The notes under the pieces are model-generated. The model was not told where the DNA came from, made no database searches, and saw nothing but the letters and a program-made list of their open reading frames with translations. From positions 12,525-76,524 of IMG/VR virus record IMGVR_UViG_3300042386_001406: a stretch of 64,000 bases of DNA. One strand, 5' to 3'. Positions within the stretch are counted from its first letter, which is position 1, and each line of letters begins with the position of its first letter. Shown here in pieces: positions 1 to 64,000 of the stretch. This stretch comes from a virus. The position numbers and the translations under genes are program-made.

Positions 1-11
1 TTTTAAATACA

Positions 12-1229
12 ATGTTAATACCATTTGAATACTCTCAACAAGCATTTGGTGGTAAAGAAAGACGTATGTTAATTCCTAATCTAAGTGATAATAACGAACA
101 AAAAGAAAAAGTACTTAATTATTTAAGTAAACATAACATACCTGTTAATATTGAAGAAGATTTATTTACTATTAATTGGTGGAAACAAAGTTTAGAAGAA
201 ATTCAACTTGATGTCCCTACACCAGATGAAAAAGATGTTGATCCTGAACAACTAAAAAAAGGAATTGAAGTAGAAAAAGAACACACCAACGATGAAAAAA
301 CAGCTAAGAAAATAGCGTTAGCTCATTTAGGTGAAGATCCAAAATATTATTCTAAGTTAAAAAAAGCAGGTTTAGAAGAAACATTAACTGAACCACAAGA
401 TAAGACAGACAATATTATAGCTGATTTTATTGATTTTGCCGCTAATGCTCTTGACTTACAAAAAGTACCTAAAATTACTTTTAGTGATGATGAGAATTTA
501 GCTAAACAAATGCACGCGTTAGGTGCTTATCAACCTAAAACTGATGAATTATTAGTTGTTAAAGGATCAAGACTAACAGCAGATATTTTACGCACATTAG
601 CTCATGAGTTAGTACATCGTAAACAAGCTGAAATGGGTCCATTAGATAAAGAAGATGGTAAAACAGGTTCAGAAGTAGAAAATGAAGCTAATGCCGCCGC
701 TGGTGTATTACTAAGACAATTTGGTAAATACAGACCAGAAATATTTGAAGAAGCAGATGCGATGAAAGGTGATTATAAGATATACTGTGATATGGATGGT
801 GTGTTAGTTGATTTTGATAAAGGGTATGAAGAATTAACAGGTAAAAAAGCTAGTTTTGACACACCAAAAGAAGAATTTTGGGAACCAATTTCAAAAGCAG
901 GTGCAGCGTTTTGGATTAAATTACAATGGATGCCTGATGGAAAACAATTATGGAATTATATTAAACCATACAATCCAGATTTACTATCAGCTCCATCACG
1001 TGAAGAATCATCTAAAATAGGTAAATTTACTTGGGTGAAAAGAAACTTACCTGGTACTAAACTTATCTTACGTTCAGCTGATCGTAAACAAGAATTTGCA
1101 ACACCAAACTCTATCTTAATTGATGATAGAGCAGATAATATACAACGTTGGAAAGATGCGGGTGGTATAGGTATTCATCACACATCAGCTGCTGATACAA
1201 TACAACAATTGAAAGATTTAGGGCTATGA
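12..1229 (+). CDS. Modular protein (probably 5' truncated): small helical phage module, HExxH metallopeptidase-like domain, HAD 5'(3')-nucleotidase-like domain
   Basis: No in-frame stop before nt 12. Motifs GIEVEKEHT..AKKIALAHL.EDPKYY, TLAHELVH..E.EANA, and YCDMDGVLVDF..LIDDR. Confidence 0.7.
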   Translation: MLIPFEYSQQAFGGKERRMLIPNLSDNNEQKEKVLNYLSKHNIPVNIEEDLFTINWWKQSLEEIQLDVPTPDEKDVDPEQLKKGIEVEKEHTNDEKTAKKIALAHLGEDPKYYSKLKKAGLEETLTEPQDKTDNIIADFIDFAANALDLQKVPKITFSDDENLAKQMHALGAYQPKTDELLVVKGSRLTADILRTLAHELVHRKQAEMGPLDKEDGKTGSEVENEANAAAGVLLRQFGKYRPEIFEEADAMKGDYKIYCDMDGVLVDFDKGYEELTGKKASFDTPKEEFWEPISKAGAAFWIKLQWMPDGKQLWNYIKPYNPDLLSAPSREESSKIGKFTWVKRNLPGTKLILRSADRKQEFATPNSILIDDRADNIQRWKDAGGIGIHHTSAADTIQQLKDLGL

Positions 1230-1765
1230 TTAAATTAATAGACATATTAAAAGAAGAAATTAATTTAGAAAAATATGTTGAAGATTGGTTAAGTAAAGGA
1301 GGAATACATGATGACTCTAATATTAATAGAGCATTTACTATTAAACTAAAACAATTAGGTTACGAAAATTATGGAACTATATATCGAGTTTTATTTGTCA
1401 AAAAAGATAATAAAATATCCAATTTAAAATCTTATATTTGGGACAAATATAATGGAAAATATATATCTTTTTCTGAAACTTTAGAGGGAGCAAATAAATT
1501 TATGGACCTATTAATAAATGATGGTCTGCTTAAAAAAGGAGAAATACTTGTTGTTATAAAACAAAAATCTAATTATTATAATTTACATAAATGGGTAGAA
1601 GATAAAATAAAAGAATATGGAGGTCCTTGGCAATTTGCTGATAAAAAAGGTGTTTGGGTTGGAGGGTTGTATAGAGAAACTCAAAAAACAAAAGAAGTTT
1701 TATCAACATTAGATAATAATTTTGAAATAGTAAGACAATATTCTAAAAAAGGAAAAATGTTATGA
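1226..1765 (+). CDS. Hypothetical protein with MIKLIDILKE leader; possible ADP-ribosyltransferase fold
   Basis: ATGA overlap with the upstream gene. TIYRV, YISFS and KEVL resemble an R-S-E triad. Confidence 0.45.
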   Translation: MIKLIDILKEEINLEKYVEDWLSKGGIHDDSNINRAFTIKLKQLGYENYGTIYRVLFVKKDNKISNLKSYIWDKYNGKYISFSETLEGANKFMDLLINDGLLKKGEILVVIKQKSNYYNLHKWVEDKIKEYGGPWQFADKKGVWVGGLYRETQKTKEVLSTLDNNFEIVRQYSKKGKML

Positions 1766-2343
1766 ATGAATCAAATTTAAAAAAAGAGTTTTCAAAACGT
1801 GATGTACAAAGAATGAGAAATATAATCAGTGGTAATGCTAGTTCAGCCACTGGTATTCAAGTAGGTTATAGTAAACAATCTCAAGACTACCAAGAAGGAG
1901 ATGTGTGGGAAGAAAATGATAAACAATGGACCATTAAAAATGGCATCAAACAAACTGTTACTAAACATGATAAATTAAGACAGTTAGTTACTATGCCTTT
2001 AGCTTGTCCTGAATGTGATAAACCATTTAAAAATACTCCTGTAAATAAGAAAATGTGGGTTATTCATAAGATGTGTCGTGACTGTGTTATTGATATGGAG
2101 GCTAAAATTAGATTAGAAGGTAAGTGGGATGAGTATGAGCATAATATGATGAATGCTAATAAAAATGCTGATGTAGATGAGTTTGAAAAAGCATTTAATG
2201 AATTTGTAAAAACAAGTACTGATAAAAGTTCATTTATAACTGAGGCGGGTGATATAGAAACATGGAGTGGGGGTAAAATTAATGAAGAAGAAATAAAACA
2301 AGTCAAAGAATATATAAAAAAACTGCGCGAAACAGAAATATAA
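1762..2343 (+). CDS. Hypothetical phage protein with CxxC..CxxC zinc ribbon
   Basis: CPEC and CRDC pairs; ATGA-coupled ORF. Confidence 0.6.
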   Translation: MNESNLKKEFSKRDVQRMRNIISGNASSATGIQVGYSKQSQDYQEGDVWEENDKQWTIKNGIKQTVTKHDKLRQLVTMPLACPECDKPFKNTPVNKKMWVIHKMCRDCVIDMEAKIRLEGKWDEYEHNMMNANKNADVDEFEKAFNEFVKTSTDKSSFITEAGDIETWSGGKINEEEIKQVKEYIKKLRETEI

Positions 2344-2361
2344 ATATATTTATTTTCAGCA

Positions 2362-2673
2362 ATGGAAGCAATGGATAACATTTATACGGTCATTATAACA
2401 GCAATTACAGTTCTAGGTAGTGCTACAGCATTTCGATTTTATGAAAAGAAATCTATGCGTAAAGAACGTGATGAAGAATTTATTCGCCACGATTGTAAAG
2501 ATCGTATTGCTAAATTAGAAGCATTGCTTGTTGAATCTGCTCGTGAAAAAGATGAGTTACGTAAAATGGTATTACAGCTTACAAAAGAAGTAGCTGCGTT
2601 AAGTACTAAAGTTGAATTTTTTGAAAAAGGCGCGCCTATAGTATCTGTCAAATCTCGAAAAGCTACTAAATAA
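2362..2673 (+). CDS. Small membrane protein with coiled coil
   Basis: Hydrophobic IYTVIITAITVLGSATAF followed by a heptad-rich helix. Confidence 0.55.
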   Translation: MEAMDNIYTVIITAITVLGSATAFRFYEKKSMRKERDEEFIRHDCKDRIAKLEALLVESAREKDELRKMVLQLTKEVAALSTKVEFFEKGAPIVSVKSRKATK

Positions 2674-2727
2674 TCATTACCTATTATTGCCCATTAATAT
2701 ATTTATATAGGATAAAAACTATATAAG

Positions 2728-3303
2728 ATGCCATATACTCGTAAAGGTAATTGTGTTTACAAAGAAACTGGTAAGAAAATGGGCTGCTCTAAAGACACTA
2801 AGGCAGCTGAAAAATATATGCGTGCTTTATATGCCGCTGAAGCAGGTAATATCAAGGAAGGATATGATTTAGATACTATCAGCCCTGACCAACCTGAACT
2901 TGCTATAACTGTTGAATTGCCAAACCCTATACAGGTTATGGCTTCTTTTGTCTCTACATTAATGTCATCTCGTACACAAGCTCACATATTCCACTGGCGT
3001 TGTAAAGGCGTAGGTGCTGGATGGATGCATACAGCATTAGGTGAGTATTATGATGGTATTGTAGATATATTAGATAAATTAGTTGAGTCAACTCAAGGCC
3101 GCTATGGTTTATTAGAAGGATATAAATGTGATGGACAATTTATGGAAGATGTAACTAAAGCAATTCCATATTTTGAAGCATTATGTTTGTATGTTGAAAA
3201 AAATCGTGGTTCATTACCTCAAGATTCATATATTCAAAATCAAATAGATGAAATAGTTGAGTTAATTGAAACAACTAAATATAAATTAGTAAACTTACAG
3301 TAA
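2728..3303 (+). CDS. Ferritin/Dps-like four-helix protein fused to a short basic N-terminal module
   Basis: QAHIFHW..H.ALGEYYD..D.LVE..QG and IQNQIDEI..TKYKL pattern. Confidence 0.65.
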   Translation: MPYTRKGNCVYKETGKKMGCSKDTKAAEKYMRALYAAEAGNIKEGYDLDTISPDQPELAITVELPNPIQVMASFVSTLMSSRTQAHIFHWRCKGVGAGWMHTALGEYYDGIVDILDKLVESTQGRYGLLEGYKCDGQFMEDVTKAIPYFEALCLYVEKNRGSLPQDSYIQNQIDEIVELIETTKYKLVNLQ

Positions 3304-3950
3304 TGCGTATTCGTATAATTAAAGAAGCTATAGCAACTGATATAACTGATATAGTAAAAAATACTATTGGACTTAAAGCCACTGTTAAACGCTTTAAGAA
3401 TAATATATTAGTAGCTTCACCAGGTGGATTCTTCTCACCTAGCCGTTTACAAAATATGGCTGATGAATTGAATGATAGAATACCTGAACCCTGGTTAGAA
3501 AGTCCTGTAAGTGTAGGTACAGGTGGTGCTACTGAAGGTTTACTTATTATAAGATTGAATGATGAGGGTATGAAACATACCAATTTATTTGAAGCAGAAG
3601 AGGATTTTACACCAATTGAAGATCCAAAGGAACCAAAACCAGCAGCTAAACAATTTCAAATATTAGCTTCAATGATCACTAACACTAAAGTTAATGATCA
3701 AACTAATATATTATCAGCAATGAGAGCATTACCAGGTGTTACTATTGTTAACTCACAAGCAGCAATTCCAGGTTCAAATTCAGAAGGACAACTCCGCTAT
3801 AAAACAAATGTTGACATTAAAATTGATACTTCAGCACTCAGTGGTGATATAAAAACTGCTATTAAGAAAATAATTGAAGATATTAAGAAAATTGAAGGTG
3901 TAGTTGAGTTTAAAGTATTACCAAAAGCAAAAGAAACAACTCCATACTAA
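3303..3950 (+). CDS. Hypothetical two-module protein
   Basis: TAATG coupling; MRIRIIKE leader; internal LFE linker. Confidence 0.6.
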   Translation: MRIRIIKEAIATDITDIVKNTIGLKATVKRFKNNILVASPGGFFSPSRLQNMADELNDRIPEPWLESPVSVGTGGATEGLLIIRLNDEGMKHTNLFEAEEDFTPIEDPKEPKPAAKQFQILASMITNTKVNDQTNILSAMRALPGVTIVNSQAAIPGSNSEGQLRYKTNVDIKIDTSALSGDIKTAIKKIIEDIKKIEGVVEFKVLPKAKETTPY

Positions 3951-4603
3951 TGAATAAGATACAATTAAAGGAGCATATTGAAAAAATCATTAACTATGTA
4001 GGCCAAGAATACAATCATGGTCCTAAGTTAGTTATGAATGAATCTAAAGAACCAGTCTTTATTTCTGAAGGCTTATATTACCATATTGAAAATAACTTAC
4101 CACTAAACGAATCAATATATCGTCCTCAATCAGCAATGTTTTTAAAATTATTTGTTGAAGCAAGAAACTTATATGATTCTAAGCGTTTAGTATTATGTGA
4201 ATCAGATCAATATTATTTTGACAATACAGATATAGGTACATTTGGTGAGTATAATGGTATTAAAGTGCCACTAGACTTACCTCTGACCGAGGAATTTCTA
4301 ACAGAAGCATTAGAAGAAGAAAAAAAACAACCAGCATTAGGTAAACCTAAGCGTGGTGGTTCTAAAAAATTCTATGTGTATGTTAAAGATCCTAAAACCA
4401 AACGTATTAAAAAAGTATCATTTGGTATGGCAGGTGGTGGCTTAAGAGCCAAATTAAACAACCCAAAAGCTAGACAAGCGTTTTCTAAACGCCACAATTG
4501 TCCTCAAAAGAAAGACAAAACTAAAGCTTCATATTGGAGTTGTCGTTTACCTCGCTATGCTAAACTATTAGGATTTAAAACAACATTTAGTGGATTTTGG
4601 TAA
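3950..4603 (+). CDS. Hypothetical protein with basic C-terminal phage module
   Basis: KKFYVYVK..KKVSFG..F..RHNC..ASYWSCR module after an LTEALEE linker. Confidence 0.6.
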   Translation: MNKIQLKEHIEKIINYVGQEYNHGPKLVMNESKEPVFISEGLYYHIENNLPLNESIYRPQSAMFLKLFVEARNLYDSKRLVLCESDQYYFDNTDIGTFGEYNGIKVPLDLPLTEEFLTEALEEEKKQPALGKPKRGGSKKFYVYVKDPKTKRIKKVSFGMAGGGLRAKLNNPKARQAFSKRHNCPQKKDKTKASYWSCRLPRYAKLLGFKTTFSGFW

Positions 4604-5220
4604 TGATTAGTCTAATTGACATATTACATGAAATGTATCCACCATATAAAGCAAATATGGTATCAAAAGTTAGATATAAAGCATCTGATGTTTGGACTAA
4701 TGACCAAGAATTAGCTGTAAAAAGAGGATACTTGGAAAGTGATGAACCTGAAAAAGGCACAGGTAAAAAACCTAAAGGATCTAGTCGTCGTTTATACACA
4801 GATGAAGATCCAAAAGATACAGTTAAAATTAAATTCAAAACCGCTCAAGATGTTAAAGATACATTATCAAAAAAGACATTTAAAGCAAAACCACATGCTC
4901 GTAAGTCACAAATTATTAATGTAATCCATCAGCGTGTCAGAGCAGCTTATAATAGAGCTAAAGATCCAGATGTTAAATCTAGATTAAAACGTGCTTTGGA
5001 TTATATTGAAAAGCGTAAAGAAGCATCTAAAGAAAAAACTAAAAGTTTAAATAAAGAAACATCAGATCCACAATCAGGTAAAGCAGCACCATATGGTTCA
5101 GGATATGCTCCTATACAACAGAATGAAGACATATTAAATGAAAAATGCTGGCCTGGATATACTAAAAAAGGAATGAAAACAATGTTTGGAAAAAAATACC
5201 CTAATTGTGTAAAAAAATGA
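4603..5220 (+). CDS. Modular hypothetical protein (MISLIDILHE leader; C-terminal CWPGY..PNCVK peptide)
   Basis: ATG at 4603 coupled to the upstream TAA; modules separated by xxE sites. Confidence 0.6.
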   Translation: MISLIDILHEMYPPYKANMVSKVRYKASDVWTNDQELAVKRGYLESDEPEKGTGKKPKGSSRRLYTDEDPKDTVKIKFKTAQDVKDTLSKKTFKAKPHARKSQIINVIHQRVRAAYNRAKDPDVKSRLKRALDYIEKRKEASKEKTKSLNKETSDPQSGKAAPYGSGYAPIQQNEDILNEKCWPGYTKKGMKTMFGKKYPNCVKK

Positions 5221-5534
5221 TAAAACTAACTCAACTACTAACTGAAGTAAAAGAAACATTTGAAAGTTTTGCCACTATTCGTGGTAAAGGTGCTGCTAAA
5301 ATTGCCGCCACTGCTGAAGAAAAAGGTGGATTATCTCTATTAACATGGCATCATTTTAAAGTAAAAGCTCCGTACTATAAAAAAGCAACTGAGGGTAAAT
5401 TTGATAAAGAAGTTGCTAAAAAAGAATTTGAACAAACATATAAAAAGATATCATTAAACATGACTCAAACTGAATTTCAACGTGAAGTTGGTCGTTTAGA
5501 GGTATTAGGTGAACTGTTAATAGAAAATAAATAA
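5217..5534 (+). CDS. Hypothetical protein (MIKLTQLLTE leader)
   Basis: ATGA coupling at 5217; leader shared with neighbours. Confidence 0.6.
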   Translation: MIKLTQLLTEVKETFESFATIRGKGAAKIAATAEEKGGLSLLTWHHFKVKAPYYKKATEGKFDKEVAKKEFEQTYKKISLNMTQTEFQREVGRLEVLGELLIENK

Positions 5535-5536
5535 TA

Positions 5537-5800
5537 ATGAGTCAACCTTATGTAGACTTAGTTGTGACAGATGAATATGTGATTAGGGAATTTGATAAAA
5601 ACATTGACCCTATAGAGCTAATGTGGCATCGAGATGATGAAAACAGGATGGTTGAAGCTATAGAACCAACAGATTGGCTAGTACAACTAGACAACCAGTT
5701 ACCAATGTCTATGACCCAACCAATATTTATACCACGTCATATGTGGCATAGAACTATAAAAGGCACAGGTAAATTAAAGATAAAAATATATAAATCATGA
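5537..5800 (+). CDS. Small cupin-like protein
   Basis: WHRD.E..IFIP...WHR cupin-type His motifs. Confidence 0.55.
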   Translation: MSQPYVDLVVTDEYVIREFDKNIDPIELMWHRDDENRMVEAIEPTDWLVQLDNQLPMSMTQPIFIPRHMWHRTIKGTGKLKIKIYKS

Positions 5801-6237
5801 AAAAATCTGAATTAAAACAATTAATCAGAGAAGCAATCGAAGAAGTAAAACCTAAAGTTGAAGAAGATGTAATCAACGAAGGATTTGCTCCTGAAACTGA
5901 TGAAGTTGGCTCATTTTGGGTGGTTGAAAAACCATCTACTAGCGCTACTTTAGATGACATTTGCTTTGAATGCGAAAATGTAATGTACTTTGCTCGTCAA
6001 ATTGCTGGTGGTTTAAAACCAGAAGATATCAAAGGTGTATTCACTAAAGAAGCTAAAGCTAAAAAGTTAGCTGAAAAATTACTTAAAGCTCGTGACACTA
6101 AAAAAGAAGAAGTAAAACAAGCAGCTGAAGCTTATAAAAAAATGAAAGAAGAAACTTTAGCAAAAGTACAAGAGTACATGAAAAATAAGAAAGCTACTAA
6201 ACAAGTAGTTGACGAGTTAAAAGACGAAGTTAAGTAA
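5797..6237 (+). CDS. Hypothetical protein (MKKSELKQLIREAIEE leader)
   Basis: ATGA coupling; helical Lys/Glu-rich C-terminus. Confidence 0.6.
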   Translation: MKKSELKQLIREAIEEVKPKVEEDVINEGFAPETDEVGSFWVVEKPSTSATLDDICFECENVMYFARQIAGGLKPEDIKGVFTKEAKAKKLAEKLLKARDTKKEEVKQAAEAYKKMKEETLAKVQEYMKNKKATKQVVDELKDEVK

Positions 6238-6611
6238 TGAAGTTAACAGACATATTACTTGAAACTCTGCTTGAAAAGAAAAAAGACAGATGTCATCGTA
6301 TCGCTGATAGGCGTTATGATAAACCATCTGCTTATAAGTCAGGTGCTATAGTGAGATGTCGCCAAGGTAAAATTTGGAAAGATCTTAAAGAAGATGAATC
6401 ATTACGTAAATGGTTTGGTCGCAGAGGCGCAGCTGGTAAAGAAGGTGGATGGGTTGATTGTAACACATGTCGCAAAGTAGATGGTAAAACCAAATGTAAA
6501 CCTTGTGGTAGAAAAGAAGGTGAAAAACGAGCTAAATACCCATCATGTCGACCAACACCTGCTGGATGTAAGAAAAAAGGAAAAGGTAAAACTTGGGGAA
6601 AAACAAAATAA
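6237..6611 (+). CDS. Basic Cys-rich two-module hypothetical protein (MKLTDILLE leader)
   Basis: PSAYKSGAIVRCR and LRKWF..WVDC..CRP modules split by LKE. Confidence 0.6.
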   Translation: MKLTDILLETLLEKKKDRCHRIADRRYDKPSAYKSGAIVRCRQGKIWKDLKEDESLRKWFGRRGAAGKEGGWVDCNTCRKVDGKTKCKPCGRKEGEKRAKYPSCRPTPAGCKKKGKGKTWGKTK

Positions 6612-6613
6612 AT

Positions 6614-7072
6614 ATGCAAGACAATTTTAACATACATGGTTGGCGTTTAAATCAAGCCATTAAAGAAGTAGAAGAAGCTACATTCACAAACAAACATGAT
6701 GACAATCCTAAATTAAAAGGTGGACAGAAAAAATTACCTGATGAATTACAAGCGGGAATCTTAAAGAAAGAAGACACAACAGGATACTCTACTGATTATA
6801 AAAAAGGATATAGAGATGGATATCAAGATGGAAAAGAAGGTAAATTTGGTAAACAATTCGCTGTAAAAGAAGGTGAAGACCATGAAGTAGCAATGGCTAA
6901 ATCTAGTCTACAATCTATTATGAGTTCAGCCTCAAAATTAATGGTAATGTTAGGTGATGAAGAGCGTAACATACCAGGATGGATTCAAGATCATATTACT
7001 AATGCTGAAAACTATATTGATCAAGCTGCTCAAGGCTTTCATGAATTAGAAAATAACAATGAAGAAGATTAA
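6614..7072 (+). CDS. Modular hypothetical protein (MQDNFNI leader)
   Basis: ATG at 6614 just after the upstream stop; DHEVAMAK..IPGWIQDHIT.AENYI module. Confidence 0.6.
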   Translation: MQDNFNIHGWRLNQAIKEVEEATFTNKHDDNPKLKGGQKKLPDELQAGILKKEDTTGYSTDYKKGYRDGYQDGKEGKFGKQFAVKEGEDHEVAMAKSSLQSIMSSASKLMVMLGDEERNIPGWIQDHITNAENYIDQAAQGFHELENNNEED

Positions 7073-8555
7073 AATCATAAAATCAAGACCAATAAAGGAA
7101 GAAGAAGAAGTAATTGATCAGGTACCTCAAGACACAGCTCCTGAGCAACCTGAGATTACTTATGAATCTAATCCTTTAGAGTTTATACTTCAAAAATATC
7201 CAACATTAACTGAAACATTAGTTAAATTATTAACTGATGATTTCAGAAACTATATTATTGGTGTTTATATAATGGCTCCAAAGCCAACTATATTCAAGAT
7301 TGTTTTACATAACAATCGCTCATTTTATTTAACATATATGGGTAAGTGTTATGAAGCTAAAGTAAGTGGTAAGAAATTCTGGCTATTAAAAGTAAGTGAA
7401 CTTGAAACAGCCACCATTGAAATAGCTAACTTATTAATGCTAGGTACTCCTCCATCAGTTAAAGGACCTGAAGCTGAAATGACAGCGGCTCCTGAGGAAA
7501 CACCAACAGAAGAAGCACCAGCAGAAGAAACTCCACCAGCAGAAGAAGAAGCACCTGAAGAATTAGCTGAAGATGTTATTAAAGAAGATCTTAACACAAC
7601 TAAAAAAGAATTAACTAAGTTAGGGTATAAAGATGAAGATATTGTTCCTATAACTAAAAGTAAAATTAAGTTATTAGTACCTGCTAAAGAAAGAATGAAT
7701 GTTATTAATACTTTAGTTGACAAGTTAAAATATACTTGGGATAAAGATATTAAAGGTTCTTCTATTGGTGGAGTAATAGCTAAAGATGGTGAAACAGTAA
7801 TTATACCAAAACCAAAAGAAAAACAAGGTGGTGGTAGTGCTGGTTTAGGAAATGAATCATTTTTAGCAAATAAAATTAAATCTACTGTTGAAGAAGTAGG
7901 TGGTCCTATCACTGTTGTTGTTAAAGGCGACAATGGTAAAAGTATAAGATTTAATGGTGTTACTGACGCTGAAGAAGCAGGACGTGACACAGCTGGAAAT
8001 AAAAAATCAGACATCAGATTATTAGCTGGGAGTAAAGTTGTAGGTAACTTATCATTAAAGCAAAAAAATGCTTCAATGTGGGAAAGTGCTGACAAGCGTT
8101 ATAAAGACTTGATGATTAAACTTGTAGAAAAATTACTTAAAAAACCATATAAAAATTTAGGTTTAACTAAAACTGATAAAAAAGATATTTACAGATTATA
8201 TAATCCATCTACTGGTCAAGAATATAGTGGTATTATCATAACAGATTTAGATAATAAAGATATGGCTTCTATTGTATTTGGATCTGATAAACCACAAACA
8301 GTAGTAGTTAAAGAAACATTTGATGAAAGTGATTTTACATTAAACAGTAAAGTATTAACAATCAGTGTTGATAATTTAGCTACAAGTTTAGAAGATATTG
8401 TTGGAACAAAATATGAACCAATATTAGTAGTAAGACATGATTCAACTAGAACAGCTACAGCTGGTTTAAGACCAATTGTATACACTAAAGAATCTGTTTA
8501 CAAAGGAGACAAAGTATCTGGTAACAGAATAGAATTATCTTATAATAAAATTTAA
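7059..8555 (+). CDS. Two-domain protein; C-terminal domain PD-(D/E)xK nuclease-like
   Basis: Acidic Pro/Glu linker, then GNE..KKSDI..LSLKQ. Confidence 0.45.
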   Translation: MKKIKIIKSRPIKEEEEVIDQVPQDTAPEQPEITYESNPLEFILQKYPTLTETLVKLLTDDFRNYIIGVYIMAPKPTIFKIVLHNNRSFYLTYMGKCYEAKVSGKKFWLLKVSELETATIEIANLLMLGTPPSVKGPEAEMTAAPEETPTEEAPAEETPPAEEEAPEELAEDVIKEDLNTTKKELTKLGYKDEDIVPITKSKIKLLVPAKERMNVINTLVDKLKYTWDKDIKGSSIGGVIAKDGETVIIPKPKEKQGGGSAGLGNESFLANKIKSTVEEVGGPITVVVKGDNGKSIRFNGVTDAEEAGRDTAGNKKSDIRLLAGSKVVGNLSLKQKNASMWESADKRYKDLMIKLVEKLLKKPYKNLGLTKTDKKDIYRLYNPSTGQEYSGIIITDLDNKDMASIVFGSDKPQTVVVKETFDESDFTLNSKVLTISVDNLATSLEDIVGTKYEPILVVRHDSTRTATAGLRPIVYTKESVYKGDKVSGNRIELSYNKI

Positions 8556-8619
8556 TATTTATTAACACATACAGAACAGATTCATTGCCTGTTTGCTTAT
8601 AAAAGATAAAAATTGGAGT

Positions 8620-8651
8620 AGTGGCCCACCAAAAAGGTGGGCTACTTTTTT
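8620..8651 (+). terminator. Rho-independent terminator
   Basis: AGTGGCCCACC-AAAAA-GGTGGGCTACT plus T run. Confidence 0.8.
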
Positions 8652-8680
8652 GCCTGCGCAAAATAAAGATGTTATATTTA
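8649..8680 (+). promoter_or_regulatory. Bacteroidota-type promoter TTTG-N20-TATATTTA
   Basis: Near match to the -33 TTTG / -7 TAnnTTTG architecture; identical spacing at 47216, 52588 and 55936. Confidence 0.6.
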
Positions 8681-8686
8681 AACCTA

Positions 8687-9193
8687 ATGAATATATTTTA
8701 CATAGACTCTGATCCAACAATTGCAGCTAAGGAAATGGTTGATGACCATATTCGTAAAATGCAAATTGAATCAGCTCAAATGTTATGTACAACATTTTGG
8801 CATTATGGTTTTGAAGCACCATATAAAAAAGCTCATTACAATCATCCATCAACTAAATGGGTTCGTGAATCAATTCATCATTTTAATTGGTTATTGACTC
8901 ATGGTTTGGTTATTTGTGATGAATTTGCTTTACGTTATGGTAAACAACATGCAACTAAAAATGTATTATTGTGGATTAGAGACAATAAAGATATGTTGTA
9001 TGGTAAAATACCTACAACACCATTTGTACCTCCACCTCAATGTATGCCTGATCAATATAAGAAAGAAGATACAATAGAAGCCTATAGAAATTTTTATATT
9101 CAAGATAAGATTGGAATTAAACAACTAAACTATAATAAATTAAATAACATACCAAAATGGATAAGCGAATCGTCATTGTTGGAGCAGGCGTAG
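8687..9193 (+). CDS. Pyrimidine-dimer DNA glycosylase/endonuclease V-like protein
   Basis: MNIFY.D..P..AA...D.H..KM..ESAQML, H.NHPS..W, PPQCMPD..AYR.FY. Start moved to ATG 8687. Confidence 0.7.
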   Translation: MNIFYIDSDPTIAAKEMVDDHIRKMQIESAQMLCTTFWHYGFEAPYKKAHYNHPSTKWVRESIHHFNWLLTHGLVICDEFALRYGKQHATKNVLLWIRDNKDMLYGKIPTTPFVPPPQCMPDQYKKEDTIEAYRNFYIQDKIGIKQLNYNKLNNIPKWISESSLLEQA

Positions 9194-10503
9194 CAGGTAT
9201 CAACGCAGCAACCAAATTAGTAGACAACGGATACCCAGGAGAACTAATCACTATTATTGATAAAGGAAACGATCCTATTAATCGTTTACCTGAAGAAGTA
9301 ATGACAGGTATGCTTGGTGCTGGTGGTTGGAGTGATGGTAAATTAACATACCATACAGCAATTGGTGGTCAATTGTCTAAATACTGTGGTGAAGAAAAAG
9401 CAATGGAATTGATGAAACAAGTAGTAGATAACTTTACTCGTTTCCATCCTAAACCAGATGAAATATTCATGTCTGATCCACAGGAAGAACCTGAATTTAT
9501 TAAACCATACTTTGGTTTGAGAATGTTTCCTGTATGGCACATTGGATCTAATTTTCTACATGAAATTGCTAAAACATGGTATCAATATTTGTTAGATAAA
9601 GGAGTTAATTTTTGGTGGAATACAGTAGTATCTAATATTGATTTTAATAATAATAATATATTATTTAACCCACTTGGCATATCAGGTCCTACCCTCAGAT
9701 TAAAATATGATGAATTAATATTTGCAGTAGGTAAATCAGGTATTGATTTTGCTCAAAAATTAGCTGATGAATATACATTACCTAATGAACCTAAATCAGT
9801 ACAAATTGGTGTTCGTTTTGAAGCACCACAAAAATACTTCCAAAAACTAATTGATGTATCTTATGATTTCAAATTATATCAAAAATTTGATAATGTTAGT
9901 TTGCGATCGTTTTGCACTAACAATAATGCAGCTTATGTGGCTGTTGAGGAAACCTATGGCGACATTAGCTACAATGGTCATGCTAAGAAAGGAAAGGAAT
10001 TTGAAAACCAAATGACTAACTTTGGTATATTGATGGAAATCAAGGGTATTGAAGATCCATTTAAATGGTCAAGAGATGTAGTAGAATTATGTCAAGCTAA
10101 TAAAACAGGACTATATTACTCACCTAACATGACTCGCAAACCAGGATTAACATCTGAAGGAACAACAGTATCAGCTTGGGAAATATCAGAACATTCATTA
10201 GGTAATGTTAGACATGCTATGGGTGGATATTTTGAACATATTGAAAACTTTATTGATGATATGAATAAAATATTCGAGTTTGGTGATGATTGGGGTATGT
10301 ATATTCCTGAAGTAAAGTATTTAAGTCCTGAACCATTAGTGAATTACCATGACTTATCATTAAAACAATTTCCAAATGTGCATTTTGTAGGAGATGCTTT
10401 AAGTGCTCGTGGTATTACAGTTGCTGGTTCACAAGGAATTTATGTAGCTGAATCAATTATTAGAAAAGAAGCACTTATTGAATTAATGAACATGGGTGAA
10501 TAA
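9157..10503 (+). CDS. FAD/NAD(P)-dependent oxidoreductase
   Basis: IVGAGVAG Rossmann motif, GAGGWSDGKL, C-terminal FVGDALSARGI. Confidence 0.85.
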   Translation: MDKRIVIVGAGVAGINAATKLVDNGYPGELITIIDKGNDPINRLPEEVMTGMLGAGGWSDGKLTYHTAIGGQLSKYCGEEKAMELMKQVVDNFTRFHPKPDEIFMSDPQEEPEFIKPYFGLRMFPVWHIGSNFLHEIAKTWYQYLLDKGVNFWWNTVVSNIDFNNNNILFNPLGISGPTLRLKYDELIFAVGKSGIDFAQKLADEYTLPNEPKSVQIGVRFEAPQKYFQKLIDVSYDFKLYQKFDNVSLRSFCTNNNAAYVAVEETYGDISYNGHAKKGKEFENQMTNFGILMEIKGIEDPFKWSRDVVELCQANKTGLYYSPNMTRKPGLTSEGTTVSAWEISEHSLGNVRHAMGGYFEHIENFIDDMNKIFEFGDDWGMYIPEVKYLSPEPLVNYHDLSLKQFPNVHFVGDALSARGITVAGSQGIYVAESIIRKEALIELMNMGE

Positions 10504-10541
10504 CCTGGATTAATAACTTATATTTAATTAAATTAAATTAT

Positions 10542-10775
10542 ATGGCTAAACAAACAAGCGGAGTTAGAAAAATTAAAACACCTGATGGTACAATTATATA
10601 CATGCTTGAAGGTAAACTCCATAATTGGGAAGAACCAGCTGTGATACATCCAAATGGTAAAAAAGAATATTGGTTATTTGGATATCAATATAGTAAAGAT
10701 GAGTTTATGGACCGTAAACGTGACACTAATGGTATTCCACCAGCTAAGGATCCAAAATATGATACACGTCTCTAA
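10542..10775 (+). CDS. Small hypothetical protein
   Basis: GKLHNWEEPAVI..G.KEYWL motif typical of large-virus small proteins. Confidence 0.6.
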   Translation: MAKQTSGVRKIKTPDGTIIYMLEGKLHNWEEPAVIHPNGKKEYWLFGYQYSKDEFMDRKRDTNGIPPAKDPKYDTRL

Positions 10776-10789
10776 CAAATAAAAATAAT

Positions 10790-11311
10790 ATGAAGATAGG
10801 ATTATGTGGAACAATGTCAGTTGGTAAAACAACCTTAGTTAAGGATTTAGCTAAACTTGAGATATTTAAAGACTATAAATTAGCAACTGAACGTAGTAAA
10901 TACTTAAGAGATTTAGGTATTCCATTAAATACAGATTCAACAGTTAATGGTCAGTTTGTATTTTTAGCTGAACGTGCTAGTGAATTATTACATGAAAATG
11001 TTTTAACAGATAGAACAATATGGGATGTATGTGCGTTTACAATGCTAGCTAAATCAATCAGTCTAACTGACAAGTCTAGTTTTGTGACAGCAGCAATGAC
11101 ATTAAGAGAACAATATGATGTTGTGTTCTATATTGATCCTATTGGAACTATGATGGAAGATAATGGTGTACGAGAAACAGATCTTGATTACAGATATGAC
11201 ATAAACCAGGAAATATTGCGCTTAATAACGCTTTATCCGCCTAAAAAACTAGTAGTTTTACGTGGTTCTACAGGTAGTCGTATAAATACTATATTAGATA
11301 ATATATTTTAA
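10790..11311 (+). CDS. P-loop kinase/ATPase (NadR/AAA_28-like)
   Basis: GTMSVGKTT Walker A, LTDRT..D, EDNGVRETD. Confidence 0.75.
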   Translation: MKIGLCGTMSVGKTTLVKDLAKLEIFKDYKLATERSKYLRDLGIPLNTDSTVNGQFVFLAERASELLHENVLTDRTIWDVCAFTMLAKSISLTDKSSFVTAAMTLREQYDVVFYIDPIGTMMEDNGVRETDLDYRYDINQEILRLITLYPPKKLVVLRGSTGSRINTILDNIF

Positions 11312-11339
11312 AATATTTATTAACACATAACAATTAAAC

Positions 11340-12308
11340 ATGGCAGACAATTTTGATCTTAGAAAATTTATTACTGAAGCGAAACTTAAAATTAAAGTTC
11401 CTGTAAAGGAAATGGCGCGTATCGCTAAAGAAAAATATAAACTCAATCCAGACTTTCCACAAATTGAAGATAGAATTGCTAATCCTAGCAACTTTAAAAC
11501 AGATAGAAAACAACAAGTAGTTAATTACTTTGTTAAAAAAGCAAAAGACGAGAGTATTGATCCAATGGAAGTTGAATTGCTAAAAAGTGATATTGAAAAA
11601 AATTCAGCTCCTGGTATTAACTGGTCTTTCACTCCTGATATTCGTAATCAACTTTTAAAAGCCACAACTGTTAAACCAGAAAAAGCAGCTGATGAAGAAC
11701 CAGGTGAAGGTGATATATTTGGTGGCGCTGATGATGCTGAAGATTTGTTTGTAGGTAAAGGTAAACTTAAATCTAAAAAAGCAAAACCAGAAACAGGGGA
11801 TGAAGAGCCAGGTGAAACAGATATCACTAAAATTAAAGCACCAAAATCAACAGCTGCTGGTTCTAAAGCTGGTGAGTGGTTTGTAGATAACAGTGACTTA
11901 ATTGATCGTATTATTAAACAATATGCTCAATCAAATATTAAAACAGGACGCGCTGTTAAAGAAGCAGAAGATGGTGGTTTATCAAGTGCTGATTTCAAAG
12001 CAGCTCAAGCTAAATCTAAAGAAGCAGCTAAAGCTGGTTTACCTGACTTAGTAAAACGTCTTGTAGACAAAATTGAAGTTTTAAAAGATGAAGATTATAA
12101 TGCTTATGTTAAAGTATTAAATGATCTTGACAAATATAAATTCGGAGCTACTAATACTAAAGGAGTAATGAAAATGATCCTTAAATCATTAGGCGAAGAT
12201 AAACTTCCAGCTATTGGATCTAAGAGAAAAGATAGTGAAGAAGATGAATTTAAAAAATTAGGTATTGATGATACAGACATTGAAATTGATGGTGAAGAGG
12301 AACTCTAA
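11340..12308 (+). CDS. Hypothetical protein (MADNFDLRKFITE leader); probable head-internal protein
   Basis: Leader shared with the 18157 ORF; highly charged. Confidence 0.6.
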   Translation: MADNFDLRKFITEAKLKIKVPVKEMARIAKEKYKLNPDFPQIEDRIANPSNFKTDRKQQVVNYFVKKAKDESIDPMEVELLKSDIEKNSAPGINWSFTPDIRNQLLKATTVKPEKAADEEPGEGDIFGGADDAEDLFVGKGKLKSKKAKPETGDEEPGETDITKIKAPKSTAAGSKAGEWFVDNSDLIDRIIKQYAQSNIKTGRAVKEAEDGGLSSADFKAAQAKSKEAAKAGLPDLVKRLVDKIEVLKDEDYNAYVKVLNDLDKYKFGATNTKGVMKMILKSLGEDKLPAIGSKRKDSEEDEFKKLGIDDTDIEIDGEEEL

Positions 12309-12642
12309 AACCATCGGAAAGTTATTTATTGTGATAGGTGGGGTTATATTTTTATACTTATTTATCCTATTGGTTACATCAAAGCAAGGTATGCCTGCTG
12401 ATATTAAGGCTACTATTGACTCATTAACAGCAGTTAATAAGCAATTAATTGAGCATCAACAACAAATTGACAGTACAATTAATGCTTATGAGGCTGAAGT
12501 TGATCAAATTGACTTTCAAGTAGATAACATTAAGGAAAAAACAACTATTATTCGTGAGTATTACCATGAAGTAGGTCAACAAGCTGAGCAATATACTCCA
12601 ACACAGGTAGATTCATTTTTTAAAGCTAGATACGGATACTAA
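12289..12642 (+). CDS. Type II membrane protein with coiled coil (i-spanin-like)
   Basis: N-terminal TM LFIVIGGVIFLYLFILLV, then coiled coil. Start uncertain (12265 or 12289). Confidence 0.5.
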   Translation: MVKRNSKTIGKLFIVIGGVIFLYLFILLVTSKQGMPADIKATIDSLTAVNKQLIEHQQQIDSTINAYEAEVDQIDFQVDNIKEKTTIIREYYHEVGQQAEQYTPTQVDSFFKARYGY

Positions 12643-13034
12643 TGAAATACATTTTAATTATATTAGCGTTTTTACCTATATTTGGTTACGCTCAACAAGA
12701 TACTATTAAAATACCATCTCCTGTAGCTAAATTAATTGTTAAAGATTTAGTTAGTGGTGATAGTGCTAAGGCTGAGTTAAAATTATGTAATGAAAATATT
12801 ACATTATTAGAAAAGAAAGTAACATTAAAAGATAGTATTATATCAGGACATGTTCAAAAAGGTATGTTATATGAAGAACGTATCAAAAATGAACAGTTAA
12901 AATTTGATGCTCAACAATTATGGGTTGATCAATTAAGAAAAGATAATAAGAAATTAAAAGCTAAATTAGTTTTCACTAAACTATTAGGAACTGCTGTTAT
13001 AGGCGGTTTAGGCTATTTATATTTAACTAAATAA
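12642..13034 (+). CDS. Exported coiled-coil protein with signal peptide and C-terminal membrane anchor
   Basis: MKYILIILAFLPIFGYA|QQ and C-terminal LLGTAVIGGLGYLYL. Confidence 0.55.
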   Translation: MKYILIILAFLPIFGYAQQDTIKIPSPVAKLIVKDLVSGDSAKAELKLCNENITLLEKKVTLKDSIISGHVQKGMLYEERIKNEQLKFDAQQLWVDQLRKDNKKLKAKLVFTKLLGTAVIGGLGYLYLTK

Positions 13035-13056
13035 GATCCTTGCAATCCCATGCACT

Positions 13057-13087
13057 GAGGCTTAACCGGTAAGGTTAGGCCTCTTTT
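13057..13087 (+). terminator. Rho-independent terminator
   Basis: GAGGCTTAACC-GGTAA-GGTTAGGCCTC plus TTTT. Confidence 0.75.
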
Positions 13088-13089
13088 AT

Positions 13090-13097
13090 ATATTTAT
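13090..13097 (+). promoter_or_regulatory. ATATTTAT putative late promoter (representative of 23 intergenic copies)
   Basis: Same 8-mer precedes most structural genes; positions are listed in the findings. Confidence 0.7.
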
Positions 13098-13111
13098 ATA
13101 CAAACAGTTGC

Positions 13112-14704
13112 ATGAGCGATCAACAACAGAATATTAAAGATATTATTAAACAGGAATATGTTAAATGTGCTACTGATCCTGTTTATTTTATGAAAAAATA
13201 TTATTGGATTCAACACCCACAACGTGGTCGTATCCAATTTAATTTATATCCATTTCAGGAAGGTGTATTACATCAGTTTAAAAAGAATCGTTACAGTATA
13301 GTTAACAAGTCAAGACAGTTAGGTATCTCTACTCTAGTGTCAGCTTATTCACTTTGGTTAATGTTATTTAACAAAGACAAAAACGTACTTTGTATAGCCA
13401 CTAAGCAAGAAACTGCTAAAAACATGGTTACCAAAGTAAAATTTGCTTATGATAACCTACCCAGCTGGCTTAAAATAAATGCTTTAGAAAACAATAAACT
13501 AAGTTTAAAACTAGCAAATGGATCTCAGATAAAAGCAATTGGTGCTACTGGCGACGCAGGTCGATCTGAAGCAGTATCATTACTGTTACTAGATGAGGCC
13601 GCCTTTATTGAAGGTATAGATGAGATATTTGCCTCTGCTCAACAAACTTTGGCCACTGGTGGTCAATGTATAGCTATTTCAACTCCATTTGGTACAGGTA
13701 ACTGGTTCCATAGAACATTTATTGGTGGTGAAGAAGGAAAAAACGGATTTGTATCTATAAAATTACCTTGGACAGTACACCCAGAACGAACTCAAAAATG
13801 GAGAGATGAACAAGATGCTATCTTAGGAATTAGAAACGCCGCTCAAGAATGTGATTGTGACTTTACAACTTCAGGTGATACAGTTGTTGAACCTGATATT
13901 TTAAATTTTTATATATCAACATATCAAGTAGATCCTATCTCAAAAGGTGGATTTGATGGTAACTTATGGCGTTGGGAATTTCCAGATTATACAAAACAAT
14001 ATATGGTTGTTGCTGACGTAGCTAGAGGTGATGGTAAAGATTATTCAGCTTGTCATGTTATTGATATAGCTGAAGCTAAACAAGTAGAAGAATATAAAGG
14101 ACAAATTGGTACTCGTGACTATGGTCATCTATTAGTATCAATAGCTACAGAATGGAACAATGCTTTGTTAGTAATTGAAAATGCTAATATAGGATGGGAC
14201 ACAATTCAAACAGTTATAGATAGAGGATACCAAAACATGTATTACTCATCTAAATCAGACACAGCTAATATTACAATGGATAATTTCTTAAGTCGAAACG
14301 ACAGTAATTTAATACCTGGTTTTACCAACTCAACAAAAACTAGACCACTTGTAGTAGCTAAATTAGAGGCTTATATGCGTGATAGAGCTTGTGTTATTCA
14401 ATCACGTCGATTATTAGAAGAATTAAGAACATTTGTTTGGAAGAATGGTAAAGCACAAGCTAATGATGGATATAATGACGACTTGATAATGGCTTTTGGT
14501 ATTGGTATGTTTTTACGTGATACAGCTTTAAAATTCTCTCAAACAGGTATGGACTTAACTCGCGCTTCACTTGGAGGTATAGGAAAAATTTCATATAATA
14601 CCGGACCAAGTGGCTTTTATACCCCACATAGTCCGCAACAAAATAATCCTTGGCAAATGGATAATGGTAGAGGACAAATGGAAGATATTAGCTGGTTGGT
14701 TTAG
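13112..14704 (+). CDS. terL: Terminase large subunit (T4 gp17-like)
   Basis: KSRQLGIST Walker A, LLLLDEAAF Walker B, ISTPFG, VADVARG nuclease motif, DDLIMA. Confidence 0.95.
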   Translation: MSDQQQNIKDIIKQEYVKCATDPVYFMKKYYWIQHPQRGRIQFNLYPFQEGVLHQFKKNRYSIVNKSRQLGISTLVSAYSLWLMLFNKDKNVLCIATKQETAKNMVTKVKFAYDNLPSWLKINALENNKLSLKLANGSQIKAIGATGDAGRSEAVSLLLLDEAAFIEGIDEIFASAQQTLATGGQCIAISTPFGTGNWFHRTFIGGEEGKNGFVSIKLPWTVHPERTQKWRDEQDAILGIRNAAQECDCDFTTSGDTVVEPDILNFYISTYQVDPISKGGFDGNLWRWEFPDYTKQYMVVADVARGDGKDYSACHVIDIAEAKQVEEYKGQIGTRDYGHLLVSIATEWNNALLVIENANIGWDTIQTVIDRGYQNMYYSSKSDTANITMDNFLSRNDSNLIPGFTNSTKTRPLVVAKLEAYMRDRACVIQSRRLLEELRTFVWKNGKAQANDGYNDDLIMAFGIGMFLRDTALKFSQTGMDLTRASLGGIGKISYNTGPSGFYTPHSPQQNNPWQMDNGRGQMEDISWLV

Positions 14705-14734
14705 ATAAATATTTATAACATATACTAAGATATT

Positions 14735-16624
14735 ATGGGATTATTTGATAATTTAAAACGATTATTCTCTTCAGATGTCGTTATTCGTAATGTAGGCGGC
14801 GATGAACTAAGAGTAATTGATACAGATCGTATACAGTCATTAGGTACTTTACAAACTAATGCACTTGTAGACCGATTTACCAAAATTTATACAACATCTG
14901 GTGCTGGTATTTACAACGTTAACAACGTTTATAACTACCAAACACTAAGAGTTCAACTTTATACTGACTATGAAGCTATGGATACTGACGCTATTGTAGC
15001 TTCAGCACTTGATATTATAGCCGATGAGTGTACTTTAAAAAATGAACATGGTGAAATGCTCCATGTTCGCTCTAGTGATGAAAATATTCAAAAGATATTA
15101 TACAACTTATTCTATGATGTGTTAAATATCGAATTCAACTTATGGAGTTGGGCTCGTAACATGTGTAAGTATGGTGACTTTTATCTTAAATTAGAAATAG
15201 CTGAGAAATTTGGTGTATATAATGTTATACCATTCTCCGCTTACTCAATTATCAGAGAGGAAGGTACTAATCCTAAAAATCCTACTTATGTAAGATTTAA
15301 ATATGATCCTACATCAGTATCTGGTATCACTACTCCTCAAACACAGTACGCTTTAGGTACATCAACATCAGATATTTACTTTGAAAACTATGAAATGGCT
15401 CACTTTAGATTAATAAGTGATGTTAACTATTTACCTTATGGTAGAAGTTATTTAGAGCCAGGCCGTAAGATATTCAAACAAATGATATTAATGGAAGATG
15501 CGATGTTAATTCATCGTATTGTTCGTGCTCCTGAAAAACGTATTTTCTATATGAATGTAGGTGCTATTCCTCCAAATGAGGTAGAAGCATTTATGCAAAA
15601 AACAGTACAAAAACTTAAGAAAGTACCTTTTGTAGATCCAACAACAGGCCAATATAACCTTAAGTACAATATGATGAACATGATGGAAGACTTTTACATT
15701 CCTGTAAGAGGTAACGACCAATCAACTCGTATTGATACAGCAAAAGGTTTAGAATATAATGGTATTGAAGACGTAGCTTACTTAAGAGATAAGTTATTCG
15801 CTGCTCTTAAGATACCTAAAGCATTTATGGGTTATGAAAAAGACTTAACTGGTAAAGCTACATTAGCCGCTGAAGATATTAGATTTGCTCGTACAGTAGA
15901 ACGTATTCAAAAGATATTATTATCAGAATTAACTAAGATTGCCTTAGTACACTTATATACTCAAGGATATGATGGTGAAATGTTAACCAACTTTGAGTTA
16001 AACTTAACTACACCTTCTATCATTTATGATCAAGAACGTGTTAACTTAATGAAAGAAAAAGTTGAGTTAGCAAGTAACATTATGGAGTCTAATTTATTAC
16101 CAACTGATTGGATTTATGATAACTTATTCCATTTCAGCCAAGACCAATATGATGAATATCGTGATTTAATTATTGAAGATAAAAAACGTAAGTTTAGATT
16201 AGCTCAAATTGAAGGTGAAGGTAATGACCCAGATGAATCAGGCCAGGTATATGGTACACCACACCAATTAGCTGTCGCTTATGGTAAGGGTAGAAAAGAT
16301 GGAGCTGTGCCAACAGGATATAACGAGAAAAATCCTAATGAACCTGTACACTTAGTTGGCCGTCCTGAGGCTTCAGTATCAAATATTAATCGTCAAGATA
16401 ATCCATTTGGTAAAGATAGATTAGGTACTAAATCATATAGCACAGCAGGTGTAGACCAAGAAGATACATTAGCAAAAACTCAATGGAAAGGTGGATCACC
16501 ATTAGCATTAGAAACATATCTTAAAAACAAGAAAATGTTTGATGGATTACCAGTAAATCGCCGTACAACTTTATTTGAAAGTGATTTACTGAATGAAAAC
16601 AACATCCGCGACGAGATCAAATAA
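14735..16624 (+). CDS. Portal protein (T4 gp20-like)
   Basis: LMEDAMLIHRIVRAPEKRIFY, MEDFYIPVRG, ALKIPKAF, DIRFARTVERIQ. Confidence 0.95.
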   Translation: MGLFDNLKRLFSSDVVIRNVGGDELRVIDTDRIQSLGTLQTNALVDRFTKIYTTSGAGIYNVNNVYNYQTLRVQLYTDYEAMDTDAIVASALDIIADECTLKNEHGEMLHVRSSDENIQKILYNLFYDVLNIEFNLWSWARNMCKYGDFYLKLEIAEKFGVYNVIPFSAYSIIREEGTNPKNPTYVRFKYDPTSVSGITTPQTQYALGTSTSDIYFENYEMAHFRLISDVNYLPYGRSYLEPGRKIFKQMILMEDAMLIHRIVRAPEKRIFYMNVGAIPPNEVEAFMQKTVQKLKKVPFVDPTTGQYNLKYNMMNMMEDFYIPVRGNDQSTRIDTAKGLEYNGIEDVAYLRDKLFAALKIPKAFMGYEKDLTGKATLAAEDIRFARTVERIQKILLSELTKIALVHLYTQGYDGEMLTNFELNLTTPSIIYDQERVNLMKEKVELASNIMESNLLPTDWIYDNLFHFSQDQYDEYRDLIIEDKKRKFRLAQIEGEGNDPDESGQVYGTPHQLAVAYGKGRKDGAVPTGYNEKNPNEPVHLVGRPEASVSNINRQDNPFGKDRLGTKSYSTAGVDQEDTLAKTQWKGGSPLALETYLKNKKMFDGLPVNRRTTLFESDLLNENNIRDEIK

Positions 16625-16660
16625 TATACATATTTATAATTAGTATCATTATACTAAACT

Positions 16661-17515
16661 ATGCGTATAAAACATAACAAATTTCGCAACACTGGTGTAT
16701 TATTTGAGCTATTAGTGCGTCAAATAGCATCAGACACATTGGCGAATACTGATTCTAAGGCGGTAAAGATTGTGAAAAAATATTTTCATAGTAATGAAAT
16801 AGCAAAAGAGCATAAACTCTATCATACTATTTTAACAGCGCCACGCTTAAGTGAAGGTAAAGCTGAAGCATTAGTTAATACTACTGTTGACTTAGCTAAA
16901 AAATTAAATAAAGAAACATTACTTAAGGAAAAATACAACTTAATTAAAGAAATTAAGAAGCATTATAATCTTGAAAGTTTCTTTAAAGCTAAAGTTAACA
17001 ACTATAAAGCTCTAGCTGCTGCTTACACATTATTTGAAGCCGCTATGGATAATAAGTTTGTTGAGCCTAAACAATTAGTGCTTAATAAACTTACTGTAAT
17101 GGAACATATCACTAAGAAAACCTTAGTTGAAAATAAAGAAAACGAAGTTGAACAAGTATTAGCTAAAGAAGATAAAAATGTACGTTTATTAGCATATAAA
17201 ATGTTAATTGAGAAGTTCAACACTAAATACTCAACATTAAGTACACGTCAAAAGTTAGTACTTAAAGAATTCATTAACAATATTTCTAATCCTGAACACC
17301 TTAAAACATATATCAACGAGAACCTTAATAAGGTTAAAACTGAGTTAACTGATTTAGTTAAACAAGTTAATGACAAAACAACTGAAATTAAGTTAAACGA
17401 AGTTATAACGTTGATAAAGCCAATATCTAACAAGTCGTCTGTAAAAGATGAACATTTAGTAGCATTACTTCAATATCAGCAACTAGCTGAGGAAATTAAG
17501 AAAGTAAATGGATAA
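16661..17515 (+). CDS. Conserved head-module hypothetical protein
   Basis: Helical ORF directly after the portal with its own ATATTTAT. Confidence 0.65.
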   Translation: MRIKHNKFRNTGVLFELLVRQIASDTLANTDSKAVKIVKKYFHSNEIAKEHKLYHTILTAPRLSEGKAEALVNTTVDLAKKLNKETLLKEKYNLIKEIKKHYNLESFFKAKVNNYKALAAAYTLFEAAMDNKFVEPKQLVLNKLTVMEHITKKTLVENKENEVEQVLAKEDKNVRLLAYKMLIEKFNTKYSTLSTRQKLVLKEFINNISNPEHLKTYINENLNKVKTELTDLVKQVNDKTTEIKLNEVITLIKPISNKSSVKDEHLVALLQYQQLAEEIKKVNG

Positions 17516-18155
17516 GAAAAAATTAGGAATTAAACTTAAAAAAGAAACATCGGCCACAGGAACCGGTGCTTCTGTAACTCCAGGTGTTGGTATGGGCGTA
17601 GCTACAAAATATGCTTTTAAGAAAAAAGTAAAAGAAGATGCCCCACAACTAGCAGCTGGTAAAGTAAAAGATAACTATGCTGTGTCTCATTTTGGTTTTA
17701 CTAATGCTCCATCTAAACCAAATCGTTCTTCAAAAGCAATTGACTATAAAGAACTATGGGAAGCAGGTGAATATGAGTCTTTAGCAGATATGTTAGCACA
17801 ATTAGGTGCTGAAGAAGATGCTGTTAAAGTACTTGTAAAAGCAGTTGAAATGGGAGCTTTAAAACCAACTGATGCTATTGAAATTGTTAAAAAAACAGTT
17901 AGCTTAAATGAAGGATACGCTCAGTTTAGAAATGAAACTAAAATGCGTTCTAAACCAGATCAGTTCCATCAAGCAGTTAAACAAATAAAAAGAAAAATGA
18001 ACGAAATCAATCGCATATTTGAATACGTTGATCGTTTAAAAAGTGAATTAAGTGAAGGTGAAGATTTAAAATATAAAAAATATACTGAAAATGCATTCCA
18101 ACAAATTAAAGAGAGTGCAAAATCATTATTTTTAAAATCTACAAAACTAAAATAA
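17508..18155 (+). CDS. Modular hypothetical head-region protein
   Basis: Segments split by VKE, LWE, LNE. Confidence 0.6.
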   Translation: MDKKKLGIKLKKETSATGTGASVTPGVGMGVATKYAFKKKVKEDAPQLAAGKVKDNYAVSHFGFTNAPSKPNRSSKAIDYKELWEAGEYESLADMLAQLGAEEDAVKVLVKAVEMGALKPTDAIEIVKKTVSLNEGYAQFRNETKMRSKPDQFHQAVKQIKRKMNEINRIFEYVDRLKSELSEGEDLKYKKYTENAFQQIKESAKSLFLKSTKLK

Positions 18156-18156
18156 A

Positions 18157-19014
18157 ATGGCAGATAATTTTGACATGAAACAATTCCTAGTTGAAAACAA
18201 ATTAGGTGCTTATTCTAAATTAAGAGAAAATCCAGAGCAACAATATTATGTTCATGATGAAGAAGGATTAGAAGAACCAATTGGTCCTTTCTCATTAGAA
18301 CAAGCTAAAGCTGAAGTAATTAAACAAGGTGAAGGCTGGAAATTGATTGATGCTGAAACAGCTAAAGAAATTTGGTCACATTTAGGTGAAGGTGAAGCTG
18401 CTTATGAATATGAGAAAGGTAAAGCCGCTGGTGAAAAAGAAGAAAAAGAAAAATTAGCTAAAGAAGATCTAGGACAAGATCGTACTGATGCTGAAGCAGA
18501 AAAAATGATGGATTTCTTAGCTGAGAAAAATGTAGAAGAAGTAAGCCAAAATACATTCATGGTTGTTGATAGAATTGAAGAAATTGTTAGTAATTTAGCT
18601 CGCAATATCTCAACTAACTCAAATATTCCAACACAAGATAAAATTGGTTTAGTACAAGCTCTTAAAGAATTAAAAGAGTATGTTGAAGATTTAGGTGTTG
18701 AACTTGAAATGAATGAAACTAAAAAACCAGTAAAAGAAGGTGAAGATATTTTCGCTGATATTGAAGATGATCTTATGCATGGAACTGATAGTAAGAGAGA
18801 TCAAATTGAATACTTACAAGAAGTTATTGACTGGTGTCAAAATAAAATAGAGAAAATTAAAGACACTAATATGGATGAAGCTATGGGTGGTAAAAATCCA
18901 GAAGGTGATAAATTAGTATTACGCTTTTTAAAAGGTGTAGCTAAAAAATTTGACTACCCTGTAGCACAAGCTGCTATATTTGTTAAAGATACAATTAAAA
19001 GTTTAGGATATTAA
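18157..19014 (+). CDS. Modular acidic protein (MADNFDMKQFLVE leader)
   Basis: Repeated xxE-delimited segments. Confidence 0.6.
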   Translation: MADNFDMKQFLVENKLGAYSKLRENPEQQYYVHDEEGLEEPIGPFSLEQAKAEVIKQGEGWKLIDAETAKEIWSHLGEGEAAYEYEKGKAAGEKEEKEKLAKEDLGQDRTDAEAEKMMDFLAEKNVEEVSQNTFMVVDRIEEIVSNLARNISTNSNIPTQDKIGLVQALKELKEYVEDLGVELEMNETKKPVKEGEDIFADIEDDLMHGTDSKRDQIEYLQEVIDWCQNKIEKIKDTNMDEAMGGKNPEGDKLVLRFLKGVAKKFDYPVAQAAIFVKDTIKSLGY

Positions 19015-19016
19015 TT

Positions 19017-19142
19017 ATGGCAAAAGCAATAAGAGGCGAAAGCCGCAAAGTTACATTTGGTAAACGTAAAGGCGGTAACGCTAAAAAATCATATAACAAA
19101 CATAGCCCTCGCCCAAAAGCATATCGTGGTCAGGGCCGTTAA
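19017..19142 (+). CDS. 41-aa basic protein ending YRGQGR (not in the ORF track)
   Basis: Translated by hand: MAKAIRGESRKVTFGKRKGGNAKKSYNKHSPRPKAYRGQGR; fills the intergenic gap. Confidence 0.75.
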   Translation: MAKAIRGESRKVTFGKRKGGNAKKSYNKHSPRPKAYRGQGR

Positions 19143-19153
19143 TATTTATTAGT

Positions 19154-20539
19154 ATGAAAAAACCAATCAACGAAATAGAAAGACTTAAACTTATCGCTGG
19201 TTTAATTAACGAAATTAATTATAATGACTCAGTATACGGCGTTAAAAGAACAACATTAACTGAGGGTAAAAAGAAAAAAGAAGTTAAAGAATTATCTATA
19301 GACGTTGCTAACCCATACGAATACCGTATGGGTCTTCAATATGAACTAGAGCAAATGGATGACTATAGTAATGAATCTTTAGAAAAAGCTAAATCAATTG
19401 TATTGAAGAACTTAGCTAAAGATGTTAACTTCTATACTACTTTACTTAACCAAGATCAATCACCTTATAAGTTTGAAGCTCCTGAAACAGACAAACCAGG
19501 TATGCAAGCTAAAGCTGATGGTTATTTAAAGAAAGAATTAAAGAAAGATGCTAAAGCTAATGTACAAGATACATTAGGTAAAAAAGAAGCAGGTTCTAAA
19601 AAACCTAAAGGTGTTAAAGTAATGCCTGATAAAGGTGTAACTGGCTCTGAAAAAACCATTAAAGAGAATCTTATTAATGAGGTAATATTAAAAGTATATC
19701 ATTATGATCCATCATCAGGTGATTTAGAAGATGTGGATGTTGAATATTTTAGTTCTGAAGAAGAAGCTAAAAAAGCTGCTTTAGCTCATCATTGGCAAGT
19801 AGCTTTTGATAATGGAGATACAGATCTTAGTAAAGAAGATTTTATATCTCAAACTAACTTTGATGACTTTGAACCATATAACAACTACGATTATAAAATA
19901 GTATCTGATAAAGGTAATATTAAAGAAGGATTAGAAGAAGCTTCAAAAGATCCACATGACAAAGCTAAGGTAATGAAAGTGGATGGTAAATTCGAAGTTT
20001 ATACAACTCAAGATGGTGAAATAAAAACATTCGATAAAGAAGCTGATGCTAAAGCATTTGCTGATAAATATAACAGTGAGAATGTTAAAGAAGGTTCATT
20101 CATGGGTGGTGTTGATTTAGGTGCTTCATTTGATAAAATGAAAGGACAAATGAATGCTGAAGATGAATTTAATTCATTAATGTCTAAGTATGACTGGTAT
20201 TATGAAATGAGCGATGATCCACGTGCTTATGATCGTGGAACAGCTATGAATAGTAAATTAAAGATGTTAGGTAAGCAAATTGGTGTTGATAAAGCTATTG
20301 AATTATTCAACTCTAAAGCTCCATCTGATAGAAAAATAACATCTTCTTTCTTTATGGAAGGTGAAGATAAGCATTCTAAAATTAAAGAAGCATTAAAAGC
20401 TGCTTTAAAGAAAGCTTTAAAAGAAGAAGATCCAGCTATGGCTAGAATAGAAAAAGACGAAGAAGCCGCTGAAAAAGCTTTAGCACAAATATTAACAAAG
20501 AAAGCAGCTGTATTAGCTAAACCAGGAACCCAAGGATAA
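19154..20539 (+). CDS. Modular head-region protein
   Basis: INEIERLKLIAGL leader resembles the scaffold C-terminus RRMQQLAGI; many IKE/VKE linkers. Confidence 0.65.
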   Translation: MKKPINEIERLKLIAGLINEINYNDSVYGVKRTTLTEGKKKKEVKELSIDVANPYEYRMGLQYELEQMDDYSNESLEKAKSIVLKNLAKDVNFYTTLLNQDQSPYKFEAPETDKPGMQAKADGYLKKELKKDAKANVQDTLGKKEAGSKKPKGVKVMPDKGVTGSEKTIKENLINEVILKVYHYDPSSGDLEDVDVEYFSSEEEAKKAALAHHWQVAFDNGDTDLSKEDFISQTNFDDFEPYNNYDYKIVSDKGNIKEGLEEASKDPHDKAKVMKVDGKFEVYTTQDGEIKTFDKEADAKAFADKYNSENVKEGSFMGGVDLGASFDKMKGQMNAEDEFNSLMSKYDWYYEMSDDPRAYDRGTAMNSKLKMLGKQIGVDKAIELFNSKAPSDRKITSSFFMEGEDKHSKIKEALKAALKKALKEEDPAMARIEKDEEAAEKALAQILTKKAAVLAKPGTQG

Positions 20540-21168
20540 TGAACAAACAAGTATTAATAGAATATTATTCATTTACACCTTCGCCTCGTGCTTTGCATGA
20601 GGCAAAGTTGTCTCCATCTAAAAACTTAATTGTTGAAGGTGTAGTACAACGCGCAGATGCTAAAAACCAAAACGGACGTGTTTATCCTAAAGACACATTG
20701 AAACGTGAAGTTGAAAAATATATCCTTGGTCCAATAGCTGAAAACAGAGCATTAGGTGAACTAGACCACCCAGACTCATCAATCATTAACTTAAAGAATG
20801 TATGTCATAACATTAAATCTTTATGGTGGGATGGTGATGATTTAATGGGTAAAATTGAAGTATTACCTACACCAAGTGGTAATATATTAAAAGAATTATT
20901 TTTAAATAATATAACTGTTGGTATTTCTTCTCGTGGTATGGGTTCAGTAAAACCACTAGGTGAAGGAACAATGGAGGTACAAGATGACTTTGAATTATTA
21001 TGTTGGGATTTTGTTTCAACACCATCAACTCAAGGCGCATTTATGAGACCAACAGGACTAAGTGAAAGTTATGTACCTGGTACTCGTTCATTTGGTAAGT
21101 ATACTAAAGTAAATAATCTAATCTCAGAAATTATTTGTAGTCAAACAGGTGTTTGCTGCATTAGATAA
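20539..21168 (+). CDS. Prohead protease (T4 gp21-like)
   Basis: NQNGRVYP, ALGELDHP, VGISSRGMGS, DFVSTPST.GA. Confidence 0.95.
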   Translation: MNKQVLIEYYSFTPSPRALHEAKLSPSKNLIVEGVVQRADAKNQNGRVYPKDTLKREVEKYILGPIAENRALGELDHPDSSIINLKNVCHNIKSLWWDGDDLMGKIEVLPTPSGNILKELFLNNITVGISSRGMGSVKPLGEGTMEVQDDFELLCWDFVSTPSTQGAFMRPTGLSESYVPGTRSFGKYTKVNNLISEIICSQTGVCCIR

Positions 21169-21197
21169 GCCCCGCTATAGTCTCAGCATTATAGCTC

Positions 21198-21231
21198 TGA
21201 ACCCAGCCCCGTAAGGCTGGGTTTCATTTTT
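21198..21231 (+). terminator. Rho-independent terminator
   Basis: ACCCAGCC-CCGTAA-GGCTGGGT plus T run. Confidence 0.75.
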
Positions 21232-21361
21232 ATCGCTTTGAGCACTTTTCACATATTTATGAACATCCCACATATGAGATCTCCAATATCTCATTAATTT
21301 AACGTTTTTAATCTTATATTGCTTCCCCTACTAATAAGCAATCAAAAAGGAGAAAATTCAG

Positions 21362-22699
21362 ATGACAAATCAAGAATTATTCAGTCAAGCAATTGCTGAT
21401 GCTAAAGCTGTTCGCGACGCTGCGGTAGCAAATGCTAAAGCCGCTCTTGAAGAAACATTTACTCCAAAAATCATGTCTATGCTTTCAGCTAAATTAAATG
21501 AGTTGGAAGAAGAAGGATTAGAAGAGAAAATGGAAAAAGAAGAAGAAGGCTACAAAAAAGAAGAAGGCCATGAAGCCGAAATTGGTTATGGAGCTGCTTC
21601 ACAAAAACCTCAAATTGAAGGTGAAATGGAAGAAGCTGACAACATGGAAGAAGCTGATCTAGAAGAAATCTTAGCCCAACTTGAAGCTGAAGAAAAAGGC
21701 AAGAAAGAAGAAGGCAAAGAAGAAATGGAAGAGGCTAAAAAAGACATGGAAGAAGGTAAAAAAGAAGTTGAAGAAGCTAAGAAAAAAGACAACGACAAAA
21801 AAGAAAAAGTTGAAGAGTCTTTAGAAGAAGCTGAAGGTGACGACGAAGTTACTGAACTCACTGTCGATGAGCTTAAAGACATTATCCGTGACGTATTAAA
21901 AGACGTAATGGGTGGTGGAGAAGAAGCTGGTGAAGAAGAACTTGAAATGGATGATGAAGCTGGTGAAGAAGAGGAAACTGAAGATGAAGAATCTATCAGC
22001 CTCGATGAATTATTAGCTGAATTAGACAAAGAAGAAGGTAAGAAAGTTGAAGAGAAAAAAGAAGTTGAGGAAAAGAAAGAAAAAGTTGAAGAAGCCACAG
22101 AAGTAGAAGAAGGCATCTCTGATGTTAAAAATTTCTTCTTAAAAGTAGCTGATGACATTAAAAAAGGACTTGGTTTAGCATGTGTTCAAGAATACAATGC
22201 TGCTATCAAAGCTGGTAAATCAGACAAAGAAGCAAGAATCATATATGACACTTGCTTATCTGGTGAAAAAGGCGGATTCCAAGGTCCATCTGTTACTAAA
22301 GCTACATCTGGTATTGCTGAAAAGAAAGATGAAATGGAAGAAGCTAAGAAAGACTTAGAAGAAGCTATTTCTACTATCAAGACTTTGCAAACTGAACTTA
22401 ACGAAGTTAATCTCTTAAATGCGAAACTTCTTTATACAAATAAGATCTTCAAAGCTAAGTCTTTAAATGAAGCTCAAAAAGTTAAGGTATTAAAAGCTTT
22501 TGATAAAGCTACAAATGTAAGCGAAGTTAAAACTGTTTACAACACTTTATCTGAGTCTTTTGAAACTAAAACTAAAACTACAATTAAAGAATCAGTTGGA
22601 TTTGCTTCTAAAGCAGTAGGTGTTGCCCCTGCCCAACCGATTGTAGAAGGTGATGCTGCTATTCGCCGTATGCAACAATTAGCGGGAATCGTAAAATAA
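21362..22699 (+). CDS. Prohead scaffold/core protein (gp22-like)
   Basis: Very acidic coiled-coil protein between protease and capsid; many LEE/MEE/VEE sites. Confidence 0.8.
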   Translation: MTNQELFSQAIADAKAVRDAAVANAKAALEETFTPKIMSMLSAKLNELEEEGLEEKMEKEEEGYKKEEGHEAEIGYGAASQKPQIEGEMEEADNMEEADLEEILAQLEAEEKGKKEEGKEEMEEAKKDMEEGKKEVEEAKKKDNDKKEKVEESLEEAEGDDEVTELTVDELKDIIRDVLKDVMGGGEEAGEEELEMDDEAGEEEETEDEESISLDELLAELDKEEGKKVEEKKEVEEKKEKVEEATEVEEGISDVKNFFLKVADDIKKGLGLACVQEYNAAIKAGKSDKEARIIYDTCLSGEKGGFQGPSVTKATSGIAEKKDEMEEAKKDLEEAISTIKTLQTELNEVNLLNAKLLYTNKIFKAKSLNEAQKVKVLKAFDKATNVSEVKTVYNTLSESFETKTKTTIKESVGFASKAVGVAPAQPIVEGDAAIRRMQQLAGIVK

Positions 22700-22728
22700 A
22701 CAATTTAAAAAACAAAAATTCATTCAAA

Positions 22729-24396
22729 ATGAGTCAAATTCAATCTTTAATCGAATCTGCTAACCCATGGCAGTCACAGCAAGGCGAGGCTTCTCGTTTA
22801 GCTAACAAGTGGGAAAAATCAGGTTTGTTAGAAGGTCTTACTGACTACAACAAATCTAATATGGCTGTAATGCTTGAGAACCAAGCTAAGCAATTAGTTG
22901 TTGAACAGTCAAACACTGGAACTGGTGGTACTTTTACTCCAGGAACTGGTGAGCAGTGGGCTGGCGTAGCTTTACCACTCGTTCGTAAGGTATTCGGACA
23001 AATCGCTTCTAAAGAATTCGTTTCTGTACAACCAATGAGCTTACCAGCTGGTTTAGTGTTCTTCTTAGATTTCCAATACGGAACTAATAAAGATCCATTC
23101 ACTTCTGGTAATTCACTTTATGGTACAGCTTACACTCAAGGTGATTCTGGCTTTGGTAACTTAGCTCAGGGTGGTCTTTATGGTGCTGGCCGTTGGGGTT
23201 ATTCAGTTAACCAATTCTCATCTTCATTAACTGGTGCTACATCTGCAGCTGCTGCTACATTTGATGCTATCAACTGGGATTCTGATTATTCTCAGTCTAT
23301 TGTTAATAGCAAGATCATTCAAATTGCTTTCACAACTGGTTCAGCTGGTTTCCCAACTAACTTTGATGTGAATGGTGTTCGTGATCTTTATTTGATCGAT
23401 GGTACTCCTGCTTCTCCAGGAACTGTTATCACTTCAGCTACATTATTACCTCAGTTTACTACAATTGCTGGTGGTACAGTTAAGTTATTCGTAACTGCTT
23501 CTGGTGTTGCTGCTGTTAACGCTATCACAGGTGGTATGACTTTATTCTTCAACAAGAAGACTGCTGATAACGCTCGTGGTGATTTTGAAAATGCTGCTGG
23601 TGCTGGTTATCCAAACGCAGAAAGCAATACAGAAATCGTAATCCCAGAGATCAATGTACAATTACGTTCTGAGACTATTGCTGCTAAAACTCGTAAGTTA
23701 AAAGCACAATGGACTCCAGAATTCGCTCAAGACTTAAACGCTTACCAAAACTTGGATGCTGAAGCTGAATTAACTTCTATGTTATCAGAGTACATCTCTT
23801 TAGAGATCGACTTAGAAATCATGGATATGTTAATCCAGAACGCTCCAATCGTTGAACAATGGTCAGCTAAAGTGGGCGGTACTGTAACTGCAGGTTCATC
23901 TAACATTGCTTACAACACATCAGGTGTTTATTACACTCAGATGACTTGGTTCCAAACTTTAGGTATCAAATTACAAAAAGTTTCTAACCAAATTCACCAA
24001 CGTACTTTACGTGGTGGTGCTAATTTCATGGTAGTTTCTCCAACTGTAGCTACTATCCTTGAGTCAATTCCAGGATTTGCAGCTGATACAGACGGTGCAG
24101 CTGACAACATGAAGTATGCATTCGGCGTACAGAAAATTGGTCAATTAAACAGCCGTTACAAAGTTTACAAGAATCCTTACATGATCGAGAATACTATCTT
24201 AATGGGATTCCGTGGTAACCAATTCTTAGAGACTGGTGCTGTTTATGCTCCATACATTCCGTTAATCATGACTCCATTAGTGTACGATCCAAATACCTTC
24301 ACTCCAAGAAAAGGTATCATGACTCGTTACGCGAAGAAAATGGTACGTCCTGAATTCTACGGTAAGGTATTTATTGCTGACTTACAAGTTATCTAA
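22729..24396 (+). CDS. Major capsid protein (T4 gp23-like)
   Basis: VSVQPMSLPAGLVF, AKTRKLKAQWTPEFAQDL, EIDLEI, YAPYIPL, FTPRKGIMTRY. Confidence 0.97.
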   Translation: MSQIQSLIESANPWQSQQGEASRLANKWEKSGLLEGLTDYNKSNMAVMLENQAKQLVVEQSNTGTGGTFTPGTGEQWAGVALPLVRKVFGQIASKEFVSVQPMSLPAGLVFFLDFQYGTNKDPFTSGNSLYGTAYTQGDSGFGNLAQGGLYGAGRWGYSVNQFSSSLTGATSAAAATFDAINWDSDYSQSIVNSKIIQIAFTTGSAGFPTNFDVNGVRDLYLIDGTPASPGTVITSATLLPQFTTIAGGTVKLFVTASGVAAVNAITGGMTLFFNKKTADNARGDFENAAGAGYPNAESNTEIVIPEINVQLRSETIAAKTRKLKAQWTPEFAQDLNAYQNLDAEAELTSMLSEYISLEIDLEIMDMLIQNAPIVEQWSAKVGGTVTAGSSNIAYNTSGVYYTQMTWFQTLGIKLQKVSNQIHQRTLRGGANFMVVSPTVATILESIPGFAADTDGAADNMKYAFGVQKIGQLNSRYKVYKNPYMIENTILMGFRGNQFLETGAVYAPYIPLIMTPLVYDPNTFTPRKGIMTRYAKKMVRPEFYGKVFIADLQVI

Positions 24397-24418
24397 TAAA
24401 TAACCCTTAGAGTTAAAG

Positions 24419-24451
24419 AAAGACCCGAGCGCAAGCTCGGGTTTTTTCTTT
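24419..24451 (+). terminator. Rho-independent terminator after the capsid gene
   Basis: ACCCGAGC-GCAA-GCTCGGGT plus T run. Confidence 0.85.
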
Positions 24452-24475
24452 CATATTTATAGCAAATAATGTTAT

Positions 24476-25144
24476 ATGCGTGAACCAAATCGTGAGAGGA
24501 AGAATGACATTAAATCTATTAATGCGTTACAGTTAAATGAAGAACAAAAAGAAGCAAAACGATTAATAGTAGAAAATCAAGTAGTAATTATAACAGGTAG
24601 AGCGGGATCAGGTAAATCATTAGTATGTGCTCAAGCCGCCTTAGATTTTCTTAAGAAAAAACAAATTAGTTGTATTTACAACACACGAGCAGCTATTGAA
24701 GTAGGTAAATCATTAGGATTTCTACCAGGTGATATTAATGGTAAGTTTGATCCATACATGGAAGCATTAGTTGAAAATCTAGTTAAATGTTGTTCAAATA
24801 AAAATGAAGTACCTGAATTAATTGAGGAAGGTAAAGTTAAAGCTATGCCTGTACAATTTATTAGAGGTAAAACTATAGACGACATACTAATTGTAGAAGA
24901 GGCTCAAAACCTAACTAAAGGCGAAATGTTAGCTATATTAACTCGTTTAGGTAAAACAGGTAAAATAGTGATTAACGGCGATAATGAGCAAACTGATATC
25001 AAAACACCTACTGGTGAAATAAACGGGTTATCTTACGCTATTGAATTATCTAAAAAGATTGAAGAAATTAAGTGGATTAAACTAAAAGAAAACCACAGAT
25101 CTGATTTAGTAGGTAAAATACTTGAATACGAATACGGGAAATAA
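24476..25144 (+). CDS. phoH: PhoH-family ATPase
   Basis: GRAGSGKS, LGFLPGD, FIRGKT, EEAQN, LTRLG, GD.EQTD, HRS. Confidence 0.92.
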   Translation: MREPNRERKNDIKSINALQLNEEQKEAKRLIVENQVVIITGRAGSGKSLVCAQAALDFLKKKQISCIYNTRAAIEVGKSLGFLPGDINGKFDPYMEALVENLVKCCSNKNEVPELIEEGKVKAMPVQFIRGKTIDDILIVEEAQNLTKGEMLAILTRLGKTGKIVINGDNEQTDIKTPTGEINGLSYAIELSKKIEEIKWIKLKENHRSDLVGKILEYEYGK

Positions 25145-25175
25145 TAATATTTATATTAGAATAATACTAATATAA

Positions 25176-26816
25176 ATGGCGCAAAACCTTACACAATTAT
25201 ACGGAGCTGGTAACATATCAACTGGATTTGGTTCTTTAACTACAGTTAAAGGCAATACCCCGTTTGGATATTTTGACAATGATACAGAGTTTGTTAGAGA
25301 TGCTAAAAACTGTACTGTATTTGTAGCCCAACGTTTAGGAATTACATCTGGTATTGGTGCTGGTTTATTTTTAAATTTAAGTGATATTGGTGTTTATGCC
25401 GCATTTGAAGAAGCAGTATTAACATATGGTAACATGGTTTACCAATATAAAATCAGAGACAACTATATTAACTTAGAAGGTTCTGAAACAGATGTATTTA
25501 ACCAATCTAGTACAACTTTAATTAATAGTGTTTCTAACAGAACACCTATATTCTGGTCTCCAGCTCGTACTGCTAAATGGGATGAAATTGGAAATGATAC
25601 TTTCTATTCTCAATCTATTGTAGATAGTGAGGTATTTGTAATGTCAGCTTCATTAAGTGACTTTGTTGCTCCAAATTTAGATTTTTTAAATAACTTTACT
25701 TTAGCAGGTGATGCTTTTTATAATGGTAGTAGTAATGTCAATTTATCAAGAGTTGTATTAAATCAATTTAATAAAGTAGCTGGCCCAACTTCTGGATCAA
25801 ACAATATTATAACTAATGGTAGTGACTTTATTTATTTCTTTACTGTTGATCCAGGTGTGAGTGGAGGATATCCATCTCGTTTTAATAACTATTCTACAAA
25901 TGGTATTCCAACAGTTTATTATCAAGCTCGTTTACAAAACGAATTGAATAATAAAGTATTAAATAATAACTTAGCAGCTCAAATTAGAATAGCTGACACT
26001 TATGGAGGTGAAGCTAGTGTAGGTGGTACAGTATTAGAATATACTGGATCACTTACTTTAATTCCTAACCAACAAAATTATGACTTAAATGCTTGGGCCG
26101 CTGATTCTGCCTCATTACAAGATGGAGATTCAATAGAAGTAAGACAAATATTTTATCAAGAACCTCCAGCAATTGTAAGATACTTTGATCCATATGCTGG
26201 TACAGGTACTGGTGTTCAAGGATTACTTGAAACATTTGGATTTGGTTCTTACTCACCTGGTATTAACTTTATGTTAATGCCTGTATATTGGGACATTCAA
26301 AAGATTCAAGCAATTGAATTTAACGACCAAGTAAGAAAATCAGCTTTTAGCTTTGATTTAGTTGATAATCAACTTAGATTATTTCCTGTACCTGGTGACA
26401 TATATATAGGGCATAAATTATGGTTTAGATATGTTAAGAAAATGGATAAAAACAAACCTACAGTTAGTACTGTGAGGAATGTTGTATCTGATGTAATGAG
26501 AGTTCCTTATCGTAATCCAATTTACTCTAATATTAACCATGTAGGTAGAATGTGGGTTTATAGATATACTTTAGCTATCTGTAAAGAAATAGAAGGACAA
26601 GTTAAAACAGCCTTAGATACAGGACAAATTCCAGGTATGTTTAAAGGTACTGAATTATTAACTGATGCTAGACAAGAAAAACAAGACTTAATGACTGAAT
26701 TAAAAGAGATGCTTAATGAAGTTTCTCGTAGAGCTCAATTAGAGCGTAAACAACAAGAGGCTGACTTTACTCGTCAATCAATGAATCAAGTACCATTATT
26801 AATTTACGCTTTATAA
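25176..26816 (+). CDS. Neck/head-tail adaptor (gp13-like) with large insertion
   Basis: Position after the capsid; W..RYTLA..KE..G motif and LL.DA.QEK..L..EL C-terminus. Confidence 0.7.
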
Positions 26817-26820
26817 TATT

Positions 26821-27588
26821 ATGTTTTCAAATACTTATCCAAGAAGATTTTTCATGCCTGATGATCCAAATGATGGAAATGGACCTATAAACCAAGCTAC
26901 ACCAACACCTACCCCAACACCAGGACCAACATCCACTCCAACTCCAACTCCTACAGCAACACCAACTGGGGCTCCTACTTTTACACCAACCCCAACTCCA
27001 TTACCAACATCTACACCTACACCAACTGAAACTCCTATACCTACAGATACACCAACTCCAACACCAACTCCAACACCAACACCACAATGTATTGACTTTG
27101 CTAGTCCACAACTAGTACAAGCATCACTTGTATCATTTTTAACTGATAGAGTACTTTACTATAAGTTAAATTTAGAGCAAACTCAAAAGAATATATATGG
27201 TGAATCATTAGAAAAATGGTATTATGAGGCTATAGAAACAAAAGGAGCTGTAACAAGAGATCCTGAAACTATAGATAATGAAATGTTTGGACCTGATATA
27301 ATGCAGCATATCACTATTCAGTTACCTGAGGCTGTATTAAATCCAAATAATCCATTTAATATAATAGTTCCTATAAACATAATACCAGAAATAGGAGATA
27401 TAATTTTTGATATTGGTAGAGAAAGATATTATGAAATACATAACATAGTAATAGACTATTATCCTATAGTTTCAAATATTGGTGTTACAAGTCTAAGTTG
27501 CCCTCCAGTTAAAATACTGAAGTATGATTTAGATTGTTATATGACAAGAGTAAGTAGACTTAATTTATTACCTTATAAATTATTATAA
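26821..27588 (+). CDS. Head closure/neck protein (gp14-like) with N-terminal Pro-Thr repeat
   Basis: VLYYK..NIYGES..K and PEIGDII...YYEI motifs; synteny. Confidence 0.6.
26897..27084 (+). repeat. (Pro-Thr)n low-complexity repeat
   Basis: Alternating ACN-CCN codons encoding TPTPTP. Confidence 0.9.
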
Positions 27589-28826
27589 TGCCTAAAACTA
27601 GAAAACCAAGACCAAAAAATCTTCGTGAGATATATGATGAAGCATTAGGCACTAATGCTCAAGATCCTAATTTAGGATTAAGAGCATCAGATAACTTTGT
27701 CAATAGAGGAAACGAAGTATCTACAAAAGGTGATAGAACAAAAGATATATCCATTAGTATAATGGATATTGATACTTCTATTATTAAATATATTGAACAA
27801 AAAGTTAAACCATCTATAATGCAAGATGGTAATCGACTTCAAGTACCTGTAATGTATGGTTTCCCAGAGCGTTGGGCAACAATTCAAGAAAAAGGATTTT
27901 TAAGAGAATACTCAGGAAGATTTGTAGCACCTGTTATTGTATTGAAACGTGATAGTTTAGAGGCAAATAGAACTTTAGGAACTAAAATTGATGCTAACCG
28001 ACCACAAAATATATATGCATTTGAAGTACCATATACAAAGAAAAATCAATACGATAATTTTGCAGCTCTCTCAAATAGAATCCCTGTTAAGGAATATAGG
28101 ATGGTTGTAATGCCTGAATATGTTACTTTAAAGTATAGTGCTGTTGTGTTTACAAATCATTTAGAACAAAATAATAAAATTATAGAGGCATTACAATATG
28201 CCGCTAACACATATTGGGGTGAAGAAGGTAGATTTCAATTTAGAGCTAATATTGGTTCTTTTACTACATCAACAGAATATAGTGTAGGACAAGATAGAAC
28301 AACAAGAACTAACTTTGATATCACTTTAAATGGATACATCATTCCAGACACAGTAAATAGAGATATTTCTTATCCTAAAAAATATTTATCAAAAGCACAA
28401 TTAGTATTTAATTTAGAAACTGATGATGTAGATATATTCACTATTGGAACTACACCATCAAATACTGTTAAAAAACAAGCTGTTAACTTCCCAACACCAG
28501 CTCAAAATATTGAGATTGTAGATGCTTCAAATGCTGTTGTAGCTTATTTAGCAGGTATTGTGACTAAAACTGGAGGTGACTTACAAATTATGAGTTACAA
28601 CACTTTACGTGTATTAAATAGTACCATAACACCAGCACCACCTCCATTACCTCCTACTGATAAAACTGCTTTTGAGGTGGTAATCAACGCAACTTATATA
28701 CCTAACAACCTTATTGTATCTGTAACACAAAATGGAGCTAATGTTGATATAGTTATTGACACAGTAGGATTAGGGTACAATTTAACAACAACAAATGGAG
28801 TTTCAGTAGTTGGTAAATTCTCGTAA
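27588..28826 (+). CDS. Tail terminator/sheath stabiliser (gp15-like) with C-terminal extension
   Basis: VPVMYG.PERW, P..VTL.Y....TN..EQ.N.IIE, F.ITLNGYI; synteny. Confidence 0.65.
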   Translation: MPKTRKPRPKNLREIYDEALGTNAQDPNLGLRASDNFVNRGNEVSTKGDRTKDISISIMDIDTSIIKYIEQKVKPSIMQDGNRLQVPVMYGFPERWATIQEKGFLREYSGRFVAPVIVLKRDSLEANRTLGTKIDANRPQNIYAFEVPYTKKNQYDNFAALSNRIPVKEYRMVVMPEYVTLKYSAVVFTNHLEQNNKIIEALQYAANTYWGEEGRFQFRANIGSFTTSTEYSVGQDRTTRTNFDITLNGYIIPDTVNRDISYPKKYLSKAQLVFNLETDDVDIFTIGTTPSNTVKKQAVNFPTPAQNIEIVDASNAVVAYLAGIVTKTGGDLQIMSYNTLRVLNSTITPAPPPLPPTDKTAFEVVINATYIPNNLIVSVTQNGANVDIVIDTVGLGYNLTTTNGVSVVGKFS

Positions 28827-28831
28827 AAAAC

Positions 28832-29104
28832 ATGGCAAATTTAATACAAGGATATCAGTTAGACATACCATTTTACCTGAGCGGAAGTTCAGGTACATTT
28901 TTATTTAGTGGGAGTTATGTTGAAATTAATTCTATAACTTCTAGTACTGATTTCTTTATTATTAAAGATAATGGACAACAAGTATTTAAAGTTAACAAAC
29001 AGGGTGTTGTTGAATTTAAAGAGATTTTAAACACACCAACAGTTGTAACTGGAGGTTTATTTTATAGTGCCTCAGATGAATGGTTTTTATATCATAGACA
29101 ATAA
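28832..29104 (+). CDS. Small virion/fibre-associated protein
   Basis: C-terminus similar to that of the 29111 ORF. Confidence 0.55.
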   Translation: MANLIQGYQLDIPFYLSGSSGTFLFSGSYVEINSITSSTDFFIIKDNGQQVFKVNKQGVVEFKEILNTPTVVTGGLFYSASDEWFLYHRQ

Positions 29105-29110
29105 TTAATA

Positions 29111-29530
29111 ATGGGTACTTTTTTAAAAATAGCGCCCCAATACAGTAATGTTACCTTTAACTCTGTAGAAGCAAGTACAATTATCTCTGCTACTTCAGCT
29201 TCATTTTCTTCAGCATCAGGTTACTTTACAGGTACATTTAGTGGATCATTTATTGGTTTACCTACTAGTAGTAATTTAACACCATTTAGTGTCACCGCCT
29301 CTAAAGGTTATTTAACATATACTAATACATCAACTTTAACAATAGTTAACACTGGGTCTACAGACAATATATTATCTATACAAAACTCAACAGGAAGTGC
29401 GTTTACTATTAATAATCAAGGAGTAGCTATTATGAAAGTATGTACAGGCTCAGCACCTACTCCAGTATTAGGTGGTATTTACTTTGATTCTTACGATATG
29501 TATATTGGAATAGAGGACATAGCTCCTTAA
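29111..29530 (+). CDS. Small Ser/Thr-rich virion protein
   Basis: SGS/TGS-rich; paralogous C-terminus. Confidence 0.55.
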   Translation: MGTFLKIAPQYSNVTFNSVEASTIISATSASFSSASGYFTGTFSGSFIGLPTSSNLTPFSVTASKGYLTYTNTSTLTIVNTGSTDNILSIQNSTGSAFTINNQGVAIMKVCTGSAPTPVLGGIYFDSYDMYIGIEDIAP

Positions 29531-29549
29531 AATTAAAATATAAAACGCC

Positions 29550-30527
29550 ATGGCAGGTTGGAAAAAAATAATAGTATCAGGTAGTAACGCGATACTTAAT
29601 CAATTAAATGTTGGAACTAATCAACAAATTAGTACCTCTCCATCAACTACATTTTTAAGTGGTTCATTTAGTGGATCATTTAGTGGTGTTTTTAGTGGTT
29701 CTACCAACTTACCTGACTTAACTCAAGGTACTGGCATTGTGCCATTTATATATGATGGTAATACTACAGCTACAGTAGCTGTTAGTGGTGCCTCTAGTTT
29801 AAATACTAATGCTATTACAAAGTGGACTGGTGATGCATTTGCTAATTCAAGTTTAACAGATAATGGTACTGTAATATCTGGTTCTACTTCAATTGTATTA
29901 ACCGGCGCTAATTCAAGTTTAACTGGTTCATTTAGTGGATCATTCAAAGGTGATGGTTCAGGATTAACTGGCTTAGCAACAACTTTAACTATAACTGGTT
30001 CAAACGGTTCAAGCGGCTCAGTTAGCTTAGTAACTCAAGGTTTAACAATTACAGGTACAGCTAATGAAATTGAAACTTCAGTTTCTAACCAAACTGTAAC
30101 TATTGGATTACCTAATGATATTATTGTTTCAAATGATTTAACTGTATTAGGTGACTTAACAGTTGCTGGTACAGCTAGTTTTAATAACCAAACATCACTT
30201 TTAATAGCTGATAGATTTGCTTTATTAGCTTCTGGTTCTAACACATTAACAGATGGTGGTTTAATTATAAGTTCAGGTCCAGGATTATCAGGTTCAGCTT
30301 GGTATTTAGAATCAACTTCAACTGGTGATTACGGAAGATGGGCTGTAGCTCCAAATGTTAATGCTGGTGAATCATCAGTAACAGCTGATGAATATGCTGT
30401 AACAGCTAAATTATCAGCTACTTCAGCTCCATCAGATGGTACACCTCCAACATGGGGTGGATCAACAAATGGTAAAGGTAATATCTGGATTAAAGAAGAT
30501 ACAGGTGATATTTATATATGGGCTTAA
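29550..30527 (+). CDS. Fibre-type structural protein
   Basis: WKKIIVSGSNA N-terminus shared with 30908; GSFSGSF repeats. Confidence 0.6.
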   Translation: MAGWKKIIVSGSNAILNQLNVGTNQQISTSPSTTFLSGSFSGSFSGVFSGSTNLPDLTQGTGIVPFIYDGNTTATVAVSGASSLNTNAITKWTGDAFANSSLTDNGTVISGSTSIVLTGANSSLTGSFSGSFKGDGSGLTGLATTLTITGSNGSSGSVSLVTQGLTITGTANEIETSVSNQTVTIGLPNDIIVSNDLTVLGDLTVAGTASFNNQTSLLIADRFALLASGSNTLTDGGLIISSGPGLSGSAWYLESTSTGDYGRWAVAPNVNAGESSVTADEYAVTAKLSATSAPSDGTPPTWGGSTNGKGNIWIKEDTGDIYIWA

Positions 30528-30805
30528 TAAATAAAATTACAAATACAGTTATGGGATTTAAGTTTAATAAGGTTTCAATTAAAGGTGAAACAGATAATAA
30601 AGAAAATATAGCAGAAGAGACAATTAAGTCTCAACCTGAAGTGGTTCAACAAGCATTGTTTGAACCACCATCTGTTCATTTAACTAAAGCTGAAGTTGAG
30701 ACATTACTAATCATGGTTCGCCAAGCTTCATTTAAAGGTGAACATGTACAATTAGTATATGATCTTGTTTCAAAACTTCAAAAATACTATACTCAGTTAC
30801 CTTAA
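30518..30805 (+). CDS. Small hypothetical protein (possible fibre chaperone)
   Basis: Helical ORF between fibre genes; start uncertain (30518 or 30551). Confidence 0.5.
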   Translation: MGLINKITNTVMGFKFNKVSIKGETDNKENIAEETIKSQPEVVQQALFEPPSVHLTKAEVETLLIMVRQASFKGEHVQLVYDLVSKLQKYYTQLP

Positions 30806-30819
30806 TTTTTTCATATTTA

Positions 30820-30901
30820 TTACAAATATACTGTTGGCCGAAAGGAAGTAGGCATATACACGGCATAAGTGTATGTATCTAACCACAGTTAAAATTTGTA
30901 A
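30820..30901 (+). ncRNA. Candidate structured 5' leader RNA
   Basis: Nested complementary segments with a CC-GAAA-GG hairpin, between ATATTTAT and the fibre ATG. Confidence 0.45.
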
Positions 30902-30907
30902 TATACT

Positions 30908-33900
30908 ATGCCAAATTGGAAAAAAGTCATTGTTAGTGGCTCAAATGCTACTTTAAACTCTGTAAATGTTACAACAAATGTTGTAGCTCAATCATTCACA
31001 GGCTCCTTACAAGGTACATCAAGTTGGGCTGTAAATGCTTTAACAGCATCTTATGCTGACAACTTCACAGTAGCAGGTACTTTAACAGCCCAAACAATTG
31101 TTGTCCAAACAATAACTTCCAGTACAGACTATGTTACTGGTTCAACCATATTTGGCTCTCAATTATCTAATACCCATCAGTTTACAGGTAGTGTATCAAT
31201 TACAGGTTCATTAACTGTTAATGGAGTAAGTAACTTAACAGCATCAAATGCTATAACAGCATCTTATGCTATAAATGCTTTAACAGCATCATACGCTTTA
31301 ACTGCTTCATTTTCTCAAAATGCTCAAACAGCATCTAATATTCAAGGTGGTGCTACTAACTATATACCTGTATTTAAAACACCTACCTCATTATCTAGTA
31401 GTGTAGTATATCAATCAGGATCTCACATTGGTATTAACATAACTAACTTTACAAGTGGTGACCCTGAAGCATTATATGTTTTCCAAACACATCCTACATC
31501 ATTCAATGTTATAACAGGTAAAGGTAACTCAAATAACTACTTACAACTTAACATACAAAATACTAACACTGGTACCACTGCTTCTTCAGATATTGTAGCT
31601 ACAGCAGACAACGGTACTGAAACTAGTAATTATATTGATATGGGTATCAATGGATCTAATTTCTCAGGTCCAATTGGTGATCCAAATGATGCTTATTTAT
31701 ATTCTGCAGGTAATCACTTACATATTGGTAATATAACACCTGGCCAACCATTACAATTCTTTGTTGGAGGTGATGATACCAATTTAAATAGAAAATTACA
31801 ATTAAACGATAATAACCAGCATAACATGACTGGTTCGTTAAATGTAAGTGGAAGCATTACAGCGTTTAGTTTTACAGGTTCACTACAAGGTACATCTAGT
31901 TGGGCTGAAAATGCTATAACAGCCTCTCACGCTGTAAATGCTTTAAGTGCCTCATATGCTTTAAACGCTACAAATGCTATAAGTGCATCATATGCTATAA
32001 GCGCCTCTCATGCTAACAACGCTACTAGTGCATCATATGCCTTAAATGCTACAAATGCCTCTACAGCATCATATGTTTTAAACGCAGTATCAGCATCATT
32101 TGCTACTACAGCTATAACTGCGTCATATGCTGATAATTTCACAGTAGCAGGTACATTAACTGCTCAAACTATTGTAGTTCAAACAATAACTTCATCTACT
32201 GATTATGTTACTGGTTCAACTATATTTGGTTCTTTACTCTCTAATACTCATCAGTTTACAGGATCTGTAAGTATAACAGGTTCATTATCTGTAAATGGTT
32301 CAAATGTAATTCTTACTAACCAGACATCTTCAATGACTGTGTTAAGTAGTAGTTATGCTATTTCAGCATCATATGCTATAAATGCTGATTTCTTAGATGG
32401 ACAAAATGGTTCAGCATTTGCAACTACTGGTTCAAATATCTTTATTGGTAATCAAACAGTAACTGGTAGTTTATTTACTAATGGATCAAATACATTAGTT
32501 GGTTCTACTACATTAACTGGTAGTTTAAATATAACTGGATCTACTACTCAAACAGGTAATAATACTTTAATTGGTAATACAACATTATCAGGTAGTATTA
32601 TAATATCAGGATCTACTGGACCTGGTGCTGCAACAGCATCAGTACAAATATATGGTGATATTAGACAAACAGGTTATCATAGATTTGATCCTGTAACTAC
32701 AAATATAGATACTTCAATAACTGCATCTTATATTTTTGTAAGTGGATCTACAAACGACTTATATTTTTCTCAAAATAGTGCTGGGTATAGTAACGTAACT
32801 CGTTTACGTTGGTTAGAAGGTAACTTATATACTGGTTTATTAAATGGAGGTTTAATTACAGCTGCTACAGGATCTACTGTTTATCAAGTAAGTAGTGGTA
32901 GTGGTATTATTGTAAACTTAAATGCATCATTAAATGATAATCCGTACCCAACTATTCAGTATCTTAACTGGGGTAATTTATCAGCTAGTATTGCTCCTTT
33001 AACAGCATCATATCAACAAGCTTTCGTTTCTATTGATTCAAGTGGTAATATTTACCAACAAGGAACACCTTATGCCGCAGGACAATTTGACACAGAAATT
33101 AACATAGGTGTTGTATTATTTCAAAACGGATCTACAATTAACGGTGTTAAAACACAGCCTACTGTAGCATACGGTTTTGAACAACAACAAAATATATTTA
33201 ATAGAGCATTTGGACCTTTAAAATTATCAGGATATACTTTAGCACCAAGTGGCTCTTCAACAGGTAGTTTAATAGTAGCAAGCGGTACAGCTTACTCACC
33301 TGGTTCTAACTATCCTATAGATCCAAATAATCCATCCTACACTACTGATAGTGGAACTAATGTATCTAAAATCTTTAGATATAGACAATCAGGTTCTACT
33401 TGGGTATATGATACAAATGCCGGTTTAGGATATGGTGCAATAGACCCAACACAATACTCAGATAATGGTGTACTAACAGCAGTACCAGGAACGGGTATTA
33501 ATAGAGAATTTTCTATTCAAAGAGTATTTTATTTCCCTAACTCAGTTGCAAAAGCTATAGTCGTTTATTATGGTAATGCTACATATGCAAGTCTAGTAGA
33601 TGCAACATCAAATATTGCTTTTGAATCGTTTGTTGAAGCACCAAATACAGCAGCAAACGCAATCTATTTAGGAGCAATTATTGTAAGAAATGACGCTAAT
33701 TTTACAGTTACTGACTCATATGCTATTCAGGCAGGAGGTCTATTTAGATCAGTAGGAGGATCAGGAGGTGGAGGATCAACAATAACTCAAACTCTATCCA
33801 GTTTATCTGATGTACTAATCTCAGGACCTACAAATGGTCAAGCATTAGTTTATGATACAACTGCTGCTAAATGGAGAAACTTATCATCTATTAGTGCTTC

Positions 33901-35284
33901 TATTTCAGGAAACGCTGCTACAGCAACAACAGCATCTTATGCTTTTACTGCCTCATTTGCTCAAAATGCTCAAACAGCATCATATGCTTTAACTGCTACA
34001 AGCGCCTCATATGCTTTAAATGCTCTAAGTGCTTCATATGCTTTAAATGCTACAACCGCCTCTCACGCTGTAAATACATTAAGTGCATCATATGCCTTAA
34101 CTGCTACAACATCATCCCACGCTATAAGTGCTTTAAGCGCATCATATGCCTTAACTGCTACAAGTGCATCATATGCAGCTACCGCCTCATCAGCAGATAA
34201 CTTTACCGTTAGAGGTACTTTAACTGCTCAAACAATTGTAGTCCAAACTATTACATCATCTACTGACTTTGTAACTGGCTCTACACGCTTTGGAAGCTTA
34301 TTATCAAACACTCACCAATTCACTGGTAGTGTTAGTATAACTGGAAGTTTAACTGCTATAGGAAATACTAATATTACTGGTTCTTTAGGAGTAACTTCAA
34401 CTGTATCAGCTTCACTTATATATCAGTCTCCAAACACAGGTAATGCTTTTACATCATTAGCAAGCAGTGGAAATACTGCTTTAGTTACTATTTCTAGTAC
34501 AGGAGCTACCATCAACATGGGTAGAGTAGGAGCAATAGGTTTACTTGCTAACTCTACTGATGGTGGTATTATAATGAATGATGGAGCATATCTTGGAGTA
34601 TCATCAGGCACACTTAGAATTGGTAGTAACCTTGCTGCTAATAATGTTGTCATAGGTAATTTTGCTGGTTCAACAGCAACAATAAATGGTAATACTACTA
34701 TAAGTGGTTCACTAACAGTATTCACAGGTAGCGCAGTTGAATTCCAAGTCACAAATACTGGTGTTAAAATAGGTAATATAATTACCGATGTTCATACAGT
34801 AACAGGTTCATTAAATATCAGTGGAAGCGTAACCGCAACTAACTTTACAGGCAGTTTGTTTGGTACTGCAAGTTGGGCTAATAATGCTACTACAGCATCA
34901 TACGTTTTAAATGCTGTAAGTGCATCGTTTGCATCTACTGCCTCAACAGCGAATAATGGGTTTACTATTGGTATCACACAAACATACACCAATACAGTAG
35001 CATCATCAGTAGTAGGTTCAAATAATGTATTTACTCAAACAACAGGTTCTTACACATCCGCTTTCTACAAATACACTGTGTCAAATGGTGCTAATGCTAG
35101 ATCAGGTGAAGTAATAGCTGTATGGAATGGATCTTCAGCTCAATATACTGATTATTCAACATTAGATATTGGATCAACATCAGGTGTTACACCATCAGTT
35201 TCTGTGGTTGGCTCAGATATTTTATTTAACATTACTACAGGTACATCAGGATGGAGATTAAAATCAACAGTAACTTATTTATAA
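30908..35284 (+). CDS. Long Ser/Thr/Ala-rich tail fibre-like protein (1458 aa)
   Basis: ASYA repeats and three copies of a ~55-aa [15 protein letters not shown] module. Confidence 0.75.
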   Translation: MPNWKKVIVSGSNATLNSVNVTTNVVAQSFTGSLQGTSSWAVNALTASYADNFTVAGTLTAQTIVVQTITSSTDYVTGSTIFGSQLSNTHQFTGSVSITGSLTVNGVSNLTASNAITASYAINALTASYALTASFSQNAQTASNIQGGATNYIPVFKTPTSLSSSVVYQSGSHIGINITNFTSGDPEALYVFQTHPTSFNVITGKGNSNNYLQLNIQNTNTGTTASSDIVATADNGTETSNYIDMGINGSNFSGPIGDPNDAYLYSAGNHLHIGNITPGQPLQFFVGGDDTNLNRKLQLNDNNQHNMTGSLNVSGSITAFSFTGSLQGTSSWAENAITASHAVNALSASYALNATNAISASYAISASHANNATSASYALNATNASTASYVLNAVSASFATTAITASYADNFTVAGTLTAQTIVVQTITSSTDYVTGSTIFGSLLSNTHQFTGSVSITGSLSVNGSNVILTNQTSSMTVLSSSYAISASYAINADFLDGQNGSAFATTGSNIFIGNQTVTGSLFTNGSNTLVGSTTLTGSLNITGSTTQTGNNTLIGNTTLSGSIIISGSTGPGAATASVQIYGDIRQTGYHRFDPVTTNIDTSITASYIFVSGSTNDLYFSQNSAGYSNVTRLRWLEGNLYTGLLNGGLITAATGSTVYQVSSGSGIIVNLNASLNDNPYPTIQYLNWGNLSASIAPLTASYQQAFVSIDSSGNIYQQGTPYAAGQFDTEINIGVVLFQNGSTINGVKTQPTVAYGFEQQQNIFNRAFGPLKLSGYTLAPSGSSTGSLIVASGTAYSPGSNYPIDPNNPSYTTDSGTNVSKIFRYRQSGSTWVYDTNAGLGYGAIDPTQYSDNGVLTAVPGTGINREFSIQRVFYFPNSVAKAIVVYYGNATYASLVDATSNIAFESFVEAPNTAANAIYLGAIIVRNDANFTVTDSYAIQAGGLFRSVGGSGGGGSTITQTLSSLSDVLISGPTNGQALVYDTTAAKWRNLSSISASISGNAATATTASYAFTASFAQNAQTASYALTATSASYALNALSASYALNATTASHAVNTLSASYALTATTSSHAISALSASYALTATSASYAATASSADNFTVRGTLTAQTIVVQTITSSTDFVTGSTRFGSLLSNTHQFTGSVSITGSLTAIGNTNITGSLGVTSTVSASLIYQSPNTGNAFTSLASSGNTALVTISSTGATINMGRVGAIGLLANSTDGGIIMNDGAYLGVSSGTLRIGSNLAANNVVIGNFAGSTATINGNTTISGSLTVFTGSAVEFQVTNTGVKIGNIITDVHTVTGSLNISGSVTATNFTGSLFGTASWANNATTASYVLNAVSASFASTASTANNGFTIGITQTYTNTVASSVVGSNNVFTQTTGSYTSAFYKYTVSNGANARSGEVIAVWNGSSAQYTDYSTLDIGSTSGVTPSVSVVGSDILFNITTGTSGWRLKSTVTYL

Positions 35285-35296
35285 AAATATTAAATT

Positions 35297-35470
35297 ATGT
35301 TTGAAGTACAAATGCAATTTATCCCAGGAAATGATATGATTTGGGTTGCTAGATTAAATCCAGATGATCCTATCTATCAATATGATAATGAAGCTGAAAC
35401 ACAAGCTAAAGCTGATGAATTACAAGCTAATGATCCAACAGGTAGAAAATATAGAGTAGTAAAAATATAA
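35297..35470 (+). CDS. 57-aa hypothetical protein (not in the ORF track)
   Basis: Translated by hand: MFEVQMQFIPGNDMIWVARLNPDDPIYQY...GRKYRVVKI; fills the gap. Confidence 0.7.
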   Translation: MFEVQMQFIPGNDMIWVARLNPDDPIYQYDNEAETQAKADELQANDPTGRKYRVVKI

Positions 35471-35476
35471 TTATTT

Positions 35477-36187
35477 ATGGGATTAAATTATGGACCAGTG
35501 TATACAAGTGTTTCCCAAATTAAGGGACCATCTGGATGGTACAATGTCCGAATAAATGGAGTTGTGGTTATTGTTTATGTAAATCAAACTTATAGTGGAG
35601 GCGGATGGGTGATGGTATTAGCAAATAGTGCTAGTACTGGAGGAATGAATAATTTAACATACACTAACGCAGTGTCAGGAGTTAATTATAGATTAAGTGG
35701 AACAACAGTGACACCTGAGAGTCGTATAAATACTTCTTTAGCTAGCACTAATTGCTGGATTGGAGTAAGCTATTGGTTTGCTTTAGCAGGTAGATTAACA
35801 TCAAATACTGTGACAGTATCTCAATTTGTATCTACTGTCAATGGTGATAGTATAGGTGGATCTAATACAAAACGATATAGATGGAGTTTTAATAGTTTTA
35901 ACGCTACATATGGAATGGGAGGTGTAACAGCTATAAGTGATGAAACTGGAACTGGATCTCCTGGTTTTTATAGTTATCATGCCGCTAATGGATTTTCATT
36001 AACAACTTATGATAATGATCAAGACGTTTATGGAGCTAACTGTTCTAATTTATATAATAATAATCCTTTCTGGTATGGTGCTTGTTGGTCAGGAAACTAT
36101 TTTGCAGGTGGAGGTTATGCTGATGCCCCTTATTGGGATGGTTCAGGAGGAGATTATCATAACTACGGAGCAGTATATATAAAATAA
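35477..36187 (+). CDS. Fibrinogen C-terminal-like domain protein
   Basis: GGGWVMV and F.LTTYDNDQD...NC......FWYGACW signature. Confidence 0.7.
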   Translation: MGLNYGPVYTSVSQIKGPSGWYNVRINGVVVIVYVNQTYSGGGWVMVLANSASTGGMNNLTYTNAVSGVNYRLSGTTVTPESRINTSLASTNCWIGVSYWFALAGRLTSNTVTVSQFVSTVNGDSIGGSNTKRYRWSFNSFNATYGMGGVTAISDETGTGSPGFYSYHAANGFSLTTYDNDQDVYGANCSNLYNNNPFWYGACWSGNYFAGGGYADAPYWDGSGGDYHNYGAVYIK

Positions 36188-36191
36188 AAAT

Positions 36192-36416
36192 ATGGGAAAT
36201 TTATCATTACCACCAATGAAATTAATAATGTCTTTAAACCAAGATAATACTTGGAATAAGATTGTAACTTATATATCTGATGGAAGTGTTGTGTCTGAAG
36301 AATTAAATTTATTTTTATCACCAGATGATATGAATAAAGAATATTTTGATACTTGGGAAACTCAAATGAAGTCTCTCCCTCTTTATAATATTGTTGAAGT
36401 AGAAAGATTTATATAA
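36192..36416 (+). CDS. Small hypothetical protein
   Basis: Tightly packed + strand ORF. Confidence 0.5.
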   Translation: MGNLSLPPMKLIMSLNQDNTWNKIVTYISDGSVVSEELNLFLSPDDMNKEYFDTWETQMKSLPLYNIVEVERFI

Positions 36417-36417
36417 T

Positions 36418-37053
36418 ATGCCAATAGCATCAGGACCAAATATAACAACAGACGGATTAATACTAGTATGGGATGCAGCTGACAAAAACTCATACCCGGG
36501 ATCAGGTACTACTATATACGATGTAAGTGGAAATGGATACCATGGAACTTTATATAATGGAGTAGGATATAGTACAGCAAATGGAGGTGTGTTAGTATTT
36601 GATGGTTCAAATGATTATGTGTTTGGTGGTCCTAATATGTCTTCAACTAATTACACTGTTATAGGAGCTGCTAAATACGTCTCTATAAGTGGTAGAGTAA
36701 TAGCAGGAGCAAATAACTGGTTATTAGGACACTGGGCCGGTTACACAAACGATCATTACGCTGAAGGATGGGTTTATTATAATCCTTCTATTTCAAATAC
36801 AGCATGGGCAATATATACTGCTACAGGAAATATAGGTGCAGATAGCTATGGGTTTTATATGAACAATGTTTTATTAGCTCAAAATAATGGAGGTTCACAA
36901 GGACCTAATGGAATATCACTTGGTGCTGGAGGAGCTGGTGGATATGAATTTAGTAATGCACAAGTTAGTTTTATATATGTTTACAACCGTGTATTAACAA
37001 CAGAAGAAATAACTCAAGTATATAATACACATAAAACACGTTACAATTTATAG
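36418..37053 (+). CDS. LamG/concanavalin A-like lectin domain protein
   Basis: DGLIL.WDAA..NSYPGSGT, FDGSNDY, YNRVLT..EI.Q.YN..KTRY. Confidence 0.75.
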   Translation: MPIASGPNITTDGLILVWDAADKNSYPGSGTTIYDVSGNGYHGTLYNGVGYSTANGGVLVFDGSNDYVFGGPNMSSTNYTVIGAAKYVSISGRVIAGANNWLLGHWAGYTNDHYAEGWVYYNPSISNTAWAIYTATGNIGADSYGFYMNNVLLAQNNGGSQGPNGISLGAGGAGGYEFSNAQVSFIYVYNRVLTTEEITQVYNTHKTRYNL

Positions 37054-37057
37054 TAAT

Positions 37058-38596
37058 ATGGCAGTAGGAACAGGATATAGCAAAATAATAACAGATGGGT
37101 TAGTATATGCCCATGATGTATCTGATGTTTTAAACTCATACATAGGAGAACCTACTACAAATCTTATACCAGATGCCCCTAACAATGGTCAATTTACATT
37201 ATCTAATAGTTGGGCTACTTATAACACAAACCAATATTGTGGAAATAATGGATGTGGAACATATTGGGCTATACCTGCTATTGCTAGTGTGTCAAACAAT
37301 ATTGTTACAACAGTAAGTGCTCACCAAATTAGAACATATGATGTTATTCAACCAAACGCTACAGGTGGTGGTGTAAATGCAGGCCAAAACTATTTTGCAA
37401 AGAAAATATCTGACACACAATTTTCTCTTCATGAATATAATGGATCACAAGATGGATCTCAAGGATATATAAATTCAGCTACATTGTTGCCTAAAGTATG
37501 GGACAGCATAGGATATGATCAAAGAGTATCAGTTAATGCTTCCAGTTTCCCTACAGGATGGTGGGGTTATCCTCACTTACCAAATTCAGGTTTGGTTAAA
37601 GAAGTAGTATCAGGAGGTGGAAGAAGACCAGGAACAAACTGTATGAGATTTAATGTATGGAGAGGAGATGGAGTAGCAGATGGTATGGCTTATGGAGTTT
37701 ATACCCCAGTAACAGCCGGAGATATTATTACTGTTTCCTTCTACGCAAGAGCTGCTACGCCAACGGCTGTTGGTAAAGGAGGATATTATTCAACATATTT
37801 TGGAGGATATGGATCTGGTGGCGGATCATGGGTTACTGGAGCTTATGGAGAATGGGTAAGAAATGTATTTACTTGGACAGCATCAGTGACATTTAGTTTT
37901 TATTCATATTTCTTCCCAGATGGATCTGGAGATCGATACTCTATGGATATAGCAGATTTACAAGTTGAAGTAAATAAAGGACATGCTACTCCATTTACAA
38001 CAGGAACTAGATCTAATACACAAGCATTATTAGACATATCAAGTAAAAATAATACTTTAACTTTAAATAATTTGTCTTATGATAGTAATGCTCAATTCTT
38101 TTTTGATGGAACTGATGATGATATAAGAACATTAGTGAGCAATTCAAAAACTAATGTAACTATGGAAGGAATAGTATATGTTAATTTAGGTACAATAGGA
38201 ACTTTTTTAAGTAATGGAGATGATCCTGGAGGATATTGTATAGGAATAGGACAATATTTTGGTAGTACTGATAATCAAATAGTAGCATTATTTGGTTATG
38301 TCAGATGGATTTTAACAGGAGTTTATTACCAATATACAGGTTATCATCATATAGTGATGACTCTAGATAGTACTTCAACTCCTTCAATATACATTAATGG
38401 AAATCTTATAGGAACATACCCTGGTTCAGCACCTAATAATATATCAGCAGGTACAGGTTTTTGTTTAGGTTCACAATGGGGTATTAGATATGCTAATACA
38501 AGAATACCTGTGGCAAAATTTTATGATAGTGCTCTAACAGCAGCAGAAATACGTGACAACTACTCTCACTACAAAACTCGCTTTAATCTACCATAA
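37058..38596 (+). CDS. LamG-like protein with inserted extra domains
   Basis: LamG-type termini; FDGTDD; YDSALTAAEI..NY...KTRF. Confidence 0.7.
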   Translation: MAVGTGYSKIITDGLVYAHDVSDVLNSYIGEPTTNLIPDAPNNGQFTLSNSWATYNTNQYCGNNGCGTYWAIPAIASVSNNIVTTVSAHQIRTYDVIQPNATGGGVNAGQNYFAKKISDTQFSLHEYNGSQDGSQGYINSATLLPKVWDSIGYDQRVSVNASSFPTGWWGYPHLPNSGLVKEVVSGGGRRPGTNCMRFNVWRGDGVADGMAYGVYTPVTAGDIITVSFYARAATPTAVGKGGYYSTYFGGYGSGGGSWVTGAYGEWVRNVFTWTASVTFSFYSYFFPDGSGDRYSMDIADLQVEVNKGHATPFTTGTRSNTQALLDISSKNNTLTLNNLSYDSNAQFFFDGTDDDIRTLVSNSKTNVTMEGIVYVNLGTIGTFLSNGDDPGGYCIGIGQYFGSTDNQIVALFGYVRWILTGVYYQYTGYHHIVMTLDSTSTPSIYINGNLIGTYPGSAPNNISAGTGFCLGSQWGIRYANTRIPVAKFYDSALTAAEIRDNYSHYKTRFNLP

Positions 38597-38607
38597 TATT
38601 TATTTAC

Positions 38608-38955
38608 ATGACAGATAATTTATACCCAGATCGCCGTTGGTTAGTAATACCAACAACAATTACAAATTCAATTGATTTTAATCAAGTTGAAGAATCATCT
38701 ATTGACACACTACGTTTGTCTATAGATAAATCAGAGACATTTGTGAAATATCCTGTCACTGTAGTTACAGCATCTTACACACAATCTTATTGGAATCCTG
38801 AAACAATGGAATCAGGAAGCTACATAGTAGAAGCAGGAACATATGGACGTCCAGATATATATTCTCCAGCATATCCAGAATATGAATATCCACCAATGCT
38901 TGAATTATTAGCTACACCAGCTTGGACTTCAGGTAGTATGCCAACAACAATATAA
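38608..38955 (+). CDS. Small virion-associated protein, paralogue of 41129
   Basis: IDFNQVEESS.DTLR.SID.S.TFVK..LATPAW. Confidence 0.65.
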   Translation: MTDNLYPDRRWLVIPTTITNSIDFNQVEESSIDTLRLSIDKSETFVKYPVTVVTASYTQSYWNPETMESGSYIVEAGTYGRPDIYSPAYPEYEYPPMLELLATPAWTSGSMPTTI

Positions 38956-38966
38956 AATTTTAAGTT

Positions 38967-39671
38967 ATGGCATTTACCAATGGACCAAAAATAGGAGGAA
39001 TAACATTAAATCGTCAATACTTTCAAGACCCAGTATTAGGTAAATCTTTTACTGGAGGAACTACTACTACTAATTTAGTAGAAAATTCATCATATAACGC
39101 CGCTAACGCAACTGGTAAATTAACTAATGGTACTTATTTTTCATCATTAGGAGCTGGTTCTTTTTATTTTGATGGAAGTGATGATCAGATTAGATATGAT
39201 CAAGGAGCTAACACTTATGATCCTTTATTGTTACCTACTGTTTGTACAGTTTATGCTTGGGTATATCCTTTGTCTTCAACAGGAGGTATATTTTCACATT
39301 GGAGTGGAGGACCAGTAAATTTAGGATATTGGATAAATGGAGGAAAAATAGCTGTTTATCAATATGATGGTGTTTGGACCAATTATGATAGTTCAGGAGC
39401 ATCAGTATCAACAAATGCATGGTCTCAAATTGCTTGGGTTAGATCAAGTTCATCCAGTATGAGTTTATATTTAAATGATAGTTTAAATGGAACTTTAACA
39501 GCTACTTCTCCAAGAGTTTTTGGAGGTGGAAATAATGGTGTGTTAGGATCTTTATGGGGATGGCAGTTTTTTAATGGTTATATGGGTGTATTTATGATAT
39601 ATTTTGAAGCTCATAGTTTATCTCAAGTACAACAAACGTATAACATATTTCGTGATCGTTACGGAGTATAA
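38967..39671 (+). CDS. LamG-like lectin domain protein
   Basis: FDGSDD, NAWSQIAWV, Q.YN..R.RYGV. Confidence 0.7.
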   Translation: MAFTNGPKIGGITLNRQYFQDPVLGKSFTGGTTTTNLVENSSYNAANATGKLTNGTYFSSLGAGSFYFDGSDDQIRYDQGANTYDPLLLPTVCTVYAWVYPLSSTGGIFSHWSGGPVNLGYWINGGKIAVYQYDGVWTNYDSSGASVSTNAWSQIAWVRSSSSSMSLYLNDSLNGTLTATSPRVFGGGNNGVLGSLWGWQFFNGYMGVFMIYFEAHSLSQVQQTYNIFRDRYGV

Positions 39672-39684
39672 AACAAATTAATAA

Positions 39685-40398
39685 ATGGGAATATCAGCTG
39701 GACCAGATATAATACAAGATGGATTAGTACTAAATCTAGATGCTAGTGATAAGAATTCTTATCCTGGGTCAGGTACTACTTGGTTTGATATATCTCAAGG
39801 ATTAGTATTTAATTCTTATGGAACTACAACTTCTTGGGATATTGTTGGAGGAAGTAGAGCATTTACATTTAATGGCTCAGGTTATTGGGAATGTGGCTCA
39901 GGATTCAGTAATGTTAATTTAGGAGGTGATTGTACAATAATATTATGGTTATATGAAGTAGGGCATAGTGTTAGAAAAACTATTTTTGAAAAAGCAGGAA
40001 CAACATATGCCTCTTATCAACAAGAGGTAGCTATGACTTGGGAAGTAGGACAAGATATATCTTGGTATAGTAGAGCTATACCAGATTATGACTATGCTAG
40101 TACTAATGCGTGCACAACTAATGCTTGGAATATGATGGCTATTAAAATGTCTACAGGATTAACTTCTACATCTAGAACAGGATTTTATAGTAAAAATGGA
40201 GGACCTTTTATATCAACTTATACTTCACGTAGTAATACAGCATTAATACCTGCTGGCGCTATAAGAGTAGGGACAGGATATGCTGGAACTGTAGATAATG
40301 GGAGTATATCTAGTGTATTATGTTATAATAGAATGTTAAGTGATACTGAAATTTCCCAAAACTACAACGCTCAAAAATCCCGCTTCGGCCTCAAATAA
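39685..40398 (+). CDS. LamG-like lectin domain protein
   Basis: DGLVLNLDASDKNSYPGSGTTW; YNRMLS..EISQNYNAQKSRFGL. Confidence 0.75.
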   Translation: MGISAGPDIIQDGLVLNLDASDKNSYPGSGTTWFDISQGLVFNSYGTTTSWDIVGGSRAFTFNGSGYWECGSGFSNVNLGGDCTIILWLYEVGHSVRKTIFEKAGTTYASYQQEVAMTWEVGQDISWYSRAIPDYDYASTNACTTNAWNMMAIKMSTGLTSTSRTGFYSKNGGPFISTYTSRSNTALIPAGAIRVGTGYAGTVDNGSISSVLCYNRMLSDTEISQNYNAQKSRFGLK

Positions 40399-40416
40399 TC
40401 AAATAGTTATACCCGT

Positions 40417-41121
40417 ATGGCAACACAATTCGCAAATGGTAAAATAGTAACAGACGGTTTAGTATTAAATCTAAACGCAGCTGATAGAAATTCATATCCT
40501 GGATCAGGTACGACGTGGACTGATATGAGTAGTGGAGGCTACAATGGTACCCTGACTAACGGGCCTATGTATTCAACCGGAGACGGCGGTAGTATTGTTT
40601 TCGACGGAAGTGATGATTACGTTCAAGTAACATCCCCGTTTGGAAACGTAGATTGGTCTTCAAGAGCATGGTCTTTTAGTGCTTTTATGAAGTTAGACGT
40701 TTTAGGAGATAGATGTTTAGTAAATTTAAATTCTGCAAACAGTAGTGATTATGTTGTAACAAACGTGTTTTACACAGACGGAAAGAGCTATTGGTATTTT
40801 ATAAAAAACTCAACTGCAGTACAGACAAACTTTGTCCAAACGACTAGTAATTTTTCAACTGGTCAAATTTTTCATTTCGTAATGACCTATAACGGAAATG
40901 GTCTATCTACAGGAAATATATTTTTCTATAAAAATGGAGTTCAACTAACAACAACAAACGGAGGTAGTGCAGGATTAGCAAATCAAACCGGATTACAAAT
41001 AGGCGGAAATTATTTTCTTGATGGAAACGTCTACAACTTTATCATGTACAATAGAGCACTCTCAGCCTCAGAAGTACTACAAAATTTTAACGCCCAAAAA
41101 TCACGCTTCGGATTAATATAA
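40417..41121 (+). CDS. LamG-like lectin domain protein
   Basis: DGLVLNLNAADRNSYPGSGTTW; YNRALSASEVLQNFNAQKSRFGL. Confidence 0.75.
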   Translation: MATQFANGKIVTDGLVLNLNAADRNSYPGSGTTWTDMSSGGYNGTLTNGPMYSTGDGGSIVFDGSDDYVQVTSPFGNVDWSSRAWSFSAFMKLDVLGDRCLVNLNSANSSDYVVTNVFYTDGKSYWYFIKNSTAVQTNFVQTTSNFSTGQIFHFVMTYNGNGLSTGNIFFYKNGVQLTTTNGGSAGLANQTGLQIGGNYFLDGNVYNFIMYNRALSASEVLQNFNAQKSRFGLI

Positions 41122-41128
41122 TAAAAAT

Positions 41129-41407
41129 ATGGAAACACAATTACAAGAGTATGACAACAGAGAATTCATGATATTTAATGTATCTGAATTACCACAAATT
41201 GATTTTACCCAAGTATTAGAAACATCAGCTGATACTGTTAGAAAATCAGTTGATGAAACAAAAACATTTGTTAAATGGGATGGCACTATACCTCAATGTG
41301 TAGCTGATTTAACTACTAAGGAAGGACCATATAATTATGATGAAATTTTAGCAATTCTTGCTACACCAGAATGGTCAAATCCTGATACAGGTAGCATGAA
41401 ACCTTAA
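41129..41407 (+). CDS. Small virion-associated protein, paralogue of 38608
   Basis: IDFTQVLETSADTVRKSVD.TKTFVKW..LATPEW. Confidence 0.65.
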   Translation: METQLQEYDNREFMIFNVSELPQIDFTQVLETSADTVRKSVDETKTFVKWDGTIPQCVADLTTKEGPYNYDEILAILATPEWSNPDTGSMKP

Positions 41408-41458
41408 TATTTATACCAAACCCGTATCTCAGGGACAGTGAACTGAGGTAATATAAGT

Positions 41459-44400
41459 ATGGCTAATGAATTTGTTGCTCGCAATGGTATCATTGCGTTG
41501 AATGACTCTCAAATAACCGGATCGTTAAGTGTTGGCAGTAATGTTACTGCCTCTAATGCGCTTATCACAGGTACAATAACTGCCCAAACTTTATTAGTAC
41601 AGAATATTACCTCATCTAGAGATTATGTGACGGGTTCTACTGTATTTGGATCATCACTTTCTAACACACACCAATTTACAGGTTCTGTTTCAATAACAGG
41701 AAGTTTAACTATACCTTCTATTCCACAAGGTACTACTGAAACTAATATATTAGTAATAGATGGTGATGGTGGATTTAAATATAGAAATAATTTAAGTTTA
41801 CAAGGTGCCCAAGGTGCCACTGGACCTCAAGGTGCCCAAGGTGCTGTTGGACCACAGGGAGCTCAAGGAGCCCAAGGTGCTGTTGGTCCACAGGGTATTC
41901 AAGGTATACAAGGAGCCCAAGGTGCAGTTGGGCCTCAAGGTATTCAAGGTATACAAGGAGCCCAAGGGGCTACTGGACCGCAGGGAGCACAAGGCGCTCA
42001 AGGCGCTCAAGGTGCAACAGGACCTCAAGGAGCCCAAGGCGCCCAAGGAGCTACAGGACCCCAAGGTATACAAGGTATACAAGGTATACAAGGCGCACAG
42101 GGTGCAACTGGACCTCAAGGTGCCCAAGGCGCTCAAGGTGCTCAAGGAGCTACAGGCCCACAAGGAGCTCAAGGAGCTACAGGACCCCAAGGTATACAAG
42201 GTATTCAAGGTATTCAAGGTATTCAAGGCGCACAGGGTGCAACTGGACCTCAAGGTGCCCAAGGCGCACAAGGTACACAAGGCGCAACAGGACCTCAAGG
42301 TATTCAAGGTATTCAAGGTATTCAAGGTATTCAAGGCGCCCAAGGTGCTACAGGTCCTCAGGGTGCCCAAGGCGCTCAAGGAGCTCAAGGAGCTACAGGT
42401 CCACAAGGAATCCAAGGTGTACAAGGAGCTCAAGGAGCTACAGGTCCACAAGGAATCCAAGGTGTACAAGGAGCTCAAGGTGCTACAGGACCTCAAGGTA
42501 TTCAAGGTATTCAAGGTGCCCAAGGTGCTACAGGCCCTCAGGGTGCCCAAGGCGCCCAAGGTGCTCAAGGTGCAATTGGACCACAAGGCGCCCAAGGTGC
42601 AACTGGACCAAACGCTGGAATTACTTCATATACAAATCCAGGTGATAATCGTGTTATCACTTCAGTTAACTCATCTACTATTAATGGTGAGGCTAACTTA
42701 TTATTTGATGGTTCAACCTTAAGAATAACAGGATCTTTAATACAATCTGGATCAACAGGTGCTTCATTATATGGAAGTGGTTCAGGTGTATTTACAGTAG
42801 ATGGTACTGTAGGTAGATTATTCCAAGTAGATGATTCACTTACAGGATCATTATTCTCAGTTAATACAGCTGGTGGTTTACCTGTAATAGAAGCCTTCTC
42901 AGACAATACAGTTAAAATTGGTAAATATGGATCTGAAGCGATTGTAATATCTGGTAGTAATAATACAACCCAAATCAGTGGTTCAATTAAATTACCTTCA
43001 TTAGGTTCAACTTCAGACACAACTGTAGTAACATTTAATACTACAACTAAAACAATAGGATATAATACAGTAGCAGGACCTCAGGGAGCCCAAGGCGCAA
43101 CTGGACCTCAAGGCGCCCAAGGTGCTACAGGTCCTCAGGGTGCCCAAGGCGCTCAAGGTGCTCAAGGCGCAACAGGACCTCAAGGTATTCAAGGTATTCA
43201 AGGTGCCCAAGGCGCCCAAGGCGCAACAGGTCCACAAGGTGCTCAAGGTGCCCAAGGCGCTCAGGGCGCGACTGGACCTCAAGGCGCTCAAGGAGCCCAA
43301 GGAGCCCAAGGTGCTCAAGGAGCAACTGGGCCTCAAGGTGCACAAGGCGCTCAGGGAGCCCAAGGCGCGACTGGACCTCAAGGCGCTCAAGGTAACCAAG
43401 GCGCTCAGGGAGCCCAAGGTGCACAAGGTATTCAAGGTATTCAAGGTATTCAAGGAGCTCAAGGTTCACAAGGTGCCCAAGGTTCTCAAGGTGCACAAGG
43501 TGCAACTGGGCCTCAAGGAGCTCAAGGTGCTACTGGTCCAAATGCAGGTATAACTTCATATACAAATCCAGGCGATAATAGAGTATTAACTTCAGTTAAC
43601 TCATCTACTATCAATGCTGAGACAAATTTAACATTTGATGGATCTACATTAACTGTATCTGGAAGTACAGCAAATAAAGTATCAGTTATAGGTTCAGGTA
43701 GTGGTGTAAATACAACTCTATTCTCAGTAGATGGAGCTAATGGTAGATTATTTGAAGTATCAGATGATTTATCTAACTCACTATTTTCAGTTAATACTAT
43801 TGCAGGTATTCCTGTAATTGAAGCATTCGCTGATAATACAGTTAAATTAGGTAAGTTTGGAGCTGAAGCTATTGTAATATCAGGAAGTAACAATACAACT
43901 CAGATTAGTGGTTCTATTAAATTACCGAGTTTAGGATCTACATCTGATACTACAGTTGTTACTTTTAATACAACAACAAAAACTATAGGATATAATACAG
44001 TAGCAGGTCCTCAAGGTGCACAGGGTGCTCAAGGTGCACAGGGTGCTCAAGGTGCTCAAGGTGCTCAAGGTATTCAAGGTATTCAAGGCTCTCAAGGAGC
44101 CCAAGGCTCTCAAGGTGCCCAAGGAGCCCAAGGTGCAACAGGCCCTCAAGGTGCCCAAGGTGCTCAAGGATCTCAAGGTGCACAAGGCGCCCAAGGCGCT
44201 CAAGGCGCGACAGGCCCTCAAGGTGCCCAAGGTGCTCAAGGATCTCAAGGTGCACAAGGCGCACAAGGAGCCCAAGGCGCGACAGGCCCACAAGGTGCTC
44301 AGGGTAGCCAAGGCGCTCAAGGAGCACAGGGTGCCCAGGGAGCATCTGGCGCCACTATCTTAGGTAGTGCTAATACATGGACTGGTGCTAACTATTTCCA

Positions 44401-45418
44401 AAGCAATCTTGGTGGATATGCTGGTGTTTTAAGTAGTCCTCCTCTTCAAGCATATTCAACATCTAACAACTCAGCATTTATGTCTTTTCATAAAGGAGGA
44501 GTATATGCTGTTAATATGGGATTAGATGCTGATGATGTTTTAAGAATTGGTGGATGGAGTGCTTCAGCTAATAGATGGCAACTTGACATGAGCGGTAATA
44601 ATACTGTTGCTAGTTCTTTCAGAGCCCCAATATTCTATGATTCGGATAATACAGGATATTATTTAAATCCAGCTAGTACATCTAATATAAATCAAACCCA
44701 GTTAGACTATAATATGGCTACTGGTGTTGGTAATAATAGTTTTAATGTATCTAAATCTTTACTAGGTAGTATTCATATAGTAAATGGAGCTGGTCCTTCA
44801 TCTGGTGATGGAAGACAAGCAGGTATTACTTTTATGGGAAGTTCAGCTTCAGAAGCTCAAGCTGGTATATATGTTGGTAATAATAACAGTGCTGGTACTT
44901 ACATGGGATTTGCTACAACAGATTCTTATGCTACTGGTCCTCAATTATTCATGTCAGCTTATAATGGTGGATATGTTTACTTTCATAGATCATATGTTGA
45001 AGCTGCGGGTTCATTCCGTGCTCCAATATTCTATGATTCAGCTAATACAGCATATTACTTTGATGGTTCAGCTACAGGTGACTCAATTCGTGTAGCTGGT
45101 GATGTAGTAGCTTATTACTCAGATGAACGTTTAAAAGATATTAAATGTAATATATCAGATGCTTTATCTAAAGTAATGACTTTAAATGGTTTCTATTATG
45201 AACCAAATAAAATAGCTCAGTCATTTGGATATGAGAAAAAATTACAAATAGGTTTATCAGCCCAACAAGTAGAAACTGTTTTACCTGAAGTTATTAAAGA
45301 TGCTCCTATAGGAAATGGATATAAAACATTAGATTATTCTAAATTAGTACCATTACTTATTGAAGCCATCAAAGAACAACAAAAACAAATTGATGAGTTA
45401 AAAACTAAATTAAAATAA
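41459..45418 (+). CDS. Collagen-like tail fibre with C-terminal peptidase S74 chaperone
   Basis: Three Gly-X-Y tracts; [36 protein letters not shown]. Confidence 0.88.
41801..44350 (+). repeat. Collagen GXY tracts (~41801-42610, 43075-43540, 44006-44350) separated by a duplicated spacer domain
   Basis: GAQ/GPQ/GIQ/GAT/GSQ triplets with synonymous codon variation. Confidence 0.9.
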
Positions 45419-45425
45419 AGTTTTT

Positions 45426-46349
45426 ATGGCTTTACCAGCTAGTGGACAAATATCAATGAATAATATTAGAACTGAGTTAGGGATATCTACTCAATCACCT
45501 TTCTCTCTAGATACTGCTATAGATGGTGGATATGTTTATCTTAATGAATGTAGCGCTGCTAGACCAAACGCTGCTACCCCACAAACAATAAGTGAATGGT
45601 ATAGCTATAATCATAGCGCTGTTTGTACAAATAGAGGTAGTTTTAAATTTAGCAGCACTAGTTGTGCTGATGCTTGTACTGGACCTTTTACAACAACTCT
45701 TTATTCTTGTGGATTATCAATTGGAAATATTCTTAGATCAGGATTAATATCTCCAGGTAACTACTGTGGAGGTCCTGTTATTAATATTGTTGGATATTAT
45801 AGCAATGGAACAACATGTTATCAAGTTACTGATCAAACTATTGTAGCTATATCTTCTTGTCCTACTCCAACACCTACACCAACACCAACCCCTACTCCAA
45901 CACCAACACCTACTCCAACACCTACACCAACACCTACACCAACACCTTCATCAGGTGTTACTATTACAGTATATACTAAACAAAATACTAATGGTGTTGG
46001 AAATGGATATAGTGTTTATTATCGTCTAAACGGATGTAGTGGAAAGGGTGCATGGCAACAGTTATCTTGTGGTAGTTGCCCAACTAGTGATAGCTGCTCA
46101 GCTTGCTCTGGTACTATCTCAGCTAATTCAAACCAAGATATATCAATCGCTATACTAGATTGTAGTCTTGGAACAGGTATATCATTTAATGCTAGTGATA
46201 ATACAAGTACTTGTCCTTCAAACGCAGCTAACTATTGTGATAATGCTGACTGTACAGGTACACCATTCACATTTAATTCTGGTACATCAAATAAAAATAT
46301 AGCAATTAATGTTTATACAGGTAAACTTGGATATTTGTATTGCTTATAA
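45426..46349 (+). CDS. Cys-rich fibre-tip/adhesin-like protein with Pro-Thr linker
   Basis: MALPASGQIS..IRTELG N-terminus right after the S74 fibre; two Cys-rich halves. Confidence 0.55.
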   Translation: MALPASGQISMNNIRTELGISTQSPFSLDTAIDGGYVYLNECSAARPNAATPQTISEWYSYNHSAVCTNRGSFKFSSTSCADACTGPFTTTLYSCGLSIGNILRSGLISPGNYCGGPVINIVGYYSNGTTCYQVTDQTIVAISSCPTPTPTPTPTPTPTPTPTPTPTPTPTPTPSSGVTITVYTKQNTNGVGNGYSVYYRLNGCSGKGAWQQLSCGSCPTSDSCSACSGTISANSNQDISIAILDCSLGTGISFNASDNTSTCPSNAANYCDNADCTGTPFTFNSGTSNKNIAINVYTGKLGYLYCL

Positions 46350-46363
46350 TAAATTAATTAATT

Positions 46364-47206
46364 ATGCCATATAGTGAAGGTACAAAACAATATGTTGGAA
46401 GAAGTACAGTAACAAATTATTCAATACCAAGTCCAAATCCTTTTGCTGAAGGTAGTATATCAGTACCTAGAGTATTAAATTACACAAATGGTATAAGAAC
46501 TGTTCCTATAATGCATAGAGCATTTAGAAATTTAGAGATAAAATATGCTAATGCTTTAGTAGCCACAGCTTGTGAATATAGAGGTGTTAGTGCTGGTAGT
46601 TTAAGAGTTTTAGATATTGGATATGGATTAGGATATAGTACCCAAAGATTCTATGAATTAGGAGTTGGTACTTATCACTGTGTTGAATTAAATGAAAGTA
46701 TATGGAATGACGCTAATAGCCATGATTATGCTCAAGGCAGTGGTGCAGCAGTGGCTATCCCTGAAAGTTATCAGTTTTTTTGGACTAGTTTTGAACAATA
46801 CGCTGATGGCTATGAGGGGGGAAAAGGTGAGGAGGCACAATGGTATGATATAATATATTATAGTCCAAGTGATGATTTTGGTAATATGGGAATATTTAAT
46901 ATCCTTAGACGAGTAAGTAAACAAGGCACTATATTAGGTGTTCAAGGTATCCCTTTATTTGGTAGCGCGGTGAATATAGGTGACTTTGTTGTTCAAACAC
47001 CAAGTGGAGTAGCTCCAGATGCTGATGTTTATGATTCTTCTTTTACAGTTGGTATGTATAATGCTCTAAATAATATAGGATATTTTAGTGTATATTTTCA
47101 ATACTTAAATTGTGATGGAGGAGATGGATTCGGTCTTCCATTCCCTATTGAGGTTGGAAGTCCATGCGGTAATGGAACATGGATGTCTGATCAACCACGT
47201 TTATAA
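46364..47206 (+). CDS. Class I SAM-dependent methyltransferase
   Basis: VLDIGYGLGYS motif I, VELN acidic motif II, YDIIYY. Confidence 0.65.
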   Translation: MPYSEGTKQYVGRSTVTNYSIPSPNPFAEGSISVPRVLNYTNGIRTVPIMHRAFRNLEIKYANALVATACEYRGVSAGSLRVLDIGYGLGYSTQRFYELGVGTYHCVELNESIWNDANSHDYAQGSGAAVAIPESYQFFWTSFEQYADGYEGGKGEEAQWYDIIYYSPSDDFGNMGIFNILRRVSKQGTILGVQGIPLFGSAVNIGDFVVQTPSGVAPDADVYDSSFTVGMYNALNNIGYFSVYFQYLNCDGGDGFGLPFPIEVGSPCGNGTWMSDQPRL

Positions 47207-47215
47207 AAATTACAA

Positions 47216-47248
47216 TTTGGTTACCTTACAAATCTAATATATATTTAT
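47216..47248 (+). promoter_or_regulatory. TTTG-N20-TATATTTA(T) promoter
   Basis: Intergenic; exact 20-nt spacer. Confidence 0.6.
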
Positions 47249-47267
47249 ATATAACAATAAATAAATT

Positions 47268-47726
47268 ATGGGAAAAATCACATTAAAGTTACATGAAATT
47301 TATTCACTACATGGTGAATTAAACGGTTTAGTAAATAATCAAACTGGTGAAGTTGTTTCAAAAGGATTATTAGCTGAAAAACTTAAACTAAGTACCAAAT
47401 ACTATGTTACTGAATTAGCTAAAACCGTTGATAAAGAAAGAGAAATAGTTGATAAAGTAAAAGAAGAATTAATTAAAAAACATGGTGAAGTAGATGAAAA
47501 TGGAGGTGTTTTCATTTCACGATTTATCAACACTGTAAAAAATGAAGAAGGTAAGATCATATCAGGAGATATTAATCCTAAGATAATATCTTTTGAAAAA
47601 GAATTTAATGAGTTTCTTCAAGATGAAAAAACCATTGAATATAAAGAATTTAAACTATCTGATTTTGATGGTATTGAAACTGAAGGTATTTACACTACTT
47701 TTTTTAAACTTGTAAAACCTGAATAA
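47268..47726 (+). CDS. Hypothetical protein
   Basis: Clean ORF with its own promoter motif. Confidence 0.6.
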   Translation: MGKITLKLHEIYSLHGELNGLVNNQTGEVVSKGLLAEKLKLSTKYYVTELAKTVDKEREIVDKVKEELIKKHGEVDENGGVFISRFINTVKNEEGKIISGDINPKIISFEKEFNEFLQDEKTIEYKEFKLSDFDGIETEGIYTTFFKLVKPE

Positions 47727-47745
47727 TTTTTAAATATTTATTATT

Positions 47746-48096
47746 ATGAATATGACATATACTTTTAGTGTAACTTCATTAGACATTGCTCCAACTGGAA
47801 GTGATGACCATAATGATGTTGTAACTCGCGTACGTTACAACTATAATGGTGTTAGTGACACTGGATATAGTGGATCATTTGCTGGTGTAACACCAATGCC
47901 TACTCCATCTGGAAGTTTTATTCCATTTGAGGATTTAACTGAGGAAGAAGTTATTGATTGGTTAGAAGTTGTTACTACTGGTTCTCAACAACATATGCAA
48001 CAACAAATTCAAAAACAAATCAACAACCAAATAAATCCACAATATGTCCCAGCTCCATTACCATGGCCAACTGGTTCAGTATCTCCAACTCCTTAA
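47746..48096 (+). CDS. Small fibre-associated protein
   Basis: FIPFEDLTEEEVIDWL..PLPW pattern; five [S/T]GS motifs. Confidence 0.55.
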   Translation: MNMTYTFSVTSLDIAPTGSDDHNDVVTRVRYNYNGVSDTGYSGSFAGVTPMPTPSGSFIPFEDLTEEEVIDWLEVVTTGSQQHMQQQIQKQINNQINPQYVPAPLPWPTGSVSPTP

Positions 48097-48113
48097 TGTT
48101 AAAATAATAAGTT

Positions 48114-49022
48114 ATGGCTCATGAATCTAACAATGAAAATGTACTATGGTACATTGACTCAATTAATCCAAATGGGGCTACTTATGAAGTAGCTGGATGG
48201 ATTTCTCATAAAACATCAGAAATTATTAGTTTATCATTAGGTGATAAAGATATTAAATACAGTATTGTTTATCGCCCTGATGTGATAGCAGTTTATCCAT
48301 CTTTTAATACTTTTGGTTTTAAATTTACTGCAAATAAAGATGATATTAAAAAACCAATAAATGTTCATTTAAAAAATGAAATAATATATAATGTTGGTAA
48401 TTTAGAATCTCAAGTTATTTTAAAATCAGGTTTTACAAACTCTCCTAAAAGTTTAATTATTGTAGATAATTTTTATAATGATCCTGATATGATCAGAGAT
48501 TATATTATAAAAAATGTAAAATTTGATTTCTCAACATATCATACAGGTAGAAGAAGTTTAGATCGTTTTATATTAGAAGGAACAAAAGAAAAATTTGAAG
48601 AACTTTTAGGTAGACCTATACATAATTGGAATCATCCAACTTATGCAAATGGAAAATTCCAATATTGTACTTCACAAGACCGAGTTGTATATCATATAGA
48701 CACACAGAATTATGCGGCCATGGTGTATTTAACACCAGATGCCCCATTACAAACAGGTACTGCCTCTTATAGAAGTAAATTAACAGGAGCTACTCGTTTT
48801 GAAAATGGAGAGGAAGGAGAGTTATATCAAAAAACATTTAAAGGAGTTAGTAATGAACTAAACTTCTATGATAAATCAACTTGGGAAGAAGTAGATAGAA
48901 TAGCAAATGTATATAATCGTTTAGTTATGTTTGATGCTAAAAGGTTACACTCAGCAACAGAATATTTTGGTGATGCTCTAGAAAATGCTAGACTGTTCCA
49001 TTTATTCTTCTTCGATATTTGA
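48114..49022 (+). CDS. 2OG-Fe(II) oxygenase-like protein with extra N-terminal domain
   Basis: IIVDNFY.DP, YHID, AAMVYLTP, NRLVMFDA..LHSA, RLFHLFFFD. Confidence 0.7.
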   Translation: MAHESNNENVLWYIDSINPNGATYEVAGWISHKTSEIISLSLGDKDIKYSIVYRPDVIAVYPSFNTFGFKFTANKDDIKKPINVHLKNEIIYNVGNLESQVILKSGFTNSPKSLIIVDNFYNDPDMIRDYIIKNVKFDFSTYHTGRRSLDRFILEGTKEKFEELLGRPIHNWNHPTYANGKFQYCTSQDRVVYHIDTQNYAAMVYLTPDAPLQTGTASYRSKLTGATRFENGEEGELYQKTFKGVSNELNFYDKSTWEEVDRIANVYNRLVMFDAKRLHSATEYFGDALENARLFHLFFFDI

Positions 49023-49041
49023 TCGATACTTAAAAATTGTT

Positions 49042-50178
49042 ATGACAAATCCAACTATTTGTTTTGCAACTATTTGCAAAAATGAATCTCACATCATTAA
49101 AAGAACCTTAGAATCTGTATACAAGTATATAAGTTACTGGGTTATATGTGACACTGGCTCTACAGATAATACTAGAGAAATAATTACTGAGTTTTTTAAA
49201 GAAAAAAACATACCAGGAGAACTCCATATTGATGAGTTCAAAGATTTTGGTTATAATAAGAGCTTGTTAATGAAACGAGCTCAATATAAAGCAGATTATA
49301 TTTTACAAATTGACGCTGATGATCCTCTAATTGGTGAGTTTAAATTTACTCAACAAGATGTTGGTCATGATGTTTATTTAGCTAATGTAAAGAGAGGTAC
49401 AACTAATTATAAAGCATTTACTTTATTTAACGCTAAACGCTTATGGAAATTTTGTAGTGTAGCTCATACAGTTATTAAAACTATAGATAATCCTTATTTT
49501 ACAACAGGTGACTTAACCCATTATGATTTTTATGTTTCATCTGAAGATATAGGAGCCAGAAAAGCAGATCCAGAAAAATATCTTAAAGATGCTAAAAAAC
49601 TTAAAAAACAATTTTTTGACACCTTACTTGATGATCCAGATGATTTAAATCTTCGTTCTATTTTCTATACAGCGCAAAGTTATATGGACTATGGAATGCA
49701 TGAAGAAGCAATTAGATGGTATAGATTATATACTAAGATAAGAGGTAATTGGCTTGAAGAACATTTTGAAGCACAATTAAGAATAGCTAATTGTTATATT
49801 AGACTAGATGCTGGTTCTAATTTAATAGAACATGAAATGAAAAAAGCCATTGACATTTATCCAGATAGAGCAGAACCATATTTTATTTTAGGTAATTATT
49901 TTAATAATAAAAAACAATCAGAAAAGGCATATTATTATCTTAAACAAGCTCAATCTAAAGATGTAGAGTTAGTTAAACAAAAATACTTACTATTCATAAA
50001 TGAGTTTAACTATGGAAAGTATGTGAATGATGAATTATCAGTGGCTTGTTATTGGACAGATAGATATGATGAAGGAATAAAACTAATAGAAGAAATCATT
50101 GATGATCCTAAACACAATCATGATAACAAACGATTACTAGATAATTTGAATTTCTTAAAACAAAAAATTAATAAATGA
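49042..50178 (+). CDS. GT2 glycosyltransferase with TPR repeats
   Basis: ICKNE..I..L.S, ICDTGSTD.T, IDADD, then FY.AQSY..P.RAEP TPR helices. Start set at ATG 49042. Confidence 0.85.
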   Translation: MTNPTICFATICKNESHIIKRTLESVYKYISYWVICDTGSTDNTREIITEFFKEKNIPGELHIDEFKDFGYNKSLLMKRAQYKADYILQIDADDPLIGEFKFTQQDVGHDVYLANVKRGTTNYKAFTLFNAKRLWKFCSVAHTVIKTIDNPYFTTGDLTHYDFYVSSEDIGARKADPEKYLKDAKKLKKQFFDTLLDDPDDLNLRSIFYTAQSYMDYGMHEEAIRWYRLYTKIRGNWLEEHFEAQLRIANCYIRLDAGSNLIEHEMKKAIDIYPDRAEPYFILGNYFNNKKQSEKAYYYLKQAQSKDVELVKQKYLLFINEFNYGKYVNDELSVACYWTDRYDEGIKLIEEIIDDPKHNHDNKRLLDNLNFLKQKINK

Positions 50179-51995
50179 TAAAGTTACATTTATTAACTCG
50201 TTGTACTAGATTAAGCAATTTAAGAATCATTAGAGACACTGTATTCCCTAGTCCCTTAGATGTGACATGGCATATAATTTTTGACACTAGTATTGTAAAA
50301 AGTTTTAATAAGGTTTTAATAAATGAATTAAAACAACTTCCAACAAAAATTTATTACATAGAAAGTAATGGTACTGACTATTTGTATCCTCAACTAAGTG
50401 ATATTATAGGTACTATTGATGAAGGATTTGTGAGTATATTAGATGATGATAATATTATACATTCTGATTTTTACAATAAAATTAAAATAGCAATTGAACA
50501 AAATCCAGATAAAAAAGCATTTGTTTATAAACAATATATTGGAGGTAAAGATTTTACAGGCTTAAAAGTTAGAGATATAGGTCCTGAACATATGAAACTC
50601 CAACATATAGATTCAGCTCAATATATAATTGAAGCTAATTTATATAAGACAAGACGATATGAAGAAGGATATGATGCTGATGGTAGATTTATAGAACCAT
50701 TCTATAAAGAACATGCTGATAAATTTTGTTTTGTAGATGAGATATTATGTTATTATAATCATTTAACATTTTCTAGAAAAGCTAATTTACCAAGAATATT
50801 ATATATAGGCCCAGGTTTGCCAGAGCTTAGATCTAAACAGCTTTATAATTATGAGGAAGATAAATTAGATGTTTTTTATACAACAAATGATAACAATATT
50901 GATTCTATTTTAATAAATTATGATCCAAATGCTATTGTCACTATAGGTGAAAAAGATAGTGATTTTCCTAACTTATATAGACAACCAGCTGAAGTAAGAA
51001 AAAAATGGATTCATGCTAAAGATGTTGATTTAGATTTAGGCACTAAAGCATACTATTGCGCTATGATCCAAATGTTAGAAGATAACACATCTGAATTAAT
51101 ATCGTTTTTTACTCCAATTTATAAAACTGGAGAAAAATTATATAGAACATATCAATCATTAGTTGACCAAACTTATAAAAATTGGGAATGGGTTTTAATA
51201 GATGATTCTACAGATGAATTAACAACAAAAATAGCTGAAGAAATAGCGTCAAAAGATCATAGAGTAAAAGTATATAGTTTTAAAGAAAAGAGTAATGGTA
51301 ATATTGGTGATGTAAAATACAGAGCAGCTATGTTATGTAGAGGTTACTTATTAGCCGAATTAGATCATGATGATATATTAACTGAAAAATGTGCTGAGTA
51401 TCTATACATTGCTAGCGAAACATATCCAGATGCTGGTTTCTTTTTTACAGACTGGGCTGAAGTAAGTGAACATATGGATTCATATTGTTATGAAGAAGGA
51501 TTTGGATTAGGATATGGTAGATATAGAGAAGAAAAATATAAAGGGTATATAATAAAAGTATGTGACCAACATAATATCAATCCTAAAACAATACGTCATA
51601 TTGTAGGAATACCTAATCATATTAGAGCATGGAAGCGTGATGTCTATTTATCAATTGGAGGACATAATAGAAATTTAACTGTAGCTGATGATTATGATAT
51701 AGTTATAAGAACATTTCTAAAAACTAAGTTTTGTAAAATACCAAAATTAGGTTATCTTCAATTTATATACTTACACCAGAATAAAACAGATGAAAATAGT
51801 CAAGCAGACTCAAGATCTGATATTCAAAGACGTATTAGAACTATAGCTAATTTTTATAATGATGCTATAAGAAAAAGATTTGAGGAATTAGGTGTTGAAG
51901 ATTGGGCTTATTTAACTAATGGATGTGATATACAAGACATACCTAGTAGATATGGTGATCAAGAAAATTATGTAAATTATATACTTAATATTTAA
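50175..51995 (+). CDS. Tandem two-domain GT2/GT-A glycosyltransferase
   Basis: N-domain ILDDDN..ADG.F; C-domain TPIYK..QTY.NWEWVLIDDS..ELDHDD..ADDYD. Confidence 0.85.
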   Translation: MIKLHLLTRCTRLSNLRIIRDTVFPSPLDVTWHIIFDTSIVKSFNKVLINELKQLPTKIYYIESNGTDYLYPQLSDIIGTIDEGFVSILDDDNIIHSDFYNKIKIAIEQNPDKKAFVYKQYIGGKDFTGLKVRDIGPEHMKLQHIDSAQYIIEANLYKTRRYEEGYDADGRFIEPFYKEHADKFCFVDEILCYYNHLTFSRKANLPRILYIGPGLPELRSKQLYNYEEDKLDVFYTTNDNNIDSILINYDPNAIVTIGEKDSDFPNLYRQPAEVRKKWIHAKDVDLDLGTKAYYCAMIQMLEDNTSELISFFTPIYKTGEKLYRTYQSLVDQTYKNWEWVLIDDSTDELTTKIAEEIASKDHRVKVYSFKEKSNGNIGDVKYRAAMLCRGYLLAELDHDDILTEKCAEYLYIASETYPDAGFFFTDWAEVSEHMDSYCYEEGFGLGYGRYREEKYKGYIIKVCDQHNINPKTIRHIVGIPNHIRAWKRDVYLSIGGHNRNLTVADDYDIVIRTFLKTKFCKIPKLGYLQFIYLHQNKTDENSQADSRSDIQRRIRTIANFYNDAIRKRFEELGVEDWAYLTNGCDIQDIPSRYGDQENYVNYILNI

Positions 51996-51998
51996 AAT

Positions 51999-52586
51999 AT
52001 GTCATTTTTATTTTCAAAAGAATTAAACGATCCTCAAAATTATTATTACTACACAAATGGTTTTAATAGTGAAGAATTAGACAAAGTTTATAAAGATGTA
52101 GCTACATTAGATTTTGAACAAGCAACTACTATAGACTCAAAATCAAATGGTAAAGAAATTAGATCATCATCTGTTAAATGGATACCAAACACATCACAAT
52201 GGAGCTGGTTGTATTTTAAATTAATGGATCTAGCTGTACAAGCTAATAATGCGTTATGGCATTTTGACTTATACTCAGTACAAGATTCAATTCAATATAC
52301 AGAATACTATGCTACAGAAAATGGACATTATACATGGCATCAAGATTTTGGACCAGGTACTCCATCATTAAGAAAAATATCAATCACAGTTCAATTATCA
52401 GGACCTGATGAATATGAAGGTGGTGATTTAGAATATTGGCAAGGCGGAAATAATATTATACAAGCCCCTAAAGATAAAGGTGTTGTATTTATATTTCCAT
52501 CATATATGATGCACCGTGTAACACCAGTAACTAAAGGTATACGTCGATCATTTGTTTTATGGGTAGGAGGAGAACATTATAAATAA
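51999..52586 (+). CDS. 2OG-Fe(II) oxygenase, prolyl hydroxylase-like
   Basis: YTWHQD, RKISITVQLS..YEGGDL, FPS..HRVTPVTKG.R.S.V.W. Confidence 0.88.
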   Translation: MSFLFSKELNDPQNYYYYTNGFNSEELDKVYKDVATLDFEQATTIDSKSNGKEIRSSSVKWIPNTSQWSWLYFKLMDLAVQANNALWHFDLYSVQDSIQYTEYYATENGHYTWHQDFGPGTPSLRKISITVQLSGPDEYEGGDLEYWQGGNNIIQAPKDKGVVFIFPSYMMHRVTPVTKGIRRSFVLWVGGEHYK

Positions 52587-52640
52587 ATTTGGTTGTTCTT
52601 TAGACTTCATATATATTTATATCAAATAAAATAAATTATT

Positions 52641-52892
52641 ATGGTAACATTTTTAATTCTAGCTGCTGTTATTTCTGTTGTTGTTGGACTTTGGCTTCTT
52701 AATCAAAAACAAAATGAAGAGTTAAAAGAAATTAATAGTAATATTCATCCATTTGTTGATGATCTAGCTCCTGAAGCTACACCAGCTCCAGTAGCTGAAA
52801 GTATTGCTAAGAAAAAAGCCGCTAAGAAAAAACCAACTGTAGTTAAAAAAACACCAGCTAAAAAAGTAGCTAAGAAAACTACTAAAAAATAA
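52641..52892 (+). CDS. Membrane-anchored protein with Lys/Ala-rich tail
   Basis: N-terminal TM; KKKAAKKKP..PAKKVAKK tail. Confidence 0.6.
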   Translation: MVTFLILAAVISVVVGLWLLNQKQNEELKEINSNIHPFVDDLAPEATPAPVAESIAKKKAAKKKPTVVKKTPAKKVAKKTTKK

Positions 52893-52894
52893 TT

Positions 52895-53125
52895 ATGGGA
52901 GTTATATCTAAAAAATTAACAGAAGAAGAATTAAAATCTATTAGAGATATTAAACAAGAGTACACTAATTTAGCTTTAGCATTAGGTGAATTAGAATTAC
53001 AAAAATTAGGTGCTCATGAAACATATAAACAACTAGTAGAAAAAGAAAATAAAATAGCTGAGCAACTTCGTGGAAAATATGGTGATGGAACAATTGATCT
53101 TTCTACAGGAGAAATAAAAGCATAA
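52895..53125 (+). CDS. Small coiled-coil protein
   Basis: LGELELQK..KYGDGTIDLSTGEI. Confidence 0.6.
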   Translation: MGVISKKLTEEELKSIRDIKQEYTNLALALGELELQKLGAHETYKQLVEKENKIAEQLRGKYGDGTIDLSTGEIKA

Positions 53126-53156
53126 TATGTATTGTTAGGTGTTAGGAGTTAATATA

Positions 53157-53196
53157 GAAGAAAGCCTCGACAGCAATGTCGGGGCTTCTTCGTTTT
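53157..53196 (+). terminator. Rho-independent terminator
   Basis: AAGCCTCGAC-AGCAAT-GTCGGGGCTT followed by CTTCGTTTT. Confidence 0.7.
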
Positions 53197-53242
53197 ATAA
53201 CACACTCTATATATTTATCAGTAGACAAAATCTATTTAAAAC

Positions 53243-55378
53243 ATGGCGCAAGAAACATTAATTTCTCCAGGCGTACTCGCACGCGAGAATGATTTATCAC
53301 AAATAACACAAGGTCCAGTTACAGTTGGTTTAGCTTTAGTTGGTCCAACAGTTATGGGTCCAGTAAATGTACCTACAGTAGTTACTTCTTTTAGTGACTT
53401 TAAAAACAAATTTGGTGGTATGTTTACTAGTGGTGGAGCTAATTATGAGTTCCTAACATCAATATCTGTTAGAAATTATTTCCAACAAGGTGGTACTACA
53501 GCCTTAATTACTAGGGTAACTAACACTAATTATAGCCCAGCTACATCTAGTGCTATTCCAAATAATATTCCTGGTGCTACAGCTGCTAACGCAGGTGCTT
53601 CTATTGATTTAACAACATCACCTATTTTTAACCTAGTAGCTGCTCGTGTTGATTTAGGATCTACTAGTGTAAATCTTATTGGTACAACATTTGATAATTA
53701 TCAAGTTGATAGTAACGGAAATAAGAGTGTTTTCTTCAACATGTATAATACTTTTACAGTTGATACTTTCGGATACTCAGCTTCAAAAGCAGTTAATGAA
53801 ACTAGCGGATTAAGCATGTTAACTTCTAGTTATAACACTGGTACTAATGTGTTAATTATTAGTGCTTCTTCAGCTGGTGCTGCAGCTAACAGTTGGACAA
53901 TGTATGCTGGTCAATATTATTTCTATGAAAATTCATTCTTCCCACTTAGTGGTTCATTTACAGGTGGTGTTGATGGTAGTGGCCAACCAACATTTGTATT
54001 AGAAACTTTATCTACTGGTATTTTAATGAACAACTCAGGTTCTATTTTATCTGATAATTCATTAATAAGTGGTTCAACAGATAATTTAAGATGGGAAATT
54101 CAAAATGCTAATACTTCAAGTGGTACATTTACATTATTAGTTCGTCAAGGTAATGACAATCAAAACAGTAAAATTGTTTTAGAAACATATTCTAATGTTT
54201 CATTGGATCCAAATCAACCTAACTATTTAGAGGCTGTTGTTGGTAACCAATCAAAAACTGCTGTTAAAGATGCTGATGGTCAATATTATATTCAAGTATC
54301 TGGTGACTATCCAAATAATAGCCGCTATGTACGTGTAAAACAAGTTAACTACACAACTCCAAACTACTTTGATAATGCTGGAAATGCCAAAAACGAATAC
54401 ACACAATCAATACCAGTAAATGGTAGTGGTTCTCAAGGTGGTGCTTTTGGTGGTGCCTCTGGTAATGACTTAAATAATATTGGTAACACATTATTTACTA
54501 ACATTGGTTCAACAACTCAAGGTTTAGTTCAAGGTAACTATGCTACAGCTTCTGCTTTATTAAGCAATAAAGATGAATTTGATTTCAATTTAGTAGCTAC
54601 TCCAGGTTTGATCCAATCATTACACTCTTCAGCAGTAGGTAATTTTATCAGTTTAGCTGAAGAAAGAGGTGATTGTTTCTACATCACTGACTTGTCACCA
54701 TATGGTGTTACACTTAAAACTGTAACTAACCAAGCAGCTGGTTTAGATACTAACTATGCTGGTGTTTACTGGCCTTGGGTTCAAGTAATATCTCAAGAAA
54801 CTGGTAAGCGTGTATGGGTTCCAGCTTCAACAATCATGCCAGGTGTATATGCATTTAATGATAATGTGAGTGCTGAATGGTTTGCTCCAGCTGGTTTAAC
54901 AAGAGGTGGATTAGGTAATGTATTACAAGCTGAAAGAAAATTATCTCCAACAGATCGTGATAATCTATATGCTGGTAAAGTTAATCCAATTGCTACTTTC
55001 CCTAATATTGGTGTAGCTGCATTTGGTCAGAAAACATTACAGAAAAAAGCTAGTGCTTTAGATCGTATCAACGTTCGTCGTCTATTAATTGCTCTTAAGC
55101 GTTACATTGGTAATGTATCTGAAAACTTAGTATTCGAACAAAATACAGCTGTAACTCGTAATGCGTTCTTAGCTCAAGTTACTCCATACTTAGAAAGTGT
55201 ACAACAACGTCAAGGTTTATACGCGTTTAAAGTAGTAATGGATGAATCAAATAACACTCCAGATGTAATTGATCGTAACCAATTAGTAGGTCAGATCTAT
55301 TTACAACCAACTAAGACTGCTGAATTTATCTTATTAGATTTCAACATCTTACCAACTGGTGTAGAATTCGGTTCATAA
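53243..55378 (+). CDS. Tail sheath protein (gp18-like)
   Basis: SPGV..RE.D, YWPWV, WFAPAG..RG, GQKTLQ..SALDRINVRRL, QPTKTAEFI. Confidence 0.95.
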   Translation: MAQETLISPGVLARENDLSQITQGPVTVGLALVGPTVMGPVNVPTVVTSFSDFKNKFGGMFTSGGANYEFLTSISVRNYFQQGGTTALITRVTNTNYSPATSSAIPNNIPGATAANAGASIDLTTSPIFNLVAARVDLGSTSVNLIGTTFDNYQVDSNGNKSVFFNMYNTFTVDTFGYSASKAVNETSGLSMLTSSYNTGTNVLIISASSAGAAANSWTMYAGQYYFYENSFFPLSGSFTGGVDGSGQPTFVLETLSTGILMNNSGSILSDNSLISGSTDNLRWEIQNANTSSGTFTLLVRQGNDNQNSKIVLETYSNVSLDPNQPNYLEAVVGNQSKTAVKDADGQYYIQVSGDYPNNSRYVRVKQVNYTTPNYFDNAGNAKNEYTQSIPVNGSGSQGGAFGGASGNDLNNIGNTLFTNIGSTTQGLVQGNYATASALLSNKDEFDFNLVATPGLIQSLHSSAVGNFISLAEERGDCFYITDLSPYGVTLKTVTNQAAGLDTNYAGVYWPWVQVISQETGKRVWVPASTIMPGVYAFNDNVSAEWFAPAGLTRGGLGNVLQAERKLSPTDRDNLYAGKVNPIATFPNIGVAAFGQKTLQKKASALDRINVRRLLIALKRYIGNVSENLVFEQNTAVTRNAFLAQVTPYLESVQQRQGLYAFKVVMDESNNTPDVIDRNQLVGQIYLQPTKTAEFILLDFNILPTGVEFGS

Positions 55379-55418
55379 AAAAACAAAATTATTAATATTT
55401 ATATAAAATAACAATACA

Positions 55419-55904
55419 ATGGCAGTATTAGATCCAAATGAAATAATGTTCACCGCGTTTGAACCTAAAGTTCAGAATCGCTTTTTGATGTACATTGGTG
55501 GTATTCCATCATACTTAATCAGAAAGGCTTCTACACCATCATTTAACGCAGGTGAAATTGTATTAGATCATATCAACGTTTACCGTAAAGTTAAAGGTAA
55601 AGTTCGTTGGAACGATATGAGTTTAGAATTATATGATCCTGTAAACCCAAGCGGTGCTCAAGCTGTAATGGAATGGGCTCGTTTAGCACACGAATCAGTA
55701 ACTGGACGTGATGGATATTCAGATTTCTATAAAAAAGATTTACGTTTAGATATCTTAGGACCAGTTGGTGATGTAGTAGGTGAGTGGATTATCAAAGGTG
55801 CTTATGTTAAAGAAGCTAACTTTGGTGAGTATGATTGGGCTAATGAAGCTTACATCAGCATCACTACCACAATCGCTATGGATTACTGTATCTTGAACTA
55901 CTAA
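55419..55904 (+). CDS. Tail tube protein (gp19-like)
   Basis: FEPK..NRF, G..W, EW..KGA; follows the sheath. Confidence 0.9.
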   Translation: MAVLDPNEIMFTAFEPKVQNRFLMYIGGIPSYLIRKASTPSFNAGEIVLDHINVYRKVKGKVRWNDMSLELYDPVNPSGAQAVMEWARLAHESVTGRDGYSDFYKKDLRLDILGPVGDVVGEWIIKGAYVKEANFGEYDWANEAYISITTTIAMDYCILNY

Positions 55905-55923
55905 TTCAGTTCAACACATTTTA

Positions 55924-55952
55924 AAGAGCCGTCCTTTTGGACGGCTTTTTTT
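55924..55952 (+). terminator. Rho-independent terminator
   Basis: AGCCGTCC-TTTT-GGACGGCT plus T run. Confidence 0.85.
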
Positions 55953-55991
55953 ATCTTTGTATATTTATATATATAAAACAATAAATACGTT

Positions 55992-56750
55992 ATGGAAGAA
56001 AAATTAAAGTTTCCAACTGAACAAGTAGAATTACCATCAAAAGGTTTACCTTACTCACCTGACTCTCCATTATCTAAAGGTGTACTTGAAATGAAGTACA
56101 TGACTGCTAAAGAAGAAGACATTTTAACCAATGTTAACTTTATTAAACAAGGTATTGTAATTGATAAGTTATTGCAATCATTGATTGTTACTCCTATTAG
56201 TTATAATGATTTATTAATTGGTGATAAGAATGCCTTATTAATTGCTGCTCGTATTTTAGGATATGGTAAAGATTATGAGTTTGAATATGATGATCCAGAA
56301 ACAGGAATTAAACAAACTGTAACTGTGGATTTATCATTACTTGATCCTAAACCAATACATTCAGTTTTAAAACAAGGTAAAAATGAGTTTGAATTAACTT
56401 TACCAAGTAAAACTATTGTTACTTTTAAGTTATTAACTCATGGTGATGAAAAAAGAATTGATAAAGAAGTTGAAGGATTAAAACGTGTTAATCCAAATGG
56501 TTCTTATGATATCACAACACGTTTAAAACATATGATTACTTCAATTAATGGAAGTAGAGAACAAGAAGATATTAGAAAATTTGCTGACTCTATGTTAGTA
56601 GGTGATTCAAGAGCTTTAAGAAAAAAATATAAAGAAATTGAACCAGATCTTCCATTAAAGTTTAATTATACTACACCAGGTGGTGACGTTGTGGAGGGCG
56701 TCAATTTACCAATTGGAATTAACTTTCTTTGGCCTGATACCAGCTTATAA
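55992..56750 (+). CDS. Baseplate hub/tail assembly chaperone (gp26-like)
   Basis: LPSKG..Y, MTAKEEDIL, GD.NALLIAARILGYG; lies between tube and tape measure. Confidence 0.7.
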   Translation: MEEKLKFPTEQVELPSKGLPYSPDSPLSKGVLEMKYMTAKEEDILTNVNFIKQGIVIDKLLQSLIVTPISYNDLLIGDKNALLIAARILGYGKDYEFEYDDPETGIKQTVTVDLSLLDPKPIHSVLKQGKNEFELTLPSKTIVTFKLLTHGDEKRIDKEVEGLKRVNPNGSYDITTRLKHMITSINGSREQEDIRKFADSMLVGDSRALRKKYKEIEPDLPLKFNYTTPGGDVVEGVNLPIGINFLWPDTSL

Positions 56751-57006
56751 GCCTATATTCATGACTGAAGTCCATGATTTAATTTATCATGGAAATGGTG
56801 GATTTATTTATAGTGAGGTGTATAATATGCCTATACAAATGCGTAAATTTCATATTCGTAAAATCAATGATTACATTGAAAAACAAAACGAAGAATATGA
56901 AAGAACACAAAGTAAAAGCACAACACTTAGTAATAATAAACAAGTAGCCAGACCTAATATACCTCAGGCTGATTTCACAACATCAGCAAAAACGCCCAAG
57001 AAATAG
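56725..57006 (+). CDS. Second chaperone ORF, possibly reached by +1 frameshift (alternative ATG at 56761)
   Basis: Overlaps the upstream ORF end; YNMP..RKF.I motif. Confidence 0.55.
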   Translation, partial: FFGLIPAYKPIFMTEVHDLIYHGNGGFIYSEVYNMPIQMRKFHIRKINDYIEKQNEEYERTQSKSTTLSNNKQVARPNIPQADFTTSAKTPKK

Positions 57007-57014
57007 GGCGTTTT
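56988..57014 (+). terminator. Probable terminator
   Basis: AAAACGCCC-AAGAAATA-GGGCGTTTT. Confidence 0.6.
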
Positions 57015-57048
57015 AATATTTATACACGGTAAAACTTAATATTTTTAA

Positions 57049-59451
57049 ATGGCAGCACCAACTCCAGAAGAGTTAAGAAGGCAACAAGAATTTGAAGCCA
57101 GCATTAGACGAGTACAAGAGTACTATAAGGCTATGGGCTTCTCTGTTAATACTATTAGAAAAAATACTGAGACGCTTAGAGAAGATCAAGTAGCTTTAAC
57201 TGAGGCTGCTCGTGTAGCTGATGACTATTTTGATAGGATGGCTTTTTCAACTCGTGATTTAGCCAAAACTTTCGCCAATGTTTTAGGTGATGTAAAAGGA
57301 TTAAATGTAAACGCTAATAAAGGAGTTGTAGCATTTAAACAGTTAAATACTATAGCAGATGACTTAGCTCGTCATCAAGAAGGTATTAATAAATTAAGTG
57401 CTAAGGATTTAGAAAACTTACAGAAAAAATTTAAGAAAAATAAAGATATCTTATTTAACTCTGTTGATATTATTAAAGCTAAAGGAGCTGAAACTGAGTT
57501 AGAAAGAAATTTAATAAGAGAATATGATGAAGCTGTAGCTAAAGGATACGATAGACTCCAAATTGAAGAAATATTAGGTAAAAAAATAAGTGATTCTTTA
57601 GAGAAAGAAAAAAATATCACTAAGGAACTTAATATTAGAGGAGCAGTATTACAAGGAGCAGCTGGGTTAATGGATAAACTTGGGTTAGGTGCTTTTACCC
57701 AAGTTATGAATCTTGAAGCCGCTAATGAAGAATTAAAAGAAGAATATGAGCGTACAGGTGATTTAAACGCAGCATTTAAAAAAGCAACTAGTACATTATT
57801 TGATGGACTAAAAAGAGCATTAAATGATCCAGCTACAAGTTTAGCTGTGTATAGTTCAATAGCTAAAAAAGCATTTAGTTCATTAGGTAATGATCTAAAA
57901 AATTTATATAGTGGTTTCTTAGAAGTAAATAAACAAGTAGCTGGTTTAGGAAGATCATTAGGTACTAGTACAGAACAAGCTAAAGTATTAATTGGTGAAG
58001 CTAAGAGTGTAGGCCGCGAAATGGGTGATGTAACATTCACTGGAGCGGATTATGCTAAATCAATGGCTGCAACTGCTGAATCTTTAGGATTACAAGTTCA
58101 GTTAAGTGGAGAAACTTATCATGAGTTAACCAAGATGACTGAACAAATGGGATTACAAGTAGATGAATCTACTCAAATATATAAGTTAGGAGTTTTAAAT
58201 AATCAAGAATTAAGTGATACAAATAAAACTATAGCTGCTGGTATTGTTCAAGCACAAAGACAATTTGGAATACAAGTTAATGCTAAACAAGTATTTGCTG
58301 AAATAGGAAAACTAAGTAAAGCCACATTAGCTAATTTTAAACAAAATCCAGAAGCGTTAGCTAAAGCAGTAGTACAAGCAAAATCATTAGGTTCTAGTTT
58401 AGATAAAATGGATGCTTCAGCTCAATCACTTTTAAACTTTGAATCATCAATTCAAAATGAACTTGAGGCTGAATTATTAACTGGTAAAGCTATTAACTTA
58501 GAAAAAGCCAGAGAAGCAGCTTTAAATAATGATCAAGTTGGATACATGAATGCTATAGCTGAACAAACAGGTAATATTCATGAGTTCAATAAAATGAATA
58601 GATTACAACAAGAAGCTGTAGCTAAGGCTCTTGGTTTCTCAAGAGAAGAATTAGCTGGTATGTTAACTGAACAAGAAACTTTTAATAAGTTAGGTGATGT
58701 AACAGGTAAAACAGCTGAAGAACAACTTAGAATAGCTCGTGAAAGAGGATTAAGTGAACAAGATTCTTTAGTTGTAAGTTTACAACAACAAGCTTCAGCT
58801 GAAAAATTAGAAAAAACATTCCAGAGTTTAAAAGAAACTATTGCTGGTTTAGTTGAAGGTCCACTAGGACAAATGGTTGGTAGTATAGCTGAAATGTTAA
58901 ACTCAACTGGTGGTATAGCTACAGTTATTACTGTTATGGCAACTAGTGGTATAGCTAAACTTATAATTGGATTTGGATCATTAATTAAAGCAGCTAGAGC
59001 CTTAAAGGCGTTAGAAATAGGATCAGCTATAGCATCAGGTTGGAGAGCAGCTATGAGTAGCCCAACTTCATTATTAACTGGAGGTTTAGCTGGTTTAGCT
59101 TTAGGAGGTGTATTAACAGCAGCTATTATGTCTTCTGTAGGTAGTGCCAAAGCAGACGATATGTTTTCGGGTTATGGTGACAGAACATTAATAACACCTA
59201 AAGGATCATATGCTTTAAACAATAATGATACTGTAATTGCCGGTACAAATCTATTTAGAGGAAATGATGTAATATCGGGTCCTGTAGATTCAATTAATTT
59301 AACTGGTGGTGTAGAATCTAAATTAGAAGCAATGACAAGAAGTATAGCAGATTTAGCATCAAGACCAGTAACAGTTAACGCAGGTACTGATGCTATTTTA
59401 CGACTCCAAACAGTCCAATCACAATACGGTGCGCCTAATTCATTTGCTTAA
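57049..59451 (+). CDS. Tape measure-like protein
   Basis: Long Ala/Leu helical protein with hydrophobic Gly-rich C-region; synteny. Confidence 0.75.
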   Translation: MAAPTPEELRRQQEFEASIRRVQEYYKAMGFSVNTIRKNTETLREDQVALTEAARVADDYFDRMAFSTRDLAKTFANVLGDVKGLNVNANKGVVAFKQLNTIADDLARHQEGINKLSAKDLENLQKKFKKNKDILFNSVDIIKAKGAETELERNLIREYDEAVAKGYDRLQIEEILGKKISDSLEKEKNITKELNIRGAVLQGAAGLMDKLGLGAFTQVMNLEAANEELKEEYERTGDLNAAFKKATSTLFDGLKRALNDPATSLAVYSSIAKKAFSSLGNDLKNLYSGFLEVNKQVAGLGRSLGTSTEQAKVLIGEAKSVGREMGDVTFTGADYAKSMAATAESLGLQVQLSGETYHELTKMTEQMGLQVDESTQIYKLGVLNNQELSDTNKTIAAGIVQAQRQFGIQVNAKQVFAEIGKLSKATLANFKQNPEALAKAVVQAKSLGSSLDKMDASAQSLLNFESSIQNELEAELLTGKAINLEKAREAALNNDQVGYMNAIAEQTGNIHEFNKMNRLQQEAVAKALGFSREELAGMLTEQETFNKLGDVTGKTAEEQLRIARERGLSEQDSLVVSLQQQASAEKLEKTFQSLKETIAGLVEGPLGQMVGSIAEMLNSTGGIATVITVMATSGIAKLIIGFGSLIKAARALKALEIGSAIASGWRAAMSSPTSLLTGGLAGLALGGVLTAAIMSSVGSAKADDMFSGYGDRTLITPKGSYALNNNDTVIAGTNLFRGNDVISGPVDSINLTGGVESKLEAMTRSIADLASRPVTVNAGTDAILRLQTVQSQYGAPNSFA

Positions 59452-59483
59452 CATATTTATATCAAACATTAAAACGTAACAAG

Positions 59484-59780
59484 ATGTCAATAAGAAACCA
59501 ATTAAATGGATCTACACCTCAGGGTTTAAGTTTACAAGGACAACCTGGTCCTAACTTTGAGAATGAAGGACAACGTACAACTTCAAATATTCAAGCTTTA
59601 GTTAATTCTAATGCTTTACAAGCCTCCCAAGACTTGTTAACTGGAAGAGTACAAGGTTCATTCTTAGTCCCTCAATCAAATCCTCCAGTGTCTGTACCTG
59701 ATAACTTTGCTGGTAGACCTTACTATCCATCTTTAGGTGGAGTTTATAGAGATAGAGGTCCTCGTGATGGTAGATACTAA
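59484..59780 (+). CDS. Small hypothetical tail-region protein
   Basis: Own ATATTTAT; clean ORF. Confidence 0.55.
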   Translation: MSIRNQLNGSTPQGLSLQGQPGPNFENEGQRTTSNIQALVNSNALQASQDLLTGRVQGSFLVPQSNPPVSVPDNFAGRPYYPSLGGVYRDRGPRDGRY

Positions 59781-59794
59781 AATAAAATTAGTGA

Positions 59795-61561
59795 ATGCCG
59801 TTTATCACTCTAAATAATAACTGGAGCAGTTATGCTCCATACTATAATAACACCAATAATAATGGTAGTTTTTCTGGTACGGCTAATGCTCCAAATGTAA
59901 CTAATACTCAAAAACCAACTATTCCAACTGATGGTAATCAATATAGATTAGCTGATGATGGATTTATACGTGGTGGGGCTTTAAATGTTGCTCTAGCAGT
60001 AAGACAAGATGTATCTCGTCTGGGAAGATTTGTTACAAGAGGAACAGATAACAACGCTAGAGGTGTTTTATTTTTACTTAAACAAGTTGGTTTACAATTA
60101 TCTAATCCTAGACTAGAATGGAGAGGAAACCCAAATACACCTCCTCCATTATTAGGTGGATTTAACCGCCAATATACTGGTATTGGTACTGCTTTATCTG
60201 TAGCAGGAACTGCTTTTGGATTACACTTTGACCAACCAGGACTTTTAGGTAATGTTCAAGATACTCAAAAATATGGCGGTGATGTTGATAGTCCTGTAGG
60301 TGGAGTAGCTTATTTTAATAATTTTGGATCTGACGGTTTAGGTAATGGTACAAATAATTTTTCTATCAATAAAGATGCTAGAAATAAACTTCTTAGATAT
60401 ACTTCTAAAATAACATCTCCAACTGATCCAAATGTAGATAATATTGTTTTAGATCGTTATTTAGGAGGACCTAATTCAGTTTATGGTATTGGTCAAACTA
60501 CTGTTAGATCTTATTTTGACAGAACAACAATACGAACTAATGATCTTCCTACTATTAAACCAGTAATACTACCAGGTCAACTAGTCCCAATAAACATTCC
60601 TATAGGAGGAAGATTAGGTACTCTATTAAATGGTTTTAAACCATTAACAAGTGAAAAACTAGGTGAACAAACTAAAGCTTTAGTTGATCCAATAACAAAT
60701 GCTGTTGATTTAACATCTGTTTTAAATACATCTCCATTATATAGTTTTAATGATGTTGATAATAATATTGAAGCTAAATTAGGTGTTTCTACACCTAGTA
60801 AAGTTGACTCTATTAATGTTATTAAAATTGTTAATAGTAAAGTATTTTATATAGATAATAAAAATAAAAAAACAAGTGAAGTTACTGATGCTATATCTAC
60901 AGAAGTAAAAAATAAAGTAGATGGAGATTTTGGTAAAGATTTAATTAAATTTAGAATTGAATTTTTAAATAATAATGTTTTAGGTACAAAAACAAACAGT
61001 GGTACTATAGTGAATACAGATGTATTAGCTTTTAGAGCATACATAGATAGTTTTGATGATGGAATGACAGCTAAATGGAGTCCATATCGTTATATGGGTC
61101 GTGGTGAAGAATTTTTTGTGTATGATGGATTTACAAGAGATATAGGAGTAGCTTTTACAATATTTGCTCATACTAGAGCTGAATTAGATCCTATATATGA
61201 TAAACTAAATTATCTAATGTCAACATTTACTCCTGATTACAGTTCTCAATTAAAAATGAGAGGTAATATAGGATATTTAACAGTTGGTGATTATATATTT
61301 AGACAACCAGGTGTGTTCACAGATATTAAAATAGATGGTTTATTTGATGGTCCATGGAATGTTGGGTTAAATAACAATGATTCTCGTCAGCCTATAACAC
61401 AACATTATGGTGATAATGAATTACCAATGATGTTAAAGATAAATTTATCATTTAAACCAATACATACTTTCTTACCTAGAAAAACAACAGCTAACAGCTT
61501 TATACCATTTATTGGTGTAGATCGCAGAGCATATCCTTATAAAGAAGTACCATCAAGTTAA
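59795..61561 (+). CDS. Baseplate/tail-tube initiator-like protein
   Basis: C-terminal FRAYI..F.D...W...YMGR.E.F.VY.GF.R pattern; synteny. Confidence 0.6.
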   Translation: MPFITLNNNWSSYAPYYNNTNNNGSFSGTANAPNVTNTQKPTIPTDGNQYRLADDGFIRGGALNVALAVRQDVSRLGRFVTRGTDNNARGVLFLLKQVGLQLSNPRLEWRGNPNTPPPLLGGFNRQYTGIGTALSVAGTAFGLHFDQPGLLGNVQDTQKYGGDVDSPVGGVAYFNNFGSDGLGNGTNNFSINKDARNKLLRYTSKITSPTDPNVDNIVLDRYLGGPNSVYGIGQTTVRSYFDRTTIRTNDLPTIKPVILPGQLVPINIPIGGRLGTLLNGFKPLTSEKLGEQTKALVDPITNAVDLTSVLNTSPLYSFNDVDNNIEAKLGVSTPSKVDSINVIKIVNSKVFYIDNKNKKTSEVTDAISTEVKNKVDGDFGKDLIKFRIEFLNNNVLGTKTNSGTIVNTDVLAFRAYIDSFDDGMTAKWSPYRYMGRGEEFFVYDGFTRDIGVAFTIFAHTRAELDPIYDKLNYLMSTFTPDYSSQLKMRGNIGYLTVGDYIFRQPGVFTDIKIDGLFDGPWNVGLNNNDSRQPITQHYGDNELPMMLKINLSFKPIHTFLPRKTTANSFIPFIGVDRRAYPYKEVPSS

Positions 61562-61591
61562 AAAAGGTAAGTTAAGTTCATATTTATTATT

Positions 61592-61891
61592 ATGGATCGC
61601 TATGAATTTAACAATATAATTAAAACGGAAAATACACCGCGATATCGTTCATCAACACGATATCCAAATATTCCTTTATCAATAGATGACGCTTATATTA
61701 TCACTCAATATGGTGATAGACTAGATAATTTGGCTTACCAATTTTATCAAGACTCATCATATTGGTGGATCATATCATCAGCTAATCCTGATTTACCTAA
61801 AGATAGTTTATATCCGCCTTTAGGATATCAATTAAGAATACCAGTATTCAATGCTGATATAATTAGAAGTTTGGATATATTAAACGCTTAA
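61592..61891 (+). CDS. LysM-like baseplate wedge protein (gp53-like)
   Basis: GDRLDNLAYQFY.D...WWII..AN..G.QLRIP. Confidence 0.75.
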   Translation: MDRYEFNNIIKTENTPRYRSSTRYPNIPLSIDDAYIITQYGDRLDNLAYQFYQDSSYWWIISSANPDLPKDSLYPPLGYQLRIPVFNADIIRSLDILNA

Positions 61892-61898
61892 TTAAGTT

Positions 61899-64000
61899 AT
61901 GTCTATATTTAAAGACACATTAAAACAGTATGTTCAAGATCAATTAACTGCTAGACAGGTTGTTGTAGCACAACAAGATAAACCTGGTCAGCAAGTTAAT
62001 AGTGTTTATCGTGATGATAAATTTTTACGTTATGTTGCTGGAAAGAACGCATGGGTTAAAATGCAATCTTTTGTTGATGTTGATAATTTAAAAATAGGCA
62101 ATAAACCATATAATAATTCTGAATTAGCTAGAAAATATATTTTAGAAGGAGGTACTTTATTTGAAGAAAAAGATAGTCAAGGAATAGGTACAAATAGATT
62201 TACTTTAAGATCTGGTATTGGTAAAGGAAGTAGTACTTATGCTTCTGATATTGACTTAGGAGGAGACAGACCTCTTGGTTATAGACCATTACCTGGTATT
62301 ACTTCTATTCAGATAAATAACAAATCAGCTTATGGTTCATTAAGAGAAGCTACTGTTAAATTCTATGCTTGGGATAAACATCAATTAGAAGAGTTAGAAT
62401 TATTATACATGAGAACAGGTTATTCTGTTCTACTTGAATGGGGATGGTCTCAATATCTGCAATCAGGTAAATTCATTAAAAAAGATGATGGAACTGAGAA
62501 TTATAGTAACACTTTAGATAATATATCTATAAGAAACTTTGACACCCCTACTATTGATATTTTCTATGATAATGACATTTTATCACCTCCAGAAAATTTA
62601 ACATCTGATGAGGTTATATATAGAAAAATAGAATCATTAAACCAATCAACAAATGGTAATTATGATGCTATGTTAGGTTATGTTAAAAACTTTTCATGGC
62701 AATTAATGGAAAATGGAGGTTTTGAATGCACAACAGTATTAATATCTAGAGGTGAGGTTATTTCAACTTTAAAATTAAGTAGTAATGGACCATCTTTTGT
62801 ATCAACATTAGATGCTTCAACTTCTACTCCACCATTATCTTTGTTTGAATCATTAATGTTGAATTATTCAGCTGTGATTAATGCAGCTGAGTTTATAAAT
62901 AGTGATGATCCAAATAGAGTAGGACAATTTGCTACAACAGCTAGTGCTGTGACTAACACATCAGTGACTAATTTTGTAAATGATTTTAAAAATAGACTTG
63001 AGTATCCTTTATACGCTATTTCAGGTCCATCAGTAGCATTATATAATAAAACAATACAAAGTACTTTGTATCCATCAGATGGAAATACTAGACAATTTGG
63101 TAAATTTCTTTTAACAGATGGTAATACAGATAGTGGAGTTGGTATTGAATATATTAAAATGGATTATTTTATAGCTCTTTTAAATTTATATTTTAATTTT
63201 AAAGATGCTAATAATAAAACTATATCACAAATATTAATACCAAATGACACACCTTGTTTAGCTAGTAAAAACTCAGTTTCAATAGATCCAAGTACATGTA
63301 TTATATATAATAGTAAAGCTACTTTTATAACAGGTTTACCTCAAGGTGCTTTACCAAAAACAATGGTTAAATATGATCCTACCACTAATTTATATTATTA
63401 TGATAATGATGCTTCAGTAGGTGATGAGCAATTTTTAAACTCAGATGGATTAGGTAAAATAGGTAATATTTTTATAGCTATACCTAAAATACTTGAAATA
63501 TATCGCTCTGAGTCAGGAGGTACTACTGATGTTTCAGTTATATCTTTTTTAAAAACATTACTAAATAAAATATCTCAGGCTTTAGGTGGAATAAATGACT
63601 TTCAATTATATACAACTAAAAGTTCAGCTCAAATAATTGATGTTAAATATTTAGAAAAAGGAGCAGGTAAAACAAAATATGAGTTTGATTTATTAGGACT
63701 AAAAAGCATATGTCGAGATGTTAAAATAACATCCAGAGTATTTGAATCTCAGTCTACTATGATGGCTATAGCAGCTCAATCAGGTAATGCTAATGTAGGT
63801 GACTTATACTCATCAACTCAAAATTATTTTAATCGTGGATTAAGAGATAGAGTAGCACTTGATAAAGTAATATGGAATGATAAATATCCTACTTATCTTG
63901 ACTATATAAAGAAGATATTTACTAACTTAGTTGTATTACAAAATTACATTAATAGTAAATGTATAGGTGTTGATACAGGAGGAAGTTTAGCTAAAATAAC
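61899..64000 (+). CDS. Large baseplate hub-like protein, 3' truncated (not in the ORF track)
   Basis: ATG 61899 gives MSIFKDTLKQYVQDQLTARQ..RPLPGITSI..GSLREATVKF..LYMRTGYSVLLEWGW; appears open to the window end. Confidence 0.6.
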   Translation, partial: MSIFKDTLKQYVQDQLTARQVVVAQQDKPGQQVNSVYRDDKFLRYVAGKNAWVKMQSFVDVDNLKIGNKPYNNSELARKYILEGGTLFEEKDSQGIGTNRFTLRSGIGKGSSTYASDIDLGGDRPLGYRPLPGITSIQINNKSAYGSLREATVKFYAWDKHQLEELELLYMRTGYSVLLEWGWSQYLQSGKFIKKDDGTENYSNTLDNISIRNFDTPTIDIFYDNDILSPPENLTSDEVIYRKIESLNQSTNGNYDAMLGYVKNFSWQLMENGGFECTTVLISRGEVISTLKLSSNGPSFVSTLDASTSTPPLSLFESLMLNYSAVINAAEFINSDDPNRVGQFATTASAVTNTSVTNFVNDFKNRLEYPLYAISGPSVALYNKTIQSTLYPSDGNTRQFGKFLLTDGNTDSGVGIEYIKMDYFIALLNLYFNFKDANNKTISQILIPNDTPCLASKNSVSIDPSTCIIYNSKATFITGLPQGALPKTMVKYDPTTNLYYYDNDASVGDEQFLNSDGLGKIGNIFIAIPKILEIYRSESGGTTDVSVISFLKTLLNKISQALGGINDFQLYTTKSSAQIIDVKYLEKGAGKTKYEFDLLGLKSICRDVKITSRVFESQSTMMAIAAQSGNANVGDLYSSTQNYFNRGLRDRVALDKVIWNDKYPTYLDYIKKIFTNLVVLQNYINSKCIGVDTGGSLAKI

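Follow-up and report, generated by a model that had tools for sequence, protein, structure and literature searches.

Leader-tagged chains of protein modules joined at head-protease-type motifs: candidate capsid cargo of an uncultured T4-type phage

The head region of an uncultured T4-type phage of aquatic Bacteroidota encodes a series of proteins built as strings of unrelated modules with Glu-ending motifs at their junctions. The question raised by this locus is whether such proteins are cut apart inside the capsid by the head protease of the phage and injected with its DNA, as a sequence-only reading had proposed. The analyzed stretch of DNA (hereafter, the window) comprised 64 kb of a 76.5-kb contig, and the nearest isolate was Flavobacterium phage immuto (56% identity in the major capsid protein). 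The protease named in that reading was assigned to family S77, and its His, Ser and Asp residues matched those of the T4 gp21 structure 5JBL in the alignment (Table 1). The enzyme carries V-L-I-E at residue 8, and T4 gp21 itself has L-I-E at residue 9 (PMC9026906). S77 prohead proteases of the T4 type cut at hydrophobic-x-Glu (h-x-E), and the phage encodes one such enzyme. Every motif listed earlier was found in its ORF, at both residue and nucleotide level, and the polyprotein reading as a whole is partly supported.

The defining feature of the predicted cargo set, absent from the sequence-only reading, is a short N-terminal leader. The leaders of about 16 genes of the window, some lying 5' of the terminase gene and others between portal and protease, fall into at least three families, all of them ending in h-x-E: class A (consensus M-I-K-L-x-D-I-L-x-E), class B (M-A-D-N-F-x-L-K-x-F-[IL]-x-E) and class C (core M-Q-x-L-A-G-I-I-x-E). 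Among 988 proteins, these classes were seen 33, 29 and 21 times vs. about 5-6, 0.3-0.6 and 0.03 expected, respectively. As with the T4 capsid-targeting sequence (CTS), the leaders precede many unrelated cargoes (more than 40 families), and the same classes are present in immuto. The P1 residue of the class A leader was Glu in 80 cases and Asp in one, and that of class C was Glu in 46 of 49; in T4, Asp at P1 stops processing (PMC9026906). Most leader codons showed synonymous variation, which indicates constraint chiefly at the peptide level, and codons 6 and 7 were biased (GAC, and ATA in 62 of 63). In complete relatives (163-183 kb) the class A leader occurred 1-6 times each; every copy lay on the coding strand, and the reversed control gave 0. 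Several leader genes of these genomes lay distant from the head genes. About ten genes of the range considered earlier (1762, 2362, 2728, 5537, 8669, 9157, 10542, 10790, 12268 and 12642, named as elsewhere by start position) had no leader; these, together with TerL and portal, are probably not cargo, and to that extent the earlier reading, which included 2728, was overstated.

The core of class C leaders, R-M-Q-Q-L-A-G-I, is also found at the C-terminus of the scaffold protein, in nearly every homologue with an available C-terminus, including that of immuto. Among 2224 proteins, the motif was located at 63 N-termini, 26 C-termini and 6 internal positions. Since the class C leader copies the scaffold tail, it presumably binds the partner of the scaffold. 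In the capsid protein, four N-terminal sites were conserved among relatives (S-L-I-E9, L-L-E35, M-L-E50 and V-V-E59). The first of these is the QSLIE singled out earlier; its conservation stands, but alignment to mature T4 gp23 places the T4-homologous maturation cut near residues 50-59, closer to L-V-V-E59 than to the site at residue 9.

Table 1. Features of the window and their positions (nt).
Feature	Position	Strand	Details
661-aa protein, 3' 1229 nt	1..1229	+	ORF in contig
DUF5661 cassette	201-380	+	flanked by S-L-E-E (189-200) and G-L-E-E (369-380)
I-F-E-E joint	738-752	+	precedes 5'(3')-deoxyribonucleotidase-fold module (753-1226)
179-aa protein	1226..1765	+	class A leader 1226-1255, ending I-L-K-E
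215-aa protein	3303..3950	+	M-R-I-R-I-I-K-E leader, ~90-aa inserted module, N-L-F-E (3582-3593), E-D-F-T-P-I-E module
217-aa protein	3950..4603	+	short leader-like start, L-K-E at residue 8; V-M-N-E, N-module, A-L-E-E (4307-4318), basic Cys-containing C-module (PHROG 7595)
205-aa protein	4603..5220	+	class A leader 4603-4632; G-Y-L-E (4726-4737) before basic module; I-L-N-E (5128-5142) before 25-aa Cys-containing peptide
105-aa protein	5217..5534	+	class A leader 5217-5246, kept in L016 and L057 orthologs
146-aa protein	5797..6237	+	leader 5797-5832, ending Q-L-I-R-E
124-aa basic two-module protein	6237..6611	+	class A leader 6237-6263; D-L-K-E (6381-6392), then E-S-L-x-K-W-F Cys-rich module
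152-aa protein	6614..7072	+	class B-like leader 6614-6667, ending A-I-K-E
498-aa two-module protein	7059..8555	+	leader-like start ending P-I-K-E (7086-7100); N-module; Pro/Glu-rich linker with E-L-A-E and V-I-K-E (7560-7586); 320-aa C-module
322-aa protein	11340..12308	+	class B leader 11340-11378, ending F-I-T-E
215-aa protein, T4 gp67/gp68 position	17508..18155	+	short basic start ending L-K-K-E (17535-17546), then conserved Gly/Thr-rich motif
285-aa modular protein	18157..19014	+	class B leader 18157-18195, ending F-L-V-E
461-aa modular protein adjoining protease	19154..20539	+	class C leader 19154-19213; conserved part up to T-I-K-E (19655-19666), then variable modules with joints N-I-K-E/G-L-E-E (19916-19939), N-V-K-E (20081-20092) and F-F-M-E (20348-20359)
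Prohead protease, family S77 (T4 gp21 type)	20539..21168	+	Pfam PF03420, E 2.5e-30
Acidic scaffold protein	21362..22699	+	last 12 residues (22661-22696) with R-M-Q-Q-L-A-G-I motif
gp23-type major capsid protein, N-terminal 59 residues	22729..22905	+	comparison with relatives

The ORF formerly placed at position 12 is the window-truncated part of a 661-aa protein of five modules, whose real start lies 756 nt upstream of the window, in the contig, with the class A leader M-I-D-L-N-T-I-L-N-E. The leader is followed by a module of NadD/NMNAT fold (Foldseek), a module of about 70 aa, the DUF5661 cassette, a HExxH module and, after I-F-E-E, the domain earlier called HAD, which Foldseek assigned to the 5'(3')-deoxyribonucleotidase fold. 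The DUF5661 and DUF5856 module calls were confirmed by Pfam, while the match of the HExxH module to DUF6782 (putative metallopeptidase) fell below the Pfam cut-off (E 0.003-0.006). This module was the most conserved of its protein family, with a conserved Glu-rich helix downstream. The three joints described for this ORF (S-L-E-E, G-L-E-E and I-F-E-E) proved to be module boundaries in relatives; the DUF5661 cassette was variably present in orthologs, its absence leaving a single L-E-E and its presence giving two. In the AF2 model (pLDDT 79), each of the five low-confidence linkers (residues 8-17, 119-124, 305-325, 375-385 and 504-508) held at least one h-x-E site, and together they contained 9 of the 17 sites in 12.6% of the residues (2.1 expected, binomial p 7e-5). 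Glu residues had a hydrophobic P3 in 9 of 14 cases in linkers vs. 8 of 41 elsewhere (Fisher p 0.005). Motif position was non-random with respect to domain boundaries in the 661-aa protein; the test was weak in protein 19154, where 8 of 13 sites lay in low-confidence stretches of a poor model (pLDDT 57; p 0.09). The nucleotidase module was a plain leaderless stand-alone gene in three relatives, which means that the presence of a module does not imply packaging; as the NMNAT/HExxH pair also lacked a leader in seven relatives, these enzymes can work unpackaged.

The description of the proteins as chains whose modules are swapped, dropped and inserted was supported across 160 related loci, where modules standing alone behind a leader in one phage sit within longer proteins elsewhere. 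The leader of gene 3303 was found directly on the E-D-F-T-P-I-E module in L012, L097 and L111, and the insert of the L082 homologue ends in L-L-K-E. A 100-aa insert parts the N- and C-modules of protein 3950 in L071, and L-D-E, F-S-E or L-V-E occupy that boundary in other relatives. In L097, L130 and L084 the basic module of protein 4603 immediately follows a leader, and in L036 it follows N-L-K-E. The C-terminal peptide of this protein is replaced by another module behind L-I-L-E in L084_1420. Likewise, the E-S-L-x-K-W-F module of protein 6237 directly follows leaders in L036_3249, L045_1976 and L139_1963, and carries [LIM]-x-E at most 4 residues ahead in 29 of 29 distinct upstream contexts. 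For protein 7059, over 10 relatives have the N-module on its own, while in L088, L142 and L150 the C-module (PHROG 12709) forms an independent protein headed by a class A-like leader; for the earlier nuclease-like label, the single lead was a weak one from a language model (restriction endonuclease). Relatives of protein 17508 showed 20 distinct contexts upstream of the Gly/Thr-rich motif; each had Glu one residue ahead of it, and three placed it behind extensions of 110 to 150 aa. The C-terminal modules of protein 18157 are common to differently led proteins in L006, L012, L015 and L018. Protein 1226 had no Pfam or PHROG family and no clear language-model relative. The earlier-named Y-L-E and I-L-N-E (4603), A-L-E-E (3950) and I-K-E (19154) were module boundaries in relatives as well. 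Moreover, near-identical phages differ by whole cassettes whose ends fall precisely on duplicated joints (L-E-E or I-K-E-G-L-E), and inserted cassettes are flanked by short repeats encoding the joint. In L002, 99% identical at 19154, a cassette of ~100 aa was inserted at I-K-E-G-L-E, bounded by two such joints and flanked by perfect 20-nt direct repeats. By these comparisons, the joints double as sites of cassette gain, loss and exchange.

The 16 leader-bearing proteins contained 118 h-x-E motifs vs. 111 ± 8.5 after shuffling (z 0.8), a density of about one per 35 residues; at such a chance-level total, motif lists like those first offered as evidence prove nothing by themselves. It is the placement of the motifs, rather than their number, that carries the signal. 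An h-x-E motif was located at the homology boundary in 79 of 115 joints vs. 27 expected, a value reached by 0 of 2000 random draws, in a set whose contexts are not fully independent and in which 36 boundaries had no h-x-E. Among Glu residues, P3 was hydrophobic in 51% of those at joints vs. 29% elsewhere (Fisher p 7e-9). Enrichment was 2.9-fold for h-x-E and 1.3-fold for Glu without hydrophobic P3, and neither h-x-Asp (1.0-fold) nor h-x-Lys (0.9-fold) was enriched at the 115 boundaries. Leu accounted for 26% of P3 residues at joints vs. 10.5%, and the Leu/Ile preference agrees with gp21. The site floats 0-4 residues ahead of the module while the remaining linker varies. The basic G-K-P module had a motif within 12 residues ahead in just 8 of 30 contexts. 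Most copies of h-x-E within folded domains are presumably uncut.

Being leader-tagged and joined at the cutting motif of the protease, the chains are probably packaged, separated into their parts and delivered along with the DNA. The reading to which we give somewhat better than an even chance is head loading in the style of T4, carried further to include module chains. The leader would dock the cargo in the prohead core during assembly, class C leaders doing so via their copy of the scaffold C-terminal tail, and the protease, active within the prohead, would take off the leader and, less certainly, also cut the h-x-E sites of inter-module linkers. A single leader could in this way bring in several unrelated modules, which would finish as separate proteins (an NMNAT-like enzyme, a deoxyribonucleotidase, DUF5661, a zincin-like domain, basic Cys-rich peptides and possibly a nuclease), some of which would exit with the DNA at infection.

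Cutting might instead be restricted to the leaders, in the style of T4 internal proteins, with the multi-module proteins remaining whole and the linker motifs arising as a by-product of acidic, helix-capping composition. The chance-level motif frequency, the enrichment of Glu of any kind at joints (100 vs. 62), the non-significant AF2 test on protein 19154 and the cutting of known T4 cargo just near its ends (PMC9026906) are in line with this; composition would nevertheless have to account for the specificity of enrichment for h-x-E over other Glu, h-x-Asp and h-x-Lys, for the excess of Leu at P3 and for a site that floats while the linker changes, and we regard it as rather unlikely. Less probable still is that the joint motifs are recombination scars, i.e. 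old leader ends left by gene fusion or cassette moves, cut or not, each module having once been a separate leader-bearing gene and recombination acting at short repeats or where the leader sequence stops on its 3' side. The direct repeat around the L002 cassette and the duplicated L-E-E joints around DUF5661 fit such scars, most modules are known somewhere as stand-alone leader-bearing genes, and the bias at leader codons 6 and 7 hints at DNA-level copying. However, sequence upstream of internal joints is not leader-like, P3 and P1 alone are kept while P2 and flanks vary, and one module is served by L-K-E, L-N-E, I-D-E and M-A-E joints, which a neutral scar would not explain; in addition, scars would not preclude cleavage.

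The shared N-termini might also not be capsid addresses at all, serving expression or another localisation (a translation-start region or an oligomerisation helix) and ending in Glu by coincidence. Some nucleotide-level bias within the leader and the distance of several leader genes from head genes in complete relatives would suit that; the synonymous variation at most codons, the 80:1 ratio of Glu to Asp at the last position, the identity of the class C core with the scaffold tail, the clustering of the genes beside and inside the head-assembly block and the close formal match to the T4 tag make it improbable. We find it hardest to credit that the 661-aa protein is a polyvalent protein (Iyer et al. 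2017) processed by its own zincin-like HExxH domain instead of the head protease. Zincin domains are a hub of phage polyvalent proteins (PMC5512222), and the conservation of the HExxH module, its downstream Glu-rich helix and the weak DUF6782 match are suggestive, yet that match is under the cut-off, the same joint motif appears in 3303, 3950, 4603, 6237, 7059, 18157 and 19154 without a peptidase domain, and the 661-aa protein bears the same leader as other cargo.

Compared with known systems, head loading of module chains would be closest to T4 IPI, IPII, IPIII and Alt, which carry a CTS and are processed by gp21 (Mullaney & Black 1996; PMC9026906, PMC3012670). In both cases an S77 protease is present, N-terminal tags of 10 to 20 residues ending in hydrophobic-x-Glu precede unrelated, fast-changing cargo, the cargo genes adjoin the head-assembly block or are part of it, and protease and capsid protein bear sites of the same type. 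The 10-residue tag of IPII and IPIII ends in F-I-A-E, which the F-I-T-E of leader 11340 resembles. In contrast to T4, tags and cargo here have no sequence homology to those of T4, at least three tag families occur in one genome, one copying the scaffold C-terminal tail, and the predicted enzymes belong to nucleotide and NAD metabolism. T4 cargo is not described as including long multi-module chains whose joints bear protease-type sites, and the multiple cuts documented in T4 and giant phages destroy scaffold or propeptide regions instead of releasing folded enzymes (PMC9026906, PMC10052503). Polyvalent proteins likewise string unrelated effector-type domains, shuffled among relatives and predicted to travel with DNA and be cut (Iyer, Burroughs, Anand, de Souza, Aravind 2017, PMC5512222), and the 661-aa protein shares the HExxH domain. 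Processing in that model falls to embedded zincin (or assemblin-like) peptidases, with no shared address tag described, whereas most chains here have no peptidase, their joints fit a separate head protease and they are smaller (120-660 aa). In phiKZ, 201phi2-1 and SPN3US, a gp21-related protease also cuts after Glu in many head and ejection proteins, several times each (PMC10052503, PMC5694885). The giant-phage motif is, however, Ala/Ser/Gly-x-Glu, as opposed to Leu, Ile, Val or Met at P3 here; the multiple cuts fragment long N-terminal propeptides, one mature C-terminal part being kept, and a shared short tag or module swapping at the sites is not reported. In P22 scaffold C-terminal fusions and encapsulin cargo-loading peptides, a short peptide that binds the interior of an HK97-fold shell brings cargo in, acting at the C-terminus and staying uncut. 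The class C leaders resemble these in bearing the scaffold's own terminal motif.

The same few starting residues recurred at the N-termini of many genes in the window (bases 12525-76524 of the 76.5-kb virus contig, ~32% G+C). The sequence-only reading had described the head-region genes as chains of unrelated modules, and such chains were indeed found, but the short leaders shared at their N-termini had been overlooked. Three leader classes were distinguished, with consensus M-I-K-L-x-D-I-L-x-E (class A), consensus M-A-D-N-F-x-L-K-x-F-[IL]-x-E (class B) and core M-Q-x-L-A-G-I-I-x-E (class C), in addition to the forms M-R-I-R-I-I-K-E and M-K-K-S-E-L-K-Q-L-I-R-E. Over 81 loci of related phages anchored on the terminase gene, 33 class A, 29 class B and 21 class C leaders were counted (approximately 5, 0.3 and 0.03, respectively, in shuffled N-termini), distributed over more than 40 unrelated families of leader-bearing (cargo) proteins. 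The final residue of class A was Glu in 80 cases and Asp in one, and that of class C was Glu in 46 of 49, with a background Glu:Asp ratio of 1.2; in T4, Asp in place of this Glu blocks processing (PMC9026906). Synonymous codons differed at most class A positions, indicating that the peptide is the conserved entity. Among class A leaders from the window and its relatives, the Ile at position 7 was nevertheless encoded by ATA in 62 of 63 cases (genome share 33%), and 25 of 47 Asp codons at position 6 were GAC (19% genome-wide). This is a nucleotide-level bias in addition to the peptide constraint and may stem from leaders being copied by recombination. In complete relatives, class A leaders were mostly grouped in the ~20 kb preceding the head genes, with a few elsewhere. 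The corresponding DNA pattern was present in at least 120 stretches across IMG/VR, a count that comes with no chance expectation and says little about breadth. In one relative, residues 85-96 of a 211-aa ORF form a complete class A-like leader that starts with Val instead of Met and has no stop codon ahead; either translation begins internally at this GTG or the leader is embedded in a chain.

The head-assembly genes were arranged in the order portal, core genes, protease, scaffold and major capsid protein (see table). TerL and portal were ordinary, and about ten genes in the region covered by the sequence-only reading lacked a leader. The nearest isolate was Flavobacterium phage vB_FspM_immuto (capsid identity 55.6%), followed by Microcystis phage Mel-JY01 and Rhodothermus phage RM378, while complete IMG/VR relatives measured 163-183 kb and had terminal repeats. 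Immuto, whose host is Flavobacterium sp. LMO8, also has leader-bearing genes of these classes, one of them encoding a modular protein of 841 aa. The gene proposed earlier as the protease was correctly identified: it belongs to the S77 family, its catalytic His, Ser and Asp are in place in an alignment with the solved T4 gp21 structure (5JBL), and it adjoins the scaffold and capsid genes, as in the T4-type loading system. Close to its N-terminal end it has an L-I-E site, a feature also of T4 gp21 (PMC9026906). The capsid site S-L-I-E at residue 9, taken earlier as the start of the capsid, is conserved, but it is one of four conserved sites within the first 60 residues, and alignment with mature T4 gp23 placed the homologous maturation cut near the last of them, V-V-E59.

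Coordinates of the features discussed (window positions unless a locus is named; L282 is the contig of the window, in contig coordinates, and L107 a locus of a related phage)
Feature	Position	Remarks
Large terminase (TerL)	13112-14704	T4-type head block
gp20-type portal	14735-16624	T4-type head block
S77 prohead protease	20539-21168	PF03420, E 2.5e-30
Scaffold, very acidic	21362-22699	T4-type head block
gp23-type major capsid protein	22729-24396	T4-type head block
Class A leaders used for codon counts	1226-1255, 4603-4632, 5217-5246, 6237-6263	
Class C leader motif	19154-19213	
Last 12 residues of scaffold	22661-22696	match class C leader motif
211-aa ORF with internal leader	L107:5958-6593	
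SegE-type GIY-YIG homing endonuclease	L282:4114-4542	PF19835, E 4e-27
1092-aa outer-membrane beta-barrel protein	-6120..-2842 (L282:6404-9682)	full-length
Pyrimidine-dimer-glycosylase (denV-like) match	8669-9193	PF03013, E 7e-4, below cut-off
Flavoprotein	9157-10503	Pyr_redox_2-like N-terminus, no leader
AAA_28 (NadR-kinase-like) P-loop protein	10790-11311	no leader
Three paralogous genes, ~210-240 aa	36418-37053, 39685-40398, 40417-41121	
1319-aa collagen-repeat protein	41459-45418	Pfam Collagen, E 3e-82

In order to compare module arrangements, the set was enlarged by 80 loci, with the flavoprotein gene as anchor, to a total of 160 loci with 2224 distinct proteins. The class C motif was located in the first 25 residues of 63 of these proteins, at the C-terminus of 26 (scaffolds) and internally in six; in nearly all relatives, among them immuto, the scaffold ends in a sequence identical to the core. 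Each of the six internal copies, complete in six proteins of relatives (loci L107, L110, L116, L132 and L155), was flanked by L-N-E and I-T-E sites, as if it were a second address tag inside a chain.

Joints were defined as boundaries of modules that immediately follow a leader in one phage but form an internal part of a larger protein in a second phage. Only leader-bearing ORFs with a closed 5' end were considered as stand-alone forms, since a first list had been swamped by locus-end ORFs and internal Met starts; merging of similar contexts left 115 joints. With positions anchored on the start of homology, the Glu of a hydrophobic-x-Glu (h-x-E) site was located between -5 and +3 in 79 of the 115 joints; random placement within these proteins would give 27.0, and 79 was not reached in any of 2000 draws. 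Anchoring on the first hydrophobic-hydrophobic-x-Glu of the leader instead resulted in a broad peak (-3 to +5), two sites being present in many leaders. Neither h-x-Asp (21 vs. 22) nor h-x-Lys (30 vs. 33) was enriched at the 115 joints, and Glu without a hydrophobic residue at P3 was slightly enriched (60 vs. 47). Given a Glu, P3 was hydrophobic in 51% of cases at joints vs. 29% elsewhere (p 7e-9; joint p-values are optimistic because contexts share descent), and Leu occupied P3 in 26% vs. 10.5%. Sites at joints therefore exceeded the expectation from Glu content, contrary to the outcome that the sequence-only reading had named as refuting it. All the motifs it listed exist; h-x-E is, however, a very common tripeptide, so that its presence near junctions by eye is not evidence, and motif frequency was dropped as an argument, the count in 16 leader-bearing proteins not being above that of shuffled sequence (118 vs. 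111 ± 8.5).

Individual modules showed the same placement. The E-S-L-x-K-W-F module (ORF 6237, named by its window coordinate) was preceded by [LIM]-x-E within four residues in all 29 upstream contexts, the linker otherwise differing among them. The nucleotidase module followed I-F-E(E) in the window, M-L-A-E or K-L-N-E with other partners, and a leader of its own in locus L103 and in immuto gene 183. ORF 3303 corresponded to a protein of loci L012 and L097 with a module of ~90 aa added between the Glu of the leader and a new L-F-E site. Most cargo modules had no Pfam or PHROGs match; language-model look-alikes gave no ADP-ribosyltransferase signal for ORF 1226, and for the C-terminal module of ORF 7059 only a sub-threshold lead to HinP1I/MspI-type endonucleases.

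The gene named earlier as ORF 12 is cut by the window edge: on the contig, it starts 756 nt upstream and encodes 661 aa. Four unrelated domains are combined in this protein, namely a NadD/NMNAT-type nucleotidyltransferase fold in the first module (Foldseek), DUF5661 mid-chain (Pfam), an HExxH module and a 5'(3')-deoxyribonucleotidase fold in the last module (Foldseek), in architectures that vary among relatives. In the structure predicted from an alignment of 20 relatives (mean pLDDT 79), five stretches had pLDDT below 50 (residues 8-17, 119-124, 305-325, 375-385 and 504-508), each of them holding at least one h-x-E site. These linkers, padded by three residues (12.6% of the chain), contained 9 of the 17 sites (2.1 expected, p 7e-5), and P3 was hydrophobic for 9 of 14 Glu in linkers vs. 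8 of 41 elsewhere (p 0.005). For ORF 19154, sites were located a few residues from most domain edges and 8 of 13 fell in low-confidence stretches (p 0.09), in a poor model (pLDDT 57); the prediction was discarded as a sharp domain test on account of this low confidence.

Taken together, these sequence patterns and models somewhat favor a loading mechanism in which leaders would act as an address to the prohead core and would be removed by the S77 protease, which would also cut the joints, so that one leader could load several modules. The leader step, considered on sequence, is quite probable, whereas for internal cuts at joints the sequence and structural patterns leave the balance about even. 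The candidate module set would comprise a NAD-salvage enzyme, a dNMP nucleotidase, DNA-binding basic peptides and a possible nuclease. A leader function unrelated to the capsid seems very unlikely in view of the tail shared by class C leaders and scaffolds. The nucleotidase lacked a leader in three relatives, as did the NMNAT/HExxH pair in seven, suggesting that these modules are useful also when unpackaged. Cleavage of the leader only, with chains staying intact, was judged unlikely. Limits to the proposed cuts at joints are that the motif was missing from 36 of the 115 joints and that the basic G-K-P module was preceded by it within 12 residues in only 8 of 30 contexts. The earlier polyprotein idea is partly supported, by the module swaps and site placement at joints; motif frequency does not add to it, and the ORF 19154 result (p 0.09) is weak.

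Joints could also be recombination scars, a reading compatible with cleavage and in itself rather improbable. Two further cases of module placement bear on this reading as well as on the proposed cuts. The DUF5661 cassette, found in four orthologs of the 661-aa protein but missing from three (70-86% identity), sits between two L-E-E joints in the former, and a single L-E-E is left in the latter; locus L002, whose version of ORF 19154 is 99% identical to that of the window, carries an additional cassette of ~100 aa at I-K-E-G-L-E, bounded by a perfect 20-nt direct repeat. The lowest probability, a very small one, was given to a reading in which the HExxH domain would process the 661-aa protein of which it is part, along the lines put forward for polyvalent proteins (PMC5512222). 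An HExxH motif is present; the module scored 16-17 bits against the putative metallopeptidase family DUF6782 (Pfam cut-off 27), and no module of this type was found in the other modular proteins of the window.

Regarding known systems, the closest to the proposed loading of tagged chains is the T4 CTS/gp21 system, with which the protease family, the form of the tag and the variability of the cargo are shared, although cargo and tag sequences differ; chains of folded modules with protease-site joints have not been described for T4 (PMC9026906, PMC3012670). T4 IPII and IPIII start with a 10-residue tag ending in F-I-A-E, so that, judged by sequence, the leaders would formally be the same device; the resemblance is in form only, and none of the leader-bearing proteins had a Pfam or PHROG match to T4 IPI, IPII, IPIII or Alt. 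In giant phages (phiKZ/SPN3US), many head proteins are cut several times, mainly destroying propeptides (PMC10052503); the motif there is A/S/G-x-E (A-x-E in SPN3US; PMC10052503), while P3 was Leu, Ile, Val or Met at the leaders and joints described here. Polyvalent proteins (Iyer et al. 2017) resemble the proposed chains in the idea of delivery as multi-domain proteins and in their shuffled architectures, but depend on embedded peptidases and lack an address tag, in contrast to the shared tags of the window's chains (PMC5512222). Literature searches retrieved no virion proteome for immuto-like phages or any relative, and no previous description of protease-jointed cargo chains.

More tentatively, the sequence and model data would fit a prohead protease that is a true polyprotein-processing enzyme in a widespread aquatic T4-type clade, where a chain of interchangeable effector modules behind one removable tag would be cut apart in the capsid for delivery together with the DNA. 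One tag family would have been copied from the coat-binding tail of the scaffold, and joints would double as recombination points of a plug-in cargo library. If so, capsid loading by removable tags would not be a peculiarity of T-even coliphages, and environmental phages would use it generally and in a greatly expanded form, and phage head proteases would gain a role of the eukaryotic-virus type, with several proteins obtained from one chain. Tags and joints would then allow packaged and injected proteins of uncultured phages to be predicted from sequence only, these proteins being candidate early counter-defence factors (e.g. the NMNAT-like enzyme against NAD-depleting defences), and would suggest natural parts for putting foreign proteins into capsids.

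Several neighboring genes were also recorded. The flavoprotein (conserved) and AAA_28 genes occupy a central place among the cargo genes of almost every relative and, along with the NMNAT-like module, hint at a NAD-related theme. The weak denV-like match falls among leader-bearing genes; T4 denV directly adjoins ipII and ipIII. Upstream of the window, the SegE-type gene adjoins primase-like and PD-(D/E)XK genes, and the 1092-aa protein, TonB-dependent-receptor-like (signal peptide, Pfam CarboxypepD_reg and OMP_b-brl_4), is encoded between a PD-(D/E)XK nuclease gene and leader-bearing genes; its gene may be auxiliary or a chimera of the assembly. The collagen-repeat protein carries an S74 intramolecular chaperone domain at its C-terminus and probably serves as a tail fibre, and its gene accounts for the local G+C peak (46%). 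The three paralogs share the N-terminal motif G-P-x-I-x-T-D-G-L-V-L ... N-S-Y-P-G-S-G-T-T and resemble a set of receptor-binding or fibre-tip proteins that undergo swapping.

Follow-up and report, generated by a model that had tools for sequence, protein, structure and literature searches.

O-glycosylation of the virion by phage-encoded glycosyltransferases has been shown chemically for the mycobacteriophages Che8 and Rita of cluster F1 (Freeman et al. 2023, as cited in PMC11256854). In bacteria, GmaR of Listeria monocytogenes is a cytoplasmic GT2-TPR protein and flagellin O-GlcNAc transferase that acts on the Ser/Thr residues of a surface filament protein. In the serine-rich repeat adhesins (Fap1/GspB, served by GtfA/B and then by GalT1), S-A-S and S-x-S words within long disordered low-complexity arrays are the O-GlcNAc acceptors, and the general O-glycosylation of the Bacteroidota takes place in the periplasm at the three-residue sequon D-[S/T]-[A/I/L/V/M/T]. 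Known cytoplasmic bacterial O-glycosyltransferases mostly work without strict sequons, and soluble glycosyltransferases that lack transmembrane segments have a part in the assembly of LPS and O-antigen on lipid carriers, too.

The window analyzed here, a 64,000-nucleotide stretch of DNA, derives from an aquatic T4-like phage. A preliminary description had noticed the tripeptide [S/T]-[G/A/Q/S]-S in unrelated outer virion proteins and had proposed it as a glycosylation sequon written by the GT2 enzymes of the same stretch. In our analysis the word hydrophobic-Ser/Thr-Gly/Ala-Ser occurs at about four times chance on the outward-facing parts of the capsid, sheath and fibre proteins, both in the window phage and throughout its clade. 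To read this word as a glycosylation signal is plausible; if the reading is true, these may be the sites at which sugars are put on the particle by the phage itself.

Ten outer virion proteins of the window, some of them putative and together 5,374 aa long, contain [ST][GA]S 130 times, against 12 times in the remaining 15,039 aa. All instances listed in the preliminary description are present in the sequence (the features located here and below are all encoded on the plus strand). The major capsid protein (MCP, Gp23 family; 22729..24396; Pfam PF07068, E 3e-78) has four, SSS164, SQS188, TGS203 and TAS256, and the 546-aa 25176 protein (25176..26816) has five (SQS, SAS, SGS, TGS and SAS). The tail sheath (53243..55378; Pfam sheath domains) has 11. 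When the tripeptide of that description was tested per protein against whole-protein shuffles, an excess was found in the sheath (11 vs 3.7), in 25176 (5 vs 1.4, p 0.02) and in six further proteins. These include two small proteins of the fibre gene block, one of 90 aa (28832..29104; 4 vs 0.44, family total 18 vs 1.3) and one of 139 aa (29111..29530; 8 vs 2.2, family total 40 vs 6.1), a 325-aa fibre-type protein with SGSF-type repeats (29550..30527; 12 vs 5.7; PHROG baseplate wedge, E 6e-12) and the 1,458-aa long fibre (30908..35284; 79 sites vs 23, z 12). The other two are a 115-aa protein (38608..38955; TASYTQS and two SGS, 4 vs 0.5) and a DUF7936 protein inside the enzyme cassette (47746..48096; Pfam PF25590, E 5e-18; 5 vs 0.56). 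The window count of the MCP by itself falls short of significance (4 vs 2.1, p 0.15), whereas across the clade its excess is significant (410 vs 126). The label 'neck' given earlier to 25176, which has no Pfam or PHROG match, is without functional family support; likewise, 47746 matches DUF7936 in Pfam but no functional family and is a putative virion protein, in which YSGSF, PSGSF and a C-terminal P[ST]GS are conserved over 26 aligned homologues.

The word itself had to be narrowed. [ST]QS and [ST]SS show no enrichment (z 0.4 and -1.0), and the proposed Q and S middle residues contribute nothing, while the part with G or A in the middle stood: with hydrophobic neighbours, [ST][GA]S reaches z 5-6 outside the big fibres and z 22 in 30908, and the excess persists after 15-aa local shuffles. 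What remains as the true motif is hydrophobic-[S/T]-[G/A]-S-hydrophobic, with uncharged surroundings. Lys and Arg are almost absent from -2 to +6, and acidic residues at -1 occur at 0.3x background (441 non-redundant sites). The scarcity claimed for the other proteins holds for terminase, portal, protease and scaffold, which have no site each; the non-structural proteins as a set are at expectation (9 vs 10.2) and therefore not depleted.

The location of the sites is clearest in the capsid and the sheath. The surface insertion domain of the MCP (aa 121-290, nt about 23089-23598) holds 354 of the 363 [ST][GA]S instances in 71 homologues, and shuffling within that domain gives an expectation of 85.5, or of 24.4 for the 216 instances with a preceding hydrophobic residue. 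An insertion segment of 25176 is homologous to part of this domain (hhalign probability 88.6%, E 2.6e-6, over only about 75 aa), and its family carries 55 sites vs 11.2. In the sheath all 11 window sites map to accessory outer domains (aa 101-435, nt about 53543-54547). The 81 sheath homologues hold 671 sites vs 190, every one within aa 63-435, a region of accessory domains outside the conserved core that aligns to minimal sheaths. Taken over about 80 capsid and about 80 sheath homologues, the excess is 3-4x and stays within the surface insertion and the outer domains. The conserved cores of these proteins are, by contrast, poor in the motif (2 vs 28.8 and 8 vs 25.8, counts that are inflated by relatedness). 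Judged by likeness to solved T4-type structures, the sites in the MCP insertion and the sheath accessory domains probably face the particle exterior, in line with the exposed location suggested before. At least four unrelated families are enriched beyond composition, namely the insertion of MCP and 25176, the outer domains of the sheath, the family of fibres and the small proteins including DUF7936. The earlier notion of unrelated folds thus survives at the level of these families, but not between MCP and 25176, nor among 29550, 30908 and the collagen-like fibre 41459, which have a common N-terminus or modules, nor between 38608 and its paralogue 41129, which has only one motif site.

S, T, G and A are abundant in the outer proteins, tandem repeats and common modules supply part of the count, and the window MCP alone falls short of significance, as would be expected if the excess were a chance or compositional artefact of low-complexity segments. 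We consider this very improbable indeed. Within-domain shuffles leave the excess at about 4x, rising to 5-9x when a hydrophobic residue stands at -1, and each of the 81 sheath homologues lies above its own expectation. The mirror word has the same composition but shows no enrichment: T[GA]S outnumbers S[GA]T by 137 to 49, by 245 to 102 and, in the fibre, by 44 to 3, and in the MCP core the ratio flips (1 vs 24). At +2 the requirement is for Ser, not for Thr. Moreover, at 30-60% identity the motif class is kept in 34-36% of comparisons, as against 3-20% for matched controls, with S/T or G/A swaps in half of the retained cases; retention is about 6x that of matched control tripeptides, though many sites shift position. 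As 62 different 9-mers encode the motif, an effect at the DNA level is ruled out. The suspected selection on the motif is borne out: it behaves as a selected short linear motif, directional, with Ser at +2, conserved as a class while its sites turn over, and it resembles a sequon in its excess beyond composition, its directionality and its position-specific residue needs.

Any selected surface property would fit the surface restriction, the uncharged context and the positional turnover at kept density equally well. The motif could, for instance, provide arrays of exposed hydroxyls that favour hydration or stick to the mucus or polysaccharide of a host, or it could be phosphorylated or acylated, with no glycan involved. 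We regard this as improbable. Neither the need for Ser over Thr at +2 nor the directionality would be called for by a generic hydroxyl surface, and Pfam searches brought up no candidate kinase or acyltransferase among the window proteins, whereas islands rich in glycosyltransferases are conserved in the clade.

A structural role is a strong rival, clearest in the fibre repeats. The motif would then be a packing or turn element comparable to those of silk or of beta-solenoid corners, with G/A directed inward between hydrophobics and the S/T hydroxyls outward; it would serve the trimeric shafts of the fibres and the beta-rich domains of the surface, and would never be modified. In 30908 the tandem repeats of 6 and 9 residues (TGSxxI; [ST]ASYALNAx) take their phase from it, and 43 of the 51 short spacings are multiples of 3. 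Short periodicity with small residues at a fixed phase is also found in 29550, whose N-terminus is common to that of 30908 (BLAST), and in the spacers of the collagen-like fibre with an endosialidase-chaperone C-terminus (41459..45418; Pfam Collagen, E 3e-82, and Peptidase_S74); the latter has a module in common with 30908 and carries its 17 motif sites in non-collagen spacers. The motif positions are invariant among seven homologues of 29550, for which the AF2 monomer model (pLDDT 41.5) is too low for use, and conserved in DUF7936. The hydrophobic residues at -1 and +3 match the alternating pattern of a beta-strand, conservation is 60-77% in several columns of the sheath and the MCP, and at one MCP position (TAS256 in the window) even the non-enriched phage RM378 has TGS. 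Part of the apparent convergence, in addition, is the common ancestry described above. Nevertheless, fixed-phase tandem periodicity is restricted to the fibres and occurs in neither MCP nor sheath. An AF2 model of the sheath (pLDDT 78) has the sites in strands, helices and loops alike, and no single structural role therefore fits. In the sheath alignment five motif columns show 64-71% conservation, and each sequence has about 4.9 sites more, scattered across about 89 low-frequency columns; the density is thus maintained while the positions turn over. Further, the mirror word would give an equal in/out pattern, yet is not enriched, the homologous folds of T4, RM378 and LR756508 do without the motif, and so do the conserved cores of the enriched proteins. 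On balance a purely structural explanation seems to us rather doubtful, though well within reach.

The phylogenetic distribution of the motif excess is confined to one lineage. The enriched clade consists of aquatic T4-like phages; besides the window phage and many uncultured relatives, Flavobacterium phage immuto and Microcystis phage Mel-JY01 belong to it. The virion proteins of T4 are depleted in the motif (14 vs 25.7), and the MCPs or sheaths of RM378, LR756508 and LR756511 are at expectation. Complete clade genomes have 2-5 GT2 genes each, and a clade-conserved glycan island, present also in immuto, encodes a 207-aa GT2, a GT2 of about 420 aa and sugar-tailoring enzymes. The 207-aa GT2 is present in all seven enriched genomes (complete genomes for this group) and in none of four non-enriched ones; it was found in only immuto and Mel-JY01 among 50,697 phage records, and was not seen in the window's contig, which is only about 48% complete. 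The check on co-occurrence of motif and glycosyltransferase genes suggested earlier thus gives a perfect match for this enzyme, which is phylogenetically still a single evolutionary event. The match is compatible with a single gain, because the AU test cannot place LR756508, which lacks both this enzyme and the motif, inside the clade (p 0.31), and a search for independent lineages gave the same subclade only. The DNA of immuto contains no glycosylated nucleoside by LC-MS (bioRxiv 10.1101/2023.04.13.536721), so that its glycosyltransferases have another target.

The GT2 enzymes of the window, which had been put forward as the writers, found no support in this role. They are part of a window-specific cassette of soluble modification enzymes (48114..52586; assigned by Pfam) comprising a DUF6445 oxygenase-like protein, the GT2-TPR protein 48985 (48985-50178; PF00535, E 3e-8; DAD at residues 110-112), a 606-aa GT2 (50175-51995; best solved relative GalT1, E 8.5e-10) and a P4H-like 2OG-Fe(II) oxygenase (51999-52586). 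Both GT2 proteins carry DxD motifs, and no transmembrane segments are predicted in the cassette or in the clade islands. The best solved relative of 48985 is GmaR (E about 4e-7, over about 95 residues of the GT-A domain), and its C-terminus matches TPR_17 and TPR_2 at E about 1e-3, below the Pfam cut-offs, and a designed TPR in the PDB at E 2e-3. Immuto and three complete clade genomes lack a homologue of 48985, and the cassette as a whole is missing from immuto and the complete clade genomes, although the motif excess is the same in all of them. The density in the sheath is equal with or without an adjoining GT2-TPR/GT2 cassette, which makes this cassette an unlikely writer.

The odds seem to us even that the cassette acts not on [ST][GA]S but elsewhere, on the collagen-like fibre, on the (PT)n linkers found in 26821 and 45426, or on both. 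In the collagen-like fibre the targets would be G-x-T or hydroxylated Pro/Lys. Collagen-like G-x-T glycosylation of the BclA type, hydroxylysine glycosylation of mimivirus collagen and a chlorovirus prolyl 4-hydroxylase are known precedents. The P4H-like oxygenase and DUF6445 are paired with the glycosyltransferases, the fibre is encoded just upstream and has 181 Gxx triplets, 28 of them G-x-T, and also 33 G-P-x. Among the tripeptides of the window the (PT)n runs stand out most strongly, and they are confined to the sub-lineage in which cassette genes are found as well; clade members without the cassette retain the full [ST][GA]S excess. In L057, however, the cassette adjoins the sheath gene although the flanks examined encode no (PT)n protein, and GmaR, the closest solved relative of 48985, acts on Ser/Thr of a folded filament protein.

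The explanation that we tentatively put first, at somewhat less than an even chance, is that the lineage-specific motif serves as an O-glycosylation acceptor. Selection would keep hydrophobic-[S/T]-[G/A]-S-hydrophobic on outward-facing virion domains, soluble phage-encoded glycosyltransferases would act in the cytoplasm on the newly made proteins, a Ser/Thr of the motif would accept the sugar, and the particle would wear a sugar coat. The clade-conserved island, with its 207-aa and about 420-aa GT2 enzymes, would be a likelier writer than the window cassette, which is a sub-lineage accessory and may extend the glycan or serve other substrates. By analogy, the kinship of 48985 to GmaR and the capsid glycosylation of mycobacteriophages by phage-encoded enzymes may count in favour. 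The hydrophobic flanks, which fit a beta-strand packing pattern, and the fibre phase and 29550 invariance, which look like a structural repeat, count against it. The same holds for an LptF-like gene near the island of immuto, since LPS or O-antigen building by the soluble enzymes is possible, for the GT1/GT4 enzymes carried by non-enriched outgroups, for the rarity of strict sequons among the known cytoplasmic bacterial O-glycosyltransferases and for the single phylogenetic event behind the link of motif and enzyme. Our literature search found no paper that reports glycan attachment to virion proteins of this clade.

Compared with the known systems, the 6-/9-residue periodicity of 30908, 29550 and the 41459 spacers is like that of trimeric phage fibre shafts (triple beta-helix or beta-solenoid); unlike in such shafts, the word is also present in globular capsid and sheath surface domains without periodicity, and T4 fibres lack it. 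With the Bacteroidota sequon it has in common the length of three residues and the phylum of the likely hosts (Flavobacterium). However, an Asp at -1 is no feature of the present motif, acidic residues being depleted there; moreover, the proteins that carry it are cytoplasmic, and a cyanobacterium is among the hosts of the clade. The serine-rich repeat adhesins offer similar acceptor words and, in GalT1, the best solved relative of 50175. Their long (S-x)n arrays have no counterpart among the motif proteins of the window, where the word sits between hydrophobics in folded domains or 6/9-residue repeats, and the window showed no pair of the GtfA/B type. The 48985 protein resembles GmaR in having an N-terminal GT2 followed by putative TPR-like repeats, with the caveats that the likeness is short, the TPR matches are sub-threshold and 48985 is not conserved across the motif-bearing clade. 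We know of no hydrophobic-[ST]-[GA]-S word reported for the Che8/Rita system. The phages differ from Che8 and Rita in being T4-like myoviruses of aquatic hosts, with the motif on insertion and outer domains and on fibres. They are like them in their phage-encoded soluble GT2-type enzymes, in the capsid and tail proteins as proposed substrates and in the glycan shield that is proposed to result.

The outward-facing virion domains of a clade of aquatic T4-like phages carry a short motif, [ST][GA]S usually preceded by a hydrophobic residue, and our analysis establishes that it is lineage-specific, directional and kept by selection. The window covers 64 kb of a 76.5-kb viral contig with a completeness of about 48%; the GC content is about 32%, and nearly all genes lie on the + strand. 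Its T4-like structural module comprises a Gp23-family major capsid protein (MCP, starting at 22729), PhoH, a block of fibre genes, LamG-like tip proteins, a collagen-like fibre (41459), an enzyme cassette (46364-52586), the sheath (53243) and tube and baseplate genes. The closest named relatives by MCP are Flavobacterium phage vB_FspM_immuto, which is 56% identical and syntenic, and Microcystis phage Mel-JY01 (50%).

The preliminary description had proposed [S/T]-[G/A/Q/S]-S as a glycosylation sequon of outer virion proteins. All the instances it listed were found in the window proteins, and this pattern indeed exceeds whole-protein shuffles in the proteins starting at 28832, 29111, 29550 and 38608, the DUF7936 protein at 47746, the long fibre at 30908 (79 observed versus 23 expected), the sheath (11 versus 3.7) and the 546-aa protein at 25176, earlier called a neck protein (5 versus 1.4). 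The MCP of the window by itself showed no significant excess (4 versus 2.1). Once the motif was split, Q or S as middle residue made no contribution, and [ST]QS and [ST]SS were rejected as part of it. The real signal is [ST][GA]S flanked by hydrophobic residues, the excess of which persists under local 15-residue shuffles (z about 5-6 without the two giant fibres, about 22 in the 30908 fibre). There are 130 sites in ten outer proteins with a total of 5,374 aa, versus 12 sites in the 15,039 aa of all remaining window proteins. The claimed scarcity in inner proteins and enzymes holds for terminase, portal, protease and scaffold, which have no sites at all, but not for the non-structural set, which is at expectation (9 versus 10.2). 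An unbiased ranking of the tripeptides of the window is led by PTP and TPT, with SGS third and GSF fourth. The motif is encoded by 62 different 9-mers and the Ser codon usage is the same as elsewhere, which rules out an origin at the DNA level; given this codon diversity, the effect acts at the level of the protein.

From viral contigs we have collected homologues of the sheath (81) and of the MCP (80). The sheaths contain 671 sites versus 190 expected, and all 81 exceed their own expectation; the MCPs contain 410 versus 126, and 250 versus 41 when a hydrophobic residue in front is required. Counts were low in the portal (5 versus 20), protease (0 versus 17), tube (0 versus 8.8) and 27588 (6 versus 22) families. 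Moreover, the sites are strongly localized, with 354 of 363 in the insertion domain of the MCP (aa 121-290 in the window) and those of the sheath confined to residues 63-435. In the model of the sheath (pLDDT 78) the canonical contractile-sheath fold is seen, and minimal sheaths match only about 300 of its residues, which makes the part with the motif an accessory one; judging from solved sheaths, this part would face outward. Shuffling within domains leaves an excess of about fourfold (MCP insertion 354 versus 85.5, sheath outer domains 640 versus 160), while the conserved cores fall below expectation (8 versus 25.8 and 2 versus 28.8), a contrast that is inflated by the relatedness of the sequences. 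Tandem pairs of sheath paralogues occur in four viral contigs (L041, L043, L063 and L078) and in LR756508 (L186, L188), both copies being motif-rich in the clade contigs. Duplication of the sheath gene is unusual.

The motif is clearly directional. A comparison of T[GA]S with its mirror word S[GA]T, which has the same composition, gave 137 versus 49 in the MCP insertion, 245 versus 102 in the sheath outer domains and 44 versus 3 in the fibre, as opposed to 1 versus 24 in the MCP core. The third position requires Ser; Thr does not serve. A profile of 441 non-redundant sites shows an excess of hydrophobic residues at -3 to -1 and at +3. Basic residues hardly ever occur from -2 to +6, and position -1 is poor in acidic ones.

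The main rival to an O-glycosylation site is a structural grammar, in which the motif would serve the architecture of the proteins themselves; we consider this somewhat less probable than such a site. Such a grammar is clearly operating in the fibre repeats. More specifically, the motif recurs at a fixed phase of tandem repeats of 6 and 9 residues in the 30908 fibre, 43 of its 51 short spacings being divisible by 3. Motif positions are conserved or invariant within the 29550 and DUF7936 families. A structural grammar is less easily squared, however, with the mixed structural contexts of the sites, the eleven of the window sheath being distributed over strands, helices and loops of the model. 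The same goes for their positional turnover: five sheath columns are conserved in 64-71% of sequences, and each sequence has about 4.9 more sites spread across about 89 low-frequency columns. Among homologues with 30-60% domain identity, 34-36% of cases keep the motif class versus 3-20% for composition-matched tripeptides, and one in two of the cases kept is an S/T or G/A swap. The asymmetry of the mirror word and the lack of the motif in homologous outgroup folds are likewise harder to explain by a structural grammar.

The motif-bearing proteins are less independent than the word "unrelated" in the preliminary description implied. The sheath outer domains are indeed unrelated to the rest, but several of the others share modules, paralogy or a common insertion. 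The proteins at 29550 and 30908 have a common N-terminus, a module present in three copies in 30908 recurs in the collagen-like fibre, and 38608 and 41129 are paralogues. The MCP insertion domain is homologous to an insertion in 25176 over about 75 residues (hhalign probability 88.6%); since the alignment spans only this stretch, 25176 is ruled out as a gp24-like full-length MCP paralogue. The 546-aa gene behind the MCP of immuto (L001:18874-20514) is not its orthologue either, being an unrelated repeat protein with a recurring PTGLPxGVTASW-type segment. The AF2 model of the 29550 fibre protein (pLDDT 41.5) was unusable.

The excess is restricted to the clade. In T4 virion proteins the motif is depleted (14 versus 25.7), and counts match expectation in the MCPs and sheaths of RM378, LR756508 and LR756511. 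In Mel-JY01 there is an excess in both the MCP (4 versus 1.4, every site in the insertion domain) and the sheath (7 versus 1.9). The homologous insertion domain of LR756508 is acid-rich and lacks the motif. The best-conserved MCP column, TAS256 (window 23494-23502; 77% of the clade sequences), reads TGS in RM378 as well (L181, aa 227), a phage with no general excess; this one site is probably older than the clade-wide excess, and it may be structural.

As to the enzymes, a 207-aa GT2 is conserved in immuto, Mel-JY01 and the genomes G002 and G006-G009, and was not found in RM378, LR756508, LR756511 or T4. Together with a likewise conserved GT2 of about 420 aa it sits in islands with GT2-GT10 and FkbM-GT2 fusions. 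That of immuto adds five glycosyltransferases (GTs), two WecE-type aminotransferases, an epimerase, a methyltransferase and a PglB-like protein, all of them soluble. The fusions, in which GT2 is joined to a fucosyltransferase-like GT10 C-terminal domain or FkbM methyltransferase to GT2 (L168:385-2028 (-), L086:673-2694 (+)), suggest a multi-sugar, methylated glycan. In Mel-JY01 (L271, PP395634.1 3065-8430), a structural gene with the fibre module of the window is directly followed by a gene for a 1,226-aa "FkbM methyltransferase" with an additional GT1 domain, which places sugar-tailoring enzymes within the fibre neighbourhood of this phage too. Immuto could not serve as a GT-free control, as it has GT2 genes, and the presence of any GT does not predict the excess, given that RM378 and LR756508 encode GT1/GT4 enzymes without it. 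Among 50,697 phage records the 207-aa GT2 occurs in immuto and Mel-JY01 only, and a viral-contig search for independent lineages gave only immuto-like matches (64-100% identity). In the best MCP tree LR756508 groups with Mel-JY01, but a placement outside is compatible with the AU test (p 0.31), and an independent co-loss in LR756508 is not established. The co-occurrence of this GT2 and the motif is one phylogenetic event. LC-MS of immuto DNA found dA, dC, dT and formylated 7-deazaguanine and no glycosylated base (bioRxiv 10.1101/2023.04.13.536721), which argues against DNA as the GT target. At 65.9 kb in immuto (L184:19940-20001), some 6 kb away from its island, there is a gene with the annotation LptF-like LPS-export permease, so that action of the island on the host envelope is a possibility.

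The proposal that the GT2 enzymes of the window itself write the motif could not be upheld for the clade. No homologue of its GT2 with weak TPR matches (48985) was found in immuto or the complete or large clade genomes G006-G010, and sheath motif density is the same whether the cassette is nearby or not; the window enzymes therefore cannot explain the clade-wide motif. The cassette further comprises a DUF6445 protein, a 606-aa GT2 (50175) and a P4H-like oxygenase; these enzymes are all predicted to be soluble and both GT2s keep the DxD motif. Of the cassette proteins, only the product of the closing 83-aa ORF (52641-52892) is predicted to begin with a membrane or signal-like segment (aa 1-23). 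The nearest solved relatives are GmaR, the flagellin O-GlcNAc transferase of Listeria, for 48985, and GalT1, which acts in the glycosylation of serine-rich-repeat adhesins, for 50175. The substrate of the cassette may instead be the collagen-like fibre, which has 28 G-x-T and 33 G-P-x triplets, or (PT)n linkers. PTP and TPT, the strongest tripeptide outliers of the window (32 versus 2.4), stem from long linkers of this kind in two proteins of the virion region, 26821 (26899-27090, aa 27-90) and 45426 (45861-45953, aa 146-176), and such runs are restricted to the closest relatives of the window, the sub-lineage with the P4H/GT cassette. As PT linkers are classic targets of O-glycosylation or hydroxylation, they may be its substrate.

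The reading that best joins these facts, though we hold it only tentatively, is that the motif is a putative O-glycosylation acceptor of soluble phage GTs. The full scheme, which we advance with somewhat less than even confidence, is that hydrophobic-[S/T]-[G/A]-S would be a genuine sequon in a widespread clade, read by these enzymes so as to give capsid, sheath and fibres a coat of phage-made glycan that the variable sugar islands would build. Sugar-coated particles would then be common among aquatic T4-like phages and predictable from sequence, and the coats would bear on adsorption, particle stability and shielding against grazers, enzymes or antibodies. With immuto and Mel-JY01 in culture, the idea is directly testable by glycoproteomics. 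Should the motif not be a sequon, it would still be an unusually clean lineage-specific, directional motif under selection on virion surfaces that needs a structural explanation.

Considering known systems, the depletion of acidic residues at -1 sets the motif apart from the D-[ST]-x sequon of Bacteroidota, and it is not a serine-rich-repeat array. The Jabs and HFTV1 papers gave nothing further on glycosylation sites. To our knowledge, phage-encoded virion glycosylation has so far been demonstrated for some mycobacteriophages only; if the sequon is real, the present system would be the first sequon-directed one among tailed phages that infect Gram-negative bacteria and cyanobacteria. The precedent in mycobacteriophages is described in PMC11256854, citing Freeman et al. 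2023.

Follow-up and report, generated by a model that had tools for sequence, protein, structure and literature searches.

A putative virus-borne oxygenase-glycosyltransferase module linked to collagen-like tail fibre genes in an uncultured aquatic myovirus

Related hydroxylation and glycosylation systems

In the Skp1 pathway, the prolyl hydroxylase PhyA acts first, followed by Gnt1 and the two-domain glycosyltransferase (GT) PgtA. Among viral enzymes, mimivirus L230, a fusion of lysyl hydroxylase and glucosyltransferase, acts on viral collagen-like proteins, and A064R of PBCV-1, which combines two GT domains with a class I SAM methyltransferase, builds and methylates a capsid glycan (PMC9614988). 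Mycobacteriophage virions are glycosylated by phage enzymes (Freeman et al. 2023, cited in PMC12619734); as far as that work is quoted there, phage GT genes lie among structural genes, capsid and tail-tube subunits are modified at their C-termini, and oxygenases are not involved. In pelagimyophages and cyanomyophages, GT genes of a "host recognition cluster" among the tail-fibre genes have been read as modifiers of host LPS (Zaragoza-Solas et al. 2020, PMC7029224).

The locus analyzed here belongs to an uncultured aquatic phage, a low-GC myovirus with a source contig of 76.5 kb; the window, i.e., the whole stretch of DNA analyzed, is 64,000 nucleotides long. As in L230, a viral 2OG-Fe(II) oxygenase is coupled to a GT-A enzyme and apparently tied to the virus's own collagen-like structural proteins. 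However, unlike in L230 and in LH3/PLOD3 with COLGALT1, the oxygenase and GT are separate genes; the phage oxygenases are of the DUF6445 or P4H-like kind rather than the PLOD-type lysyl hydroxylases of L230 and LH3, and no significant GT25/COLGALT-type domain was found in the phage enzymes. With the Skp1 pathway the locus shares the succession of a hydroxylase and GT-A enzymes, including a two-domain one, and a possible hydroxylate-then-glycosylate logic. GT genes among structural genes recall the mycobacteriophages, and GT genes among tail-fibre genes recall the host recognition cluster, although the GTs in that paper were not tied to collagen repeats. The term eukaryote-like, used for this pathway in the initial annotation, holds as an analogy but not as homology to the animal pathway.

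Architecture of the enzyme block

All features located below are on the + strand. Positions 46364-52586 encode a methyltransferase-fold protein, a DUF6445 oxygenase, a GT2 with TPR repeats (GT2-TPR), a two-domain GT and a P4H-type oxygenase, just as the initial annotation had listed them, and the block lies, as it had said, between LamG/collagen fibre genes and the tail sheath (53243..55378), which bounds the island on its downstream side. The span is interrupted by two ORFs that do not encode enzymes (47268-47726 and 47746-48096). On sequence comparison the block is composite rather than a single unit: its conserved core is DUF6445, double GT and P4H-like oxygenase, in that order. Around this trio, GT2-TPR is an accessory, and the methyltransferase and a 152-aa gene have other affiliations.

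The first core enzyme (48114..49022) is a two-domain 2OG-Fe(II) oxygenase that matches PF20043 (DUF6445, E 1.6e-10) and begins with a beta-sandwich (residues 1-105). Its model (pLDDT 81) has a DSBH fold, and H194, D196, H279 and R293 are invariant in 80/80 homologues. In structure, the DUF6445 domain is closest to protein prolyl hydroxylases, namely OGFOD1 (Z 14.0), PHD, P4H/EF-Tu, Dictyostelium PhyA (13.2) and PBCV-1 vCPH (12.3); further matches include C-P4H-II (11.7), the L230 hydroxylase domain (6ax6, 11.3) and LH3 (8zgc, 10.5). AlkB (Z ~11) and TET (10.6) fall below the prolyl hydroxylases, and HygX-, EvdO- and PolD-type sugar and nucleoside oxygenases reach Z 10-12. Unlike prolyl 4-hydroxylases, with which identity is 8-17%, the phage protein has no peptide-substrate-binding domain. 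Among 185,579 species genomes, the two-domain DUF6445 subfamily gave two matches, both on short MAG contigs, and it is essentially viral. The third core enzyme (51999..52586, 195 aa; Oxy3) is of the prolyl-hydroxylase/PKHD type and matches PF13640 (2OG-FeII_Oxy_3, E 2e-13). It shares this domain and its HxD...H...R/K set with vCPH/A085R, Chlamydomonas P4H and animal C-P4H; the residues are complete (H114, D116, H172, R183) and retained in 53/53 homologues.

The second core enzyme is a two-domain GT of 606 aa (50175..51995), the start of which overlaps the GT2-TPR stop (ATGA). Its C-half is a clear GT2 (E 5e-16) with an invariant DHDD at residues 397-400. The N-half is a probable GT-A domain: it carries a conserved LDDDN (residues 89-93), ESM-Atlas leads point toward GT-A, and 6/14 of its homologues weakly matched PF00535 (best E 0.0034), with 2/14 matching GT25 at E 0.021 only. 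Comparison of the two halves by hhalign and a profile search of the N-half against the PDB gave nothing significant. The accessory GT2-TPR (48985..50178; PF00535, a GT-A domain, with C-terminal TPR repeats) is limited to a close clade. Its true start is probably Met20 at 49042, because it is homologous to its relatives only from residue 22-23 onward. It shares an N-terminal GT2/GT-A domain and TPR-like repeats with GmaR, the flagellin O-GlcNAc transferase of Listeria, and with SunS, from a family of peptide S-glycosyltransferases, both of which act on protein or peptide acceptors. These were its best PDB sequence matches (4.4e-7 and 5.9e-4, respectively), with the similarity spanning only ~95 residues in the nucleotide-binding part. 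TIGR04195 was matched at 3.5e-8; at 32.7 bits, the score falls far short of the 350 required by the SunS equivalog cut-off.

The 280-aa protein at 46364..47206 matched nothing in Pfam or NCBIfam. It has a VLDIGYGLG motif I, its ESM-Atlas features match methyltransferase clusters (0.95-0.96), and its AlphaFold model, with a pLDDT of only 60, matches class I SAM methyltransferase folds only (Foldseek, at least 500 at E <= 1e-3; VIA Z 10.5-12.2). The gene always lies directly 3' of that for a Cys-rich 307-aa protein (45426..46349; the PT/Cys protein), which has a fibre-like N-terminus and a central (PT)x20 linker and found no match in a family search; the methyltransferase goes with this protein and not with the core. 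It is separated from the GT genes by two ORFs, but in related modules methyltransferase domains are fused to GT/GT2 domains, which makes sugar methylation as likely as a +14 modification of protein. A place for methylation in the pathway, as first proposed, is not supported by this linkage. The combination of viral GT and class I methyltransferase resembles A064R in architecture rather than in sequence, and differs from it in that the phage methyltransferase is a separate, PT/Cys-linked gene. The first interrupting ORF (47268..47726; 152 aa, phrog_1401) is a conserved backbone gene placed outside the module because it adjoins the sheath in relatives without the cassette; the second (47746..48096) encodes a Pro/Thr/Ser-rich DUF7936 protein of 116 aa.

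The window contains 22 copies of the motif WATATTTAT, 19 of them on the + strand, against ~11.6 expected on both strands. By inspection, + strand copies preceding listed genes sit just 5' of start codons, with two copies (5722, 28381) left unplaced, and we infer that it is a late-gene promoter motif. Copies around the block are AATATTTAT at 41406..41414, 5' of the collagen fibre gene; TATATTTAT at 47240..47248; AATATTTAT at 47733..47741, heading an operon from DUF7936 to Oxy3; TATATTTAT at 52612..52620; and one at 53210. Between those at 47733 and 52612, neither another motif nor a terminator-like site was found on the + strand, and ORF junctions in the core operon are tight (stop/start overlaps or gaps of 3-20 nt). 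Two small conserved backbone genes follow (52641..53125), encoding an 83-aa protein with a single TM helix and a tail rich in Lys and a 76-aa helical protein, and then a terminator-like hairpin of 11 pairs with a T-run (53162..53187). The claimed co-orientation under a structural-gene motif thus holds for gene direction and motif copies, with the promoter role as a presumption.

Distribution and the collagen-like fibres

The comparison covered ~80 related viral loci and phage contigs. A double GT homologue (44-100% identity) directly follows DUF6445 in 79/80 viral loci and Oxy3 is present in 52/80, counts that are inflated by shared synteny among related phages. Among cassette loci with a length of 12 kb or more, collagen-like ORFs were found in 59/69 (86%) versus 7/32 sheath-matched relatives without the cassette (22%), where such fibres therefore also occur, and in 2/15 distant GT2-TPR loci. 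After dereplication at 70% identity, collagen was present in 14/16 clusters, and in 7 of the 16 the collagen gene ended <400 nt from the module. The core is a module carried by viruses and closely tied to the genes for collagen-like fibres in ~80 loci, with the trio beside and often immediately 3' of them. The co-occurrence expected from the initial annotation was borne out for collagen but not for PT tracts, which are present in 7/80 loci and would be at most a clade-specific extra rather than a general target. The nearest isolate, Flavobacterium phage immuto, is without the module, and no cultured phage carrying it was found.

The proposed substrate is a collagen-like tail fibre of 1319 aa (41459..45418) with a C-terminal Peptidase_S74 chaperone domain. 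Its 181 Gly-X-Y triplets, in three runs, have Ala (61%), Pro (18%) and Ile (14%) at X and Gln (80%) and Thr (15%) at Y. Pro is confined to X, so classical Y-position prolyl 4-hydroxylation, the site of collagen P4Hs, is a poor fit; no Lys occurs within the triplets, which excludes lysyl hydroxylation and hydroxylysine chemistry for this phage. In 18 sampled cassette loci, ~3/4 of the collagens have Pro at 8-48% of X positions and hardly any at Y, and the others are Pro-free; 5/5 relatives without the cassette have 0% Pro at X. The median Pro per 100 triplets is 26.8 in Oxy3-positive and 5.75 in Oxy3-negative loci, which are non-independent. The DxD of the N-half is degenerate (HGD, SGD, NDN), or the N-half is absent, in exactly six loci, and these are exactly the loci with Pro-free G-(T/S)-S collagens. 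They form three separate lineages on the C-half tree, so the co-variation amounts to ~3 independent events; a sister locus with a different collagen type retains DDD. Unlike a prolyl 4-hydroxylase, DUF6445 persists with its catalytic residues beside collagens lacking Pro and Lys; this leaves its substrate unexplained, and it could be a sugar.

Proposed function and alternatives

We lean slightly toward the view that the phage uses this module to modify its own collagen-like tail fibres post-translationally. Of the virion modification pathway first suggested, the action on collagen is in keeping with the gene linkage, the co-variation and the enzyme relatives. Classical hydroxylation of Y-position Pro or of Lys does not fit, and one counterpoint is that X-position Pro is a non-classical P4H site.

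It is less probable, though conceivable, that the GTs and oxygenases remodel host glycans of the LPS, capsule or S-layer while infection proceeds, blocking superinfection or preventing re-adsorption of progeny to lysed cells, and that their place among fibre genes only reflects a hypervariable island. This is the published reading for GTs of the host recognition cluster (PMC7029224; PMC12801897), and the C-half weakly matches the polysaccharide GTs TuaG, WcaA and EpsE. In the auxiliary-gene island of a cyanomyovirus, single-domain DUF6445 genes and GT2 genes also lie together with those for UDP-galactopyranose mutase and for a fusion of GT2 and methyltransferase; collagen was absent from the 20.6 kb examined. 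However, host-surface remodelling explains neither the collagen association nor the decay of the N-terminal GT exactly where the collagen type changes. The block enzymes have no TM segments, and domain and PHROG searches found no sugar-nucleotide, flippase or polymerase genes in the block. The late-operon placement, the protein hydroxylases and protein GTs as best structural relatives, and the near absence of the DUF6445 subfamily from bacterial genomes also argue against it.

Modification of other proteins is rather unlikely. The targets would be host translation factors or ribosomal proteins, as for OGFOD1, PPHD and PiuC-type enzymes, or only non-collagen virion proteins (the PT-linker protein, capsid or sheath), the collagen adjacency being historical. 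The top structural matches (OGFOD1, Tpa1, the P4H/EF-Tu complex, PiuC), the intact DUF6445 beside Pro-free collagens, the co-occurrence of GT2-TPR and PT protein in the close clade and the frequency of P4H-type oxygenases (phrog_61) in cyanophages are consistent with this. Yet, unlike host-factor hydroxylases, the oxygenase comes paired with a double GT almost throughout; PT tracts are rare, and this reading offers no account of the co-variation with collagen type.

A methyltransferase, a 2OG oxygenase and a GT also make up phage TET-type DNA-modification cassettes. Although this likeness and the discussion of phage GTs as DNA modifiers (PMC12619734, PMC12801897) recall a TET/JBP-like cassette (5mC formation, oxidation and glycosylation for restriction protection), such a role is very improbable here: no Tet_JBP or C5 DNA-methylase domain was found in the 76.5 kb examined (48% of the genome), the oxygenases are PF13640 and DUF6445, the latter nearer prolyl hydroxylases than TET/AlkB, the methyltransferase lacks PCQ/ENV and DPPY-type motifs and is linked to the PT/Cys protein rather than the oxygenases, GT2-TPR resembles protein GTs, and the genes lie in a late structural operon.

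If the phage does modify its own fibres, the module would be expressed together with the late structural genes, and its soluble enzymes would modify fibre chains inside infected cells, either ahead of trimerisation or while it proceeds. The P4H-like oxygenase may hydroxylate X-position prolines in GPQ/GPT triplets, and the GT domains, using host nucleotide sugars, would place sugars on hydroxylated residues and/or Thr/Ser. A feature exclusive to Gln/Pro-type collagens may be served by the N-terminal GT domain, and one shared by every type of fibre by DUF6445 and the C-terminal GT2. Phages of the close clade have the GmaR/SunS-like GT2-TPR, which may add further protein-directed glycosylation. 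Its acceptors might be tracts rich in Ser/Thr, for instance that of the PT linker protein, a possible accessory fibre and additional substrate; the methyltransferase would methylate this protein or a sugar. The likely benefit to the phage would be protease resistance, shielding, or greater stability of a triple helix that lacks charges and Hyp.

The phage and its late gene block

The window covers bases 12525-76524 of an IMG/VR viral contig that is 76.5 kb long, with about 32% G+C and a CheckV completeness of 48%, and whose + strand carries every gene. PHROG matches include the terminase, portal, major head protein, baseplate wedge, sheath, tube, and hub, and the phage is therefore a myovirus. 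Its closest cultured phage is the Flavobacterium phage vB_FspM_immuto, with a sheath identity of 48%. Only small ORFs and an annotated lysozyme lie in the fibre-to-sheath interval of vB_FspM_immuto, indicating that the enzyme block is absent there, and a megablast search with the block found no match among 50,697 phage records. The ORFs named in this region by the initial annotation (a methyltransferase, two oxygenases, and two glycosyltransferase genes) were all recovered where it had placed them.

The motif WATATTTAT occurs 22 times in the window, 19 of them on the coding strand, typically 15-45 nt 5' of the terminase, portal, collagen fibre, sheath, tube, hub, and tape measure genes, and we infer that it acts as a promoter. 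The positions of its copies at 47240, 47733, and 52612 and of a terminator-like hairpin at 53162-53187 suggest that DUF7936, the oxygenase gene DUF6445, the glycosyltransferase gene GT2-TPR, the double glycosyltransferase gene dGT2, and the oxygenase gene Oxy3 form a single tightly packed late unit. Downstream, an 83-aa protein (p83; 52641-52892) that combines a single N-terminal transmembrane helix with a tail rich in Lys and Ala is conserved immediately 5' of the sheath in relatives, whether the cassette is present or not. A 152-aa gene adjoins the sheath in enzyme-less relatives, and is thus considered a phage backbone gene. Upstream of the collagen fibre lie an array of Laminin_G_3 (concanavalin-like) genes (36418-41407) and a fibrinogen-C-like gene (35477-36187), which are probably interchangeable receptor-binding tips.

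Judged by gene content, the block is composite rather than uniform. All seven close relatives (L002-L008; GT2-TPR identity 60-100%) keep DUF6445, GT2-TPR, and dGT2 upstream of the sheath, and six of the seven also keep Oxy3 and p83; a Pro-Thr-repeat, Cys-rich protein (the PT/Cys protein) and the methyltransferase (MTase) are present only in some. An alignment of DUF6445 was searched against IMG/VR, yielding 80 loci with the same two-domain protein (44-100% identity), and gene neighbourhoods were drawn from IMG/VR loci only. A full-length dGT2 homologue stands immediately 3' of DUF6445 in 79 of the 80; Oxy3 is found in 52, the accessory GT2-TPR in only 9, and a sheath gene within 10 kb in 19. 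The neighbourhood also includes additional GT2 and GT17-like genes, a second Oxy3, and an ATP-grasp R2K_3. The ATP-grasp R2K_3 (peptide-ligase type), the GT17-like gene, and a second P4H-type oxygenase adjoin the core module (DUF6445, dGT2, and usually Oxy3) at L065:14005-14949, L090:12741-13691, L042:5278-6096, and L037:12738-13310, and such extra genes hint at further fibre modifications. A 370-aa ORF upstream of the module in one of these loci (L065:7752-8864) has a weak match to an intein-splicing domain (E 7e-7, under the Pfam cut-off). Among 185,579 prokaryote species genomes, the DUF6445 alignment found two short MAG contigs only, with search patterns specific to the two-domain subfamily and wider DUF6445 relatives outside their scope.

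The encoded enzymes

Members of the 2OG-Fe(II) oxygenase superfamily are recognized by a double-stranded beta-helix, an HxD/E...H iron triad, and a basic residue that binds 2OG. Both oxygenases belong to this superfamily, each having the HxD...H triad and the 2OG-binding basic residue. In DUF6445 (48114-49022, + strand; PF20043, E 1.6e-10), H194, D196, H279, and R293 are unchanged across 80/80 homologues. Oxy3 (2OG-FeII_Oxy_3; 51999-52586, + strand; PF13640, E 2e-13) keeps H114, D116, H172, and R183, with HDH(R/K) kept in 53/53 homologues, and matches PKHD/PiuC (7e-5) and a Phytophthora P4H (4e-4).

The predicted structure of DUF6445 (pLDDT 81) pairs a beta-sandwich at the N-terminus (residues 1-105) with a DSBH domain, whose top solved matches are protein prolyl hydroxylases: OGFOD1 (Z 14.0, the highest), Trichoplax PHD (13.5), P4H/EF-Tu (13.4), Dictyostelium PhyA (13.2), and PBCV-1 vCPH (12.3). 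The collagen enzyme C-P4H-II scored 11.7, with other prolyl hydroxylases ranking above both it and vCPH, and the mimivirus lysyl hydroxylase (6ax6) scored 11.3 and LH3 (8zgc) 10.5, with many other oxygenases above both. AlkB-type enzymes (about 11) and TET (10.6) fell below the prolyl hydroxylases. Sugar and nucleoside oxygenases reached Z 10-12, so the DUF6445 substrate could even be a sugar. A full-text literature search on 'DUF6445' found no papers, and among the papers covered none tied phage prolyl hydroxylases to collagen fibres.

The MTase (46364-47206, + strand) has no family match, Pfam included. Its motif I reads L-R-V-L-D-I-G-Y-G-L-G, residue E108 is invariant, and all top Foldseek and VIA matches of its low-confidence model (pLDDT 60) are methyltransferase folds. 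Given its GxGxG-type motif I, and with an acidic residue following strand 2, it appears, on this model, to be a class I SAM-dependent methyltransferase. A spermidine-synthase-like activity, suggested by the top Foldseek matches, is not favoured: motif I reads GYGLG instead of GGGDG, and the VIA ranking is generic. The MTase gene lies directly 3' of the PT/Cys gene in each of the four viral contigs that carry it. The 307-aa PT/Cys protein (45426-46349), which has no family match, has a fibre-like N-terminus (MALPASGQISMNNIRTELG) and two halves rich in Cys, with a central (PT)x20 linker; its parts recur separately, the C-terminal half alone in L136 and the N-terminus in L109.

By PF00535, GT2-TPR and the C-terminal half of dGT2 are glycosyltransferases of family 2 (GT-A). 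GT2-TPR (48985-50178, + strand; PF00535, E 3e-8, followed by TPR) has GmaR and SunS as its best PDB sequence matches. TIGR04195 scored 32.7 bits against a cut-off of 350 and covered residues 21-113 only; membership in the SunS family or with GmaR was rejected, the GT2-then-TPR architecture alone being held in common. Since similarity to relatives begins at residue 22-23, the true start of GT2-TPR is probably Met20, at 49042. Homologues with 48-57% identity occur in GVMAG-labelled (giant-virus MAG) and 200-470 kb IMG/VR contigs (L010, L011, L013, L015, L017, L019, and L020), of which L019 additionally carries collagen-like genes, DUF6445, and a GT2; either the gene is common to phages and giant viruses, or the GVMAG-labelled contigs are mis-binned.

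The C-terminal half of the two-domain dGT2 (50175-51995, + strand) matches PF00535 with E 5e-16 and has an invariant DHDD. Its N-terminal half is a probable GT-A domain: an ESM-Atlas score of 0.96 links it to viral GT2 clusters, and PF00535 matched weakly in 6 of 14 homologues (E at least 0.0034), with a weak GT25 match in 2 of the 14 (E 0.021). An hhalign comparison of the two halves was not significant (probability 0.6%), and a PDB profile search with the N-terminal half found nothing.

The collagen fibre and its association with the module

The collagen-like fibre (41459-45418, + strand) is 1319 aa long, contains 181 Gly-X-Y triplets, and carries a Peptidase_S74 chaperone domain at its C-terminus. 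Position X is Ala in 61%, Pro in 18%, and Ile in 14% of triplets, position Y is Gln in 80%, Thr in 15%, and Pro in 0%, and Lys is 0%. The collagens beside the module in related loci have 0-5% Pro at Y, and in some related loci Lys makes up 12-36% of Y. Whereas classical collagen P4H acts on Pro at Y of X-Pro-Gly, the phage fibre has Pro at X only, and the module is thus not a classical collagen P4H system. The lack of Lys in its triplets likewise rejects lysyl-hydroxylase chemistry of the mimivirus L230 type for this phage. The initial annotation had proposed a eukaryote-like pathway modifying collagen and other virion proteins; comparative genomics upholds this idea in part, and the triplet composition speaks against the Lys-hydroxylation and Y-Pro P4H chemistries.

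Among DUF6445 loci no shorter than 12 kb, 59 of 69 contained collagen-like ORFs, compared with 7 of 32 sheath-centred cassette-less relatives and 2 of 15 distant GT2-TPR loci. Dereplication at 70% identity left 16 clusters, of which 14 had collagen, and in 7 of these the collagen gene ended at most 400 nt from the module. Of the collagens from 18 sampled cassette loci, about three quarters carry Pro at 8-48% of X positions and hardly any at Y, the remainder being Pro-free; the collagens of cassette-less relatives (5/5) are without any Pro. The median Pro content per 100 triplets was 26.8 in Oxy3-positive loci versus 5.75 in Oxy3-negative ones, with exceptions and among loci that are not independent. 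A strict pairing of Oxy3 with Pro-rich collagen was rejected, as Pro per 100 triplets is 26-33 in four Oxy3-negative loci and about 5 in two Oxy3-positive ones.

On sequence evidence, the most telling result of the comparison is the co-variation of the dGT2 N-terminal half with collagen type. Of 73 full-length homologues, 67 retain an intact LDDDN motif in this half. The motif has degenerated in L055, L066, and L090/L091/L096, and L036 lacks the half entirely. These six loci are exactly those beside Pro-free Gly-(Thr/Ser)-Ser collagens, and they fall into three separate lineages of the C-half tree. In L076, sister of the L090 group, the collagen is of another type and DDD is kept. The sixth off-pattern sequence, L083 (4160-5500 and a downstream 591-aa ORF), is a case of domain shuffling and no exception: its N-half domain, with DDD intact, is joined to a GT2-TPR-like domain, and its C-half to an FkbM-like methyltransferase. 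Neither the DHDD of the C-half nor the catalytic residues of DUF6445 varied among homologues. As the N-half defect tracks collagen type, the N-terminal GT head appears to serve a feature of the Gln/Pro-type collagens; the invariant residues suggest that the C-terminal GT2 and DUF6445 serve something common to all collagen types. One GT domain that tracks collagen repeat type offers a concrete, testable enzyme/substrate pairing.

Proposed mechanism, alternatives and significance

At the level of sequence, the genes proved to be linked and co-oriented, their catalytic residues are conserved, and one GT domain co-varies with collagen type. Virus-encoded modification of the virus's own structural proteins is the more likely reading, and one that comparative genomics supports well. 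The enzymes, which have no TM segments, would be soluble and would modify nascent fibre chains late in infection. Oxy3 may hydroxylate Pro at position X, and the GT domains may transfer sugars from host nucleotide sugars to the hydroxylated residues and/or Thr/Ser. GT2-TPR would act on protein in an additional step confined to its clade, perhaps at the PT linker, and the MTase may methylate its PT/Cys neighbour or a sugar. The Skp1 hydroxylation-glycosylation pathway has a similar logic. Modification of this kind is on record for the collagen of mimivirus, the capsids of chloroviruses, and the capsids and tubes of mycobacteriophages, but to our knowledge not for phage tail fibres. The logic of the module resembles that of mimivirus L230, which acts on viral collagen, and PBCV-1 A064R (PMC9614988), and that of mycobacteriophage virion glycosylation as cited in PMC12619734. 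Membership of the module in the L230/LH3 family was rejected, as the triplets are without Lys and no PLOD domain stood out among the structural matches.

The GTs in tail-fibre islands of pelagimyophages and cyanomyophages have been interpreted as modifying the host surface (LPS) (PMC7029224; PMC12801897), and remodelling of the host surface by the present GTs and oxygenases is a less probable alternative. More distant, single-domain DUF6445 genes also accompany GT2 and GT2-TPR genes. One such locus encodes a GT1/MTase/FkbM fusion together with two collagens. A second, from a cyanomyovirus, is an island in which psbA lies with genes for UDP-galactopyranose mutase and a GT2-MTase fusion; collagen genes are absent from the 20.6 kb examined. 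The cyanophage DUF6445/GT2 locus is consistent with host-surface remodelling, which nevertheless leaves both the collagen association and the N-half co-variation unexplained. Host factors or non-collagen virion proteins are rather unlikely targets, conceivable especially for DUF6445. DNA hypermodification by a TET/JBP-type cassette is very improbable, as DUF6445 is structurally nearer to P4H/PHD than to TET, the oxygenases are P4H-like, GT2-TPR is protein-GT-like, the genes lie inside a late structural operon, and PF12851 (Tet_JBP; a weak search whose control gave no match) and PF00145 (C5-methylase) were not found on the 76.5-kb contig, about 48% of the genome.

Returning to modification of the phage's own fibres, a more specific proposal is offered tentatively. 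The virus-specific pair of a beta-sandwich DUF6445 and a two-headed GT might perform a collagen chemistry new with respect to animals and giant viruses, acting on Gln/Thr/X-Pro triplets that lack Lys and Y-Pro and allowing phages to build triple-helical fibres that are both charge-free and stable; in this scheme the N-terminal GT head would be a specialist for the Gln/Pro type, dropped upon the switch to Gly-Thr/Ser-Ser.

If fibre modification is true, the module would provide enzymes that might stabilise recombinant bacterial collagens without an animal prolyl hydroxylase, and the 'LPS-modification' GTs of marine-phage tail-fibre islands would have to be reinterpreted. Many abundant uncultured aquatic myoviruses would then hydroxylate and glycosylate their own receptor-binding fibres, adding an extra layer to the biology of host range and protease resistance.
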